Source: Leucoraja erinacea (lineage: Eukaryota). From it: a DNA stretch of 64,000 nt. A program made the translations under genes and the position numbers. Each line of letters starts with the position of its first letter. Within the stretch, counting starts at the first letter, position 1. The DNA is taken from the NCBI RefSeq assembly GCF_028641065.1, contig NC_073393.1, forward strand, positions 19,902,001 to 19,966,000, read 5' to 3'. This document shows positions 1 to 64,000 of the stretch, piece by piece. The notes below the pieces were generated by a model. That model saw nothing but the letters and a program-made list of their open reading frames with translations. It did not search any database and was not told the DNA's origin.

Positions 1-750
1 CAATAGTTTCCAAAACTGGTCATAAGTATAGATGGGCATAAGCTCGGTATTATGTCCTTGGCAGAAGGATCTATTTTTGCGCTGTCCGACTCTTTGACTG
101 CAAAGCACACGAGATAAAGATTAGTGGTAATATTTCAACACTGCAGTAGAGACACTAGAAGGCATTCCTGATGCTATTGTTTATTTTTGTTTAAGTTCTG
201 GGCATTAGCCTGAGTGTGGACGCTGATATTGCTTTGCTCACACTGCCTGGGGGGTTCGATGATTGATAGCATACTTCTCCACATATGCTCATTGTCTGTT
301 GTAGGTCGATCAATTCTCAAATCACGGCTTTATGGAAAATAATTTGGGGGGGGGGGGGGGGGGGTGGAAGCCTGGTTCAAGGCCTTGTCTTTACTTCAAA
401 GCCTGTGCTGTCACATCTAAAATGGATCTAAATATCACCATTATTATTTGACTTAATTCAGAAATAACATCAGGTAACGAGTTGGATTGCATTTACTGCA
501 GAATTCTTAAGACTCCTCAGTGACAGTGGTCGGATGTTTTGCAATGCCCGGGCATCCCAGCTGCTGAAGGGGACTTTTGGGAGGTGATGTGCAGCACAGT
601 GACTGAAAATATTGAGAAAGTTGCTGGGGTTACCACGCAATCTTTCTGGGTTTGGTGCTCTTATGAATGTTAGATTTGTGGGTTTCATTTTGTAGGTAAT
701 GTAAACTGGGGACCATTTGCAAGGGTAGTTAAAACTGAAAATAACTTCGT

Positions 751-1120
751 TCAAGTGAGTTTATTGTCATGTGTCCCTGTATAGGACAATGAAATTCTTG
801 CTTTGCTTAAGCACACAGTAAAAAAATAGTAGGCATTTACCACACAACAGATAAATGTGTCCATATACCCTGATATAAATATATACACACATGAATAAAT
901 AAACTGGTAAAGTGCAAATAACAGAAAGTGGTTAATAATAATCAGAATTTTGTCCAAGCCAGGTTTAATAGCCTGATGGCTGAGGGGAAGTAGCTATTCC
1001 TGAACCTGGTTGTTGCAGTCTTCAGGCTCCTGTACCTTCTACCTGAAGGTAGCAGGGAGATGAGTGCGTGGCCAGGATGGTGTGGGTCTTTGATGATACT
1101 GCCAGCCTTTTTGAGGCATT
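751..1120 (-). mobile_element. Rex1/Babar-type LINE 3' fragment
   Basis: HHPGHALISLLPSGRRYRSL...RFRNSYFP C-terminus, then AATAAA and a short tail. Confidence 0.7.
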
Positions 1121-1234
1121 TCCTCATTAATAGTTGTCGTGTAGCTCTTGAAGTAGAAGTGTTTGAGGACTGTTCTCATTATTTTCTCTGCGGCATGTAT
1201 TAGGGAGCCCCGCGTATTCCATTACATGAAATGA

Positions 1235-3064
1235 AAGAGATTAGTTAAAACAAATGTAGGTCCCTTGCAGTCAGAAACAAGTGAGTTGGTCATGGGGAAC
1301 AAGGATATGGCGGACCAATTGAATAACTACTTTGGTTCCGTCTTCACTAAGGAAGACATAAATAATTTGCCGGAATTAGCAGGGGACCGCGGGTGAAAGG
1401 AGTTGGAGGAATTGAGTGAAATCCAGGTTAGCCGGGAAGTGGTGTTGGGTAAATTGAATGGATTAAAGGCCGATAAATCCCCAGGGCCAGATAGGCTGCA
1501 TCCCAGAGTACTTAAGGAAGTAGCTCCAGAAATAGTGGATGCATTAGTAATAATCTTTCAAAACTCTTTAGATTCTGGAGTAGTTCCTGAAGATTGGCGG
1601 GTAGCAAACGTAACCCCACTTTTTAAGAAGGGAGGGAGAGAGAAAATGGGGAATTACAGACCAGTTAGTCTAACATCGGTAGTGGGGAAACTGCTAGAGT
1701 CAGTTATTAAAGATGGGATAGCAGCAAACTTGGAAAGTGGTGAAATCATTGGACAAAGTCAGCATGGATTTATGAAAGGTAAATCATGTCTGACGAATTT
1801 TATAGAAATTTTCGAGGATGTAACTAGTAGCGTGGATAGGGGAGAACCAATGGATGTGGTGTATCTGGACTTCCAGAAGGCTTTCGACAAGGTTCCACAT
1901 AAGAGATTAGTATACAAACTTAAAGCACACGGCATTGGGGGTTCAGTATTGATGTGGATAGGGAACTGGCTGGCAAACAGGAAGCAAAGAGTAGGAGTAA
2001 ACGGGTCCTTTTCACAATGGCAGGCAGTGACTAGTGGGGTACCGCAAGGCTCAGTGCTGGGACCCCAGCTATTTACAATATATATTAATGATCTGGATGA
2101 GGGAATTGAAGGCAATATCTCCAAGTTTGCGGATGACACTAAGCTGGGGGGCAGTGTTAGCTGTGAGGAGGATGCTAGGAGACTGCAAGGTGACTTGGAT
2201 AGGCTGGGTGAGTGGGCAAATGTTTGGCAGATGCAGTATAATGTGGATAAATGTGAGGTTATCCATTTTGGTGGTAAAAACGGGAAAGCAGACTATTATC
2301 TAAATGGTGGCCGATTGGGTAAGGGGGAGATGCAGCGAGACCTGGGTGTCATGGTACACCAGTCATTGAAGGTAGGCATGCAGGTGCAGCAGGCAGTAAA
2401 GAAAGCAAATGGTATGTTAGCTTTCATTGCAAAATGATTTGAGTATAGGAGCAGGGAGGTTCTACTGCAGTTGTACAGGGTCTTGGGTGAGACCACACCT
2501 GGAGTATTGCGTACAGTTTTGGTCTCCAAATCTGAGGAAGGACATTATTGCCATAGAGGGAGTGCAGAGACGGTTCACCAGACTGATTCCTGGGATGTCA
2601 GGACTGTCTTATGAAGAAAGACTGGATAGACTTGGTTTATACTCTCTAGAATTTAGAAGATTGAGAGGGGATCTTATAGAAACTTACAAAATTCTTAAGG
2701 GGTTGGACAGGCTAGATGCAGGAAGATTGTTCCCGATGTTAGGGAAGTCCAGGACAAGGGGTCACAGCTTAGGGATAAGGGGGAAATCCTTTAAAACCGA
2801 GATGAGAAGAACTTTTTTCACACAGAGAGTGGTGAATCTCTGGAACTCTCTGCCACAGAGGGTAGTTGAGGCCAGTTCATTGGCTATATTTAAGAGGGAG
2901 TTAGATGTGGCCCTTGTGGCTAAGGGGATTAGGGGGTATGGAGAGAAGGCAGGTATGGGATACTGAGTTGGATGATCAGCCATGATCACATTGATTGGCG
3001 GTGCAGGCTCGAAGGGCCGAATGGCCTACTCCTGCACCTAATTTCTATGTTTCTATGTTTCTAT
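1235..3064 (+). mobile_element. CR1-clade LINE, 5'-truncated (RT), disrupted
   Basis: ORFs 1403-2437 and 2427-2966 with DFQKAFDKV, GVPQGSVLGP, KFADDTK; (TTTCTATG)n tail. Confidence 0.92.
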
Positions 3065-3234
3065 GAAAGTGTTGGTCCCAATTATTGCATCTGTAATGTC
3101 CCTTCTCTTCCTGGCTAGGAGGTGTGAGCCTGTAATTTTGTATCCGAATTGCACCTACACAATAGTGAATTTCCTGCATGTCAGTCCAGATACATCCACT
3201 AATAATGAAAATGTATCATAGCATCTGGCAGTTT

Positions 3235-4546
3235 AATTTTAATTTTAATCTTTTTATTTGAATTTCACATCAATTTGCATACATACAGACAGTGACACTC
3301 AAGGCATAATTGTGCAACAGTATGTAAGCGACCCTCAAATCCCTTACCCTTACCCACCTTCAACCCACCCGAATCAGGTCGGAACCAAACGGGGACAAAC
3401 AACACTCACATACGTACACATCCACACAAATACGTAGATGGAAACAAAACAAAATGTACTGGGAAAAAAAGAAAAGAAAAGAAAAAGTCACTAATAACAG
3501 TAAAGAAGTAGATAATTAAATAAATAAGCGAGGGGAGGGGGGGCTAAGGGGAGAGCAGCTGCAGTAAAGCAGGGCAGTGATGGAAAGCACTCAGTCCTCT
3601 TCCGAATCCGGGGACAAGTTAAGAGAGTTAACAAGTTCCAGGAAAGGGTTCCATGTATCTAGGAATATCTTGGTAGAGCCTTTGAGAGAGAACCTAAGTT
3701 TTTCAAGCTTTAAATTGTAGAGCACATCCTTGATCCAATGGGCGTGTGTCAGGGGACAGGTGAGCCTCCAGTTAAGCAAGATCATCACCGGGCTAACAAG
3801 GTTGTAAAAGCCAGGACCCGCTTCAACGCAACAGAGAGGTTGGTGTTCGGAGAAGTACCACAAATGCCTGACAGTGGGTTTGGAGGAATAGTCTGGCCAT
3901 AGGCTCTGCTTATCATGTCAAAAGCACTCCTCCAAAAGGCTGCTAGCTTAGGGCAAGACCAGAACATATGGCTATGGTTGGCAGGAGATTGATTACATCT
4001 GTTGCAGGTGTCCCTAACAGCGGGGTAAATTCTAGATAATCTTGCATTTGTGTAGTGGACTTTGTGAAGCACTTTGCATTGGATTAGGCCATGACGGGCA
4101 CATATGGAGGAAGAATGGATCAAATCCAAGGCAGAGTCCCATTGCTGGTCTGTTAGTTTCGTATTCAGCTCACCCTCCCACACAACTTTTAATGAGGTAT
4201 GAGGTTTCAATATAACCAACCCTAACAAGTTATACAAAACAGAGATGCATTTCTTCCGGTTGGGGTCTAGCGCTAGGATGGTATCGGTCAGCGTTTCAGT
4301 GGGGCGATTTGGGAAATGGGGGAATGTCTTCTTCCCAAAATCCCTAATCTGGAAAAAAAAAAAACGAAAAAGGTGGGAGTTTGGGAGGCTGTAGTTGGAT
4401 GAGAGCTCCGCAAAGGACGAAAAAATGCCATCCTTGTATAGGTTTTTGATACTACTGATACCGTTACCATGCCAAGTTTTGAATGCGGGGTCTGTACTTG
4501 AAGGTTTAAAGATGTGATTTTTAAGCAGTGGGGTCAAGATGGAAGG
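3235..4546 (-). mobile_element. L1/Tx1-type LINE 3' fragment
   Basis: ORF2 C-terminal CxxC...HMFWSC zinc-binding motif in ORF 3785-4537. Confidence 0.75.
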
Positions 4547-4877
4547 GCAGTTTAATTTTGTTCATTGAGTTTCATGTTAAATTAAAGTGGGCAGGAAAAT
4601 CAGTTCTGATGGCTAAGTAGACAGTGGTGCAATACTAAGTAAAGTCAAATTTAGAATGGAAATTAGTGTTTCCATGGGCCACTCCATGACAGTAAGAATA
4701 AAATAAGTTTCCAATTGTGGCCTGGCTACCATGCACAATAGTTTGATGCTCTCAATGGCAAATAAACAAGTAAGGATATTCGGTATTGGAAAATGTTTGA
4801 ATTGATAACTTTGAGAACCATCAGAAAATGGTAAATAGAAAATATTTTTCTCTGACTTGTATTTTTCGATGACACAG

Positions 4878-4909
4878 CAGAGAAGCTTAATGAAAGGGAA
4901 ACATCCCAA
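4878..4909 (+). CDS. Gene A: candidate first cytoplasmic exon (AEKLNERETSQ)
   Basis: acag|CA...CAA|gtgagc, 32 nt, phase 1 to phase 0. Same phase pattern as the short tail exon of gene B. Short, so weak support. Confidence 0.35.
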
Positions 4910-5431
4910 GTGAGCTTTTAATTAAGTGCAGACAGAAGGCTGGCAAACTAGTCTGTGGCCAAATAAATAAAATATAACACTTAAATGCACAAAACGGGGA
5001 CCAGTAAGAGAAGGCGCCCCCGTTCAAATAAACCCTAGCTAGTTGAATTTGAAGACACAAGAGAGAACATTTACTTTCAATTCGATCAACATTGGGAAAT
5101 GATGCAGATGAGGCCTTCAGCAACTATTTCCATGCAAGAACATAAAAAAAAAATTAAATCACTCTACTTAGCAGTATATTTTGTTTGGATTGATGCTAAT
5201 GCATAGTCTTATGTTTAGCCAATGATCACTGGACAACCCAGAGCAGCAATAAATGAATCAATTTGTTCTTTCGCAGAAGAAAATATAATATTAATATAAT
5301 AACATTTTTCATATTAATAAAGGCATTGGTATTTTGCTACAATTTACAATGTTCATTACTGGCAGCGGTGGTGTATTTTTAGAAATATGTTGATTGATGT
5401 AATAATTGTAACAAATTGTGATAACTTTCAG

Positions 5432-5566
5432 ACAATGCAATCCGAATGTGATCCAAAGTTAACGTATACTACTCTAAACATCGCTGGTCTAAAACCATCT
5501 ACTAAATGCAGATACGTTGAAGAAAGCACGGTGTATGCCCAGGTAAGTGTAACAAGAGCCAATTAA
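5432..5566 (+). CDS. Gene A: ITIM/ITSM cytoplasmic exon of an inhibitory IgSF receptor whose 5' part lies outside the window
   Basis: tttcag| TMQSECDPK-LTYTTL-NIAGLKPSTKCRYVEES-TVYAQV-SVTRAN*. ITIM LxYxxL and ITSM TxYxxV; aligns with the last exon of gene B. Internal donor CAG|gtaagt after 5542. Confidence 0.75.
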   Translation, partial: TMQSECDPKLTYTTLNIAGLKPSTKCRYVEESTVYAQVSVTRAN

Positions 5567-5633
5567 TGGAATAACTCACGAATCAAAGAAGAATGCATGT
5601 TAACCAATTATCTATGCAAGGTGACTGTCGTTA

Positions 5634-6500
5634 CATAGATGAATAGATGCATAGACAATAGGTGCAGGAGTAGGCCATTCGGTCCCCCAAGCCAGCACCG
5701 CCATTCAATGTGATCATGGCTGATCATCCAAAGAGCTCTATCTCACTCTCTTTTGAATGCATCCAATTAATCGCCCTCTACTGCCTCCAATTCCACAAAT
5801 TTGCAGCCCTCTGGGTGAAAAAGTTTTTCCTCATCTCAGTCCTAGATGGCTTACCCCTTATTCTTAAACTGTGGTCCCTTTAAGGACTGGACTCCCCCAA
5901 CATCGGGAACATGTTTCTTGCATCTAGCGTGTCAAATCCATTAATAATTTTATATGTTTCTAAATTCCAGTGAATACAAGCTCAGTCGCTCCAGTCGTGC
6001 CATCCTGTGAATTAACCTCGTGAACCTAAGCTGCACTCCCTCGATAGCAATAATGTCCTTCCTCAAATTAGGGGACCAAAACTGCACACAATACTCCAGT
6101 TGTGGTCTCATCAGGGCCCTGTACAACTGCAGAAGGACCTCTTTGCTCATATACTCAACTCCTATCGTTATGAAGGCCAACATGCCATTAGCTTTCTTCA
6201 CTGCCTGCTGTACCTGCATGCTTACTTTCAGTGACTGATGTACAAGGCCACCTAGGTCTCGTTGTACTCCCCATTTCCTAACCTGACATAATTCAGATAA
6301 TAATCTGCCTTCCTGTTCTTTCCACCAGTGGATAACCTTGCATTTATCCACATTATATTTGCATTTGCCATGCATCTGCCCACTCGCCCAACCTGTCCGT
6401 CACCCTGAATCCTCATAGCATCCTCTTCACAGTTTGCACTGCAACCCAGACTTGTGTCATCTGCAAATTTGCTAATGTTACTTTTAATTCCCTCATGTAA
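5634..6500 (-). mobile_element. CR1 LINE 3' fragment
   Basis: QQAVKKANGMLAFI...LEYCVQFWSP; similar to 2200-3060. Confidence 0.85.
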
Positions 6501-8066
6501 ATATTGTTACTTTTAATTCCCTCATCTAACCCCCCCCCCCCCCCCCTCCCCAGCTACAACCAGTAGAATGAAATCAAGAACATGTAGATATAACCGCCAA
6601 CATTGGCTCTTTCGCTCTGTCTTTGCTTCGATTATTTTGGATGGATTTCGTTGTCTTGGCCAAGCCAATATTTATTGATCATTCCTAACGGTGATTGAGG
6701 AGATCGTAATAGCCGCATCCTTGAACTTCTACAATCTACTTGCTAGACTGTTATTGGGAGGCAGTCCAGAAAAGTAGACCCAATGATGGTGAAGGACTAA
6801 TGATAAAATCCCTATGTCAGGGTGGTGTGTGATCTTGACAGAAACCTGCCAAGTATTTCCATCCTGCCCTTCCAGCATTGGAAGAAATGTGTGTAGGGCG
6901 ATGGACTGGTGTTGCTGAGATGGTCTGCTTTTTCCGGAATTATGTCGTTTCCGTGGAGTTACTGGAACTCATCCAGACAAATGGAATTGGTCTTTTTTCA
7001 TATACTTAACTTCTGCTTTGAAATGGAGGAAAGATTTCATGGTGTCATATGGACTGAATTTGCGTTTATTATCATTTGCACAGGGATAGCCAGGTACAAG
7101 TACAATGACAACCTTGCTCGCAGCAGCATCACCGGCACCAAGAATCAGGAGGCATACTACAACATGACATACATAATTATACTTAAGTTATAAGTAACTT
7201 CTGCTGGGCAGTAGAAAAAATAAGCAATATGGCAGAAAACAAAAAATGATTGCAAAACACCCTTACAAAAACAAGCTCACAGTTGTGCCATCGTGTTTTA
7301 TTGGTGAGGTAGAATTGGGATTGAGCAGGCTACTTCAAAAACCTTATGGTTGTAGGAAAGTGCCTGGTCCTGAACCTGGCGGCGTGGGGTTTTAGGCCTC
7401 TGCGCTTCCTGCAGGATGGTAGAGGCGTGAGACGGCATGTACCTGATGGTTGGGAGCCTAGACGATAGATGCCACCATCTTGAGGAAATGCCTCATGTTG
7501 ATGCTTTAAATGGTGAGGATGCTGGGGACGGTGAAGTACATAGAGCTGGTTGATGACCAGCATGGATAAGATCGGCCAAATAGCATGTTTTCTCTCAATT
7601 ATTCTCGACATGAAGCACCAAGAAGATAATTTATACAGTAGTAGACGGCTAAAAGCTAAAACCTCATAATTTCTTAGTCACGAAATGTTGAAATAATTAT
7701 AAGAAGAAAGGAATTAAACAATATGAAAACAAGCTGATCAAGGATAATTTACCAATACATTGTTCGAGCGATGAGATAGGAGATTTATTTTCAATTCAGC
7801 GAATTCTTGAAATGCGCAGATTGTCGACTGAAACACTTCTATTAAACATGACAAATTATATCATAGGTGAAAGTAAACGCACAATTCAGTTGCAAATGAT
7901 CAGTGGCAAAGACCATGTGGCTGTCTTATATCTTGTATTCCATTGGACGAATATGCCTATCAATTAAAACGTTGCATTTATTTTGGTGGCGTAGTTACTG
8001 AGGGACAGCTGTCAAAGCAAAAGCTGAAATGAATTGACGACTATGTTATGAAACACTATTTTACAG

Positions 8067-8147
8067 ACAATACATGGCCGACCTGAACGCATGGCTGAAG
8101 AAATGAATATCAATACAGGAAACATCAACCAAAGTGTAAAATCGTAA
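8067..8147 (+). CDS. Gene A: candidate alternative terminal exon (TIHGRPERMAEEMNINTGNINQSVKS*)
   Basis: ttttacag| acceptor, phase 0 compatible with the donor after 5542, open to TAA. Confidence 0.35.
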   Translation, partial: TIHGRPERMAEEMNINTGNINQSVKS

Positions 8148-10133
8148 TCTGCCTTACACTGCAAAATTCGCAGGAATGTTGAGTAGTGTCAAGGCCGCCA
8201 TATTTTCCAGTGCATTTGGAACATTATCGCTGGAAGTTCTGTATTTGTTGGGTTTTGTTCAGTTTATTTATGGATCCATGCTTTCCTGATTGAAAACACG
8301 CCAATTTAGTCGAATATTCTGCAAACAATATGGATTGTTTCAAGCTCTTACTGACTAAAAAATTGCTCTTTTGTACCCAACCGGCCCAGTGACAGCCCCA
8401 GTTATGAATTTTCCAATAGTATTCATCTTTCAGATCATGCAAATTGTCCATTAACTAACGTAAGGATCTGTATGTAAACTGACGTGGAGATGTTTTTGTA
8501 CTCAGGGGTCATATCTTATCGAACAGTAAATGTTGCAAGAATTAAAAATAGACTCTTCAGGTTAGACCGCTAATCGGCACGAGTAGAAGCCGGGTGCATA
8601 CGGCTTTTTTAGTACGAGTGGGACATGTACAGTCGATACAGTCGGTGTTTCCTCGTCAATTGAATTGTCCGCAACATGGACGTCATCTTTTTATTGTGAG
8701 TGAACATTTCCGTGCTAAATCTATATCATACCAATATATCGTAGTAATTATTTTTGCTGTTAATCTCTGTGAATCAATAAACCCGTTTTACTTCTTGAAT
8801 GTCAGTGTTGCATATTATTTCTGCCTTCTTGATTCTTATATGGCTTGAATTAGAAATCTATTCTGACTATCGTAACTGTCTATTACCTCAATAATTTGAC
8901 ACGCGTGTAGCAGGTCGCCATTCAGCCTCATACGCTTGAGGTATACATGACAATTCTTTCAAATTTCACCCCATAAGTGTTCTAAAATGTAACACCTCAC
9001 ATTTCCCTGTATTCCATTCCATCAACCATTCCTCAGCCCACCTGGCTAATCGATCCAGATCCTGCTGCTATCTTTCACAACAGTCTTTACTATCTGCAAA
9101 ACCACTCACTTTTGTATCATCAACAAACTTGCTAATCTTGCCCTGTATGTTCCCATCCAAATGACACGACCACAGCTGGGAAGAAACTGTCACTGGATCT
9201 GGACGTATGCGTTTTCATACTCTGTCCCTCTTGCCTAGTGGGTGAGGGGAGAAGTTGGAGTGTTCGGGTTGAGACCCTACCTTGATTATACCGATGGCTT
9301 TGCGAGGCAGCGCGCAGTGTAGATGGAGTTAATGGCAGGGAGATGGTTTGCGTGACGGTCTGGGCTGGTCCACAATTCTCTGCTATTTCTTGCGGTCTAG
9401 GATGGAGCTATTCCCACGTCACCTGTGATACATCCCGATAAAATGCTTCATACGATGCATATGTTCAGTTTTCTTAAACTATGAGGAGTACAGACAGGAT
9501 AGATGTTCAGGGTCTTTATCTTAATATTGTGGAGATATGTTTAACTGGCGAGGGTATGCTTAAAATGAGATGAGTAGAAAAGCGTGGGATAATTATGTAC
9601 ACAGAATGTGGTTACTACCATGGACGAGCTGACAAAAATACAGCCTTTCACTTGCATTTCCCCAGGCACTTAGATAGGAAAAAAGTAGAGCGATGATCTT
9701 ATGCGGTTAGCTAGGATTTGCGGGCAAAGGCATTTATTGTGCCGAACAGCCCTTATTAAGGGTAACATTCATCAAAGTAGATAATCTCTCATTAAAATCC
9801 CCTGCTCACTGCGCATTGTCTTGTAAATGATTGTCTGTACGATCTGCGACACAATGTTAATCAGGCTTATGTAATTGAAATATCGTTCGCTTCAGAGTGA
9901 ATGGACGCTAGCTGGTTTCACAGCTATTGAAAAATCCTGATTCCTGCATACTCTGTTTCATTGTTCTTCGCCGTTCTTGAATGTTTCAGAGAAGCGGCGA
10001 GATCCAGAGTTGCATAGGTCAGTTTATGTTCTGACACTTCTTTGACCTGTCGAAAAATAATCAGAGATCATGAGCTGCTGATTCGCCCATATGGGCGACG
10101 TACACGGATTTTCCTTGCAGTACACTTCCGCTT

Positions 10134-10229
10134 TTACAATACCTGGCCATAGGTTGTTCGTTCTTCGTGGCGTTTGTTTTTCGTAGTTTTCTTCTGTCCG
10201 CTGAAGTTCATATCTGCATACGAAGGATA
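10134..10229 (-). CDS. Gene B cyt2 exon YPSYADMNFSGQKKTTKNKRHEERTTYGQVL*
   Basis: gttccctcag| acceptor, phase 0; YADM and TTYGQV (ITSM). Homologous to gene A 5432-5566. Confidence 0.75.
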   Translation of the reverse strand, partial: YPSYADMNFSGQKKTTKNKRHEERTTYGQVL

Positions 10230-13200
10230 CTGAGGGAACATTTATTTGAAAGGGAATAAACTCCGCATTTACAAACAACTGCGAAGACGAGCAAACACAA
10301 AACAAGCGGGTGGAAGCTGGGTCCGCACGACCAGTCATTCCATTGCTATATATGGTTACTTCCCTATGATGAGATTACTAAAAAAGTAAACGGAAGCAAC
10401 TCGTATCTAATTGGTTTGAGTTTCCTGAATAATTAGTGAACTATTAGCCAAATCGTGAAACGCATGGGGCAAAACACTGACCGAAAGTGTGTTGGACGAT
10501 GACTTCGAGGAAAATATAGAGTTGACGCGATTTCTGGGCTCAGACATGTTAGCAGATTTTCCGTCATATATCAGAACGAGCTACTCCGCAAAAAATATGA
10601 CGTGTGAATTTTGAATTGGAACAGGATGTGCCTCGGTTGTGATGCTTCACTAAGTAAATAATCCGCGCGACACAGACGGATTAGACATAAACTATTTAGG
10701 ATAACTCGAAGGATACGCAAGTACACGTCGCTGACGATCATGGACTATATCATAAGAATATGGGAGGATAAGGAAAAGCGCAAACGGTGCACATAGAGAG
10801 TTTCTCGAAAAGTGAATCCATCCTGTTGTCCCATCAATATCCTGTTAAACCATCAAAACAATTACCTGTTTTTCGAAATGGTGGGTTCTGGCTTCAATAT
10901 TTTCAGGTGCTAGTAGAGAACATAATAAAAAGACCAAATTTAATCATCAACGTATCACAACCTGCCTGCCGATAGTCAGTTAATAATCGAGTTGTGACCA
11001 GATTCGTTCGGCTGCAGAAATTGACCATTGCGATCATGCTATCTTGTTATTTAAACAAATCCTCTCCTCGTTAGTCCTAATGCTAAGGAAAAGCACACGG
11101 AAAAGTTGAAAACCTATTGTTTGCTTCCGCTTTCCTGTGATAACTGCCCCCTATTTAAACAACCCGACCTTTGCAGCATTTCACCTAGTGTTTAAAAACG
11201 CCTTCTTTTAGAACAAACGAAAACAATGATTTTGCAACCAACGGCTTAAACCGGTTAAAATGATGTTTGCCACAGAATGCTGCGGGCCGGAAAAAGGCCA
11301 GGTGGTCTAAATCGTTATTTCAGCACTCCTCGTTCCACCTTCAACTGAACATTGCTATTTTCGGAAGTAATTCAGTGGGTTAGGCAGCATCTACGGGGGA
11401 CATCGATAGTCGAAGTTCCGGCTCAACCCCAAAAGTCCCCTATCCATTGTCTATTCAGATGTTGCCAAACCGCAGAGTTATTCCAGCACTGTGTCGCTAA
11501 TTTCGTACAAGGATCAAATCAATTCTTACCTTCAGTACTGTGTAATTTGTACCGCCTGACATAACACACCAGCGCTGGAATAATTAGCACGCATATGGCA
11601 AATCCACCCGCCAGAAAGTAGACGAGTTTAACGCGTGTTCCTAAAGGGAAAATAAAAGCTGAATATTATAACTTTTCAGAGGTTATCTTAATCAATTATC
11701 TTAAATAATCAGAGTACACGAACCAGGGATTACAGAATGGGTTCCACATTTTCACTTTATTACGCTGAATTCCATCTGCCACTTATTTACCCCCTCTCCC
11801 GAGCTGTCCAGGTCCTTCAGCAAACTCCCTGCTTCCTCAGCACTATCTGCCCCTGTACCCATCTTAATGTCATCTGAAAAATTGGCGAAAGAGCCATCAA
11901 TTTCATCATCCTGATTTACATATAATGTAAAATGTAGCAGACACAACACCGACCCCTGCAGAACACCACTAGTCAACCGCAACAAACCACAAAATGGCCC
12001 TTTATTGGCACAATTTGCCTTCTGCCAGTCAGCCAATCTCCAATCCGTGCTACTCCCTTGCCTTTAATGCCTTGCGCTTCTATTTTATTCAGCGGCCTCA
12101 CGTGTGGCATCTCGTCAAAATTCCAAACAAAATGCATCCTTAATACGGATTCTAAAATTAAAAAATGTCAATCAGTAGCCTATAAAGATTAAGCTTCGTT
12201 TTACTCTTCATACTGTCCGATTGTTGAGTATCTCAAACATTTCCCTTTGTTTCTCCTTCACACTTTATGTCTACATACTATTTTGACATTGTACGAATGC
12301 GCTTGTCACCCCCTCGCCCCGTTTCGCCGTGTTACTGGTGACAGGGAGGAAGCCCCCAACTCTCCGGCAATCAAAATATAAACATTAAGGAAACGAATTA
12401 CCTGGAATGAAAACATCAAAAATGAATTCCACTGCGCATAATAAAAACACGATTTCTCGTGCACGATCTGTAATGTACTTAGTATTCGGTAAAATAGATT
12501 ATTCTACTGGGTTTCGGGACTATGTCTTCTGTGTTGGGATCATTAATATCGTAAATGCTGTTTAATTGAAATATCGACCGACTGTTGACATTTTGGAAAG
12601 ATAACTGCAGTCGATAGGGTTCATTTATCAACACAAGATCAGAATTATTCTGAGTTGTGATATATTTCTGAGAGGGTTTGGCGGACCAATCATTGATTCA
12701 CCATTGATGTGTTGCACGTGCACTATCCCAGCTTTCAAAATCGTTTGAACAATATAGACGCAAGTCACGTTATACAACCCCGAGAAAGTGACACTCTGGA
12801 TCCATTCCTGGCACATCTTCGCAGTTATTAACTCTGCTGTTTCACATCTGCAGAGACCCTGGATCAAATCTGGCCTCCAGTGTTCTCCGGGGTTTTGATA
12901 TTGCTACGGTGATCACGTTACTTCCGTAGGGTACTCTAACATCTTCCCAAATCTCAACCACTTGCAGGATTGTTGGTTAATTTGCCATTATACGTAGTCA
13001 TTAAGTTTGAAGAAGGGTCTCAACCCGAAACGTCACCCATTCTTTCTCTCCAAAGACGCTGCCTGTCCCGTTGAGCTACGCCAGTATTTTTGTGACTATC
13101 CTTGCTTGTCATTAAGGTGATGGTCATTTTGTGGGTAGTTGGTGGAACTGTGCAGGGAATGAAATGGGGCGACAGTAGGTTTTGTACAATTGGGGTAGCT

Positions 13201-16200
13201 GATCCCAAGCACTTGTTTTCTTCCTCTAACTACACAAAATATGTACACTAGAACCGTTGGGTTTGGGGCTGGAGAAAAGTATACAGTCTCCGTCGCTGCG
13301 ATTGAGCTTATTATTCATAATAGTGGGGAAGTGGAAAATTTATATTTAACATTTGTACCTTATGAAAACTCAAACGATGAAGAGACAACCAAGATTAAAC
13401 GATTGGGTTTATCAAACAAAAGAACAAAATATACAATGGGGGGGTACCTGTCGAGAGAATTTCATAATGGTGACTAAAGTTAAAGCAGGTACATAGCTAA
13501 TGGAAATCTTATTATTTATCAAGAAAGAACTAACATGTAAGCAAGGAGGTTGTGCCATTGCGTTAATTCACATTACAAGCTCTCGTACTGGCACCGTTAT
13601 CTCCAGCGCATTTCCTCCGGCTCAGCCAGGTGAACGGGCTCCATTACCTATATGTATTTTCTGAGACATTGTTTGACATTTTCTGATAATCGCACGTTCT
13701 GTAATCGCAAACTTCACTGGACCTTAATTGGTACATGTGACAATAAACTGACCTTGAAACCTTGAATGGCTGTTTCTATAAGCACCCTTTACCTCAACGT
13801 GTTTGCCTCCATCATTGTTTGGTCCACAACCATGCATGCTCAATGTATCAGTCTGCTGCTCTGATATCTAGTCCCAACACCCACCTGGAACAAGACGAGC
13901 TTTCTCCTTGTCCATAAGCTCATACGGTCACAAGGAATAGGAGTAGAATTAAGCCTTTCGGTCCATCGTCTACTCCACAATTCAATCATATCTGATCTAT
14001 CTCTTCCTCCTTACCCCATTTTCCTGCATTCTCCCCATACCGTCGGACACCTGTACTAATCAAGAATCTATCTATCTCTGCCTATAAAATATCCACTGAC
14101 GGCCTGCAAAGCCTTCTGTAGCAAATTATTCCACAGATTCACCGTTAATCTGTAAATCATCTTAAGTAATTTTAAGTGCTGCACAATTAGTAATGCGTTC
14201 GAAAAAAATCCCGTTATTTCAATTGGTAACCTGCAACTCTCAGACCAATAAACAATGGTCATTTAGCAAGTGCGAGGCACAGAAACATTCCGTAGGATGA
14301 TTTAACAGGCCTTGGGTTCCCTGAGAAGGGTAATCACCACCTTGTGCTCAACAGCGACACATCTAGTAGAGCTGCTGTTTCACAGCACCAGAGATACAGG
14401 TTCAATTTTAACTTGGGCGTTGGGCCCTGTCTATGTGGAGTTTGCACTCTCTCCCTGTAATCATTTGGGTTTCCTCATGGTGCTCCAGGTTTCTCCCACA
14501 TCTCAAAGACGTGTGGATTTATGCGGCAGCAATCTAGACGGCAGGAGAGGTAGAATTGGGACATTCGGCCATCCGCCATTCTATCGTGGCTGATCTTTCT
14601 CTCTCTCCTAACCCCACGGTCCCACCTTCTCCCCATAACCTCTGACACCTGTACTAATCTATCTCTGCCTAAAAAAATATCCACTGACGGCCTCCACGGC
14701 CTTCTTTTAATTATTTAATTCTGAGGCTATTACCTCTGGTCCTAGACTCGCCCGCTAATGGAAACATCCTCTCCTCATGCACTCTATCCAAGCCTTTCAC
14801 TATTCTGTATGTTTCAATGAGGTCCCGTCTCATCTTCTAAACTCCAGCGAATAGTGCCGACAAACGCTCATCATAATTTAACCTACTCATTCCCGGGTCT
14901 ATTCTTGTAAACTTCTTCCATGCTACTACCCTCTAACTTCAATGAATCATTAAGCGACCATCGGACCGCCTGACTGCTGTTCTCCCTCCACTTTCTTTCT
15001 CGCAAAGGCATTATTTCACCACAAACCATCTTCACTATCCTGTATCCGCGAACACCTACTTGCCTTCTCACCGTACCTTCGCATTGAGCGATAGATATTA
15101 TAATGTTTGTCCTTTCAAAACTTCCATTAACACCATCCAGTGATCTGCGTACTCCCGCCAGAGTTCACCTTTTCAGATTTCAATTGCTCCAGTATATTTG
15201 GTGAGGTCTTTTTTAGTTGGGAAACACCAAATGCAAACGGGAGCTGCGGAAGCACAGCGGCGCAGCTATAGAGCTGCTGCATCACAGCGCGAGAGACACA
15301 GGTTTGATCCGAACCATGAATGCTGTCAGTGTGGAAGGTGTACGTTCTCAATGTGACTGCGTTGGTGTTCTTCGGGTGATATGGTCTCCTCGCACATCCC
15401 ACATAGAATGGATGTGCAAGTGTGTAGACTAATTGGCTTCTGTAAGTTGTCGCCAGTGTCCAGGGAGTGGATGAAACAGTGTTCTAACAGAGAACTATAT
15501 ACTGGTGATCGATGATCAGCGCGGACTTGGTGTGCTGAAGGCTCCGTTTCCACGCGGTATCTCTAAAACTAACACTGTCAATATGAAGATGTTAACTCAA
15601 TTTCCAATTGTACCTAAAATCGTAATCCATCTTACATTTTCAATTTGTTTCCTTTACTTCTCGTCCTACCTCAACGAAGTCACAAGAATGTGTTATGGAA
15701 TCTCTTCTAACTGCAAGCAACCTTAGACCTGAGCAATGAATTCACCAATTTCAGAAAATTGGATGAAAACTGGCAGTTTCTATGAATGAAAATAATGGAA
15801 TAAATTCCAGATGCTGGGCGCATAAAATTAACTAAACATAGAAACCATCAGCTGGAATTATCGTTTATCCGTATTGTGTTCGCATATTTTCTTATTTCTC
15901 CTTTATTTTCATTTTCCTCTTCTATTTGAATCCCATCACAGATCAGCAACGATGATTAAAAAAAATATCTGAGTTAATGGCCACGTATGTTACTAAATTT
16001 CCCTTGGTCTCTGCCCTCCGGTTCATTGGTTTGGTCCCGTGGAACTTGTTTCCATGTTGGATTACCATCTCTCTCCAACGTTACAGCGATAAGACTACAC
16101 ATTATTTTACATTTAAGCAATGTCCTTATTATGCAGGGAAACAGCTTTACAAGTATTTGCTGAGACGACTTGTTGGTGTTCTGTGTGCAGTCCTGATCAT

Positions 16201-19134
16201 CCTTGGATTGTCATTATGTTGGAAAAGGTGCAGTAAGGATTCACCTAGGTATTACCTGGAATTCGTGGATGGAGTTATCCGGTGATGCTGAGCAGGTTGT
16301 GAGCTCTTCCCATGAGGCATGGGAGGTTTACCTAATTCAAGTATATAAAATTATGATGGGCGTAGAGAAAGTGAATGCTTACAGTCGTTTTACGAGGTTA
16401 CGAGGGGTCCAAGGGGCAATTTCTTTCCGAGGAAGCTACAGAAGCGTACACAATTGTGATTTTCAAAGGAATTTTGGATAGATATTTGGATAGGAAAGAT
16501 TTAGAAGGGAAATGGTCAAATGCGGAGAGATGGGTCTAGGCCAGAATGCCAACTTGCTTGACGTGGACGGGGCGGGCCGAAGGGCCTTGCTTCCATGCTG
16601 TAGAGCTCTATATGATCGGAGATAAACAGCGAGTTCCAACGTCCGCTATTACACAAACATGCAAACACAACTGTCATCTTTGCGCGATATCTCTTACTAA
16701 CCCGTATCTAGTTTCGTAGACTGTCATACCTTTCCATTACAACAAAGACATGCCCGCAATCTCCATCCAAATACTTAAAAACGGTCTAGCGTAAGTTTTG
16801 GGTGGGAATTCATGAAATGTCTTGACATAAAACAGTGATATATCTCAGGACGTTATTGAAGGTATAAACCTCATACCCATTCCAGGAAAACTGTGAGTTT
16901 CAACGGTCGGAACCAGGAGGGTGACGTGAAACACGTGGCAACTATAAACCGATCGGCGATCCACTACATGCAGGAAGCTGGAAGCAACGTATAATCCCTC
17001 TTCGTTCCGTATTTTAGTGGTATTTATTCCAGAAGTTATTTCTTGGCCATCTTTATACCAGGTGAGTTCACAGTCCGCCGGGAAAAACGGAGCAGTCGTA
17101 CAGTTTAGGGCCAGGGAAGGAGCGTTCATCTGTTTTATCTTCAAAGGCGTCGGTGACACTGAAACGATTTAAGACAAAGGAGTAAGTACCCCTATATCTT
17201 TATAAGACAATATAATCGCTTTCGAAATGTGTAATACCATACCTCTTGGGCGTTCCTTTAATAGCAAAGTATTTTAATTATTTTGTTGGAAATATATAGT
17301 ACAGTAAACCGGCGTTATAACGCAGTTGGACAGGAGCACTATATCTGAGGGCTAGTTGAGGCAGATGTCAACACCTATCACTTTCCCCAATGCCTCCATT
17401 CTGTCCATGCGAGGAATGTAGAAGTCTGGGGACGAGGGGTGAGCCAAGTCTCTGAAATAGAGCACAGAGCATTCGGTCATCTCTCTCTAATAAAGCTACC
17501 TTGCCTCTGGGATTTCCTTGTCATGGGCGATTCTCTTCTTTTTTAATGCTAAACAGTTTTAGTTTATTATCACGTGTACCGAGCCACAGTGAAATGCTTT
17601 TTGTTGTTTGTTATTCAATGAGCGAAAATACTAAACATGATTACAATTAAGCCGGCCGCATTGTACAGATTCAGGATTACAGGATAACGTTTAGTTCAAG
17701 ATAAAGTCGAGTGAAGTCCGATGAAAAAGATAGTTTGAGAATCTCCAGTAAGGTAGATGGTAGGACTTGACCTCTCTCTAGTTGGTGACAGGACGGGGTC
17801 GGGTATCTGCTGGGAACGCAATGGTGCTACACCAGACAAGGCAGAGTTCAAAGTGGTACAATCAAACAGAAAATTGCGTTAATTAACTCGTAAAGGGAGT
17901 TATTTTTGTATTATATGCAAAACACGCTGAACGGGAGAAGCAGCTTTATGTATGCGTGAAAGTCTTGTGAGAGGCAACGCGCAGAATAATGTATACGTTT
18001 GACATATGGAGTTGTATCTAATGTTACCCGGAGAATAAATAAAGTTTAGAGTGAAAAGGGTAGATATAGGAGCAACAATAAACAATACTGGGAATCTGTG
18101 GGAAGATCCGATCATGTTTGAAAATGTTTAAGATGAACTTTTAAAAGTAGTGTGATAAATTTTATTAGGATAAACGAATTTGGTCAAAGTAGTGGACGTT
18201 GTCTGCGCGGACCAGAAATGACTTTGACAAGGTTGCGCACTTGTACGTTGCTCTGGAACATTAGATCCCATGTGGTCCAGGGAGAGCTCGCCATTGGATA
18301 GAGAAATGGCTTCATGTAAGGAAGCAAAGGGTGATGGTGGAATATTGTATTTTGCGGACTAAATTCCGGGGAAGGCGAGAGGGGAACACTTACCAAGAAC
18401 CTAAGGGGCATCCTTTTCATGCAGATGCTGGTGTGTATATGGACTGAGGTGCCAGATGAGGTCGCTGAGGCAGCTACAACTTTTACCAGACATTTGGACG
18501 GATGCATTGGGGATAAGGTATAGAGAATGATAAGGGCCTATTACGGTGTGACAGTATTGTGATTCGAAACATCAAGTAAGACTCACCGTGTACAATAATC
18601 CTCGTGCCATTGCTTTTGGAAATCTTTCCATTCCCGCCTCTCACACTGCAATAATAGATCCCGGAGTCACGGAAGGTCGCGTTCAACAGATGTAATTCGG
18701 CAGATCCCTTCAGGACATTGTGCATTGTCATCCTCCTGTTTGCGGTGGGATTCAACGTCCCTTCTTGACCGTCTCTCTTCCAGTATACATCCACCAGTGC
18801 ATTCTGACCGAAGTTCGGGAAAGTACAGTATAGGGATACATTTTCACCTTTCACTTTCGTTACCTCATCAGGAATCTGACGCACCCTGAACGAGGAGGCC
18901 TCTTCAGTAACTGTCAAAATTAAAAAACAAACGTTAAACATGTGAAATGACAATGAACGGATTGATAAAAATGCAAATAGCTGAAATAGCTCGACCCAAA
19001 AGTAAGTTGCACATCTTATACTTTTCGCGGATTGACCTTTTCCCTGTTATTTTCCTTTAATAGAGGGAAATATGTTAACCTGTGTAACTCATATGAAGGA
19101 TCGAGAGACACAGCAGCACAGCAAACATAAACAT
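10134..19134 (-). CDS. Gene B: non-rearranging V-C1-TM IgSF receptor with cytoplasmic Tyr motifs (SIRP/NCR3-like architecture), putatively inhibitory or switch type
   Basis: Six exons with GT-AG boundaries and consistent phases: L 19080-19134, V 18587-18910, C1 16877-17158, TM 11530-11640, cyt1 10866-10909, cyt2 10134-10229. Confidence 0.85.
10866..10909 (-). CDS. Gene B cyt1 exon APENIEARTHHFEKQ
   Basis: ctctactag|...CAG|gtaat, 44 nt, phase 1 to 0. Paralogous exon at 40021-40063. Confidence 0.7.
11530..11640 (-). CDS. Gene B TM exon GTRVKLVYFLAGGFAICVLIIPALVCYVRRYKLHSTE (uncharged TM)
   Basis: ttttccctttag|...G|gtaag, 111 nt; hydrophobic stretch followed by basic stop-transfer residues. 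Confidence 0.85.
16877..17158 (-). CDS. Gene B Ig C1-set exon
   Basis: LNCTTAPFFPADCELTWYKDG...GLYVASSFL...YSCHVFH C1 signature; phase 1-1 exon, 282 nt. Confidence 0.92.
18587..18910 (-). CDS. Gene B Ig V-set exon with J-like G strand
   Basis: GENVSLYC...VYW...LHLLNATFRDSGIYYC...SNGTRIIVH; ttgacag|...G|gtgagt, 324 nt. Confidence 0.93.
19080..19134 (-). CDS. Gene B leader exon MFMFAVLLCLSILHMSYT
   Basis: Hydrophobic signal peptide, phase-1 donor AG|gttaac; conserved in gene E. Confidence 0.8.
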
Positions 19135-19235
19135 TCTGAACCAAGATGATGAAAACGATGTTTCCTCTCTGAGAGCGAGTCAAGCAGTGAAGCTTGTTGG
19201 CGAGCGTCTTGCAGCAATACCGCGTGGCCCCAATG

Positions 19236-19257
19236 GTTCCGTTTCACTTTGACGTCA
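19236..19257 (-). promoter_or_regulatory. IRF-E/ISRE-like site abutting a perfect CRE upstream of gene B
   Basis: Minus strand TGACGTCA-AAGTGAAACGGAA, about 100-120 bp upstream of the ATG; conserved upstream of gene E. Confidence 0.5.
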
Positions 19258-20024
19258 TAGCGCTGGAAAGCACACTTAGTGTCATGGAGAACACAGACGT
19301 TGCAGATATTATCTAGAGAATATGGCGCATTTTTGTGCATCATGGAAAGTTTTGATTTGATGCAGCTTCGCTTATGTCACAAACCCGGTTAACCTTTACA
19401 GATGGTTTAAATGATATGGCCAATCGAAAGAAGAATATCAAGGCAACGCAACGTGAAATACATACATAGAATTGGTAAAAAGTGTCGAAGGGAAATGCCT
19501 CGCCAGCCAAATCTAAGCGTTTTACAGATACTGCAGCAGTTAGAATGGGAGAGAAAAACCAACGCGTAGAACAAATAATCATATACTGTACATTATCTCT
19601 GCCATGGGGTAAAAAGACGTTTATGGATATGCCGGTGAATAAAGGACGGGCGCAGAGGATGGACAAAAATAAATACTTTCAAAACCTAAATGTTACTAAA
19701 GAGTTTAGAATTTAGAGAATATAGAAACAGTCCCATCGGAGCATCGAATCCACGACAACCATCGATCACCTCTTGACACCAGTTCCATGTTATCCCACTT
19801 TCTCACCCACTACCTGCATGTTAAGGGCAATTTACAGCAGCCAACAAAGCAGCAATTCTTTGGGATGTAGGAAGAAATCAGAGCACACGTAGAAAACCCA
19901 TATAGTTATAAAGGAGAACTTGCAAATTCCACACAGACAGCACCGAACTAGGTTAGGATCAAACGAGGATCTCCGGCAATGTGAGGCGGCATCTTGACCA
20001 GTTACCACCATTGAAGAGGTTTAT

Positions 20025-21845
20025 GATTTGATTTGATTTGATTCAACTTTATTGTCATTGCACAAATACGAGTACAAGTACAACGAAATGCAGTTTAGCA
20101 TCTAATCAGAGTGCAAGGTAGTAAAAATACTGGTTAAAACAATATGTGCAATGTGGATGAATTAAGCTAGTACATAGGCAATAAATATAACCAGATAAAA
20201 TAGTATAAAGATAGCTAGCGTCGGGTCTGTGAGTTCAGCAGGGTGATGGTATTTTGGAAAAAGCTGTTCCTCAGCCTGCTTGTGCGAGACCTGAGGCTCC
20301 TGTACCGCGGTTAGGGTGACCGCGGTCCTTACTTAATGATTTTCCCGCCCGTCTCAGACACCGTTTGCGGGGGAGGGCATCCATGGCAGGGAGCGGGGCA
20401 TCGATGATGTGCTGAGTGGTTTTCACCACCCGTCGCAGTGCCTTCCTGTCAGCTGTTGTGCAGCTGCTGTACTATACCGTGAAGCAGGTGGTCAGGATGC
20501 TTTCAACGGTACAGCGGTAGAAGTTGGACAGGATCTGGGGGGGACAGTTGAACTTTCTTAAGCCTCCTCAGAAGGTAAAGGCGCTACTGCTTCAGTTTGG
20601 TGGTATTGAGGAACCAGGACAGATCCTCTGAGATATGTACCCCGAGGAATTTGTAGTTGGAGACGCGCTCCACCTCAGTCCCGTTTATGTGGATGGGGGT
20701 ATGTCTGCCACCTCTGGTCTTCCTGAAGTCTACGATGATTTCCTTTGTCTTCTTTGAGTTGAGGAAGAGGTTATTATTGGTACACCAGGCTGCCAGGTTC
20801 TGGACCCCCTCCCTGTAGGCTGATTCGTTATTGTCTCTGATCAGTCCTACCACCGTGGTGTCATCGGCGAATTTTATGATGGCGTTGGAGCCATACATAG
20901 GGACACAGTCATGGGTGAAGAAGGAGTCGAGTAGAGGGCTGAGCACACAGCCCTGTGGTACGCCAGTGTTCAGTGTCAGAGTGGAGGAGGTGAGGTTGTT
21001 GATCCTAACAGACTGGGATCTGTTGCTGAGGAAATCCAGTGTCCAATTGCAGAGGGAGGTGGTGATGCCAAATCCGCTGAGTTTGGTGATCAAACTGGCG
21101 CGGATGACAGTATTAAATGCGGAGCTGAAGTCGATGAACAACAACCTGATGTAGGAGTTGTTATTGTCCAGGTGGGTCAGGGCAGAGTGTAGGGCCGCAG
21201 ATGTGGCGTCAAGAGTCAAGAGAGAGTCAAGAGTCAAGAGTATATTTAATTGTCATTAAACTATTGTCATTAAACCTCTGTAGACCTGTTGGGCCGGTAG
21301 GCAAACTGATGGGGGTCCAGTGTGGGAGGGAGACTGAATTTGAGGTGAGCCAAGATCAGTTGCTCAAAGCACTTCACGATGACGGGGGTGAGTGCCACTG
21401 GGCAAAAGTCATTGAGACTCCCTGAAGCTGACTGTTTGGGCATTGGCACAATGGTTGAGGTCTTGAGGCAAGTAGGGACGACACCCTGGGCCAGTGACAG
21501 GTTGAAAATGTCAGTGAAGACCAGGGATAGTTGTCCAGCACATGCCCTGAGCACACGCCCGGGATGCAATGGGGCCGGCAGCTTTGTGCTCGTTCACTTT
21601 GCTCAGTACAGCAGAGGTGGAGAGACTGAGGGGTTGTCCATTCGGGGGTGGGGCAGGTTTGATGGCCGGTGTTATATTGTCCCGATCAAAACGAGCATAG
21701 AAGTAGTTTAGCTCGTCAAGAAGGGAGACGTTGTCTGGGGGGGGAGGGTGTTAACTTTATTGTAGTCGGTAATGGACTTGATGTTTTGCCACATGCGTCT
21801 GGGGTCGGAGATGTTTTGAAAATGCTCCTCGAAAATGAGCCCAAG
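20025..21845 (-). mobile_element. Rex1/Babar LINE (RT), degenerate; absent from the gene E copy
   Basis: [29 protein letters not shown] in ORF 20584-21237; (ATTTG)n tail; the paralogous site near 49850 lacks it. Confidence 0.85.
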
Positions 21846-22490
21846 CATTGATCAATTCCAATCAGCTGGTCTTCAATACTCACAGATTTGTAGTATTTTG
21901 AAATATATATTGGATATTATCCTCCGTGGTTCTATACATTCAGTAATTATTCCTGGTTAGTTCTGAATAGCAAATGTGAACCTTGCGTTTCGGGCAGCGA
22001 GAGAAAGAGAGGGATAGGATCGCCGCGAAACGGGAAGGTTAGATCAAATGACATAGCAAACACGTGCTGCCTTGTAATCCTTGTTGTGCACATCGTGGCA
22101 CGTCTGCACGTGGCTGCTGCTTCTTTGGGGGTTTCCTCGGACTTTCAATCTTCCGAAGGCTTTTCAAAATTGGGGCTCGGCGAAAAGAGCACATGGAATA
22201 GGGATCAGCAGAGACGAGTGAATTGTAACTTGGTTAATGATTCGAAAGCGGAGAATCGGAATAGACAGACACTTCTCAATGTGGCAGCTCGTCACCAATG
22301 GAAATTAGGCTGTGGGCCGAGCATCAAAAATGTGTCTAGAAATCGGTTTTCGTGACTCAAGTCACCGAACTACAAGAAATTTCCCACAGATTTAGATGAA
22401 ATATAAGTGAGAAGGAAGTCATAACTCGTCAGTGTCAAAAGTTGCACATTAATTAATTAAATTAATTTGAAAATGAAATCGGGAAAGCAA

Positions 22491-22507
22491 GCGCCATCTA
22501 GTGGCCA
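22491..22507 (-). promoter_or_regulatory. Candidate CTCF site
   Basis: Minus strand TGGCCACTAGATGGCGC closely matches the CTCF core consensus; lies between divergent genes B and D. Confidence 0.45.
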
Positions 22508-22712
22508 ATTCTCATATTACACCACAGACTGCTTATTTCCGTGTTGCAGTCCATTAAACTAGATTATTATACCTATATACATATGACTTGTAAATATGAC
22601 TGTAATCATATATAATTAAGTATAATTATATGATATGAAAATAATATGATTAATATAATTGTAAGTGTTTTTTTAATGACACTGTCGCAGAAGTCCTGCT
22701 CCTGAACCAGCC

Positions 22713-23052
22713 TAATTAATGGGTGAGGGCAGTTCTTGTGGGTTCCTCCCTTTACTGAACCCCACTGACTGCCAGTGTACAGAGTGGGGTCACGGCCATA
22801 GTGGGACTGGGGCAGTTCCAGGCTGGGGGACAGTCCTGCAAGGCATCTTCCAGTCGCTTTAACAGGAAATGTAATGAGACTGCAGCAGAGGTCCCGGGTT
22901 TTAAGGGTTCATGAACCTGCCCAATTAAAGGGTCAGGACAGATCTTCTGGGTTCCCCGTTTTACTAAGTCCCACTGACTGCCATAGTGGGGAGAGTGGGG
23001 GTAATGGCCATAGTGGGACTGGGGCAGTGCCAGGCTGGGTGGCAGACCTGTA
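22713..23052. repeat. Diverged direct repeat, two ~130-bp copies about 210 bp apart
   Basis: CCCACTGACTGCCA...GGCCATAGTGGGACTGGGGCAGT.CCAGGCTGGG occurs twice. Confidence 0.6.
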
Positions 23053-23257
23053 AGAGACCTGTCTTATTTCTGATGTAAATGTCACATCCTGACCAAGAAT
23101 CGAATGATCTAATGTTTACTCGATGAGTATTCATTTTAAGCTACAATGAGCCTATATATATATGATAGAGACCCCCCGATGGTTACTTTGCAAATGAGGG
23201 CTATTACCTTTAACCTAAAATAACCCTAAAAGTGTTGCATTCTTTGAGTATCTGTAG

Positions 23258-23465
23258 TTTGTGTGTGTGTCTGTGTATACCTGTCAAACGTGTATCTGTA
23301 GATGTGTGGATGTAAGTGTGCATGTATGTGTGCATGTATGTATGTGTGTGTGTGTGTGTGCGCGGATGTATGTGTGCATGTATGTGTGTGTGTGTGTGTG
23401 CATGCATGGAAGTGTGCGTACGGATGGATGTGTGTGTGGATGTGTGTATGTATGTGTGGATGGGT
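23258..23465. repeat. Degenerate (TG)n/(TGTA)n microsatellite
   Basis: Direct inspection. Confidence 0.9.
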
Positions 23466-24189
23466 GGGCAGTTGCACTGTCATTCACCAGCACGCCATTA
23501 TCATAAGTAATTCACTCATTGTTTAAATAATTTGAACAAATAAACAGTGAAACGATCGACACTAAAATAAAACTTTATATAATCATTTATTTCCACAATG
23601 TATTTGTTTACATTACATCTGATCGTCATCTGAATATTCTTCATCAGATTCCAAGTCTAAGTTTTGATAAGTCCATTAATAAGTTCAAGTGGAGGGTCAA
23701 GCATGAGGCCAAAAAAAACATCTCATAGTCATTAAGTCTGCATCGACTTCAATTCATAACATTTCAACCTCTTCTTACTGTTAATGGGAATACCACTGTT
23801 ACTACCATAGATAAATTAGTTCAAGTTTGTTCAAATACACCAATTCATTTCTACATAAACATCAGCCATTTCTGACCATTACTCACTGCAATGGCAGCCT
23901 ATAAAGTGCAATGAATATTCTTCCGTTTTTCTCCCGTGGTCGGGGCCTTGAAACCGCCGCTACGGACGGCACTATGTACAGCCACTATGTACAACCTTCC
24001 ACTCACCCTACCCTTCATTCGCTATGTTAATGCATAGGCCCTACGATCGGAGCACTTTTTCCCGGTAAGTTATCGCAGGCAGCTCCGAGATTAGATGTTA
24101 AAGACTTATTATCTACAACAAGCTGGCATTACTGAAAATGTTTAATTTACCTTGTGTTGTGGATACACATAGTTTAGGCCCTCAACTTC

Positions 24190-24372
24190 ATGAATGAATG
24201 AATGAATGATTGAATGATTGAATGATGAGTGAGCGAATGAGTGAGTGAATGAATGAATGAATGGGTGAATGAGTGAATGCATGAAGGAATGAATTGAGTG
24301 AGTGAGTGACTCGGTGAATGAATGAATATATGATTGAATCAATGAGTGAGTGAATGAATGAATGAGTGAATG
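24190..24372. repeat. (GAAT)/(GAGT)n microsatellite
   Basis: Direct inspection. Confidence 0.9.
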
Positions 24373-24799
24373 TACATAAGGACAGCTATTTAAAATCGAG
24401 TCGCATCGGAATTGCTTTTCACGGAACTCCCTATGGAGTTATGAGGGGAGATTATTGAAAGCATTTAATTGAATTACCGATATTTGATAATGAAAGATCA
24501 GGGGATGGAAGGCTATGGGGAAATGGCATAGAAGGAGAATTGGAGGCAAGGGTGGATTAAGGACTTGCTGAATGGCGGGCAGCCTTCAGTGTTCAGATAA
24601 CATATTCCCTGTTCCTAACACTTCAATTTTGCCGAAGATATATGCAAATAACTGGCGTAACTCAGCGGGACAAGTAGCATCTCTGGGGAGAAGGGAAGGG
24701 TGACACCTCAGGTTGAGACCTTTCTTCAGACAGTTTTACTTCTTCAAACGAGACATACCTTGAGGAGATTTCGCAGTGGAGCGCGCAAAATGTGTCAAA

Positions 24800-25294
24800 A
24801 AGTACTGCAGATAATGGTTTACATCGAAAGTTGGGGACCCGGGGGGAAGAAGAAGCTCCATCGGCCGGCCCGCGGACAACTTCTACCGCGGGCGCGGCAT
24901 GGACTTACCATCACCCCTGGAGGGGAGCTTCGACCACCGGCCCTGCAGTTTGCGGTGCTTCTTGCTGCGGCGCGGCGGGAACTTTAAATCTTCGACCGCC
25001 GGCCTGCGGCCTACACCATCCTGAAGCCGCGGTCTCCGGTGGGGAGGAGCCGATCCTGGACTTACCTTGACTTTACTTTGTTCTTTACCATCTGGACACC
25101 CGCAGCAACGGCTGCGGAGGTGGAGGTCCCGACCACGGGGGGAAATGGAAAATGGAGGACTGGCCAATTTCTGTGCCTTCCACCACAGTGATGAATGCTG
25201 TGCTGGATGTTTGTGTAAAATTTTTATTGTGGTTGTGTGTTCTTTATTATTGTACCGCTGCTGACAAATTCATTTCACTTGCACTTTATGTGCA
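24800..25294 (+). mobile_element. GC-rich non-coding retroposon (same family as 58730-59655)
   Basis: Close match to 59150-59615, including GGGAACTTTAAATCTTCGACC and CATTTCACTTGCACTTTATGTGCA. Confidence 0.65.
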
Positions 25295-25756
25295 NNNNNN
25301 NNNNNNNNNNNNNNNNNNNNNNNNNNNNNNNNNNNNNNNNNNNNNNNNNNNNNNNNNNNNNNNNNNNNNNNNNNNNNNNNNNNNNNNNNNNNNNNNNNNN
25401 NNNNNNNNNNNNNNNNNNNNNNNNNNNNNNNNNNNNNNNNNNNNNNNNNNNNNNNNNNNNNNNNNNNNNNNNNNNNNNNNNNNNNNNNNNNNNNNNNNNN
25501 NNNNNNNNNNNNNNNNNNNNNNNNNNNNNNNNNNNNNNNNNNNNNNNNNNNNNNNNNNNNNNNNNNNNNNNNNNNNNNNNNNNNNNNNNNNNNNNNNNNN
25601 NNNNNNNNNNNNNNNNNNNNNNNNNNNNNNNNNNNNNNNNNNNNNNNNNNNNNNNNNNNNNNNNNNNNNNNNNNNNNNNNNNNNNNNNNNNNNNNNNNNN
25701 NNNNNNNNNNNNNNNNNNNNNNNNNNNNNNNNNNNNNNNNNNNNNNNNNNNNNNNN
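25295..25756. other. Assembly gap (N run)
   Basis: 462 N bases. Confidence 0.99.
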
Positions 25757-27073
25757 CTGGAGTAACTCAGTGGGCTAGGAAGCATCTCTGGGGAGAAGTA
25801 AAGGTGACGTTTCAGGTCGAGACCCTTCTTCAGCAGTGCCGGATTTAGATGAAGAGAGGCCCTAAGCTGTTCCACTTGTGAGGCCCCCAACGACCGGACA
25901 GCCATGGCGGCCAAATCTCCCACAATTCAAAGCGAGGGGGAAAGTGCCCAGCGGCGAACAGCCCAGTGCCCAGCGGCGAAGTGCCCAGTTGCCGTTGCAG
26001 TGCGCATGCGCAGGGCGGCCGATGATGTGCTGGCCGTGGTTGTGCGCATGTGCAAGGCGGCCAGCCGTGCCGGCGGATGAGGAGCGAGCGGAGCCCGGCG
26101 GCCCGGACACGGGGAGCGGGGGGAGAGAGAGAGATAGAGAGGGGGCCGCCCAGAGTTGAACGGTAGGTGTTTTGCCTTGGCACAGCATTTTGTGTGTATC
26201 TTCAGTTTTATTTCTTGGTCTTTTGACTCCTACCGTTTTTCCCGAATCGAAAGCGATCTTTTTTTTTAATCCTGTTACACGGAGAAATGGGGATGGCGTT
26301 AAATTGTTCCCATCATCCAGGCGGAATTATGCTCGACATCCCACTCCTGCCTCGGCTCGGATGTACGCGGACCATCGCAGAACTGCAAAATCTTGCCGAT
26401 CTGAGGTCTGTTTGGATGACAGAGAAATACTCTCTTATGTACATCCTCGATTAATTGCCAGTTTTGACCATGATGTGAACCGCTCGCCTTTCAATTTGCC
26501 GATGAAATCAACAATGTGAACCTCTGGCGCTTTGCATGTCATACGGCAGTTAAATGTAGCAAAGGCTGGGCAAGGGGTAGAGGAGGAGGAGGTAGCTGAA
26601 CTGTTTCGAGAAAGGCACCATGTACTCACTTGATACTCCATGATGACTTAGCTTTGCTAGCATCATGGCGTGTTGAATGGAAAGTATTGGCGCAATCAAA
26701 ACAGGGCGCATCTGCGACACGTCACTGTATTTTCACAAAGGTCGACCGTGGACACCACATGCGTGACGATCAGTACGAGGACATTGCTTAATAGATCGCA
26801 TGGGCAAAAGCGCAATGGCAGCCATTTCTAGCTGCATTGAATTTCTGTAGTTGTTCAGCAAATGCTTTGTGAAGTTTTCGGAAACGTGTGAGCGGCCACT
26901 AACTTCACCTTTGATCCGCGTCAATGCGCAGAGAGGCAGCTCATGCATGAGATGAGCATGAGCAGACTCACTTTCCGGCACACCCACTGAACCCAAGCAT
27001 ACTCGCGGCATTCCTCGCTCACTATTTATTCGACACTTGTTTCAGTCGACTGTTCTCTGCAGTTTTGCCGTGA

Positions 27074-27125
27074 ATGATGACACGTATCTTACTGCAATTG
27101 ATTGTTCTTCACATCAGCTGCGCCG
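27074..27125 (+). CDS. Gene D leader exon MMTRILLQLIVLHISCA
   Basis: Signal-peptide-like, G|gtata donor, similar to the B/E leader (LHIS vs LHMS). Confidence 0.78.
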
Positions 27126-30100
27126 GTATATTTTACTCTTGCTATAGACAGTCCGACCGAAAGTTAATTATCAGTTTATATGTTTGCTGATCCTTTATCT
27201 TTATTTATTTTCTCCTTTCGTGCAATTTTCAATTAATTTGGTCAATACCTCGCTTTAATCCTAAACCTTATAGTTTGATTTTTCGTTTCCCGACAGCTGG
27301 TGGCGATGGTCCGTTGACCGTAACACAAGTTCCAGAAGCAGTTTTGATGCGGGGTGACTCGGCAGTGCTTTACTGCATTTATCCAATCTTCTCAGACAAC
27401 AAGCCGTACACAGTGCATTGGTGGAGAGATGGGGATAATAGATTCCTGGAAGAAAGTGCAGATAAACGAATCCAGTTTTATTTCCTGAGAGGGGGAAGCG
27501 CTGTTTTACGGGTGGAGAACGTGACAGTGAAGGACGCCGGGCTCTATTTCTGCAGCTTGACCCGTTCCAAAGTTTTAAACGGGACTGGTACAAAGCTGGT
27601 AGTTTACGGTGAGTTTCGGGGAGAGGAGTGAGCCAGATCGGTTAACTTCACCACCTCAAAGCGATTAGCTCAATCACGTTGAAGAAATTCCGCATTATTC
27701 ATCACCTGTGTCCTTTGAAATAACATGATTTGTGTGATTGGTTAGAGAGTATTTTTGACGCAATTATCAAAGAATGCGAATAGACTGATTGAGAGAGTAA
27801 ATGACGCCTTCCACATCTCCTGCTTGACAGAATTATAAAACCTTTCGCGTATATTTTAGAATTGCTTTAACACAGCGGGAATGGAAACCAACGACACAGG
27901 TAGTTGGAATTGAAAATATGTAGAGTTCCGAATGTGGTACTGATCAAGGAGATTATTATTTTTAATTGATTTATTTGCATCTGCCATCTGTTTTATCTGG
28001 TGTAAGGAATTACAAGTGTATTGCCCCTGTCCCACTTAAGAAACCTGAACGGAAACCTCTGGAGACTTTGCGCCCCACCCAAGGTTTTCGTGCGGTTCCC
28101 GGAGGTTGCAGGTGCTTGCCGGAGGTTGCAGGTAGTGGAAGCAGGTAGGGAGACTGACAAAAACCTCCGCACGGAAACCTTGGCGCAATTACCGGTCTAA
28201 CGCAATATCAATGTTATTATTGTACTGCACCCTCTCCGGTGGTAGATGTTCCAGGTATGCAAAACGTCCTCTTCTCCTTTACATTTTTCTCGTTTTACCT
28301 AAAAACCCTGCCACATAGTCCTTAATTCCACTATTCAGGGGAAAAGACCCCGTCTATGCTATGAGTGGCCCCGATATTAAAAACAAAAACGTCTATTAAG
28401 TTACTCCTCTGCTTCCTTCTTTCCATTGAGAATAAACGCAGTTCACCAAATGTCTCGTTATAAAAAAGGTCCTCTATTTCAGTCAACATTGGTACCATGT
28501 TTAACCGTAGTATAAATTTGGTCACACTTCTGATTGCCCCGGATTACTTGAAATGGTATAGCAGCCGTGAAGCGAGTCAATCATTGAGGAAAGCAACATT
28601 CAAGATCTATATTGTTACATTTAGTCTGCAGAAGGGTCACCACCCGAAACGTCACCTATTCCTTTTATCCAGAGATGCTTCAGCGCGCTGGGTTACTCCA
28701 GCTTTTTGTCAGGTTTAACGCAGAATCTACAGTTCCTTCCTACACATTGTTGCATTAACGTGTACTTTCCGCTCACCTTCCAAGCGATAGAAAACTTCCC
28801 CCTGGTCCAAGTTTACAATATTTTTTCACACAAGGACACATTTTTCTGTCCTTCTAGCTCAAACATATTTTTGACCTCAAGTTACTGCTGAATAAATCTT
28901 CTGCTCGATTTATTTATTCCATATAACCATATAACCATATAACAATTACAGCACGGAAACAGGCCATCTCGGCCCTACAAGTCCGTGCCGAACAACTTTT
29001 TTTCCCCTTAGTCCCACCTGCCTACACTCATACCATAACCCTCCATTCCCTTCTCATCCATATGCCTATCCAATTTATTTTTAAATGATACCAATGAACC
29101 TGCCTCCACCACTTCCACTGGAAGCTCATTCTACACCGCTATCACTCTCTGAGTAAAGAAGTTCCCCCTCATATTACCCCTAAACTTCTGTCCCTTAATT
29201 CTGAAGTCATGTCCTCTTGTTTGAATCTTCCCTATTCTCAAAGGGAAAAGCTTGTCCACATCAACTCTGTCTATCCCTCTCATCATTTTAAAGACCTCTA
29301 TCAAGTCCCCCCCTTAACCTTCTGCGCTCCAGAGAATAAAGACCTGACTTATTCGACCTATCTCTGTAACTTAGTTGTTGAAACCCAGGCAACATTCTAG
29401 TAAATCTCCTCTGTACTCTCTCTATTTTGTTGACATCCTTCCTATAATGGGGCGACCAAAATTGTACACCATACTCCAGATTTGGTCTCACCAATGCCGT
29501 GTACAATTTTAACATTACGTCCCAGCTTCTATACTCAATGCTCTGATTTATAAAGGCTAGCATACCAAAAGCTTTCTTTACCACCCTATCTATATGAGAT
29601 CCCACCTTCAAGGAACTATGCACGGTTATACCCAGATCCCTCTGTTCAACTGTATTCTTCAATTCCCTACCATTTACCATGTACGTCCTATTTTGATTTG
29701 TCCTGCCAAGGTGTAGCACCTCACATTTATCAGCATTAAACTCCATCTGCCATCTTTCAGCCCATTTTTCCAAATGGCCTAAATCACTCTGTAGACTTTG
29801 GAAATCCTCTTCATTATCCACATCACCCCATATCTTGGTATCATCTGCATACTTACTAATCCAACTATTTCAACAACGACAAAGAATATATTTGTAAAAT
29901 TTAGATTGTCGAGCTATTATTATGGGTTACATTTTGTACAATTATATCACCAAATTATAATATAAATCGTGAAGACGTTTTGAAAATTCAAGTTGTTTAA
30001 GAAGGAACTGCAGATGCTGGAAAATCGAAGGTAGATAAAAATGCTGGAGAAACTCAGCGGGTGCAGCAGCATCTATGGAGCGAAGGAAATAGGCAACGTT

Positions 30101-33100
30101 TCGGGCCGAAACCCTTCAGTCTGAAGAAGGGTTTCGGCCTGAAACGTTGCTTATTTCCTTCGCTCCATAGATGCTGCTGCACCCGCTGAGTTTCTCCAGC
30201 ATTTTTGTGTACCTTAGAAAATTCAAGTTAATGCTTTGGCTCTTGATGTCAGAACGCATCATTTACTTGCGCTGCGAGTAAAAACAGAAACGATATGATA
30301 TTTATGAAGTAAGGTAACTGTTGTATAATAGACCCAAACTGTAAAATCAGGGCATACAATAAAAAGGTTTAAAAGGAATGAAATTAGACGTTAGTTTATA
30401 CCACAAGGTACAAACTTAACAGTTTTAAATCGCTTTAAGTGCATTAGATATACAACTAGGCTGCAAAAAATATGGTTCAATTAAGATTATTTTCGAGGCT
30501 ACAATGAAATTTGATTCGTCACGAAAATCACCGGAACTGGTGAAATTTAAAAATCGTTTTATTTTCCAGACCCTCCAACTCCTCTGAGCTTGACCACCAT
30601 GCTGCCGGAGAACACATCGGTTACTCTGATTCTCGTTTGTAAAACAGCCACGTTCTTTCCCTTTGATCTGAATATTACTTGGTACAAAAATGGGTCAGAT
30701 ATTATACAGAAGATTGAGCCAAACAAAACGCAGACATCAGCAGGACTGTACGAAGCTTGGAGCTGCCTGACCGAGACAGACGATGTGGAGAGCGGGACAG
30801 TTTATACCTGCCAGGTGTCTCATATTTCTCTTCCAAATCCAACCAATATCAGCTACACTTTCTACAGCCGAGGTAAGAATAACGATACGTTTACGGTATA
30901 ATTTGGCCACTTAGAACCCTGATTCCCTCATGAACAGGCGCAGATAATAAAGAATAATATTGTTCGTTTAGCATATATAGAACCGTTGATATATTGTGTA
31001 CTTCCCTTTCACTGACGTGAGGCTCATCAACTGTCATTCCTTTGCGTAATTGAAGCAAAACAAGGGCATTTAGCGGATAACAGCCAGCCTGTTTCAGTGA
31101 CAGCGCTCCTTTCAGCACATCTTCAGCAGGCGCACCAAAATACTATTATTCCCAACCAGCCTTGTCGATTTCGCAAAGTTGTCTGCTGTGGATTTACTAG
31201 TTCACCACTCAACGTGTTTCGAACATAGCTTAGTGCACGGACAATAATTATTGATTAGCTAAGGCAATTAGGACAACGAAATTGATCGTATAATAATTTG
31301 AAGAGCTGGCTTTGTCTAGCAGGTTCTGCACCTGGGGAGTCATGAATACCGTTAAATGAATTAAGGTTGTATTTTAGAATTCTCAGTTTTAACGCGGACA
31401 GTCATGTATCAGGAACACACACTTGCTAAAGTTATTGTCACCCGTCCGCCTGTGAACGAATGTAGAAGCAAGACATAAATGCTAGCAATGAGAGGAACAC
31501 ATTGACATAGAAGTCCTACGAGCAATAAACCGATGTTAAATGCGTCTTCCATCATGAATGATTGATTTACAATCTTCTTCTGCTAGAAATGTCAAACAGG
31601 ACGATTCACCTCGGCATACGAACGAATGTTCGCATGTGCAAAAGTCACACTTTCTGCATATGGCCTCACCTATCATGCAAATATACTCCTGCCATATTAC
31701 GTTAGCTTCGCCCGGCATGTGATTTACTCTTCCCTCAATATGTTTCTCCAGATTTGGACTGGACTTATTCTCCTTTGCACCAATCCACTCAGCACCCAGT
31801 GAGGTTCTTTAAACTTTACAAGGGATTTACTCATTCCTGTTTCACGATTTCTAAACCTGTCGAGGCAGGGGAAGACAACATTCCACAAAGTACTTCTGCG
31901 TGTTTTTCATTGATTTACCATTATCCTTGAACTTTATGCTCCCCATAAATTACTTTTTGCACTGGGTCCTTATTCTTCGCTTGCAGATTTCACACGATCG
32001 GTTATAATTGACATTTTTCAAATGAATTGCGTTCCATAATTCCAGGTTCACTTACTTTAGTTGTTAGAATTCAATTTCCAATGAATTCCAATGTACTTCT
32101 TTGCTAAAAGTAGGCAGCGTCCGCCCATGATTAAACACATCTACCAAATGGTTTCAATGTAATTAAATTAGAGACAGTTGAAAATTTCGTCATGGTTACA
32201 TGATCTGCCAGCATCATCATTGAAGTAAAATAACTGCATTAGAAAACCTACGCCAGAATTTCGGTAAATATATTGAGGGCATGCTGTTTCATGCCCGAAT
32301 TAGGAACATTGTTTGTATAGAAAAGACATTTGTACAGAATGGAGAAAGTCTAACGAGCAAATTTTACAATCAATTCCCGTTTGTCTATATTGGACAAATA
32401 TTTTTTAGATTAAGTAACAAGCCAATTTGATGAATAATTGTTGTAGATGACGTGAATAAGAAGTTTTGAGAAAAGGATTCGACAAAGCTTCAAACAAAAT
32501 GTTGGTTATTAAATTTGTCGCTCATAGGAATAAAGCAAACAACTAATAAATTTTAAACTAATAAACCGCCTTTGCGGTTGCAGCTCCTAGACTGTGGAAC
32601 AGCATCCCCCTTCCCATCAGAACTGCCCCCTCCATGGACTCCATTAAGTCAAGACTAAAATCTTATCTATACTCCCAAGCCTTTCCTGACGTCCACTGAG
32701 CGAGGGCTATATGTTTATATGTATGTAGTTTGTTTGTTTATACTATTCTTATAACAAATGTAAAGCCCTTTGGCCAACGAGAGTTTTTTTTTTAATGTGC
32801 TATATAAATAAATGTGACTTGACTTGACTTGACTAAACAAACGAGTTTTCAGGAAGGCATATGAAGGAATGTGATGGAGAGAGTAACCAAGAAAAAGCGG
32901 GGAATAAATAGGACGTTGCTCTTCGATTATCCGGGTTCGAAATGATGGATGTAATAAGGTCTACTAAGTAATCAGTTCACGGTTCTTACAAAACTTGCTA
33001 TCAAAGATAAAAGCTGACCGATGTCTGTTGTAATTTGATGCATTTGAAATAAGATCACGAGACAGGACGGAAATTGTTTTGTCCGCATCCTTTCAATAAA

Positions 33101-35355
33101 GATGCGCGGGTATGCCGTTCCAAATCATTGCTTATTTAATGTAATTTAATAGTTCTGCTGATAGGTTGTTATTAATTAATTACCTCAAATTAATAACAAT
33201 ATTCTGTGTTTGGAGGGGATAATGGGAAGGTGCCGCAACACCTAAGCCCTCCAGGTAGGTCATTGAAATTCTGCAGGAAAGGCGCATTGTCGACTGTGTA
33301 TTTTGACTGTATCCATTTTCAATAGACAATAGCCAATAGGTGCAGGAGTAGGCCATTCGGCCCTACGAGCCAGCACCGCCATTCAATGTGATCATGGCTG
33401 ATCATCCCCAATCAGTACCCCGTTCTTGTCTTCTCCCCACATCCCCTGACTTCGCTATCTTCTTTAAGAGCCCTATCTAGCTCTCTATTGAAAGCATCCA
33501 GAGAACCGGCCTCCACCGCCCTATGACGCTATGTGCCACCCTGAACACATAGAACATCTATCCACCTTTGGAAGGGAAATACTAAGTCATGTACATCAAT
33601 ATAATGAAGGGCTCTAAAATACAGATTTTCCATCGGCACCCTGGATTCAAAAATAAACAAAATATAGGAATGTGTATTCAAAAATGCTGGAGAAACTCAG
33701 CGGGTGCAGCAGCATCGATGGAGCGAAGGAAATAGGCAACGTTCGCTCCATAGATGCTGCTGCACCCGCTGAGTTTCTCCAGCATTTTTGTGCATCTTCG
33801 ATTTTCCAGCATCTGCAGTTCCTTCTTAAACACATAGGAATATGTGTTTCTGTGTTGTACGATACTTCGTTTGTAACTGCTCAGTCACAGCGAGCAAAAT
33901 CTACCTTGGATTATCTTCCCACTCTCTTGAATTTAATTTAAAAGATTCCTGTCGATTTGGGATCGCAATTCACACCAAAATTCAATTTCCACAATTACGT
34001 TCCCAATATTCCACGAATATTGCATCGTCTGGAACTCAGCGTTGGGCACATCAGGGCCGACATAAACGTAATGATGGCGGGGGAATGTTTCTAGCCTCAC
34101 TGTATAATCACATGATGAAGAGTAAATACGTGTTTTTATAATTTCCAATTTCTGGATATTCCACAAGATGGCCTGTTGTACCGACACAGCTATATATCAC
34201 TACACGTTACGCTCTGCAACATGGCTATATACACTCTTCGAAGTAATTAGTATTGGTTGTAGCCAAATAAAAAAAATTCTGCACCTCAATGATGCTTTCA
34301 TTATATGAGTCATATGCACACAACTGGTATTGGACAGAAATGGAAGCCAGCAACTGCGCTCGTGGGCAATGTTCCCATCGGTTTATTTCGCGTCGGAAAG
34401 TCAAATCGATATATTTTTTTAAAAGACAGAATGACGCTGTTGAACTGATTGCCTGTCCTATTATATAATACTGTACATATGTTAAAATTAACCACTATTT
34501 TTTTTAATCGTTTACAGTTTTTATTAATCCACCTCATAACACGATTGTTGGTTGGATAAGAGCAGGATTGATAGCTATCATAATCGTTATTTTCATTGTG
34601 ATATATAAAGGTAAGACTCCGAAGCTACTTGATCTCTAGATTGTTGTAAAATTAACCAATCGGAATTCAGCAATACTTTAGTTTAGTTTAGAGATACAGC
34701 GCGGAAACAAGCCCCCCGGCTCACCGAGTCGGCGCCGAACAGCGATCCCCGCAACCTACACACACTAACGTCAATTTATAATTATATCAAGCCAATTAAC
34801 CTACAAACCTGTAAATCTCTGGGCGAAAACCAGATGTACTGGAGAAAATAATGTTTGAGAGTTTTATTGGATCGGACACAACGCGGTTAGCTAATCTATA
34901 AATACACCCGCCGCATCTCACTAGGTGCATGGTTTCTCGGAAGCTAACCTTTGAGCTAGTCACCGATTTGTACATGAAGGATTGATGCTTGGTGTTGTGG
35001 GCCAGGTTGTGGAATAAGGGGTGGAGTCTGAGAAAATGGGTCGGTGATGCAAAAACTCATTTTGCAATTGATTCTGCTTCGATTCGACAACTTGAAGAGG
35101 ACTCATATTCTGTAGATTTTTAACTATTGATATCGTGATATTAGTTTCACTGCATACATGTATACAAAAACAAAAGTAATCAGAAAAATATAAAGTTTTA
35201 TATGCTGCTAGATGTATTGGCTACCACTCTTTGTCTCGGCCAAGAGTGATTTTTTTTCTCTCAATCACCTCTCTATAGGGACGTGCAGAACATCGAAAGA
35301 AGGTGCCGATCAGAAACCGAAGGCAAGACGAATGAATGAATGTATGAATGAATAG
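27074..35355 (+). CDS. Gene D: complete VJ-C1-TM IgSF receptor with TM Arg and short Tyr-free tail (putatively activating, NCR3/NKp30-like TM)
   Basis: Exons L 27074-27125, V 27297-27608, C1 30570-30872, TM 34518-34610, cyt 35279-35355; all GT-AG and in frame. Confidence 0.85.
27297..27608 (+). CDS. Gene D VJ-type V exon
   Basis: GDSAVLYC...VHWW...LRVENVTVKDAGLYFC...NGTGTKLVVY; germline GxGTxLxV J motif followed directly by G|gtgag. Confidence 0.93.
28919..29865 (-). mobile_element. CR1 LINE 3' fragment, second subfamily, in the gene D V-C1 intron
   Basis: LQSDL...WQMEFNADKC...LEYGVQFWSP; (GGTTATAT)n tail. Confidence 0.88.
29995..30216. mobile_element. Fold-back Penelope-like (PLE) terminal-repeat element
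   Basis: Long inverted arms; 13-bp TSD GAAAATTCAAGTT (29982-29994, 30217-30229); CTGAAGA...GAAAC core. Confidence 0.75.
30570..30872 (+). CDS. Gene D C1-set exon
   Basis: LVCKTATFFPFDLNITWYKNG...GLYEAWSCL...YTCQVSHISL; ttttccag|...G|gtaag. Confidence 0.92.
33675..33832. mobile_element. Fold-back PLE-derived element
   Basis: Same arms as 29995-30216; ATAGGAAT on both flanks. Confidence 0.7.
34518..34610 (+). CDS. Gene D TM exon VFINPPHNTIVGWIRAGLIAIIIVIFIVIYK
   Basis: tttacag|...G|gtaag, 93 nt, phase 1-1; Arg near the extracellular end of the helix. Confidence 0.85.
35279..35355 (+). CDS. Gene D cytoplasmic exon GTCRTSKEGADQKPKARRMNECMNE*
   Basis: Strong polypyrimidine tract ending ctctatag|, phase compatible with the TM exon, no Tyr. 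Confidence 0.7.
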
Positions 35356-38300
35356 ACACGTGTAATAATGCAGATACATTCGAACGACACTCGGACTTTC
35401 TCCAAATTATTACCTTGGTTTGGCTTCCAAATGTTACTGCAAGTCAAATTGCCTGGAGAACAAAATAAATTTCCTCGGCAAACATAACTGTTGTAGGCAC
35501 ATTTATGTACTTGATGATATTTATGGAAGCACTGAGATAAAACGAAGAATTTAGTGAAGGGATAGGCCATATGATCCTTCGAACATGCTTGGTCGTTCAG
35601 TGTGATCATGACTGAACTTGCAAATGCAATGTCTTGCTCCTGTTTTCTCCCGATGTCCATTGATCCCAGATAGTTGTTTCCTGCTGCAGTACTCCATTGT
35701 TAATGTATTTACGCATTTGGATTCGAGTGATTTATGATATAGATAAATATGTAGATGTTCTCAACTCCCAGAGAAGAACGCGGTCCTCACCACAGTCAGA
35801 AGTGGATTTTCCCTTATTCTTTGACAATGATCCCTGGTACTGATTTTCCCATCAATCGGGAACAAACTTACTCCATCATATCTTTCCTAGACCGTGGATA
35901 TTTAAGCGTTCTGTGGGCTACCTTCTTAGGCTTCCATATTTTAACCTAAGTGCCCCAATTCAATCCAATGCATACGTCAGTCTGGACGCAGTCTACCAGT
36001 CTGTTGAAATCTCACTGAACTCACACCACCACAAGAAGATCTGTTTACAGTCAAATGTACAAAAATACACTCAACTCTCAAGGAGAGCAATCAGCAATAT
36101 CTATACAACTGCATCGAGACAATGCTTCTTCTATTGTGGAATCATCTTGATATGAAGACCATTCTATAATGTGCCTCCTTCGTTGCTTGCTGCGACTTTA
36201 TGCCCAGCTTTACTGCGTTTCATAATCTATCGGGTTTCAGCCAATGATCGTCCTTCTTGTCATTATCACGGAAGTTGAAACCCTCGCATTTATTAAGATT
36301 GCACTCCATCCGCCGTGAATCTGTCCTTTATCTCAACATGAAGCTTCTCAGCATCCACCTGAGTGCTCAACCTCTCACACAGTTTGATGCTGTCGATAAA
36401 CAGCTATATAATTCCATGATCTAATTATCAATATATATCGTGACTAGCTGAAATCCCAGCAATGAGCTCGATGGTACCCTGCTACTCGATGCCTGCTACT
36501 AGGGGAAAAAAGATCTGTTTATTTCCACTCTTTCTTTTCTGTTGGCCAACTAATTGCTGATTATTCTCAGCATGCTAACCTTTAATTTGTTCCAGTCAGT
36601 TCGGTAAGATTTTACTGAAATGCTTCAGGGCGTATGAATACACTAAAACGACGGACTCCCCTCACATATTCTGTCAGTAAATTCCTCAAAAATACGATAG
36701 ACTTGTCAAGCATGACCGCTGTTCCACAAATTGACGTTTGCTTTGACCGGTCGCTTTCCCCATTCTATTTTTTAACTCCCTTTGCTCAATTACTTGCAAA
36801 GCAATTTTGTTAAGTTTTATTTCGGTGGTGCCTTTTGGGTCGACGAGATTTATTGGTGCCAGTCACCTTCATTCTCCAGTACTGGTTTCACTTAGTTCCT
36901 CGCTTCGACTAGACAAGGTGTTTCTCACATAGCTCCAGGGCCCTTTTAAATACTCCATTAAAGCTAATCAAATGGCATATTTAATTGTCCTGCTACGACT
37001 GTTTTATGAATTGATCATTCAAACCCTGTATAAATGACACTGGTCCCGACTGTAGGTACTTAAAATTTCCATCATCTATGTTCCCTCTTCACACGCACGC
37101 ACATACACAGACACTTATACATAGAAGGTTTTGATGTCAGTGGTTAAATATCCGTCAGCTTCATCTTATATTCTACATCCACCCTTCTAACTACCCTTAA
37201 CCTCGTAGGTGAAGCCTAAAGTACTCATAATCCCCAACTTTGCTACGTTTTCCAGCCACATTTTGTTACTGCTCGTTGGATGTCTTCGGGCTACATTGTG
37301 GGAATTCCTCGGTACTAGCGCAATAGAGAGGAACTGATATAGCTGTGTCTGTAAAAAACAGCACTCAGTAGTGAAACTGAGGTCTCCAAACTTCCAGAAT
37401 ATTTCCTTGTTATTTTATGTAATATTCTCATTATTTCATACACTGTATTTTAAGTAGTATAAATCATGGAGTATAGCCAAAATAATGAAATGAAGCAAAA
37501 ATAAATTAATCTATTTTTACAAAGAAAAAAAAAAGCAGATATATCCCTGTGCTCTTGCCTTTTTTGTGACATTTTGCAAGCAACATTTGATTTCATCAAA
37601 TCGTACAGCTAATTTATACCAGAGAGATTGCATTAATTTTACAATTAAATAAGTCAAATTCTGATCATGCTTATGATTTTTATAATTTATCACCCGATAA
37701 GATGATTTTCTGATACCCCAAGTTTTTGCAACAGAACGTGAGTAGCAGCGTCCATTTGGTCACGTGTGAAGTGTGTGAATTAAAACCAGTAACAGTATAT
37801 GTTTTAATTGTTTATCTTTTGTGTTTAAGCTTTCCACTGAAATACTTAATAATGAATAGAACTTCAAATCATGCATTAAAAATCTAGTTTGCTCAAATAT
37901 TATAGCGATGTTTAATTCTGTGTGTTGTCCAGCCCCCCCCCCCCCCCCCCCCCCCCCCCCACGTCCCCCCCCCCCGTTGAGTAACGTCGTGAATACTATA
38001 TATTGCGCTATAACGGGGGTGGGGGGGGGGGGGGTTAGATGCCGAGATCTTGTAAGGGAGCTTCAAAATCAGTAAGTGTCCCATATGTCTTATATGTTTT
38101 AAGTGTTGACAGTATTACATTTTGGTAAACATTTGGTCGATTGTCTGATCATTTATCGTATTTCTATCGACGTTAAGGGGGGTAACGTATATCAGAGTAG
38201 AACATCTCTCATTAAAATTCCCTGCTCACTGCTGATTCTCTTGTAAATGCTAATGTATCTGTGCAATCTGTGACCCAATGTTAGTAAGGTTTATGGAATT

Positions 38301-38551
38301 GAAATTGGATGAACGTTAATGAACGTTTGATGATTTCGCAGCTATATTAAAATCTTCATTCCTGCATATTCTGTTACGTTATTCTTCTCCGTTCTTGGGT
38401 CTTTCGGAGAAGCGATGAGATCCAGAGTAGCATTGGTCAGCTTATTTTCAGACACTTCTTTGACCTATCGAAAAATAATCAGAGATCGTTAGCTGCCGAT
38501 TCGCCTATATGGGCGACGTACGCGAATTTATATTGGAGCACCCTTCCGCTT

Positions 38552-38647
38552 TTATCTTACCTGGGCATTGGTAGTTTGTTTTTCGTGCCGTCTGTTTTTC
38601 TCAGTTTTCCTCTGTCCGCTGACGTTCAAATCTGCACTCGTCGCATT
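38552..38647 (-). CDS. Gene E cyt2-homologous exon NATSADLNVSGQRKTEKNRRHEKQTTNAQVR* (Tyr-less; may be out of frame or untranslated)
   Basis: Colinear with B 10134-10229, same gttccctcag acceptor; three Tyr codons read AAT, AGT, AAT. Confidence 0.55.
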   Translation of the reverse strand, partial: NATSADLNVSGQRKTEKNRRHEKQTTNAQVR

Positions 38648-41600
38648 CTGAGGGAACATATATTGGAAGAGAAATAAACTCCGCATTTACAAACAACTGC
38701 GAAGACGAGGAAACATAAAACAATGGGGTGAAAGTTGGGTGTGCTATACGCTATAAACGGCTACTTCCCTGGGATAAGATCCCTAAAAAGTAATTGAAGT
38801 AATTGGTTTGATGTTCCTGAATAATTAGTGACTATTAGCCAAATCTTGACACGTGTGGTGCAGAACACTGACCGGAAGTTTGTTGGATGATAACCTCTGG
38901 GAAAATATCCAGGTGGCGCGGTTTCTGGGCTCAGACATGTTAGCAATATTTTCCGTCATATATCAGTACGAGCTACTGCACAAAAAATGTCGTGTGAGTT
39001 TCGAATTAGAACAGAATGGGCCTCGGTGATGATGCTTCACGGAGTGTTTAATTCGCTTGACACAGACGGATTAGACATAAACTGAAGGTAGAGAATAGGC
39101 GGCGTTTCGGGTCGAGACTCTACTTCAGTTTGATCAGTCTGAAGAAGGTTATCGACCCGAAACGTCGCCTATTGCTTCTCTTCATAGATGCTGCCTCGCA
39201 GGCTGAGTTTCTCCAGCATTTTTGACTACCTTAGATTTTTCCAGTATCCGCAGTTCTTTCTTAGACATAAACTGAAAGTTAACATGCAGGTATTAGTTGT
39301 CCTAGTTTGAGGAAGGACATTATTGCTATTGTGAGAGTGCAGCGTAGGTTCACCAGTTTAATTTCCGGGATGGCGTGACTGATATATGATGAAAGAATGG
39401 ATCGACTGGGCTTATATTCACTGGAATTTAGAAGGATGCGTCATCAAACATATAAAACTATTTAGGGATTGGACAGGCTAGATGCAAGAAATGTTTCCCC
39501 TTGTTGGGGGAGCCCAGAACCAAGAGTCACAGTTTAAGAATAAGGGGTAGGCCATTTAGGACTGAGATAAGGACAAACGTTTTCACCCAAAGAGCTGTGA
39601 ATCTGTGGAAGTCTCTGCCGCAGAAGGCAGTGGGGGCCAATTCACTGGATGCATTCAACAGAGAGTTGAATATAGCTCTAGGGTCTAGGGATATGGGGAG
39701 AAAGCAGGTACAGGGTACTGATTCTGGATGATAAGCCATGATCATATTAGATGACGGTGCTGGCTCGAAGGGTCCAATGGCCTACTACTGCACCTGTTTT
39801 ATATGCTTCTATGTAACTGTTTGGGAGAAAGATTCGCAAGCGCAGGTCGCTGACGATCATGGACTATACCATAAGAATACGGGAGGATAAGAAAAATTGC
39901 AAACGAGGCACATAGAGAGTTTCACGAAAAATTGAACCATCCTGTTCGCCCATCAATGTGATTATAATTACAGGCGTCCATTTGCAGAACATGATACGAC
40001 AGGTTATACAAGAAAATCACTTGTTTTCAAAGTAGTGGGTTATGTCCTCAATATGTTCTGGGGCTAGCAGAGAACATAAACAACCAAATTTAATTATCAA
40101 CATGTCACAACCTGCCGGCCGATAATCAGTTGAGAATCGATTTGTGACCAGATTCGTTCGGCTACAGAATGTGATCATTGCGGTCATGCTATTCTTGTTA
40201 TTTGAACAAATCCTCTCCTCGTTAGTCCTACTGCTGAGGAAAAGCGCGTGGAAAAGTTCAAAACCTCTGGTTTGAATACGCTCTCCTGTAATAACTGCCC
40301 TTATTTAAACAACCCGACCTTTGCAACATTTCACATAGTGTTAACAGCGCCATCTTGTATTACAAACGATAACAATGCTTTTACAGCCAACGGCCATAAT
40401 GCTACGGCCGGAGAAAAGGGCCCTGGTGTTTAAATCGTTACATGAGCTCATCTCGTTGCTCCTTCAATTGAACATTGCTATTTTCGGAGAAAACACGAAA
40501 TATTGTAGTTATTCAGCGGGTTAGGCATCGTCTACGGGGATCATCGATAGATGAAGTTTCGGGTCAGGACCCTTCTTTACACGTGACTCAAACCCAACCC
40601 CCCCCCCCCCCCCCTTTCCATTGCCTCTCCAGATGCTGCATAAATAGCCGAATTATTCCAGCACTGCGTTTTGCATCTGCAGTTCCTTATGTCGCTAATT
40701 TCAGACAAGGGTGAAGTCGCATCTTACCTTCAGTACTGTCTAATTCGTACCACCTGACAAAAAATACCACCGCTAGAATAATTAACACGCATATGGCAAA
40801 TCCACCTGCCCGAAAGTAGATGAGTTTAAGGCCTGTTCCTAAAGGGAAATGAAAGCTGAATATTAGAATTTTTCAGAGACGTTATCTTCATTAAATAATC
40901 AGATTACACGAAACAGGGAATTACAGGATGGGTTCCACATTTTCTCTCATCTCTCAAATGCATGACTGCTACACAGCATTCCATCTGCCACTTGTTTACA
41001 CCCACGCTCCCAAGCTGTCCAAGTCCTTCTGCAGACTCCCTGCTTCTTCAACACTATCTGCACCTATATTCATATCATCGGAAAACCTGCCGACAAAGCC
41101 ATCAATTTCATCCTCTAGACAATTAACATATAATGCAAATTGTAGCAGACTCAACACCGACCCCTGCAGAATACCAGTATTAAAACGTAGCTAACCACAA
41201 AAGGCCCCTTTATTGCCACGGTTTGTCTTCAGCTAGCAAGCCAATCTTCAATCCGTGATAATTCCTAATGCCATGCGCTTCTATTTTGTTTAGCGGTCTC
41301 ACATAGGGCACCTTATCAAAGGCCTACTGAAATTCGTTGAACGACGCCATTGGTTTTCTTCACTACCTGCTGTACTTGCACGTCAACTTTCAGTGAATGG
41401 TGTACAAGGGCACCCTGGTCACGCTGTAACCCATTGAGATTACAATCTGTCCCCTTGTTTTTGCCACCAAAGTGGGTAACCTCACATTTATCTATATTAT
41501 ACTGCATCTGCCACGCATCTTCCCACTCACTCAACCTGCCCAGGTCAACCTGCAACGTCCTAACATCCTCTTCAAAGTTCACACTGCCACCCAGCTTTGT

Positions 41601-44600
41601 GTCATCTGCAAACTTGCTAGTGTTGCTCCTAATTCCCTCTTCCAAATCATTAATATATATGGTAAACAGTTGCGGCACCAACACCGAGCCTTGCGGCACT
41701 CCACTCGTCACTGCCTGCCATTCTGAAAATGACCCGTTCACTCCTACTCATTGCTTCTTGTCTGCCAACCAATTTTCTATCCATGTCAATACCCTACCCC
41801 CAATATAATGTGCTCTAATTTTAGTCACCAGTCTCCCATGCGGGACCTTATCAAAGGTTTTCTGAAAGTCTAGATACACTACATCCACTGCCTCCCCTTC
41901 ATCCATTTTACTTGTCACATCCTCAAAAAATTCCAGAAGATTAGTCAAGCATGATTTTCCTTTCATAAATCCATGCTGACTTGGACTAATCCTTTTACTG
42001 CTATCCAAATGCTCCATTATTACCTCTTTAATGATTGACTCCAGTATCTTTCCCACCACCGAAGTTAGGCTAACTGGACTGTAATTCCACGTTTTCTCTC
42101 TCGCTCCGTTCATGAAAGGTGGGATAACATTAGCTATCCTCCAATCCACAGGAACTGACCCTGAATCTATTGAACATTGGAAAATGATCACCGGTGCGTC
42201 CAATATTTCTAGAGCCACCTCCCTGAGGACAATGGGATGCAGACCATCGCCTAATTATAATTTATTTCAGTTTCTCTACCCCCTTTGATCCTCTGTCCTC
42301 GAGTACTTCTGGGAGATTGTTTTGTCTTCCCTAGTGAAGACAGATCCAAAGTGTCAGTTCAACTCCTCTGCCATTTCCTTGGTGCCCATAATAATTTCAC
42401 CCGTGTCTGCCTTCTGATTTTGCTACTCTTTTTCCCTTAACATATCTAAAGAGGCTTTTGTTGACCTTCTTTATATTCCTGGCCAGCTTCCCCTCGTACT
42501 TCATCTTTTCAGCCGTATTGCCCGTTTTGTTTCCTTCTGTTGTCCAATGAAAGTTTCCCAATCCTCCGGCTTCCGACTACTCTTTACTGTGTTATGCATC
42601 TTTTCTTTTAATTTTATTCTATCCCTAACTTCTCTTGTCAGTCACGGTTGCCTCCTACTCCCCTTAGAATCTGTCTTGAAATGTCTGGGAGCACAGAACA
42701 GATCAGACCGTTCAGCGGAACGCACATCAGCCGGAATTATCGCTTATCCGCATTATATGTATAACCTTTCGAACATTTCCTTGTATCTCCTTTCTTTCAT
42801 TGGCCTCTTCTGTTTGAATCTCATCACAGATTAGCAACAACGAAAAATAAATCATCTGAGTTAATGAAAAATAAATCATCTGTTTTAATGCTATAAAATC
42901 TGCCTTGGCCTCTGTCTTGTGGTATTGGTCCCTTGGAACTTGAAATATGTTGGATTACCGTCCCTCTCCAGTCTGCAATGTTACAGCGTTAAGACTGAGA
43001 ATTAATTTGCATATAAACAGAAAACAATGCCCTTATTATGCAGGGAAACAGCTTTACAAGTATGTGCTCGTTGGTGTTCTGTGTGCAGTCCTGGTCATCC
43101 TGCCTATACGTAGCATGTCATTATGTTGGAAAAGGTGCAGAAAGGATTCACCAAGGTATTACTTTGATGGCTGGAGTTATCCGGTAATGCTGAGCAGGTT
43201 GTGACCTCTTCCCATGAGGCATGGGAGGTTTACCTAATTGAAATATATAAAATTATGAGGGGCGTAGAGAAAGTGAATGCTTACAGTCGTTTTTGCCAGG
43301 GTAGTGGATTCTAAACAGGGAAGGTTACGAGGTTCCCAAGGGGCAATTTCTTTCCGAGGAAGCTTCAGAAGCGTATTCAATTGTGGATTTTCAAATGATA
43401 TTTGGATAGATATTTGGATAGGAAAGATTTAGAAGGGGAAATGGTCAAATACGGGCAGATGGGTCTAGTCCAGATTGCCAACTTGCTTGACATGAACGAG
43501 GCGGGCCGAAGGGCCTTGCTTCCATGCTGTAGAGCTCTATATAATCGGAGATAAACAGCGAGTTCCAGCGTCCGCTATTACACAAACATGCAAACACAAC
43601 TGTCATCTTTGCGCAATATCTCTTACTAACCCGTATCTAGTTTCGTAGACTGTCATACCTTTCCATTACAACAAAGACATGCCCACAATCTCCATCCAAA
43701 TACTTTAAAACGGTCTGGCGTACGTTTTGGGTGGGAATTCATGAAATGCCTTGACATAAAACAGTGATATATCTCAGGACGTTATTGAAGGTATAAACCT
43801 CATACCCATTCCAGGAAAACTGTGAGTTTCAACGGTCGGAACCAGGAGGGTGACGTGAAACACGTGGCAACTATAAACCGATCGGCGATCCACTACATGC
43901 AGGAAGCTGGAAACAAGGTATAATCCCTCGTCGTTCCGTATTTTAGTGGTACTTATTCCAGAAGTGATTTCATGGTCATCTTTATACCAGGTAAGTTCAC
44001 AGTCCGCCGGGAAAAACGGAGCAGTTGTACAGTTTAGGGCCAGGGAAGGAGCGTTCATCTGTTTAATCTTCAAAGGCGTCGGTGACACTGCAAACAATTT
44101 AAGACAAATGAGTTAGTACCCCTATATGTTTATTTAGAAGACAATGTAATCGCTTTCGAAATGGATAATACCATACCTGCTTGGGCGTTCCTTTAATAGT
44201 AAATTATTTAAACTATGTTGTTGGAAATATATAGTGCAGTAAACACTTGTTATAACGCAGTTGGCCAGGACCACTATATATGAGCGCTATGTGAGGCGGG
44301 TGTCACCACCCATCACCTTCCCCAACGGCTTCATTCTGCCCATGCGACGAATGGAGAAACTATCGGCATGGACGGCTGAGTCTGGGGAAGAGGGGTGAGC
44401 CAAGTCTCTGTGAAAGAGAGCACAGAGCATTCGGTCATCTCTCTTTGTTAAAGCTACCTTGCCTCCGAGATTTCCTGGTCATGGGGGATTCTCTTTTTTT
44501 TTGTGCTTAACAGTTTTAGTTTATTATCACGTGTACCGAGCCACAGTGTTTGTTGTGTGTTTTTTGTTGTGTGTTATTCAATCAGCGAAATTACCGCACA

Positions 44601-45238
44601 TGATTACAATCAAGCCGTCCACATTGTACAGATTCAGGATTACCGGAGTCTGTTTAACTCAAGATAAAGTCCAGTAAAGTCCGATAAAAAGATAGTTTGA
44701 GAATCTCCAGTAATGTAGGTAGAATCTCCAGTGAGGTAGATGGACTTGACTTCTCTTTAGTTGGTGATAGGGCGGGTTTGGGTATCTGCTGGGAAAGCAA
44801 TGTTGCTACACCAGACAAGGCAGAGTTCAAGGTGGTACAATCAAACGGAAAATTGCGTTAATGAAATCATAAATTTAGTTCTGTTTGTATTATATGTGAA
44901 ACATGCTGAAAGACAGAAGCAGCTTTATGTACGCGTGGAAGTCTTCTGAGGGACAACGCGCAGAATAATTTGCACGTTTGACATAATGTGTAGTATCTCG
45001 TGTTACCCGGAAAATAACTAAAGTTTTGAGTGAAAAGGGTATTTTTAGGAGCAACAATAAACAATACTGGGAATCTGTGGGAAGATCCGATCAAGTTTGA
45101 AAAACGTTCTGCAGAGTTGTATTTAAGATGAACTTTTAATAGTAGTCTGATAAATCTTAATAGGGTAAACGACGAAGACACCTTAGTTTTAGTGTACATA
45201 ATAAAGGTAAAAAAGGGGAAATCGGGTGGCAGGCAGGG

Positions 45239-45287
<49 letters not shown>

Positions 45288-48200
45288 TAATTTAGAATGT
45301 GGTGATGCGAGTTAACACATCGGTTGTGCCTTATAATGGAATAAATCTACAGACGCCGAGAATCGATGAAACAATACATCAAATTAAGAGTGTATCAACA
45401 GAGGAATCGCATGTAAATACCTATATGAAGACTAGTGGATGACTCATATTGTGGCTATATTTGAGGGCTGCAAGCAAAAGTCTGGGAACTGTAAACCAGT
45501 CTGTGGTAGGAAGGCCACTGGAAATGATTCAGAGGGATAAATTATGTTCCGCATTTGATTAAAAAGGAGCTGATGGGGGGGGGGGGGGGGGGGGGGGGGG
45601 GTGGGGGTGGGGGGGGGGGGGTGCAATAGAATGAAATGTTTAGCAACATCCATTACTTAACTCCAAATAGGACACCATCTCAAAAGGCAAAGGGGCGTCA
45701 CCATTATGCTCCCGTCCACGTAACAAAAGCATTATCTCCACATCGGAGGATAAATCGTTGATCTCCATCCCAAACTGATCTACGCAAGTGCTCTCACCAG
45801 AGAATTTCCGCGGATCTTTCACAAGTAGTGATCGGAAATGTACTGGAAGCAGAGCTAATGAGACCGTGAAAAATAAATTAAATGAACACCTGGTGGAAAG
45901 CAATTGAAGCGTTCCAAGAAAGAAAGGGAGCATGGGACTGACAATTCCTGGTGGCGGCCAGGTAATTGATCTCTCAATTGCAACGCAAACTTCTTTTCCT
46001 CGGTTATTGTAATTTGATGTGGTGAAATGTTTCGTTTACAAGGACTTGATTCCACTACTCTGGGTAAAAGGCGATGCATATACCAGATTTATTCCGGTCA
46101 TGATCAGATACCCCTCAATAAGTTCACCCCTTACGCTCCTGCGCTGCAAATAATTAAGTCCTGGCCTGCTCCGGCTCTCCCTATAGCTCAGACCCTCGCG
46201 TCGTGGCAACATCCTCGTAAATCTGCTCTATACCCTTTCCAGCTTAAATACATCATGCGTAGTTGCAGAGGCAGATCCGATAGGGGCATTTAGATATTTT
46301 TAAATAGGCAAATACAGTGAATGAAAGGATATGTCTCACACAGAGCGGAGATTTATTTAGTTTGGCACCATATTCGGCACTGAAATTGTGGGCCGAAGGA
46401 CCTATTCATGTTCTATCTTTAGGAGTTGTTGAATTGATTTTTGAGCAGTTATAAGTTTCGAAAATGATGGGATGCTTTAGGTATTTGTCGTCTTCGCAAT
46501 ACATGTCACGGCACTTAAACTGGACAAGGTATGGTAGCGTGTCTGTGTGTATTCAGTAAACATAGAAATATAGAAAATAGGTACAGGAATAGGCCATTCG
46601 GCCCTTCGAGCCTGCACCGCCATTCAATATGATCATGGCTGATCATCCAATTCAGTATCCTGTACCTGCCTTCTCTCCATTACCCCTGACCCCTTTAGCC
46701 ACAAGGGCCACATCAAATCCCTCTTAAATATAGCCAATGAACTGGCCTCAACTACCTTCTGTGGCCGCGAATTGCAGAGATTCACCACTCTTTCTGTGAA
46801 AAAAAATTTCCCTCATCTCGGTCCTAAACGATTTCCCCCTTATCCTTAAACCCTTGTTCTGGACTTCCCCAACTTCTGGAACAATCTTCCTGTCCAACCC
46901 CTTAAGAATTTTGTAAGTTTCTATAAGATCCCCCCTCAATCTTCTAAATTCTAGCGAGTACAAACCGAGTCTATCCAGTCTTTCTTCATATGAAAGTCCT
47001 GACATCCCAGGAATCAGTCTGGTGAACCTTCTCTGTACTCCCTCTATGGCAAGAATGTTCTTCCTCACATTAGTAGTTGCTGATGTGGGATTGAAATGTA
47101 CGGTGGAATATTTCCACCCAGAAATCGAGTACGACGCTGACGTGTAATTATCATTCGTATTGAAACTTCTGTTCTCCCACTCGACGCTCTGCTGAGTTCC
47201 AATGAAACTCGAAGTAAAATGACGGATAACGTTTTGATTAATGTTCTCGATTTGCAATTTAATCATTTGATTTTGGTACTACTTTCATCTCCTTTGTTTA
47301 CATAGTTTGTGACGTTGCATTAATCTCAGATTTTCCCCCGTTTATCATGTAATTTTTTTTGTCTTCCACCCATACCAATGCGCCACCACGCACGCACCCT
47401 ACCTATTCTTCCCTGCTATACCTCTGAATTTCTTGAACAATTTTCATCATGAACTTTTGTTACTTCCGCTATAACGTTGTCGGCAGAAACTAATTTATGT
47501 AGTCGCAGATGTGTTGTGACTAGTATTTTCTCATTGATTTTCTTTGAAACTATGAATTCCTAAAATCACGGTAGAATAGTCTGTCAGAAGATTGCGGTTA
47601 GAATATATCACGCTCACTATTCATCAAATGTTTCTTCTAACAACATACGTTTTGTTAACATTTACTAGTTGAACTAGAAATAGCTACATAAATGATCAAA
47701 CATGGATATTGTGCATCAAAGAGCACCATTCGCGACCCCCCTAGAATGCTCCATCATCTGGATGTCACAGGTCTCGACTCGAACGCAATGTTTTTTTGAC
47801 TGAACGACTTCAGCTACAATACTCACCAACATATGATAGCTTATATTTAATTGACTACTATCTGCAATTTTAATCTATACTCCTTTCGCTGGATACAGTT
47901 GAGGGGCCGCCAAGAAAATTAACCCTACACATATAAATGATAACTAAATGATAGGAAATTAAAGAATAATGATTGTCCAAAGATCTCATGGTCCAACAAT
48001 CACGGAAAACCAATTTCTTAAATCGTTAGAGCAAAACCTCTAGTACGGACTGAGAAAGGGTCCGTTTATTGCTACTTTATAACTCTGTAGCACACCATAT
48101 TTCTGTGTTTGTATTGTCACCATTGGATAGAGAAATGGCTTCATGTAAGGAAGCAAAGGGTGATGGTGGAATATTGTATTTTGCGGACTAAATTCCGGGG

Positions 48201-48964
48201 AAGGCGAGAGGGGAACACTTACCAAGAACCTAAGGGGCATCCTTTTCATGCAGATGCTGGTGGGTATATGGAAGGAGGTGCCAGATGAGGTCGCTGAGGC
48301 AGCTACAACTTTTACCAGACATTTGGACGGATGCATTGGGGATAAGGTATAGAGAATGATAAGGGCCTATTACGGTGTGACAGTATTGTGATTCGAAACA
48401 TCAAGTAAGACTCACCGTGTACAATAATCCTCGTGCCATTGCTTTTGGAAATCTTTCCATTCCCGCCTCTCACACTGCAATAATAGATCCCGGAGTCACG
48501 GAAGCTCACGTTCAACAGATGTAATTCGGCAGATCCCTTCAGGACATTGTTCATTGTCATCCTCCTGTTTGCGGTGGGATTCAACGTCCCTTCTTGACCG
48601 TCTCTCTTCCAGTATACATCCACCAGTGCATTCTGACCGAAGTTCGGGAAAGTACAGTATAGGGATACATTTTCACCTTTCACTTTCGTTACCTCATCGG
48701 GAACCTGACGCACCCTGAACGAGGAGGCCCCGTCAGTAACTGTCAAAATTAAAAACAAACGTTAAACATGTGAAATGACAATGAACGGATTGATAAAAAT
48801 GCAAATGGCTGAAATAGCTCGACCGAAAAGTAAGAGTTGTACATCTTATACTTTTCGCGGATTGACCTTTTCCCTGTTATTTTCGTTTAATAGAGGGAAA
48901 TATGTTAACCTGTGTGACTCATATGCAGGATCGAGAGACACGGCAGCACGGCAAACATAAACAT
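38552..48964 (-). CDS. Gene E: paralog of gene B with TM Arg and degenerate tail (putative activating partner)
   Basis: Exons L 48910-48964, V 48416-48739, C1 43806-44087, TM 40728-40838, cyt1 40021-40063 (1 nt short), cyt2 homolog 38552-38647. Confidence 0.82.
39087..39260. mobile_element. Fold-back PLE-derived element, E-specific
   Basis: Flanked by direct repeat TTAGACATAAACTGAA; absent from the B copy near 10690. Confidence 0.7.
39277..39812 (+). mobile_element. CR1 LINE 3' fragment, E-specific
   Basis: Similar to 2520-3060. Confidence 0.8.
40017..40063 (-). CDS. Gene E cyt1 exon APEHIEDITHYFENK*
   Basis: Homolog of B cyt1; 43 nt to the AA|gtgat donor, or read-through to TGA at 40017-40019. 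Confidence 0.6.
40728..40838 (-). CDS. Gene E TM exon GTGLKLIYFRAGGFAICVLIILAVVFFVRWYELDSTE
   Basis: tttccctttag|...G|gtaag, 111 nt; CGG (Arg) at 40810-40812. Confidence 0.85.
41345..42672 (-). mobile_element. CR1 LINE RT fragment
   Basis: ORFs 41316-41741 and 41748-42218 with GVPQGSVL, KFADDTK, DFQKTFDKV. Confidence 0.88.
43806..44087 (-). CDS. Gene E C1-set exon
   Basis: 6 of 94 aa differ from gene B C1; intact splice sites. Confidence 0.92.
46560..47068 (-). mobile_element. CR1 LINE 3' fragment
   Basis: AIEGVQRRFTRLIPGMSGLSYEERL, nearly identical to the 1235-3064 copy. Confidence 0.85.
48416..48739 (-). CDS. Gene E V exon
   Basis: 6 of 108 aa differ from gene B V; intact splice sites. 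Confidence 0.93.
48910..48964 (-). CDS. Gene E leader exon MFMFAVLPCLSILHMSHT
   Basis: Homolog of the B leader with the same donor. Confidence 0.78.
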
Positions 48965-49053
48965 TCTGAACAAAGGGGGTGAAATTCAACGATGTTTGCT
49001 GTTTGACAGCGAGTCAAGCAGTGAAGCTTGTTGGCGAGCGTCTTGCAGCAATG

Positions 49054-49077
49054 GTTCCGTTTCACTTTTTGACGTCA
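49054..49077 (-). promoter_or_regulatory. IRF-E/ISRE-like site plus CRE upstream of gene E
   Basis: Plus strand GTTCCGTTTCACTTTTTGACGTCA, conserved with 19236-19257. Confidence 0.5.
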
Positions 49078-50143
49078 TAGCGCTGAAAAGCACACTTTGT
49101 GTCACGGAGAACACAGACGTTGCAGATATTATCCAGAGAATATGGCGCATTTTGTGTATCATGGAAAGTTTTGATTTGATGCAACTTCGCTTATGTCACA
49201 AACCCGGTTAACTTTTACCGATGCTTTGTATGATATGGTATACAATCGAAAGTTGAATATCAAAGTAACGCAACGAGAAATACATAAATAGGATTCGTGG
49301 AATGTGTCGAAAGGAAATGCCACGCCAGTCAAATCTAAGCGCTTTACAGATACTGCAGCTGTTGGAATGCGAAAAGAAAACCACCGCGTAGAACAAATAA
49401 TCATATTCTGTACATTATCTCTGCCTTGGGAAAAAGTCAAATAAGGCTTATGGATGTGACGTTGAATAACGGACGGGCGCATGGGATAAAGGAAAATAAA
49501 TACTTTCAAAACATAAATGTTACTAAAGAATTTAGAATGTAAAGAATATAGAAACAGTCCCATCGGAGCACCTAATCCACACCAACCATCGATCACCCCT
49601 TCACACCAGTTTCATGTTATCCCACTTTCTCACCCACTACCTGCACGTTAAGGGCAAATTACAGCAGCCAACAAAGCAGCAAGTCTTTGGGATCCAGGAA
49701 GAAATCAGAGCACACGTAGGAAATCCATGTGGTTACAACGATAAATTGCAAATTCCACACAGACAGCACCGAACGAAGTTAGGATCGAACTAGGATCCCC
49801 GCCAATGTGAGGCAGCATCTCGACCAGTTGCCACCATTGAAGAGGATTATGCGTCCACGCATTGATGAATTCTAATCAGCTGGTCTTCTATGTTGTTTAA
49901 GAAGGAACTGCAGATGCTGGAAAATCGAAGGTAGACAAACGTGCTGCAGAAACTCAGCGGGTGCAGCAGCATCTATGGAGCGTAGGAAATAAGCAACGTT
50001 TCAGCCGAAACCCTCTTCAGTCTTCTGTTCACAGATTTGTAGAATTTTGAAATATATATATTGGATATTATCCTCCGAGGTTCTATAGATTCAGTCATTA
50101 TCCCAGGGTAGTTCTAAATAGCAAATGTCAAACTTCCGTTTGG

Positions 50144-50779
50144 TTTCCAATGTTTCTTGGGTAGTTTATGTGGGGATGGGGGGGGGGGGATTTTTGGGAA
50201 ACATTGTTTCAATCGCTTACTTCGACCGAGATGCGATTTGCTCCGTGCCGAATCTCTCCCCCCCCCTCCCCCTTTTGTTTGCGGCCTAACATCCTGGAGT
50301 GGTGCGCCTTTCCTGGATACCGGCTCGGAGCTTCAGCCGCGAGCGCGGCGCCGAGCCGGGGATCCTTTACCGAGGATCGCCAGAAGAAGAGCTCCGATTG
50401 CGCGGCCTGTGGACCTGAACCTCGGTCTCCGGTAAGAAGAGGCCGGCTCTGGAACTGCATGCCGCGGCTGTTCCAATCCGACCCGACGCCGGAGTTTTGA
50501 TCATCCTGACGAGAGGGCCTGGACATCGGACTGTCGGCAGCGGCGAACTGCAGAGTGTTCAAGGTCCCGACCACCACGGGTGAACAAAGGAGGAAGATGA
50601 CTGAACTTTATTGCCTTCCATCACAGTGAGGAATGTTGATTCCACTGTCGTGCATGTTCATGTTAAATTTAATTTATGTGTGTACTGTGCTCTTTTCACT
50701 TAGTATGGCTGTGTGGTAACTCAAATTTCACTGGACCTTAGTTGATTAAGTGACAATGAACGCGAACTTGAACTTGTAC
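50144..50779 (+). mobile_element. GC-rich retroposon insertion, E-specific
   Basis: Absent from the B copy near 21990; possible TSD TTTGG; (AACTTG)n tail. Confidence 0.6.
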
Positions 50780-50847
50780 TTTGGCAGCGAGAGCAAGAGA
50801 GGGATAGGATCGCCGCAAAAAGAGAAGGTTAGATCAAGTGTCATCGC

Positions 50848-51009
50848 CAGGGCCGGATTTACGTATAAGCTTCACAAGCTTAAGCTTAGGGCCTCGAGAT
50901 CTAGGGGGGCCTCGGCAGGGCCGGATTTACCAATCGGCTTCATGGGCTGATTGGAGGGGCCTCACAAGTGGAATAGCCTAGGGCCTCTCTTCATCTAAAT
51001 CCGGCCCTG
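50848..51009. mobile_element. hAT-type non-autonomous DNA transposon (MITE)
   Basis: TIR CAGGGCCGGATTT/AAATCCGGCCCTG; 8-bp TSD GTCATCGC; empty site in the B copy near 22050. Confidence 0.85.
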
Positions 51010-51621
51010 GTCATCGCAAACATGTGCTGCCTTGTAATTCTTGTTGTGCACACCGTGGTGCGTCTGCAAGTGGCTGATGCTTATTTGGGGGTTTCCGCAG
51101 ACTTTCAATCTTCCGAAAGCTTTTCAAAATCGGAGCTCGGTGAAAAGAGCACATAGAATAGGGATCAGCAGAGACGTGTGAATTGTGACTTGGTTAATGA
51201 TTCGAAAGCAAAGAATCGGAATAAACAGACATTTCTCAATGTGGCAGATCGTGACCAATGAGAATGAAATGATCCTTTATTGAAGTATGAACACAAAAAA
51301 CCTGGAGAAACCTTTATTGAAGTATGAACAGGTGGATTCGGCAAGGTGGCCAATTGTAGCGTTGCCTTAAAAATACGTGGTGAGTAAGATGTCACGACAA
51401 ATGAAATACAATGAAGAAATGCCGTGTCAGGTGGAGTACCATGAGGGGAAATTTAAATTATGCACACCAGTGGAGAGAGAGTGCACAGGTGCCCATTATA
51501 TGTTTTAGGGTGAGATATGCGGAAATGTTGATATTCAAAGGTACCTGCAAGTCACCGAAGTCTATTCATTATTCATTTGCACCAAACAGTGAGGTTCGAC
51601 AAGCAAGTGGTAAGTTAATGT

Positions 51622-52165
51622 TAGACAAAAATGCAGGAGAAACTCAGCGGGTGACGCAGCATCTATGCAGCGAAGGAATAAGGATCTCGACCCGAAACGT
51701 TACCTGTTCCTTCTCTCCGTAGATGCTGGCTCAACCGCTGAGTTTCTCCAGCATTTTGGTCTACCTTCGAATTTTCCAGCATCAGCAGTTGTTTCTTAAA
51801 CAGAAAAAGCTGGAGTAACTCAGCGGGTCAGGCAGCATCTTTGGAGAGAAGGAATAGGGTGACGTTTCGGGTCGAGACCCTTCTGCAGACTGGTTAGGGA
51901 TAAGGGAAACGAGAGATATAGACGGTGATGTGGAGAGATAAAGAACACTGAATTAAAGCTCTGCAAAACAAGTAACGATGATAAAGGAAACAGGCCATTG
52001 TAAGCTGTTTGTAGGGTGAAATTGAGAAGCTGGTGCGACTTGGGCGGGGGAGGGATAGAGAGAGAGGGAATGCCGGGGCTACCAGAAGTGAGATAAATAA
52101 ATATTCATACGACTGGGCTGCAAGCTGCCCAAGCGAAATATCAGATGGTGTTCTTCCAATTTGTT
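51622..52165. mobile_element. Penelope-like fragments (fold-back repeat plus 3' remnant)
   Basis: Same terminal motif, GTGACGTTTCGGGTCGAGACCCTTCTGCAGACT. Confidence 0.6.
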
Positions 52166-53007
52166 TTTGCTATCGAATTTCACTACCAGAATGCACTCGT
52201 CATCTTACAACAAGCTACTGCCTAGTTGAGACCACATCTGGCCGAACATTTACTTCATTTACTCCAAAAGTGAACAATTCCAAAACTGTAGATCTCAGAG
52301 AAAATTCACGTGGTCACAAGGAGAACGTACAAATTCCATAAGACAGCACCCGTGGTCAGGATCTTACACGAGTCTTTGCCGACCCTGTCTACCATACCAC
52401 CCCCATTAATGGCATCTGCAGACATTGTTCTCATGCCTTGTTTCTTCTCATCCAAATTGTTGACATAAAACACAAACAGCAACGGACCCAGCCCCGATCC
52501 ATGAACACAGCTAGAGTCACAGCCTTCAATCTGAATTTTGTTTTAAACTATTCCTTCCAGAAATCAGAATTTCTGCCCATTAAGCTAGCTCTCACGCCAT
52601 CTAGCTTTCCAGGGTAACTTGGCATGCAGAATCTTCCATAAAAAAAAACATTTTCTCTGTCCTTGCCATCTTCAACCTTCTAAGTTGCTTCTTCAAAACT
52701 ATTGGTCATATGTTCATAAAGCTGCATATATCTTATCTCAGAATACTCTCCAGTAACATATCTGCCATAGATGACAGGCACAGATCTATAGGTCCTAGGC
52801 TTTTCCTTGCATGAAACACATGAAGATCAGGGAACTTGGGGGCAATCAATGGAAGTATCTTGAGGGCAGTCTGTATTACGATAGAGGTGCTCAACGTCCT
52901 AACGTGTAAAAGGTAGAGAAATCCTCCGGGCCTGATCAGATTTATCCGAGAACACCGCGGGAAGATAGAGAACAAATTGCAGTTGAGCTGGCTGAGATAT
53001 GAGTCAT

Positions 53008-53755
53008 CAATGGGATTAAGTTAGGTAAGGGGACGGTGCAGCGAGACCTGGGTGTCCTTGTACATCGGTCACTGAAAGTTGGCTTACAGGTACAGCAGGC
53101 AGTGAAGAAAGTTAATGGAATGTTGGCCTTCATAACAAAAGGATTTCAATATAGGAGTAAAGAGGTTCTTCTGCAGTTGTATTGGGCACTGGTGAGACCA
53201 CATCTGAAGTATTGTGTACAGTTTTGGTCTCCTAATTTGAGGAAGGACATCCTTGTGATTGAAGCAGTGCAGCGTAGTTTCACGTGATTGATCCCTGTGA
53301 TGGCGGGACTGTCATTTGAGGATAGATTGAAAAGACTATTCACTGGAGTTTAGATAGATGAGGTGGGATCTTATAGACACATATACAATTATAAAAGGAC
53401 TGGGCAAGCTAGATGCAGGAAAAATGTTCCCAATGTTGGGCGAGTCCAGAACCAGGGGCCACAGTCTTAAAATAAAGGGGAGGTCATTTAAGTGTGAGAA
53501 AAACGTTTGCACCCAGAGAGTTGGGAATTTATGGAATTCCCTGCCACAGAGGGCAGTGGAGGCCAAGTCACTGGATGGATTTAAGAGAGAGTTAGATAGA
53601 GCTCCAGGGGCTAGTGGAGTCAAGGGATATGGGGAGAAGGCAGGCGCGGGTTATTGATAGGGGACGATCAACCATGATCACAATGAATGGCGGTGCTGGC
53701 TTGAAGGGCCGAATGGCCTCCTCCTGCACCTAGCTTCTATGTTTCTATGTTTCTA
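53008..53755 (+). mobile_element. CR1 LINE 3' fragment
   Basis: QRDLGVLVH...LKYCVQFWSP; (TTTCTATG)n tail. Confidence 0.85.
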
Positions 53756-56287
53756 TCATTAAATGTGGGTGAGGTGCCGGAAGATTGCAGGGTGGCACTT
53801 GTACACGTAGGAACTGGAGCTGCTGGTTTAAAGCGAAGATGGGCATAAAATGCTGAAGTAACTCAGCGAGACAGGCAGCATCTCTGGAGAGAAGGGATGA
53901 GCGACGTTTTGGGACGAGACCCTTCTTCAGAGGGTTTGGATTGGAGTGCTCTGAATAGTGGTGTGCCTCCAGGATTGGTGCTGGGCCCATTGCTGTTTGT
54001 GGGTTACTGTATATCAACGATTTGGATGAGAACATACAAAGCCGGATTATTGCAGATGACTGTTAATTGGGTAATATTATAGATAGCGAAAACGGTTATC
54101 AAAGGTTACAGCAGGATCTTGTTCAGTTGGGCAAGTGGGCTGATGAATGGTTAACGAGTTTAATGCATATAAGTGTGAGGTTTTATATTTTGGGAAGTGA
54201 AATGTGGGCAGGACCTTAATAGTAAACGGCAAAACGTTTGTAAAGCTGAAGGGTCAAGGTGTGCTGGTACAGTACATAGTTCCTTGAGAGTGGTGTCACA
54301 GGTAGATAAGGTGGTTAAAAAGGGTTCGGGCGTTCATCAGTCAGGATAATGAGTATAGAATTTGGGATGTACACAAAAATGCTGGAGAAACTCAGCGGGT
54401 GCAGCAGCATCTATGGAGCGAAGGAGATATGAAACGTTTCGGGCCGAAACCCTTCTTCAGACTGATAGGGGGTGGCGGAGAGTAGGAAGGAAAAAGGGAG
54501 GAGGAGGAGCCCGAGGGCTGGGGGATGGGAGGAGACAGCTCTAGGGCCAAGGAAGGGGAGGAGACACCAAGGGCTTACAAAATTGATGTATGTTGTATGG
54601 AATTTGGGATGTTATGTTATAACTGTATAAGGAGCCGGGGAGCAGTTTCCCACGTGATAGTGGGGATATGAAATGAACTTCCAGATGAGATTATTGAGGC
54701 TGAAACTACAACAACATTTAAAGGACATTTGAACAGGACAGGGATGGCTTTGGAGACCAAACGCAGGTAGATGGGCCTAGTGTAGATGGGACACCGTGAT
54801 CGGCATGATGCATTCCAGCCCCTCTGCCAACATATATCTGTGTAAAGAGCGTGCCCCATACATCAATATCAAACTTCCCCCACTCAGTTTATATCCATGC
54901 CCTCTAATGTTGGACATTTCCCCACCCTAGGATAAAATTTGTGACAGACTATCCTATCTATGCCCGTCACTTAAAAAATAATAATTTGATCTATTATCCC
55001 CTCAGCCTCTGACATTCCAGGAAAAAGAATCCAGGTTTATCCAAACTCTCCTTGTAGCTGAAACTCTCTAATCCATGCAATGTTCTAGTAAACCTCCGCT
55101 GCATCCTCTCAAATGCATCCACACCATCCCTGTAATGGGGCAACCAGAACTTTGCGCAATACTAAATGCAGCTAATCAATCCAAAGTAACAAATCACCAT
55201 GTGCCCCACACATTGAAATCTTCTCCATTAGTATTCAATTACAGGATTAGCATTCAAATACGGTTTTTTAGAATCCATGCAGATAAATGTCACTGCCCCA
55301 TCCACATAAATCGCCTTCTTCATTACATTAAATTCAATCAGACGTGAGCTCCAATAGATTCCGGATGACTGATATGAACCTCAACAGCTTTCCTTCAGAA
55401 AGAAAATGGCAACATTCGCTACCCGTCAGCCATCCGGGAACTCGATTTTGTCTTAAATGGATATCAAAGTCCTCATCAAAGGCGCTGCAATCTCATTTCC
55501 TCCCTTGCCTACTTCAATAAAAGGGGGGCACCTTAAGGCTTTTGAAGAGAACCAACACCTCTTTCTGGTTCTCAAAGTGCACCAGCAAATTGTCACCTAA
55601 TTTACGATATCTCAGATTATCCAATCATTCCTCGGCTATACAATGTCATTCCTCCTCCTTACTGGCACATACTGGTCCTGATTTCTGATCAGTAGGCCTT
55701 TTGTCCACTCCACCATGTCCAATGTAAACGTACCCAACAACATCTGCTCACCATTTCATCTCCCCCAATATCTAGATGTATCCTTATTCGTAGCTATCTT
55801 AAAACTTATGGATTTATGATCAGGGATCCCAAATTACTCTTCCACTGAAACATCAAGCCCATTTCCCAAAGCAAGGTGTTACATGATCTGGCTTTGATTT
55901 GCAATATCCACAGACTGTTCCAAGAAACTACTTTGGATACACCTAACCAAGCTTGCTCTCTTTAGATTTTCTGCATGAAGGAAGTCACAGTCAATAATGG
56001 GGATTTGTCACTGATACCAGAAACTTGATGTTTTTACATATTTTCTCTAATATCCCCACATATCTGTTTCTCTGTCATACACCGGCTATAGGGATAATCC
56101 CATTAGAGTTGTTGCACCTCTCTTTATATTGTATTCCACCCCTATTGCCTCAGTTGATGAGTATGTGGGTGCCGCTGACATTTCCTGATTTGTAAACCAA
56201 TTCATGTATCTCTTGTACCACATCCCTATAATGTATGAAACATCAAAACTCATAAATGTTGAGTTAGCAGCCTACGATCGTCCACTT

Positions 56288-56958
56288 TACCTGTAATAAG
56301 GTAAAATATCTAGGGCATATTATTACAGAACAAATGACAGATGATGAGGATATTTATAGGCAACGACGCATGCTGTATGTACAGGCAAATATTATCTTGC
56401 GTAAATTTAGTGCGTGTGCAGATGTGGTGAAGATGTCGCTATTTAGAGCATACTGCACACCACTCTACACTGCGCACCTGTGGTCGAACTATGGAAAGAC
56501 AAGTTTGCAGAGACTAAAGGTGGCATATAACGATGCCATGAGAACACTGCTAAGGAAACCTAGATGGTGTAGTGCCAGTAATATGTTTGTGGCTGCAGGA
56601 GTCAGTACTTTGGAAGCTATCCTAAAAAATCACATGTATAAATGCATTTGCAGGATAAATTACTAAAAATGTAATTATTGTGGCCTTGTCAAACATAAGG
56701 TCACTACACGCTACGAATCCCAGTTGTGGAGACACTGGTCTCGTTGTAGGACATTGATCATTTTTTAATCTGGATCTTTAACTTATGTATTGTGTTTTTT
56801 ATTTTTATTTTTTAAATATAATTTATGATGCTTTTATGTGACATACTAAGATTTTATATGTGCTTTATGATATTTTTTTAATATGCAATGCGTTTTTAAT
56901 GTAATGTTGCCCCTTGTCTGGACCTCGAGTCCGTAATAAAGATTATTATTATTATTAT
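56288..56958 (+). mobile_element. LINE 3' fragment (RTE-X-like) nested in an old CR1
   Basis: KYLGH...LFRAYCTPLYTAHLW...LKVAYNDAMR; AATAAA plus (ATT)n tail. Clade assignment tentative. Confidence 0.6.
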
Positions 56959-57077
56959 ACTCTTTGAACTAAACACCTCAACCGACCTGTTTCAACGTTT
57001 TGAACGTCACTCAAAACATACCTCAGATCATCCATCTTAACATTTTTTTATTAACCTTTTCCTGCCACACCTCCATT

Positions 57078-57420
57078 TCAAACTAATGGGTCATATCCCC
57101 GATCTTGGCTGTTCCATGGGCTGAGCTGCTGCTCCCCCACCCCCGTGCTCATCCCTCGTGCATAAATCCTCCTAAGTAACTCCAAGGACACCGCCTTTAT
57201 CTCCCAGTTCAATTGCACCCCGTCCGTTTTATATAGGTCCCATTTGTCTAGTAAGAAAACCCAACAATCCATATATTTTATGCCCATCCACCTACACCAG
57301 GGCCTTAGCCAAGTATTCACTTGGATTATTCTGCTATTCCTATCGGTACCGTTTTGTAATCCCGAGATCGCAATCCTGGAGGTCTTGTTTTTTTTCACCG
57401 AATACCGAACTCCCTGAATT
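57078..57420 (-). mobile_element. Degenerate CR1 ORF1 (SGNH/esterase-like) remnant
   Basis: IAISGL...NTWLRPWC...WDLYKTDGVQLN pattern; decayed CR1-like sequence continues toward ~54850. Confidence 0.55.
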
Positions 57421-58729
57421 CTCTTTGCAGGCTCTCGTGTCCCTTTCCACATATGGCATTGATATGGCTTCTCGCCCTCCCGTCTCACAATGTTCCGTGT
57501 TTGCCACGTGGCATCCGTAACACCAGACAATAGAGTGAGGAGAGAGCATTCTTGAGTATCTCTTGCTGCCAGTGAAACCATTGACTGGAGTCGACTGTCA
57601 CTATTTCATTTGAACTAATTGAACAGTGACGTTCATTCAACACTTAGATAAACAAGATGTTTTCGTACTTTTTATTTCTTCTCTAAATCACAAATATTTG
57701 ATCAGAAATACGCCGAATGAGTTAACATTGAGCATGTCTCTGCCTGATGGAAATGTATCCATCGCTTCACTAATTTCAGACGTTCACAGATAGTTCACGT
57801 CTATCACGTAGTCACTAACTGATGTCAATGAGGACGCTTTATGATTACTGTTTAGATTGGCACAGTGATGTAGTAAGAAGGGAGATGCGTGCAGCTTACA
57901 GGTGTGTCACCTCAACAATGGAAGCCCCGGTTAAATCTGGCCGCCCGTGGGTTTTTTTCCCCGTTCTCCATTTGACCACGTCATGAGGTCATAAGCGATA
58001 CGAGCATAATTAGGCCATATGGCCCATTAAGTACATTCAATCATGGCTGATTATTCTTTCCTGTTAACCCAACTCTACCCATAACCCTGACACCTGTATT
58101 ATTCAAGAACTAATCTCTGGCACCTGTACTAACCACGTGCTCCGTTAATTCACATATATCGAAAAATTGAGAGTCGATAGGATAATTGGATAAGGTGGTG
58201 CGTTGCGTTGGTGGGTGATGGAACGGGAGAGTGAATTGAAATGGATTTTGAGAGAATAAACCGGTATTAATGTACGACCTTGTTTGACACACGAGGTCGT
58301 TGGACCAAACAAACTGCGACGCCAGGTATTATTTTGTGACAGTGCATGGAAACGGACGAAATTAAACAGTTCTGCGTACTGATACAACAGTCCAGTTCAA
58401 CCCAAAGCAGACTTGTTCAATCCATAAACGCCAAACGGCAATATATGCATAATGGATTTTAAAGCAAGTAGGTTGATTTAATCAATGTGATTATTCTAAT
58501 TACATACCTTTGTTAAATTGCGGTCATTTCCAATGCGACTTCACATCATTCCGAATTGCAATTCGAAGTTGAGAACAGTTAAAACTCACTTTAACATTAC
58601 AATTTGAAGAATAACCGTGCAACCAATATGAGCTCGTAATCGAATTAGTTGTGAAGCTTTCAACAAAATACCTCATAGCATTAACTACACGACGTTTGAC
58701 AACCTGGAACATTAATTTGAAGATAAATA

Positions 58730-59655
58730 TGAACAGTCGGTGGGGGCGCTGCAAGTCGGCAGCCCTGCCAGCAGCCTGTCCGTTTTTTCTACTTTTTTGT
58801 TTATTTTAGTGTGTTTAAATGTGTGTTTTTGATGTTCCTCTATGTGTCTTGTGTGTGTGTGTGTGGTGGGGGGGGGGGGGGTAAACCGTTTCGGTCGCCT
58901 CCCCCATGGAGAGGCGACATATCCATGTCGCCTCCCCCGTGGCCTAACATCGAGGATCGGTGCGGCTTTTCCCGGACTCTCGGCCTGGAGCGGGCGAGCC
59001 CTCGCCGGTGCTCGCCGGAGGGGAGCGCTCCGTTCACTGGTGCGCGGCAGCCTGAAGCTGCGGTCTGCGGAGCTCCAGCTGGCGCGTCGTCCTGGGCCTG
59101 GGATCCCTCGACGGGGACCCGGGAGGAGAAGAGCTCCAACCGCCGGACCGCGGCCAACTTCGCCCGCGGGCGCGGCGGGAACTTACCATCAGGAGCGGGG
59201 TCCCTCATCCCTGGACAGGAGCTATGACGGCCGGCCCTGTGGTCTGCGGTGCTTCTGGCTGCGGCGCCGCGGGAACTTTAAATCTTCGACCACCGGCCCG
59301 CGGCCTACACCAACCTGAATTCGCGGTCTCCGGTAGGGGAGCACCGATTCAGGACTTACCTGGACTTTTTACCTTGTCTGCACATCTGGACGCCCGCAGC
59401 GGCGGCTGCGGATGGTTGAGGTCCCGACCACGGGGGACATTGGAGGAGGACTGGCCAAATGTTGTGCCTTCCACCACAGTGATGAATGCTGTGGTGGATG
59501 TTTGTGTTAATTTTTTATTGTGTTTTTGTGTGTTCTTTTTCGTTGTACCGCTGCTGGCAAATTCATTTCACTTGCACTTTATCAGTTTTATTCGTCACTT
59601 GCACTTTATGTGCAAGTGACGAATAAAACTGATTGGTTGATTGATTGATTGATTG
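58730..59655 (+). mobile_element. GC-rich non-coding retroposon with (TTGA)n tail
   Basis: 3' half matches 24860-25294; ends AATAAA plus TTGA repeats. Confidence 0.65.
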
Positions 59656-60608
59656 CTTTACATTTACTTACTCTAATATAATCTTGACGTTAATCTGTGA
59701 GCCTGTCGCCCGTTTAACATCTTAAATATAAGCTTTCCTAAAATGAGGAAAAAATGTACTCGGGAGGTCCGCTTCAGTTCATGTAAGGTCTAATAATTAG
59801 ATTATATGCAGCCGGTAATGAAGACCTCTTAGTTTAATCGTTTCAGGCGGAGTATAAAAATAAGGACATTTGAATGAGTGAATGATTACGCTCTCTACAT
59901 TCTTTTACTTTCGTGCGGTCTAATTATTGCCTGACCTGTTCCGGATTGAGCCACGCATTTAGTTTCCATTCTTCAAAGTCCCATCAAGTAAGCGCGTAAA
60001 TGTTCTGTGATTGCACATGAAGGAGATCATTCTAGCAGATGCAGAGCCACATGATTGACGCATTCTTTCCTTTCACATCGGAAAATTCATTGCCGATTTC
60101 GTTGAACTCATCTCAACTTTAGGCGTGTTTCCTCTGCGGATTTTGCATGTAGGTACAGTTTTTTTTATACACAACATAGTTTCAATTTGTGTTCATGGGT
60201 AGCTCACCCCAATGATTTATGTTTCAGGTGACATTGAAAGCGAACCACATTAATGGGTTGAAATTACATTGCCTCGATTGGGGCAAGGTTATCCTATGAA
60301 GAGCATAATTTTAGGAGGGGGGGGGGGGGGTCTTATTTGGCATCTTATTTTAATTAGATCCTCTCACGAGGCCGAAAATCGAGAAATGGTCGATGTGCGT
60401 ACTGTTTGATGTCCTCAAATAAAACAACCTTCTATTTCCTGACTCAATTTCCGCCTTCAGGCACTCAGCCAAGCCCTATATTAAAAGCAACGCATTTCTC
60501 GACCATGTCATGGGGTGGCCGATGTGATGAGGAGTCAGCGTAGAATATACCGTGACGATTATTAACCAGACCTTCATCTTTCCCAGCCAGGCGTGCTTAG
60601 TAGTCGAT

Positions 60609-62484
60609 ATGTTTCTGAAAGTGTCACCTTGGACGATGTATTTCCTTGGAATTTTGTATGCGGGTAAATTAGGGCTTCTATTGTTTTTTATTTATGTGTC
60701 CTCAAATTAGGCAGATATGATAGTTGTGCCTTATAATGTTATGTCGAATTATCCATAAAGTCATTGCTGTCGTATGAGTTCTGGAAAGGAGGGTAATTTA
60801 CGAAACCTTTACGAGGACACAAAAAGCGGGCATAATTATTATCTGGGCTCCCATTGTAAATATTTGGGCTGAGTGCAATAAGATTTTTGCCTGCAGTGTT
60901 ACATTTCCATTGCTGTATATCAATGACTAAACTGGATTTGCACCATCTATTGACAGCTGCTGAGAACAGGTCGGGCAAGACGATATCGAATGTTGCAAAT
61001 CAGAATACGGTGATCAGTGGCATAAATTTTACCTGTCGGTGTCCCTTCCCCTTCAATGTAAATCTGTCAAACCTGGAGGTTTTCTGGTGGAAAGATGGAA
61101 ATAAAGGCTTCCTGAAAGAAGATAGCAGGAAAATCTTCACTATACGGGCAGGAGGCGCCTACCTTCACCTGCTGAATGTCACGGTCTCGGACGCCGGAAC
61201 ATACAAATGTCTTGCAAAACAAGCGGGCCGACCGGTTGGGAAGGAAACAAGAGAGCAACTGATCGTATATGGTGAGCGAACGGCACTTTAGTTGCTAGAC
61301 AAAAGTGCTGGAGAAACTCAGCGGGTGCAGCAGCATCTATGGAGCGAAGGAAATAGGCAACGTTTCGACCTGAAACGTTGCCTATTTCCTTCGCTCCATA
61401 GATGCTGCTGCACCCGCTGAGTTTCTCCAGCACTTTTGTATACCTTCGATTTTCCAGGATCTGCAGTTCCTTCTTAGGTACTTTAGTTGCAGCTCGAATT
61501 TGAATTTTGCTTCGCAGAAGTCTTTAATCCAGAATACAAATGTGAATAACGTTGGAAAATTATTTGAGATTGGTTCGTTTGAAAATATAGGTCAGAGGGC
61601 ATGACAGCAATTATATTTGAGTTGATGTATATTGAAGGTAGTGAGTGTAAGATGAATAAATACAACGGTTTCAATTTGACACCGAACGCCGAGGCGGGGA
61701 TCCTCCTGATGTTTTCCTAATGATAATGTTATCAACATATAATGCTGTGTATTGAAAGAGCGAGGTTTTTACTTCCACAAAATTATTGAAATATAAATTA
61801 TATTTCTTGCGCCGAATTAGAGAAACAATAAATGTTAGTCAAAGCATTCTCTGTAAGACAGTCCAAGTCTGCAACTGTTTATGACTGCTTATATTGGGGA
61901 GTTGAAGTATTCACAACAGTACTGTGCCTTTGAAGAGTTCAAACTTGAAAGTTGATTCGCGCATGTTAACACAAGAAACAAGTATGCAAATTAGTGTTTT
62001 TTTCTTAAATTAAATGTCAAGGGAATGCGTCAAGGGGGGAGTCCATTGCGATGAATTACACCTTTATCTGGCTCCCGATTTAAAAATTATGATGGAATTA
62101 AGTAGCGTTGGAAAAAATGCGATTAGATGATGTAATCGACTCTTCTCCTTTCTTTTAATTCTATTCCTCTTTACTTAGCTGTCCCTTCTCCTCTGAAGAT
62201 TGTATCTGTTCGATCTAGAAATGCTGCGACTGATTTCCTGAAAATGCAGTGCAGAACGGCTGCCTTTTACCCGAAAGAATTTAATCTCACCTGGCATACA
62301 AATGGTTCCGTCATCCAATCTGGATTTCGGCATGAACAAAGATCAACGGCAGACGGATTGTATGAAGTTATCAGCTTTTTAGAGGAGAAACGGACAGTCA
62401 AAGAAGGAACCGTTTACACATGTAAAATTATTCACCGTTCTATGCTAACTCCAGCAACTGCCAACTACACGGTTCCTCGTGCAG
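60609..62484 (+). CDS. Gene F: L-V-C1 IgSF gene of the same family; TM and tail not found in the window
   Basis: L 60609-60663 (MFLKVSPWTMYFLGILYA), V 60957-61271, C1 62179-62484; GT-AG, phase 1 throughout. Confidence 0.85.
60957..61271 (+). CDS. Gene F V exon
   Basis: GINFTCRCPF...VFWWKDG...LHLLNVTVSDAGTYKC...QLIVY G|gtgag. Confidence 0.9.
61296..61479. mobile_element. Fold-back PLE-derived element 25 nt into the gene F V-C1 intron
   Basis: Near-perfect inverted arms; 11-bp TSD ACTTTAGTTGC (61285-61295, 61480-61490). Confidence 0.78.
62179..62484 (+). CDS. Gene F C1-set exon
   Basis: AVPSPLKI...MQCRTAAFYPKEFNLTW...DGLYEVISFL...YTCKIIH; cttag|...G|gtaac. Confidence 0.9.
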
Positions 62485-64000
62485 GTAACGTGTTCCACGG
62501 ATAGTATAATGGATAGTCCACTGAATAATAATATTCATAGTAAAAATAAAATGTGAGGATTTTTAAAAGACCGAATTTTCTGCAGCAAATGTATTCACCT
62601 AGAACTTGTGCAATTTTCCTATTTTCTGCCAACGTAGATGGACGCTGTACAGTCCATCCAGCCTATGTTGCTTCCCAGAAAAAGTCCATCAATACCCTTC
62701 CCGCAATCGATCGCGCACCTGTACCCTTTCACGTGATCTACAAGTCCACTCTGATGCCCCCACAAACATCACACCTTCCCGAGAAATAATGTAAAAATAA
62801 TCAATTAACTCACCAAGCAGTTCCTTGGTAAAATATCAGAGAATGTGCAATGTACATGCAGACAGTTCCCGAAGCCAGGCCTGAGCTCGGATCACCACTA
62901 ACTCGGTGAAGGTTTTCTTTTTGTTTGTTTATGGCTGAAATTGGTAACCAATTGCAACACAGACACAGAGTCTACCTAAAATTAATCTGCGCAAATACCG
63001 AAATATGAAGTACTCCTCCTCCAATTTGTCTGTGGCCTCACTCTGGTAACGCAGGATGCCCAGAACAAAAAGGTTAGTGTGCGAATGGGAAAGGGATTCT
63101 AAATAGTTAGCAACCCGGAAATCCAATAGGCCTCGGCAGGAGATAGCTCCAGCGTATTTGACGATGTATTCGAGACGGAGTTTTGAACAAGCACTGTACC
63201 ATGTAACCAACACCAATGTAGCCAGTAGCTGTGGCTGATGTGAGTGTCTAGCTGCACCTTTAACTTGGAGAAAGTGAGAGGAGTCAAAAGAGAAATTGTT
63301 GAGGGTGACGACAAATTCCTCTAGACACAGGGGATTGTCCGTAGAAAAAAATATCTTTGGTCTCTTTTCAAGGAAGAAACGGAGGCCATGATATTTTCGT
63401 GTTCCTAACCACTCTACACCTACTACAGATGTCGGAGGACATTGGGAGAAAGCAGGAGAATGGGGTTAGGAGAGAGAGATAGATCAGCCATGATTGAATT
63501 GCGGAGTGGACATGATGGGCCGAATTGCCTAAATCTACTATTGCTTCTGACCTTAATACCCCTCCCCTGCCCTCCCATGCACAGCTCCTCCCAACCCCTC
63601 CTCTCTGAAGCCCTCTGGCCCCCACGCCCGAGCCTGCTTCTGCACCTCTGCTCGTCCCTGACCCCAGCCCTCATCCCTGTCGTGTTTTCACCACCCCCTG
63701 ACCTCCTTAACAATACAGAGCGGCCAGTCCTCGACAATTAGTGCTACATCCGACACCCGTGCAGAACTCAAATTCACCACTTATTTCCACCCTGCCCTCA
63801 AATTCACCTGGACGATGTCTGATACCGCTCTATGCTTCCCTTCTCTCTCTCCATTCACCCACCAGCCTCCGCAATCCTAAACATCAACTTCGGACATTTC
63901 CGTCGCCTCCAACCTGATCCCATTATTAATCACATATTTACCTTCCCGCCTTTTGCAGACTGTTCCTCCACAACTATGGTTCATTCATCCCTTTAAACCC

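Follow-up and report, generated by a model that had tools for sequence, protein, structure and literature searches.

Non-rearranging V(J)-C1 membrane receptor genes in the skate Leucoraja erinacea, probable members of a large and unnamed family of cartilaginous fish

Germline-joined clusters of immunoglobulin light-chain (IgL) and TCR genes are known in cartilaginous fish, in which a V-J exon without an RSS is followed by a C1 exon. Human NKp30 (NCR3) has no C1 domain, consistent with its single-domain PDB chains of 112-126 residues, and an NCR3 (NKp30) family was reportedly described in the nurse shark by Kinlein and colleagues in 2021, with the shark NCR3 reported to be MHC-linked. Frogs, turtles, the coelacanth and the bichir have predicted V(J)-C1-TM genes that carry the RefSeq names "NCR3-like" and "tapasin-related protein-like"; these may correspond to PRARP genes (Fu et al. 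2019), and no PRARP-named sequences were returned in our sequence searches. NCR3 has been termed a "VJ single exon" or "VJ domain" gene, while UrIg was presented as the novel non-rearranging VJ-C1 gene (PMC12227049, PMC10751288). The nurse-shark sequences NCR3A-H have the accessions MT914154-MT914161 (PMC12227049). UrIg and UrIg2 (Flajnik et al. 2023, 2025; PDB 9dmx) are elasmobranch genes with a non-rearranging single-exon VJ plus C1-set plan; UrIg is a secreted protein with three C domains, and at least nine are present in UrIg2 (PMC12227049).

The locus considered here is a stretch of 64 kb of Leucoraja erinacea DNA (the window), and its genes are probably non-rearranging V(J)-C1-TM immune-type receptors that belong to a large unnamed family of cartilaginous fish with inhibitory and activating forms. 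The window itself would be part of a multi-megabase cluster of such genes.

Receptor genes in the window

A sequence-only reading of this DNA had claimed at least five receptor genes between positions 4878 and 62484. HMMs built from the exons, when run against the six-frame ORFs of the whole window, produced exactly four V and four C1 exons (V at 155-182 bits, C1 at 158-168 bits, the next best match at ~10 bits), i.e., four V-C1 pairs, which are those of genes B (minus strand, 9.9-18.9 kb), D (plus, 27.1-34.6 kb), E (minus, 38.3-48.7 kb) and F (plus, 60.6-62.5 kb). The claimed number therefore did not hold, as the fifth gene, A (plus), is represented at its 3' end only, by its last two cytoplasmic exons. 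Nothing Ig-like was found at 4878, and the claimed end at 62484 proved to be exactly the donor of the C1 exon of F. There are no genes in the window besides the receptor genes, and the introns are rich in LINE fragments. The single assembly gap listed in Table 1 is 6.3 kb from the start of B and 1.3 kb from the leader of D; it has dispersed or duplicated repeats on both flanks (GC 0.56-0.60), and no exon of the family abuts it.

Table 1. Exons of the receptor genes and the assembly gap, with positions counted from the first nucleotide of the window
Gene	Feature	Position	Strand	Evidence and remarks
A	internal cytoplasmic exon	5432..5542	+	...KLTYTTL...TVYAQ, ITIM plus ITSM-like; ag/gt bounds
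A	last coding exon	8067..8147	+	TIHGRPERMAEEMNIN...stop; acceptor and stop read
B	last exon	9924..10046	-	ITIM LTYATL, ITSM TEYAGI, then stop; tblastn with P0001, P0002, P0181
B	cytoplasmic exon	10143..10229	-	PSYADM...TTYGQ
B	transmembrane exon	11530..11640	-	VYFLAGGFAICVLIIPALV; hydropathy scan and tblastn
B	C1-set exon	16877..17158	-	Pfam C1-set 49.6 bits, HMM scan, splice sites
B	V exon	18587..18941	-	J-like G strand SNGTRIIVHG; Pfam V-set 50.9 bits
	assembly gap, 462 N	25295..25756	.	B-D intergenic region
D	leader exon 1	27074..27125	+	MMTRILLQLIVLHISCA; phase-1 donor
D	V exon	27297..27608	+	full J-like motif NGTGTKLVVY; phase-1 donor G/gtgagt
D	C1-set exon	30570..30872	+	Pfam C1-set 48.2 bits; splice sites
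D	transmembrane exon	34518..34610	+	NTIVGWIRAGLIAIIIVIFIVIYK, Arg in anchor; phase-1 donor
E	last exon	38342..38464	-	ITIM Tyr replaced (LTNATL), TEYAGM intact; stop placed as in B
E	cytoplasmic exon	38561..38647	-	both tyrosines replaced (TSADL, TTNAQ)
E	transmembrane exon	40728..40838	-	IYFRAGGFAICVLIILAVV, Arg; CGG versus CTG in B
E	C1-set exon	43806..44087	-	96.4% nucleotide identity to that of B
E	V exon	48416..48739	-	98.4% nucleotide identity to that of B
F	leader exon 1	60609..60663	+	MFLKVSPWTMYFLGILYA; phase-1 donor G/gtaaat
F	V exon	60957..61271	+	G strand present; GxG lost (GKETREQLIVY)
F	C1-set exon	62179..62484	+	Pfam C1-set 38.3 bits; splice sites; TM exon beyond window

Open frames, the canonical Cys/Trp/Cys and intact splice sites are found in all eight Ig exons. 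Each V exon is a single open frame that takes in the G strand and ends at a phase-1 G/gt donor, as had been proposed, and each C1 exon is bounded by ag...G/gt in phase 1-1. Pfam assigned C1-set to all four C exons (38-50 bits, with a cut-off of 21) and V-set above its cut-off to the V exons of B, D and E; that of F passed just Ig_3, ig and I-set. The leaders of D and F are split, while that of B reads unsplit from an ATG at 18941, which is unusual, and an acceptor-like cag ends at 18911. The proposed exon order of V, C1 and then TM was borne out in B, D and E, in which TM exons were located; in F, the TM exon lies outside the window. A short last exon after the TM exon of D was not located, nor was the exon of ~70 nt that phase demands in B between its TM exon and the cytoplasmic exon at 10143..10229. 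Since no RNA support was found, the exon joins rest on the splice consensus and on colinearity with the RefSeq models of other species.

The G strand of the family has the consensus NGTGSxLxV, with a GxG that is invariant or nearly so in 33 aligned members. The sequence-only reading of this strand as J-like stood fully in D (NGTGTKLVV) and in part in B and E, which keep one Gly (SNGTRIIV), and fell short in F, which has lost the GxG (GKETREQLIV). In the whole window, no RSS-like heptamer/nonamer pair was seen, with 0.8 expected, and this, along with the presence of V and the J-like strand in one exon, upheld the claim that the genes do not rearrange.

A family of cartilaginous fish and its placement

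A search with the Mobula protein P0001 returned 913 proteins at E<1e-3, and 48 (clusters) passed the stricter limit of E<1e-30; ~80 of the listed cluster representatives were colinear V-C1-TM proteins with either an ITIM tail or a basic membrane residue. Every top-ranked member whose name was looked up came from a shark, a ray or a chimaera, and in the searches made the diversified multigene family that had been proposed was restricted to these groups. The exons of B, D, E and F could be matched one by one with proteins of Mobula, Heptranchias and Heterodontus, at identities of 48-74%. The V exon of B is 58% identical to Mobula P0001; in D, V is 56% identical to Heptranchias P0015 and C1 is 74% identical over 69 aa to Mobula P0081; in F, V shares 54-60% identity with shark P0043 and P0042, and the leader resembles theirs. 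The internal exon of A was matched by 19 family proteins, the best being Mobula P0081 (58% identity), to whose C-terminus its last exon is 59% identical over 22 aa. Some RefSeq-predicted Mobula proteins (P0003, P0198) have no C1 domain, i.e., a V-TM-tail layout.

We found no published description of this chondrichthyan family in the accessible literature. It is a large and unnamed family that is predicted in the databases under contradictory names: its members are labelled in RefSeq as SIRP-alpha-like, tapasin-related-like, Ig lambda-1 light chain-like, CD276, B7-H6-like and H-2 class I-like, much as the sequence-only reading had foreseen, and the commonest label is SIRP.

Trees were constructed that took in SIRP, UrIg2-like, IgH-like and bony V-C1-TM domains, and left out true NCR3, PRARP, IgL, TCR and tapasin. 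The family and the window genes formed one clade (C1 96/84; V SH-aLRT 94), in which the window genes were divided among three old lineages, all three with counterparts in rays and in sharks (support of 96-100 in the V tree and UFboot of 96-100 in the C1 tree). In the C1 tree, the family was sister (97/87) to the frog, turtle, coelacanth and bichir V-C1-TM group, and outside the SIRP, UrIg2-like and IgH-like domains. Outside cartilaginous fish, the best scores with the window V HMM (31-42 bits) also belonged to the bony group. In the V tree, the join between the family and the "NCR3-like" genes was absent but not rejected (p 0.26), and the deep placement of the V domains was unresolved. Grouping inside an already described family or inside germline-joined IgL clusters, either of which would have spoken against the sequence-only reading, was not seen in the trees built.

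The commonness of the SIRP label raises the possibility that these genes are a true SIRP family, co-orthologous to SIRP-alpha/beta. SIRP shares their logic, with a J-like V, C1-set domains, and ITIM tails or a basic membrane residue in paired inhibitory and activating members that do not rearrange; the family profile lay colinearly on SIRP-alpha d1-d2 (117 bits), bird and turtle SIRP-alpha were among the nearest non-chondrichthyan matches, and SIRP-alpha clusters occurred among the ESM Atlas neighbours of P0001. However, SIRP has two C1 domains, and the window genes and their V-C1 orthologues have one; a V-C1-C1 plan was seen in P0010 alone, and there the two C1 domains are nearly identical copies that pair as sisters. 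The SIRP V domains formed a separate clade (98/91) and scored just 4-12 bits with the window V HMM, versus the 31-42 bits of the bony group. SIRP d2/d3 lay across the 97/87 branch in the best C1 tree, although an AU test did not reject a clade of the family with SIRP C1 (p 0.19). On balance, we consider SIRP identity improbable.

UrIg2 was the second-best PDB match of the family profile (137 bits). Nonetheless, the C domains of P0009, P0067 and P0075, which from their architecture we take to be UrIg2-like, lay beyond the 97/87 branch, grouped with IgH-like C domains and away from the skate family.

A germline-joined IgL or TCR identity was suggested by fold and exon plan. Compared with PDB structures, the AlphaFold model of P0001, the Mobula orthologue (pLDDT 81), came closest to antibody light chains; V and J are in one exon with no RSS, and some members are labelled "Ig lambda-1 light chain-like". 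Yet identity to the solved light chains was 19-26% only, over ~215 columns, the phenylalanine of the J motif FGxGT is missing, and the window genes are in a clade with the ~80 TM-bearing cluster representatives, in trees built without skate IgL and TCR. Moreover, a phase-1 donor closes the C1 exons, and TM exons and ITIM/ITSM tails come after them, which rules out germline-joined IgL clusters; the IgL/TCR identity is largely refuted by these exons, and we give it hardly any credence.

Paired forms and predicted signalling

By their predicted architecture, the proteins of the family would each be a type I membrane protein with an ectodomain organised in the manner of a single antibody light chain or TCR chain: a V-type domain, whose exon also encodes its G strand (the "J" part), and then one C1-set domain. 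Inhibitory members would include B, whose TM helix has no charged residue, and A, judged by its tail; once phosphorylated, their ITIM/ITSM tyrosines would recruit phosphatases of the SHP-1/SHP-2 type. D, and E if it is alive, would be of the activating type, with an Arg located in the outermost third of the TM helix and without a functional ITIM; such receptors would be expected to associate with an ITAM adaptor bearing an acidic residue in the membrane, e.g., FcR-gamma, CD3-zeta or DAP12.

Judged from their sequences, B and E have the layout of a paired inhibitory and activating set, with near-identical ectodomains and divergent anchors and tails. Between them, dS was 0.015 for V and 0.064 for C1, and for TM plus tail it was 0.23, with a dN/dS of 0.9. 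The ectodomain exons would have been held nearly identical, most simply through gene conversion, while the anchors and tails diverged. E has lost three of the four tail tyrosines of B, and its tail is still open to the ancestral stop. No in-frame ATG was found upstream of and adjoining the E V exon, because a run of T5 stands where B has T6; E may be a pseudogene, or the T run may be an assembly error.

The state of E bears on whether the cluster is largely dead, a set of decaying duplicates without function. That view would be consistent with the missing start and tyrosines of E, with the dN/dS of the B-E anchors and tails, with introns filled by LINE fragments, and with the lack of reads from D: in an RNA check that comprised three contig sets, presumed to be RNA, and one raw oligo-dT RNA run (~5% read), there was zero read depth on the leader, V and C1 exons of D in all four runs. 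Against it stand the eight open Ig exons with their intact splice sites and canonical residues, the split leaders retained in D and F, the open tail frame of E, and the conservation of three lineages, at about 50-74% identity, among skate, manta/stingray and sharks. We regard a largely dead cluster as very improbable.

Comparison with NKp30 and other known systems

Of the described receptors, NKp30 deserves the closest comparison, since the window genes could be the shark NCR3 family, with a C1 domain as a normal feature of NCR3 outside mammals. The V exon of B aligned along its entire extent with human NKp30 (26 bits, E 1e-4), which was among its best full-length single-V PDB matches; both have a non-rearranging V whose G strand reads ...NGTR..V. 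An xRAG membrane motif is present in D and E, with the Arg near the outer end of the helix as in NKp30, the C1-less Mobula predictions have an NKp30-like layout, and the C1 sister group, which RefSeq often labels "NCR3-like", has a V that scored 42 bits versus NKp30. These likenesses are offset in several ways. TCR V-alpha tied with NKp30 on the V exon of B (26.3 versus 26.0 bits), so that the similarity is no higher than to a TCR chain; the top 60 matches of the V-exon profile contained the V domains of PD-L1, pIgR and CD276, and not NKp30; and the "NCR3-like" group was not joined to the family in the V tree. The Arg of E is a single base change from the Leu of B, and the RAG motif can thus be convergent. 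As to the NKp30 form, an activating Arg with a short tail, D may match it, having the Arg and a final exon, which would give the tail length, that was not located. E combines the Arg with a long tail, and A and B, with their ITIM tails, do not fit, inhibitory members being a feature of the skate family. Finally, where NKp30 has a single VJ-type Ig domain, every V exon here is followed by a C1-set exon, and the usage that calls NCR3 a VJ single-exon gene and UrIg the novel VJ-C1 gene also speaks against this identity. NCR3 identity is, in our estimation, unlikely, though it deserves to be kept in mind.

A related and equally tentative idea, which we would not expect to be correct, is that the chondrichthyan family, the bony V-C1-TM "NCR3-like" genes and mammalian NKp30 may descend from one ancient membrane VJ-C1 receptor, from which NKp30 would have lost its C1. 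If that were true, the loss would be foreshadowed by the C1-less predicted proteins of Mobula, and cartilaginous fish would have kept the ancestral form and expanded it into megabase-scale clusters of paired inhibitory and activating genes.

As probable members of a distinct V(J)-C1-TM family, the skate genes share something with each of the remaining systems. With IgL they share the best structural match of the ectodomain and the exon plan of V-J then C1, and they differ in having neither RSS nor a canonical FGxG, and in their membrane and cytoplasmic exons. With UrIg and UrIg2 they share the single-exon VJ and C1-set domain, but they carry a single C1, are anchored in the membrane and have tails for signalling. 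The bony V(J)-C1-TM(Lys) genes have the same exon logic and are the sister group by C1, although the anchors of the four aligned members have a Lys, and theirs looked, in the searches made, like a small and conserved group, in contrast to the large chondrichthyan family with its division into inhibitory and activating members.

Exon census and gene models

When HMMs built from the candidate exons were run on all six-frame ORFs of at least 25 residues across the whole window, they returned exactly four V exons (155-182 bits) and exactly four C1 exons (158-168 bits), with the next-best ORFs at only about 10 bits, and no fifth V or C1 exon was found in the window. Pfam C1-set matched all four C exons at 38-50 bits (cut-off 21), and V-set exceeded its cut-off in three of the four V exons, that of gene F passing Ig_3, ig and I-set only. 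The gene models, tabulated below, were obtained by splice-site reading and by mapping natural homologues exon by exon, the exons never being joined; for full-length searches and for the fold, the input was natural database proteins (P0001, a Mobula relative of gene B, and alignment A1, composed of such proteins). All Ig exons are of phase 1-1 with ag/gt boundaries.

Exons of the receptor genes, in window coordinates (gene A is represented by its 3' end)
Gene	Feature	Position	Strand	Remarks
A	cytoplasmic exon (next to last)	5432-5542	+	LTYTTL...TVYAQ; rest of gene outside
A	cytoplasmic exon (last)	8067-8147	+
B	ATG	18941	-	V(J) runs on to 18587
B	C1	17158-16877	-
B	TM	11640-11530	-
B	cytoplasmic exon	10229-10143	-
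B	cytoplasmic exon (last)	10046-9924	-	LTYATL (ITIM) and TEYAGI (ITSM)
D	split leader	27074-27125	+
D	V(J)	27297-27608	+
D	C1	30570-30872	+
D	TM	34518-34610	+	...GWIRAGLIAII...
E	V	48739-48416	-
E	C1	44087-43806	-
E	TM	40838-40728	-	...IYFRAGGFAI...
E	cytoplasmic exon	38647-38561	-
E	cytoplasmic exon	38464-38342	-
F	split leader	60609-60663	+
F	V	60957-61271	+
F	C1	62179-62484	+	TM exon must be past window end

The "at least five" receptors of the earlier, sequence-only reading thus resolve into four V-C1 genes and one tail, that of gene A, and a search for Ig-like sequence at 4878, where that reading had begun the cluster, found none. The layout it had proposed, a V followed by one C1 and then TM, can be followed to a TM exon in B, D and E, but in F the exons for membrane helix and tail fall past the window end. 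In gene B, phase demands an exon of about 70 nt that was not located, and a search for the last exon of D did not find it.

Each V exon is a single open frame that takes in the G strand and ends at a donor splitting a Gly codon, as J segments likewise do at their donors. The J-like motif is NGTGTKLVV in D, SNGTRIIV in B and E, and GKETREQLIV in F, and among 33 family members its two glycines vary little or not at all. The whole window was scanned on both strands for RSS pairs (heptamer CAC plus at least 6/7, nonamer at least 7/9, spacing 12 or 23 ±1); none was found, with 0.8 expected. The two earlier claims that V and a J-like G strand share one exon and that RSS are absent beside the V exons were therefore borne out, the first in all four V exons.

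The splice models are predictions from splice consensus and homologue mapping. Runs that apparently held about 10% of the words of gene D matched its intronic repeats only, and the leader, V and C1 exons of D had zero depth in the data sets searched (three sets of contigs, presumed to be RNA, and a 5% sample of one oligo-dT RNA run), which is no evidence of silence. The V-C1 intron of D (28000-30400) contains dispersed repeats, including a LINE reverse-transcriptase fragment at 29288-29821, and these had very deep cover on both strands in an RNA run and in three of the presumed RNA contig sets, with no reads on the exons at either side.

The window is vertebrate DNA rich in LINE reverse-transcriptase fragments, and the closest proteins to its genes come from manta rays, a stingray and a skate. 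ORF fragments of one LINE kind, mutually 78-88% identical, occur at 1403-2966 (+), 20584-21569 (-), 41316-42218 (-) and 46748-47266 (-), one of them standing between the tail exons of gene A and whatever is upstream. On the opposite strand within the C1-TM intron of B, an ORF at 15977-16285 (+) contains a membrane-helix-like stretch, LVGVLCAVLIILGLSLCWKRC; as it has no family protein match, it may be of chance origin. The single N run (462 N, 25295-25756) lies between B and D, which are divergently oriented; their intergenic DNA spans about 8 kb from the ATG of B to the leader of D, and the N run is 6.3 kb from the former and 1.3 kb from the latter. No family exon touches the gap, and continuity across it cannot be established. 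Its right flank begins with an 80-bp dispersed repeat, and its left flank is the first copy (24833-25289) of a GC-rich, CpG-rich block (GC 0.56-0.60, CpG o/e 0.8-1.07; also 25757-26200) with an 83% identical copy at 59113-59582. These copies precede the leader exons of the plus-strand genes D and F by 1-2 kb and could be a promoter or 5' region that the two genes share, or merely a repeat.

Extent and placement of the family

A word-index search with the V ORF of gene B gave one match, P0001 of Mobula hypostoma (326 aa, 58% identical to the V of B), and one with the family alignment gave 31. An exhaustive search with full-length P0001 returned 913 proteins at E<1e-3, 48 of them at E<1e-30, and about 80 among the 150 representatives listed had V, C1 and TM in colinear order, with either long tails bearing LTYAxL/TEYAxI-type motifs or short tails and a helix whose outer part contains an Arg. 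The top-ranked members whose names were looked up all came from sharks, rays or the chimaera Callorhinchus. Orthologue-like partners at 50-74% identity were found for each window gene: for B and E in Mobula and Hemitrygon, then Heterodontus and Heptranchias; for D in Mobula (P0081) and Heptranchias (P0015); and for F in Chiloscyllium (P0042) and Heterodontus (P0043). From these partners, the three lineages are older than the split of sharks and rays, and a quick V tree nested a chimaera protein inside the family (SH-aLRT 97). Judged from sequence, the family is large and old, and it is diversified, as had been anticipated from the window.

Mislabelling had also been foreseen, and the RefSeq names of members are contradictory: SIRP-alpha-like, tapasin-related-like, Ig lambda-1-like, CD276 homolog, B7-H6-like, H-2 class I-like and uncharacterized. 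The presence of TM and tail exons rejects germline-joined IgL; the labels tapasin-related, CD276, B7-H6-like and MHC class I-like were rejected as well, since an N-terminal tapasin domain, a second V/C pair and groove domains are all absent. Several predicted family proteins have no C1, their V leading straight to TM and tail in an NKp30-like single-V layout (P0003 and P0198 of Mobula, P0021, P0047 and P0124); two or more carry the label isoform X2 of their genes, and a C1-bearing isoform of those two loci was not seen. P0010 of Amblyraja radiata is the sole V-C1-C1 member seen, and its C1 domains are near-identical tree sisters, which points to a recent internal exon duplication mimicking the SIRP domain count.

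Outside cartilaginous fish, the nearest proteins were genuine SIRPs (of birds, turtles, lungfish and coelacanth) and a group of conserved V(J)-C1-TM genes of frogs, turtles, coelacanth and bichir, named NCR3-like, tapasin-related-like or SIRP-like in RefSeq, with a Lys in the anchor of all four members aligned. A word-index search with an alignment of these bony-vertebrate proteins returned frogs only. The HMM of the window V domains scored this group at 31-42 bits versus 4-12 bits for SIRP V, and C1 scores were similar for the two. In a tree of 72 C1 domains, the family formed a clade (96/84), as did the bony-vertebrate group (98/90), and both were on one side of a 97/87 branch, with SIRP d2/d3, UrIg2-like, IgH-like and a beta2m-like domain on the other; a clade of family plus SIRP C1 was not rejected by an AU test (p 0.19). 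In the V tree, the family, the bony-vertebrate group, SIRP and UrIg2-like V each formed a clade, with their branching order not settled, and a join of the family with the bony-vertebrate group was not rejected (p 0.26). The trees held no genuine NCR3, PRARP, TAPBP/TAPBPL, IgL, TCR, MDIR or NITR sequences, and are incomplete because genuine NCR3, TAPBP, IgL and TCR were not returned by the word-index searches. The sequence-only reading had looked to V and C1 phylogenies for placement, and they supplied it in part: on these trees the family is a clade of its own, apart from SIRP and UrIg2-like domains, and its C1 leans towards the bony-vertebrate NCR3-like V-C1 genes, but the order among V clades is not fixed.

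PDB searches were swamped by antibodies, making the following ranking a rough one: the V of B matched human NKp30 over its full length at 26 bits, not above its score with a TCR V-alpha (26.3 bits), the V profile favoured the V domains of PD-L1, pIgR and CD276, the whole-family profile scored UrIg2 at 137 bits and SIRP-alpha at 117 bits in a ranking shared with antibody chains, and the V of the frog group matched NKp30 at 42 bits, level with V-kappa. The AlphaFold model of P0001 (pLDDT 81) has two sandwich domains and then a long helix; its best PDB matches by Foldseek were antibody light chains (19-26% identity), and the predicted ectodomain has the shape of such a chain.

Inhibitory and activating genes

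Genes B and E are duplicates inside a segmental duplication (about 9.7-25.3 kb versus 38.2-59.6 kb), and their divergence is very uneven along the gene: the V exons are 98.4% identical (dS 0.015) and the C1 exons 96.4% (dS 0.064), with dS at 0.23 and dN/dS at 0.9 in the TM and tail. A membrane codon of E has changed from CTG (Leu) to CGG (Arg), and three of four tail tyrosines have been replaced (by S, N and N), with the open frame kept and the stop at its ancestral position. The anchor and tail changes of E give the classic picture of an inhibitory gene turned into an activating partner, and conversion would have kept the ectodomains of the two alike. Owing to a T run of five (at about 48751-48755) where B has six, no ATG stands in frame next to the V exon of E, so that the gene is dead, or starts from a leader exon further upstream that was not seen, or is mis-assembled at the homopolymer.

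Mobula P0081 was among the best matches of both the ectodomain of D and the tail of A, and on this shared match the inhibitory A and the activating-type D may be a second such pair, of one lineage. The ectodomain of A is upstream of the window.

Comparison with known receptors

It has long been proposed that antibodies and TCRs descend from a VJ-C1 chain that sat in the membrane and did not rearrange. A name for the family, and a placement with respect to NKp30, SIRP and PRARP, would tidy the contradictory database labels and would offer comparative immunologists a tractable candidate for the look of pre-RAG receptors and for the origin of innate paired receptors. Among described elasmobranch genes, UrIg is a secreted protein of VJ and three C domains, UrIg2 is membrane-anchored with VJ and nine or more C domains, and NCR3 is treated as an MHC-linked VJ-domain gene (PMC12227049, PMC10751288). 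The family differs from both UrIg and UrIg2 in being a simple V-C1-TM form with one C1. That it has already been described under the NCR3 name we consider unlikely. No account of a chondrichthyan V-C1-TM paired family was found in the literature searched, although the key shark NCR3, PRARP and UrIg papers were outside its reach. In its mode of working, as read from sequence, the family is likened to paired receptors of the SIRP/KIR type. The pairing of inhibitory and activating genes, together with homogenisation of their ectodomains, is known from KIR, Ly49, PIR and SIRP, and its signatures would already be present in this family of cartilaginous fish.

Follow-up and report, generated by a model that had tools for sequence, protein, structure and literature searches.

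Two neighbouring genes of the skate Leucoraja erinacea, here termed B and E, appear to be tandem paralogues in a cluster of non-rearranging VJ-C1-TM immune receptors, and the explanation that we favour, at a probability of roughly 45%, is that B keeps the inhibitory ancestral form and that E derives from a B-like gene by gain of a transmembrane (TM) arginine, truncation and tail decay, and is activating if expressed. Both lie on the minus strand, 29.8 kb apart, in the window analysed (64,000 nucleotides of contig NC_073393.1). Along the proposed route, a single T>G would have made the fifth of the 23 residues of the TM helix an Arg, giving the RAG motif of the neighbouring gene D; a 1-nt deletion in the cyt1 exon would have cut the tail of E to about 31 residues with no ITIM or ITSM; and the tail exons, no longer translated, would have decayed, with the loss of tyrosines. 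Gene conversion would meanwhile hold the leader-V and C1 parts near-identical, and with this near-identity B and E would see the same ligand. If expressed, E would be expected to depend on an Asp-bearing ITAM adaptor (FcR-gamma/CD3-zeta type) for surface display, and would then signal activation. The sequences show the gene structures, the direction of the changes and the conversion tracts; from them we would infer that E is expressed, that it pairs with an adaptor and that the two genes signal in opposite senses. A bolder form, held tentatively and at rather less than an even chance, is that E is a working new activating receptor just born from an inhibitory gene, one Leu>Arg and a 1-nt deletion being enough, with conversion keeping the ligand domains in register with B, beside the older activating lineage represented by D.

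Table 1. Features of the two genes and of the sequence around them (positions in the window).
Feature	Position	Strand	Description
Gene B	9924..19134	-	7 exons, 341-aa ORF, inhibitory VJ-C1-TM receptor
B leader exon	19080..19134	-	MFMFAVLLCLSILHMSYT, phase 1
B V exon	18587..18910	-	324 nt; V-set, Pfam E=2.4e-13; J-like end NGTRIIVH
B C1 exon	16877..17158	-	282 nt; C1-set, Pfam E=4.2e-13
B TM exon	11530..11640	-	...KLVYFLAGGFAICVLIIPALVCYVRR...; Leu codon CTG at 11612-11614
B cyt1 exon	10866..10909	-	44 nt, APENIEARTHHFEKQ; A5 run 10869-10873
B exon 6	10143..10229	-	YPSYADM (YxxM) ... TTYGQ; splicing makes ITSM TTYGQV
B exon 7	9924..10046	-	ITIM LTYATL 10005-10022; ITSM TEYAGI 9939-9956; stop 9924-9926
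Gene E	38342..48964	-	B-like 7-exon layout; splice sites canonical; frame broken in cyt1
E leader exon	48910..48964	-	MFMFAVLPCLSILHMSHT
E V exon	48416..48739	-	324 nt; 97.8% nt identity to B, 6 aa differences
E C1 exon	43806..44087	-	282 nt; 96.5% nt identity to B, 6 aa differences
E TM exon	40728..40838	-	...KLIYFRAGGFAICVLIILAVVFFVRW...; Arg codon CGG at 40810-40812; 87.4% nt identity to B
E cyt1 exon	40021..40063	-	43 nt; A4 run 40024-40027 (1-nt deletion); G>A at last exon base
E exon 6	38561..38647	-	shifted frame KMRRVQI then stop (TGA 38626-38628); ancestral frame NATSADL...TTNAQ
E exon 7	38342..38464	-	untranslated in model; ancestral frame open: LTNATL (ITIM Tyr lost), TEYAGM (Tyr kept)
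Homogenised tract 1	18288..19333	-	leader, V exon, 300 nt of intron 2; 95-100% identical to 48117-49160
Homogenised tract 2	16545..17240	-	C1 exon and flanks; 94-100% identical to E copy
Assembly gap	25295..25756		intergenic between B and plus-strand gene D; B and E contigs split here

In the gene model built from the sequence, the splice sites of B are all canonical and its ORF is complete (Table 1), and in alignment it is colinear with the homologues P0004, P0009 and P0161, its cyt1 exon matching their AAENDENLSRYLENQ segment. The original prediction had taken exon 6 as the last exon; this proved wrong, as a canonical donor ends that exon in both genes (CAG/gtattg in B, CAG/gtaaga in E) and a seventh exon comes next, so that the finding starts at 9924 rather than at 10134. 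With this donor and the ITIM/ITSM-bearing exon 7, B is a 341-aa inhibitory receptor, having LTYATL, TTYGQV and TEYAGI, all conserved in shark and ray homologues. Its predicted tail is of the SIRP-alpha style that is conserved across sharks and rays, and when phosphorylated (on YADM, TTYGQV, LTYATL and TEYAGI) it should recruit phosphatases of the SHP-1/SHP-2 type. C1 splices straight to the TM exon, no second C1 domain being found in the 5.2-kb intron between them.

The codons on which the comparison turns read as originally claimed, the plus strand having CAG at 11612-11614, thus CTG (Leu) in the YFLAGG of B, and CCG at 40810-40812, thus CGG (Arg) in the YFRAGG of E. That cyt1 of E is one nucleotide short and leads to an early stop is also borne out, by an A5 to A4 deletion (43 against 44 nt). 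After the frameshift E reads ...THYFENKMRRVQI and then stops; provided that the A4 in the assembly is correct, its tail is about 31 aa long, ends in KMRRVQI and is without ITIM or ITSM, and on the same proviso E combines, as an activating member would, an Arg (CGG) at TM position 5 with a short ITIM-less tail. Relatives with a TM Arg and a short tail are present in Scyliorhinus (P0070), in Chiloscyllium (P0024) and in Mobula (P0159), and they support the favoured explanation, as does the Mobula pair P0159/P0158. The stop codon of E precedes the last exon junction by 65 nt, which makes the mRNA a predicted target of nonsense-mediated decay; this, a Leu>Pro in the hydrophobic core of the signal peptide of E and a dN/dS between B and E of about 1.2 (TM exon) and 0.8 (tail exons) tell against the favoured explanation.

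Polarity was read from an alignment, TM through tail, of B, E and 12 elasmobranch homologues. Homologues of the family were matched by phmmer at E=1e-25 to 1e-32, with V identities of 44-58%, and the colinear alignment reproduces the leader-VJ-C1-TM-cyt layout and tail-motif order of the elasmobranch SIRP-alpha-like family. The site that is Leu in B and Arg in E is hydrophobic in the 12 homologues (Leu in Mobula, Heterodontus and Scyliorhinus), and the first and third tail tyrosines and the terminal TEYAGI-type motif are kept in nearly all homologues having that tail exon; for the TM Leu and for Tyr 1, Tyr 3 and Tyr 4, the alignment deviates in E only. This comparison with rays and sharks, of the kind that the original prediction had proposed, shows the Arg, the frameshift and the losses of the first and third Tyr in E to be derived, and the TM Leu and those tyrosines to be ancestral. 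At the second Tyr, ray homologues have Asn as well, among them Mobula and Hemitrygon with intact inhibitory tails, and the direction of that change is therefore ambiguous. As the skate genome holds many family members, multiple testing is a further point against the favoured explanation.

The ectodomains of the two linked genes are near-identical, as in paired receptors, and exon boundaries and translations reproduce the differences first reported (6/108 aa in V, 6/94 in C1). V has a synonymous divergence of 0.014 and C1 one of 0.064, compared to 0.12-0.31 in the TM and tail exons, and intron 2 beside V is 98-100% identical against a background non-coding identity of 83%; this shows that leader-V and C1 have been homogenised by gene conversion, along the two tracts of Table 1. 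Such conversion from B can preserve the ectodomain of a dead gene as well, a point against the favoured explanation. The V exons differ by 6 non-synonymous changes and 1 synonymous one; we rejected positive selection as the cause, the numbers being tiny and the N-terminal differences adjoining an older, more diverged part of the tract.

In the 3′ exons B and E are 75-83% identical and diverge at or above the intron rate (introns 83%), and identity in the TM exon itself (87.4%) does not significantly exceed that of introns (83.3%). This is what would be expected if E were a decaying pseudogene of an inhibitory gene, in which the frameshift was the first lesion, the Arg and Tyr changes are neutral and the ectodomain is kept passively by conversion from B. 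We regard this as somewhat doubtful but a serious possibility; it also draws on the dN/dS near 1 in the TM and tail exons, on the position of the premature stop, and on the many pseudogenes of birth-and-death families, and were it true the locus would be an ordinary product of birth and death. The original prediction had correctly read the contrast within the tail exon (YPSYADM...TTYGQ in B, NATSADL...TTNAQ in E) but, when exon 7 is included, four of the five tail tyrosines are replaced and one is retained, rather than all three lost, and against the 36% overall amino acid divergence of the two tail exons such a loss is not significant on its own (binomial p ~0.06), which is a further point for decay. 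Since the exons past the frameshift are untranslated and diverge at or above the intron rate (79-83% identity against 83%), these replacements are predicted by neutral decay and are not independent evidence. We thus rejected them as a sign of activating design, and of the proposal that E is an activating derivative of a B-like ancestor it is the B-like inhibitory origin that the 12 homologues support.

In the TM core E differs from B by six amino acids, five of them conservative hydrophobic changes and the sixth the Arg. When nine random substitutions were simulated in the TM core, at least one Arg or Lys was gained in 43% of cases, in keeping with a pseudogene; however, one basic residue with the rest remaining hydrophobic arose in 7%, and in 2.9% when the basic residue was confined to the outer 8 residues, so that so clean a pattern would come about by chance in only 3-7% of simulations. 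Against decay are also the 13 splice sites of E, all canonical, the ORF open from the ATG through the TM, the recreation by the Arg of the RAG motif of a bona fide activating-type neighbour (D), and the fact that the two conversion tracts are separate and each centred on an ectodomain exon.

RNA reads from four RNA-seq runs were aligned to 38120-44119, which covers the C1, TM, cyt1 and tail exons of E, and fell only on transposon parts (39.1-39.9 kb and 41.3-42.7 kb), with 0 reads on these four kinds of exon. Though this would fit a pseudogene, the 97% filter on E would let through some 40% of 75-nt C1 reads derived from B, and none was seen on the shared C1 either; B is thus silent in these runs too, and the missing E reads carry little weight.

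It is improbable, though conceivable, that the 1-nt deletion is a homopolymer error of the assembly, in which case E would be a TM-Arg receptor with a long disarmed tail (the ITIM and one ITSM lost, only TEYAGM kept). A5>A4 is a typical miscall, both downstream exons stay open for 70 codons in the ancestral frame with canonical splice sites, the exon 6 donor of E (gtaaga) is better than that of B, and the Asn at the second Tyr is compatible with an intact inhibitory tail, as in Mobula and Hemitrygon. However, a rough estimate puts at about one in three the chance that 70 codons would stay open at such divergence, and at conserved tail positions there are more derived changes in E (Y1, Y3, F, A, I) than in B (M, R), which fits an untranslated tail.

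The assembly gap lies 6.2 kb upstream of the ATG of B and crosses no exon, intron or reading frame of either gene, and the scaffold has B on one contig and E on another. The left flank of the gap runs colinear, to within 5 nt of it, with 59113-59614 in the second block, upstream of E; for the right flank no counterpart was found in that block. Though the split contigs and this homology could suggest haplotypes of one locus, a concern raised by the original prediction, or a mis-scaffolded contig set in tandem across the gap, this is very improbable and such a false duplication was rejected on divergence and content, since the non-coding identity of just 83%, the many indels, a 2.9-kb insertion in intron 2 of E relative to B and the differing transposons of the two blocks are far beyond allelic, and the flanking genes differ (gene A, with an inhibitory-type tail exon at about 5400-5545, beside B; the activating-type D beside E).

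Gene D has a TM of the form WIRAGLIA... and a short tail (KGKTPKLLDL), and is of a dedicated activating type. That such a gene is already next door is an observation against the favoured explanation. The activating members in Mobula and Chiloscyllium, like D, use a separate old TM/tail module (CRILLGLL..., FRLILGIV..., WIRAGLIA...); the TM exon of E, unlike that of D or of Mobula P0159, is inhibitory-type (87% nt identity to that of B), and would have been converted by one point mutation and a frameshift.

In activating KIR and Ly49 and in the Siglec-5/Siglec-14 pair, an inhibitory ancestor gained a basic TM residue, with the tail cut by a frameshift or stop and the ectodomain kept similar by conversion, the same evolutionary route as proposed for E, though KIR, Ly49 and Siglec-14 use a TM Lys with DAP12 on C2/I-set or lectin folds and E has an Arg on a VJ-C1 scaffold. 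A TM Arg near the outer end, as in E, is found in NKp30 (NCR3), NKp46, LILRA and GPVI, which couple through it to FcR-gamma/CD3-zeta. The TM of NKp30 has an RAG motif like that of E, and NKp30 chains match the VJ-like V exon at E about 2e-4, but NKp30 is a single V directly on a TM, with no C1 and no inhibitory twin, and in this layout only the TM motif is alike. SIRPs have a paired organisation with similar ectodomains, SIRP-alpha being inhibitory and SIRP-beta activating, and SIRP-beta has a TM Lys with DAP12, compared to the outer-leaflet Arg of E. Like B and E, the SIRP family has V and C1-set domains, and a tail of four tyrosines with ITIM-type motifs is a further likeness to the skate family; SIRPs are V-C1-C1 and B and E have one C1.

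The usual view of paired inhibitory/activating receptors is that they evolve in an arms race, where pathogens exploit inhibitory receptors, and most worked examples are mammalian. Should the bolder form hold, the recurrent inhibitory-to-activating conversion of primate KIR and rodent Ly49 would already be at work in cartilaginous fish, and on a VJ-C1 scaffold that resembles antigen receptors. Each step in the skate pair (Leu>Arg, frameshift, tail decay, ectodomain conversion) has a polarity that can be read from sequence, and B and E would give experimenters a clean case to work on in the oldest lineage of jawed vertebrates, on a scaffold related to antigen receptors and SIRPs, and would allow a test of whether the coupling of an outer-leaflet Arg to FcR-gamma/CD3-zeta-type adaptors goes back so far.

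When the family profile was compared with the PDB, UrIg2 (9dmx, E=5.6e-26) and an IgA1 heavy chain (1e-24) scored above SIRP-alpha (2wng, 7e-20) and SIRP-gamma (4i2x, 1.7e-17). UrIg and UrIg2 are non-rearranging VJ-C1 elasmobranch genes (PMC12227049), and UrIg2, the best match of solved structure, shares the single-exon VJ, split leader and C1-set domain. They have several C domains (nine C1-type domains after the VJ in nurse-shark UrIg2; PMC12227049) without a Tyr-motif tail, whereas B and E each have one C1 and B has the ITIM/ITSM; in the UrIg paper the terms ITIM and ITSM do not occur and no activating/inhibitory pairs are described (PMC12227049). In a skate, MDIR form activating/inhibitory multigene families (PMC3031540). 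Like the B/E family, MDIR and the teleost NITR are multigene IgSF with both kinds of member, but MDIR resembles CD300, TREM and pIgR, NITR has V/I types, and neither has the VJ-C1 ectodomain.

The original prediction knew of no description of such a pair in a V-C1 family of chondrichthyans. This stands insofar as we found no paper on this VJ-C1 family in the literature on SIRP, shark, ITIM, PRARP, MDIR and cartilaginous-fish adaptors (PRARP, which is V-C2, was rejected as a match), and falls insofar as skate MDIR are published and inhibitory/activating pairs are already visible in Mobula RefSeq models, so the kind is not new. Searching with the E V exon gave no candidate in a collection of 5.8 billion proteins, the length window of 59-187 aa excluding full-length kin, and a protein search with Mobula P0004 returned no protein of this skate. 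NCBI names elasmobranch VJ-C1-TM relatives ‘tyrosine-protein phosphatase non-receptor type substrate 1-like’, which makes them SIRP-alpha-like, ‘tapasin-related protein-like’ or ‘NCR3LG1-like’. Those of Mobula birostris (XP_072135199), Heterodontus francisci (XP_067905923) and Scyliorhinus canicula (XP_038661939) have the exon layout, C1 and TM type of B and E, and relatives share with B the tail-motif order S-Y-A-x-L, T-x-Y-A-Q, L-T-Y-A-x-L, T-E-Y-A-G-I. In the RefSeq models of Mobula hypostoma, LOC134356409 and LOC134356411 are an activating/inhibitory pair (P0159 and P0158) with V domains 96% identical, at 120/125 positions.

Comparison of the window with itself shows two colinear blocks at 74-92% identity, locally 95-100%, each holding one gene on the minus strand, with one V-set and one C1-set immunoglobulin exon (the paralogues B and E), that stands head to head with a more distant plus-strand V-C1 gene (D and F, respectively). 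The gene model of B has seven exons with canonical splice sites throughout and a complete 341-aa ORF, and is backed by full-length shark and ray proteins that align colinearly and agree in their junctions and in the order of their motifs. As originally noted, the V exons (324 nt) and the C1 exons (282 nt) of the two genes each differ at six residues, and the Leu codon CTG in the transmembrane (TM) exon of B (...KLVYFLAGGFAICVLIIPALVCYVRR...) is an Arg codon, CGG, in E (...KLIYFRAGGFAICVLIILAVVFFVRW...). In the colinear tail exons, YPSYADM...TTYGQ of B likewise corresponds to NATSADL...TTNAQ of E, and the first cytoplasmic exon, cyt1, is 44 nt long in B and 43 nt in E, which terminates early: an A5 run is shortened to A4, the last base of the exon is changed from G to A, and the frame continues as KMRRVQI to a stop. 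The tail exon had also been taken as the end of the gene (...GQVL, stop), but that frame ran into the intron; a canonical donor is present in both genes (CAG/gtattg in B, CAG/gtaaga in E), followed by a canonical acceptor and an in-frame last exon. This exon reads ...KLTYATLDL...TEYAGIRIFQ and a stop in B, a canonical ITIM and a second ITSM, and in E the ITIM Tyr is replaced by Asn (LTNATL) while the Tyr of the final motif (TEYAGM) is retained.

Searches were run exon by exon, with the joined B and E models confined to local scripts. With phmmer and 1.84 billion representatives, the V exon of B finds proteins with a single V-C1 unit, 260-450 aa long and 44-58% identical, in Mobula, Scyliorhinus, Heterodontus, Cetorhinus, Mustelus and Chiloscyllium, which NCBI names 'tyrosine-protein phosphatase non-receptor type substrate 1-like', 'tapasin-related protein-like', 'NCR3LG1-like' or 'uncharacterized'. 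A profile of 12 relatives matches UrIg2 best in the PDB (9dmx, 5.6e-26), followed by immunoglobulin heavy chains and then by SIRP-alpha (2wng, 7e-20) and SIRP-gamma. On this evidence, the family is of a non-rearranging, antigen-receptor-like VJ-C1-TM type with a SIRP-alpha-style tail. Identity with UrIg was rejected, as UrIg has multiple C domains and lacks a tail with tyrosine motifs; so was SIRP orthology, judged by domain count, as the skate family has only one C1.

The original reading knew of no such description for a chondrichthyan V-C1 family. A literature search found no paper on this VJ-C1-TM family, but RefSeq models of another batoid include pairs within it: in Mobula hypostoma, LOC134356409 (P0159, with a TM Arg and a 6-aa tail) and LOC134356411 (P0158, with an ITIM tail) are identical at 120 of 125 residues of leader and V. 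Pairing of inhibitory and activating members is thus a trait of the family, which speaks for a working E, and systems of this kind are well known (SIRP, KIR, Siglec-5/14, NITR and skate MDIR).

The polarity of the changes was read from an alignment of B and E with 12 homologues. At the position of the Leu/Arg difference, all members with an inhibitory tail are hydrophobic, with Leu or otherwise, and Tyr 1 (S-Y-A-x-L), Tyr 3 (L-T-Y-A-x-L) and the terminal T-E-Y-A-G-I are kept from Heptranchias and Heterodontus to Mobula. Since E is the sole deviant at the Leu/Arg, Tyr 1 and Tyr 3 positions, its Arg, its frameshift and both Tyr losses are derived. The second tail Tyr is less telling, because inhibitory tails of Mobula and Hemitrygon (LTNALI; P0004, P0154-P0156) have Asn there, as does E (TTNAQV); this site is thus dispensable or has been repeatedly lost in batoids. 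Derived changes also occur in B, among them a TM Pro and the replacement of YADL by YADM. The TM exon of E is of the inhibitory type, at 87.4% nucleotide identity to that of B, and is unlike the dedicated activating module of D (WIRAGLIAIIIVIFIVIY-KGKTPKLLDL, stop) or those of Mobula P0159 (NLCRILLGLLVITVG..., 6-aa tail), Chiloscyllium P0024 and Scyliorhinus P0070. Together with the polarity in the homologues, this supports an origin of E from a B-like inhibitory gene, and what appears distinctive of E is a point-mutated inhibitory-type TM exon beside an older activating lineage.

Between B and E, dS varies from exon to exon: 0.014 for V, 0.064 for C1, 0.12 for the TM exon, 0.20 for exon 6 and 0.31 for exon 7. 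A stretch that begins upstream of the leader and takes in V plus 300 nt of intron 2 is 95-100% identical in the two genes, and C1 with its surroundings is 94-100% identical, against 81-92% elsewhere (83% for non-coding sequence aligned in the 3' part). The low dS and high local identity indicate that gene conversion homogenised the ectodomain segments after B and E had diverged. Such homogenisation is typical of paired receptors, and a dead copy can undergo the same.

Sequence comparison therefore bears out the inhibitory ancestry originally proposed for E and also shows a homogenised ectodomain; that E is an activating receptor is a reasonable reading, to which we would give a probability of roughly 0.45. 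In its favour, all splice sites of E are canonical, the reading frame has no interruption between the ATG and the end of the TM, and the other five TM-core changes are all hydrophobic. Simulation of the observed number of substitutions, nine, gave a single basic residue among otherwise hydrophobic ones in 7% of trials; the figure falls to 2.9% if that residue must lie in the outer eight positions. The Arg also gives E the RAG motif found in the neighbouring gene D, a motif with a parallel in the TM of NKp30. Against a working receptor, the TM and tail exons are conserved no better than introns, with dN/dS about 1, the signal peptide carries a Leu to Pro change, and the stop lies 65 nt upstream of the last exon junction, so that nonsense-mediated decay is predicted; a chance TM Arg is also to be expected somewhere among the many relatives in the skate genome. 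Weighing both sides, it is quite possible that E is a pseudogene. The Tyr replacements add little, as exons past the frameshift are untranslated and the loss of four of five Tyr compares with a background divergence of 36% (p ~0.06). The frameshift lies in a homopolymer and could itself be an assembly error, which we consider improbable.

Four RNA runs under the species label were placed on 38120-44119 at 97% likeness. Reads fell solely on transposon fragments (a LINE copy in the C1-TM intron of E at 41.3-42.7 kb and a repeat at 39.1-39.9 kb) and none on E exons; most have 95-99% likeness and so derive from other copies. Of 75-nt C1 reads from B, about 40% would pass the 97% filter and none appeared, and as the same libraries lack a B signal the runs are uninformative on E.

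The sole N run in the window is intergenic between B and D, 6.2 kb upstream of the B start codon, and leaves the exons, introns and reading frames of both B and E untouched. In the second block, 59113-59614 runs colinear with the left flank of the gap (24833-25294), and comparison of the right flank with that block found no counterpart. B and E thus lie on different contigs and their arrangement and distance depend on the scaffolding, but that the two are haplotypes of one locus or a scaffolding artefact is highly unlikely. A GC-rich segment (53-58%), 82.7% identical between the blocks, directly abuts the gap, at a distance of 5.7 kb upstream of B and, in the other block, 10 kb upstream of E; it may be a shared regulatory region or a repeat.

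Features of the window, in window positions
Feature	Position	Strand	Remarks
Colinear blocks	about 9760-25289; about 38180-59582
Gene B	9924-19134	-	Leu codon 11612-11614
Gene E	38342-48964	-	Arg codon 40810-40812
Gene D	V 27320-27607; C1 30575-30862; TM exon near 34520-34640	+	span 27320-34640
Gene F	V 60962-61270; C1 62184-62477	+	head to head with E
Tail exon, further family member	~5400-5545	+	reads ...KLTYTTLNIAGLKPSTKCRYVEESTVYAQ/gtaagt
Assembly gap	25295-25756
GC-rich segment	24833-25289; 59113-59582
Part of E intron 2 absent from B	45172-48117
Repeat in E intron 2	46558-47076		further copies 2529-3060, 39300-39814, 53229-53752
LINE-type reverse-transcriptase ORF fragments	41319-42254; 20587-21593; 29291-29869; 3788-4561	- (all four)
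Long open frames	23213-23511; 24145-24438	-	rejected as genes

Among the neighbours, the TM exon of D (NTIVGWIRAGLIAIIIVIFIVIYKGKTPKLLDL, stop) is of the dedicated activating type, with the RAG motif and a 10-aa tail. The TM and tail of F lie past the window end, and its V is only 28% identical to that of B. The tail exon of the further family member, tail-to-tail with B, has LTYTTL as its ITIM and TVYAQV as an ITSM-like motif. About 2.9 kb of E intron 2 is without counterpart in B, and the two long open frames (HTHTH..., SFIHS...) are low-complexity simple-repeat artefacts.
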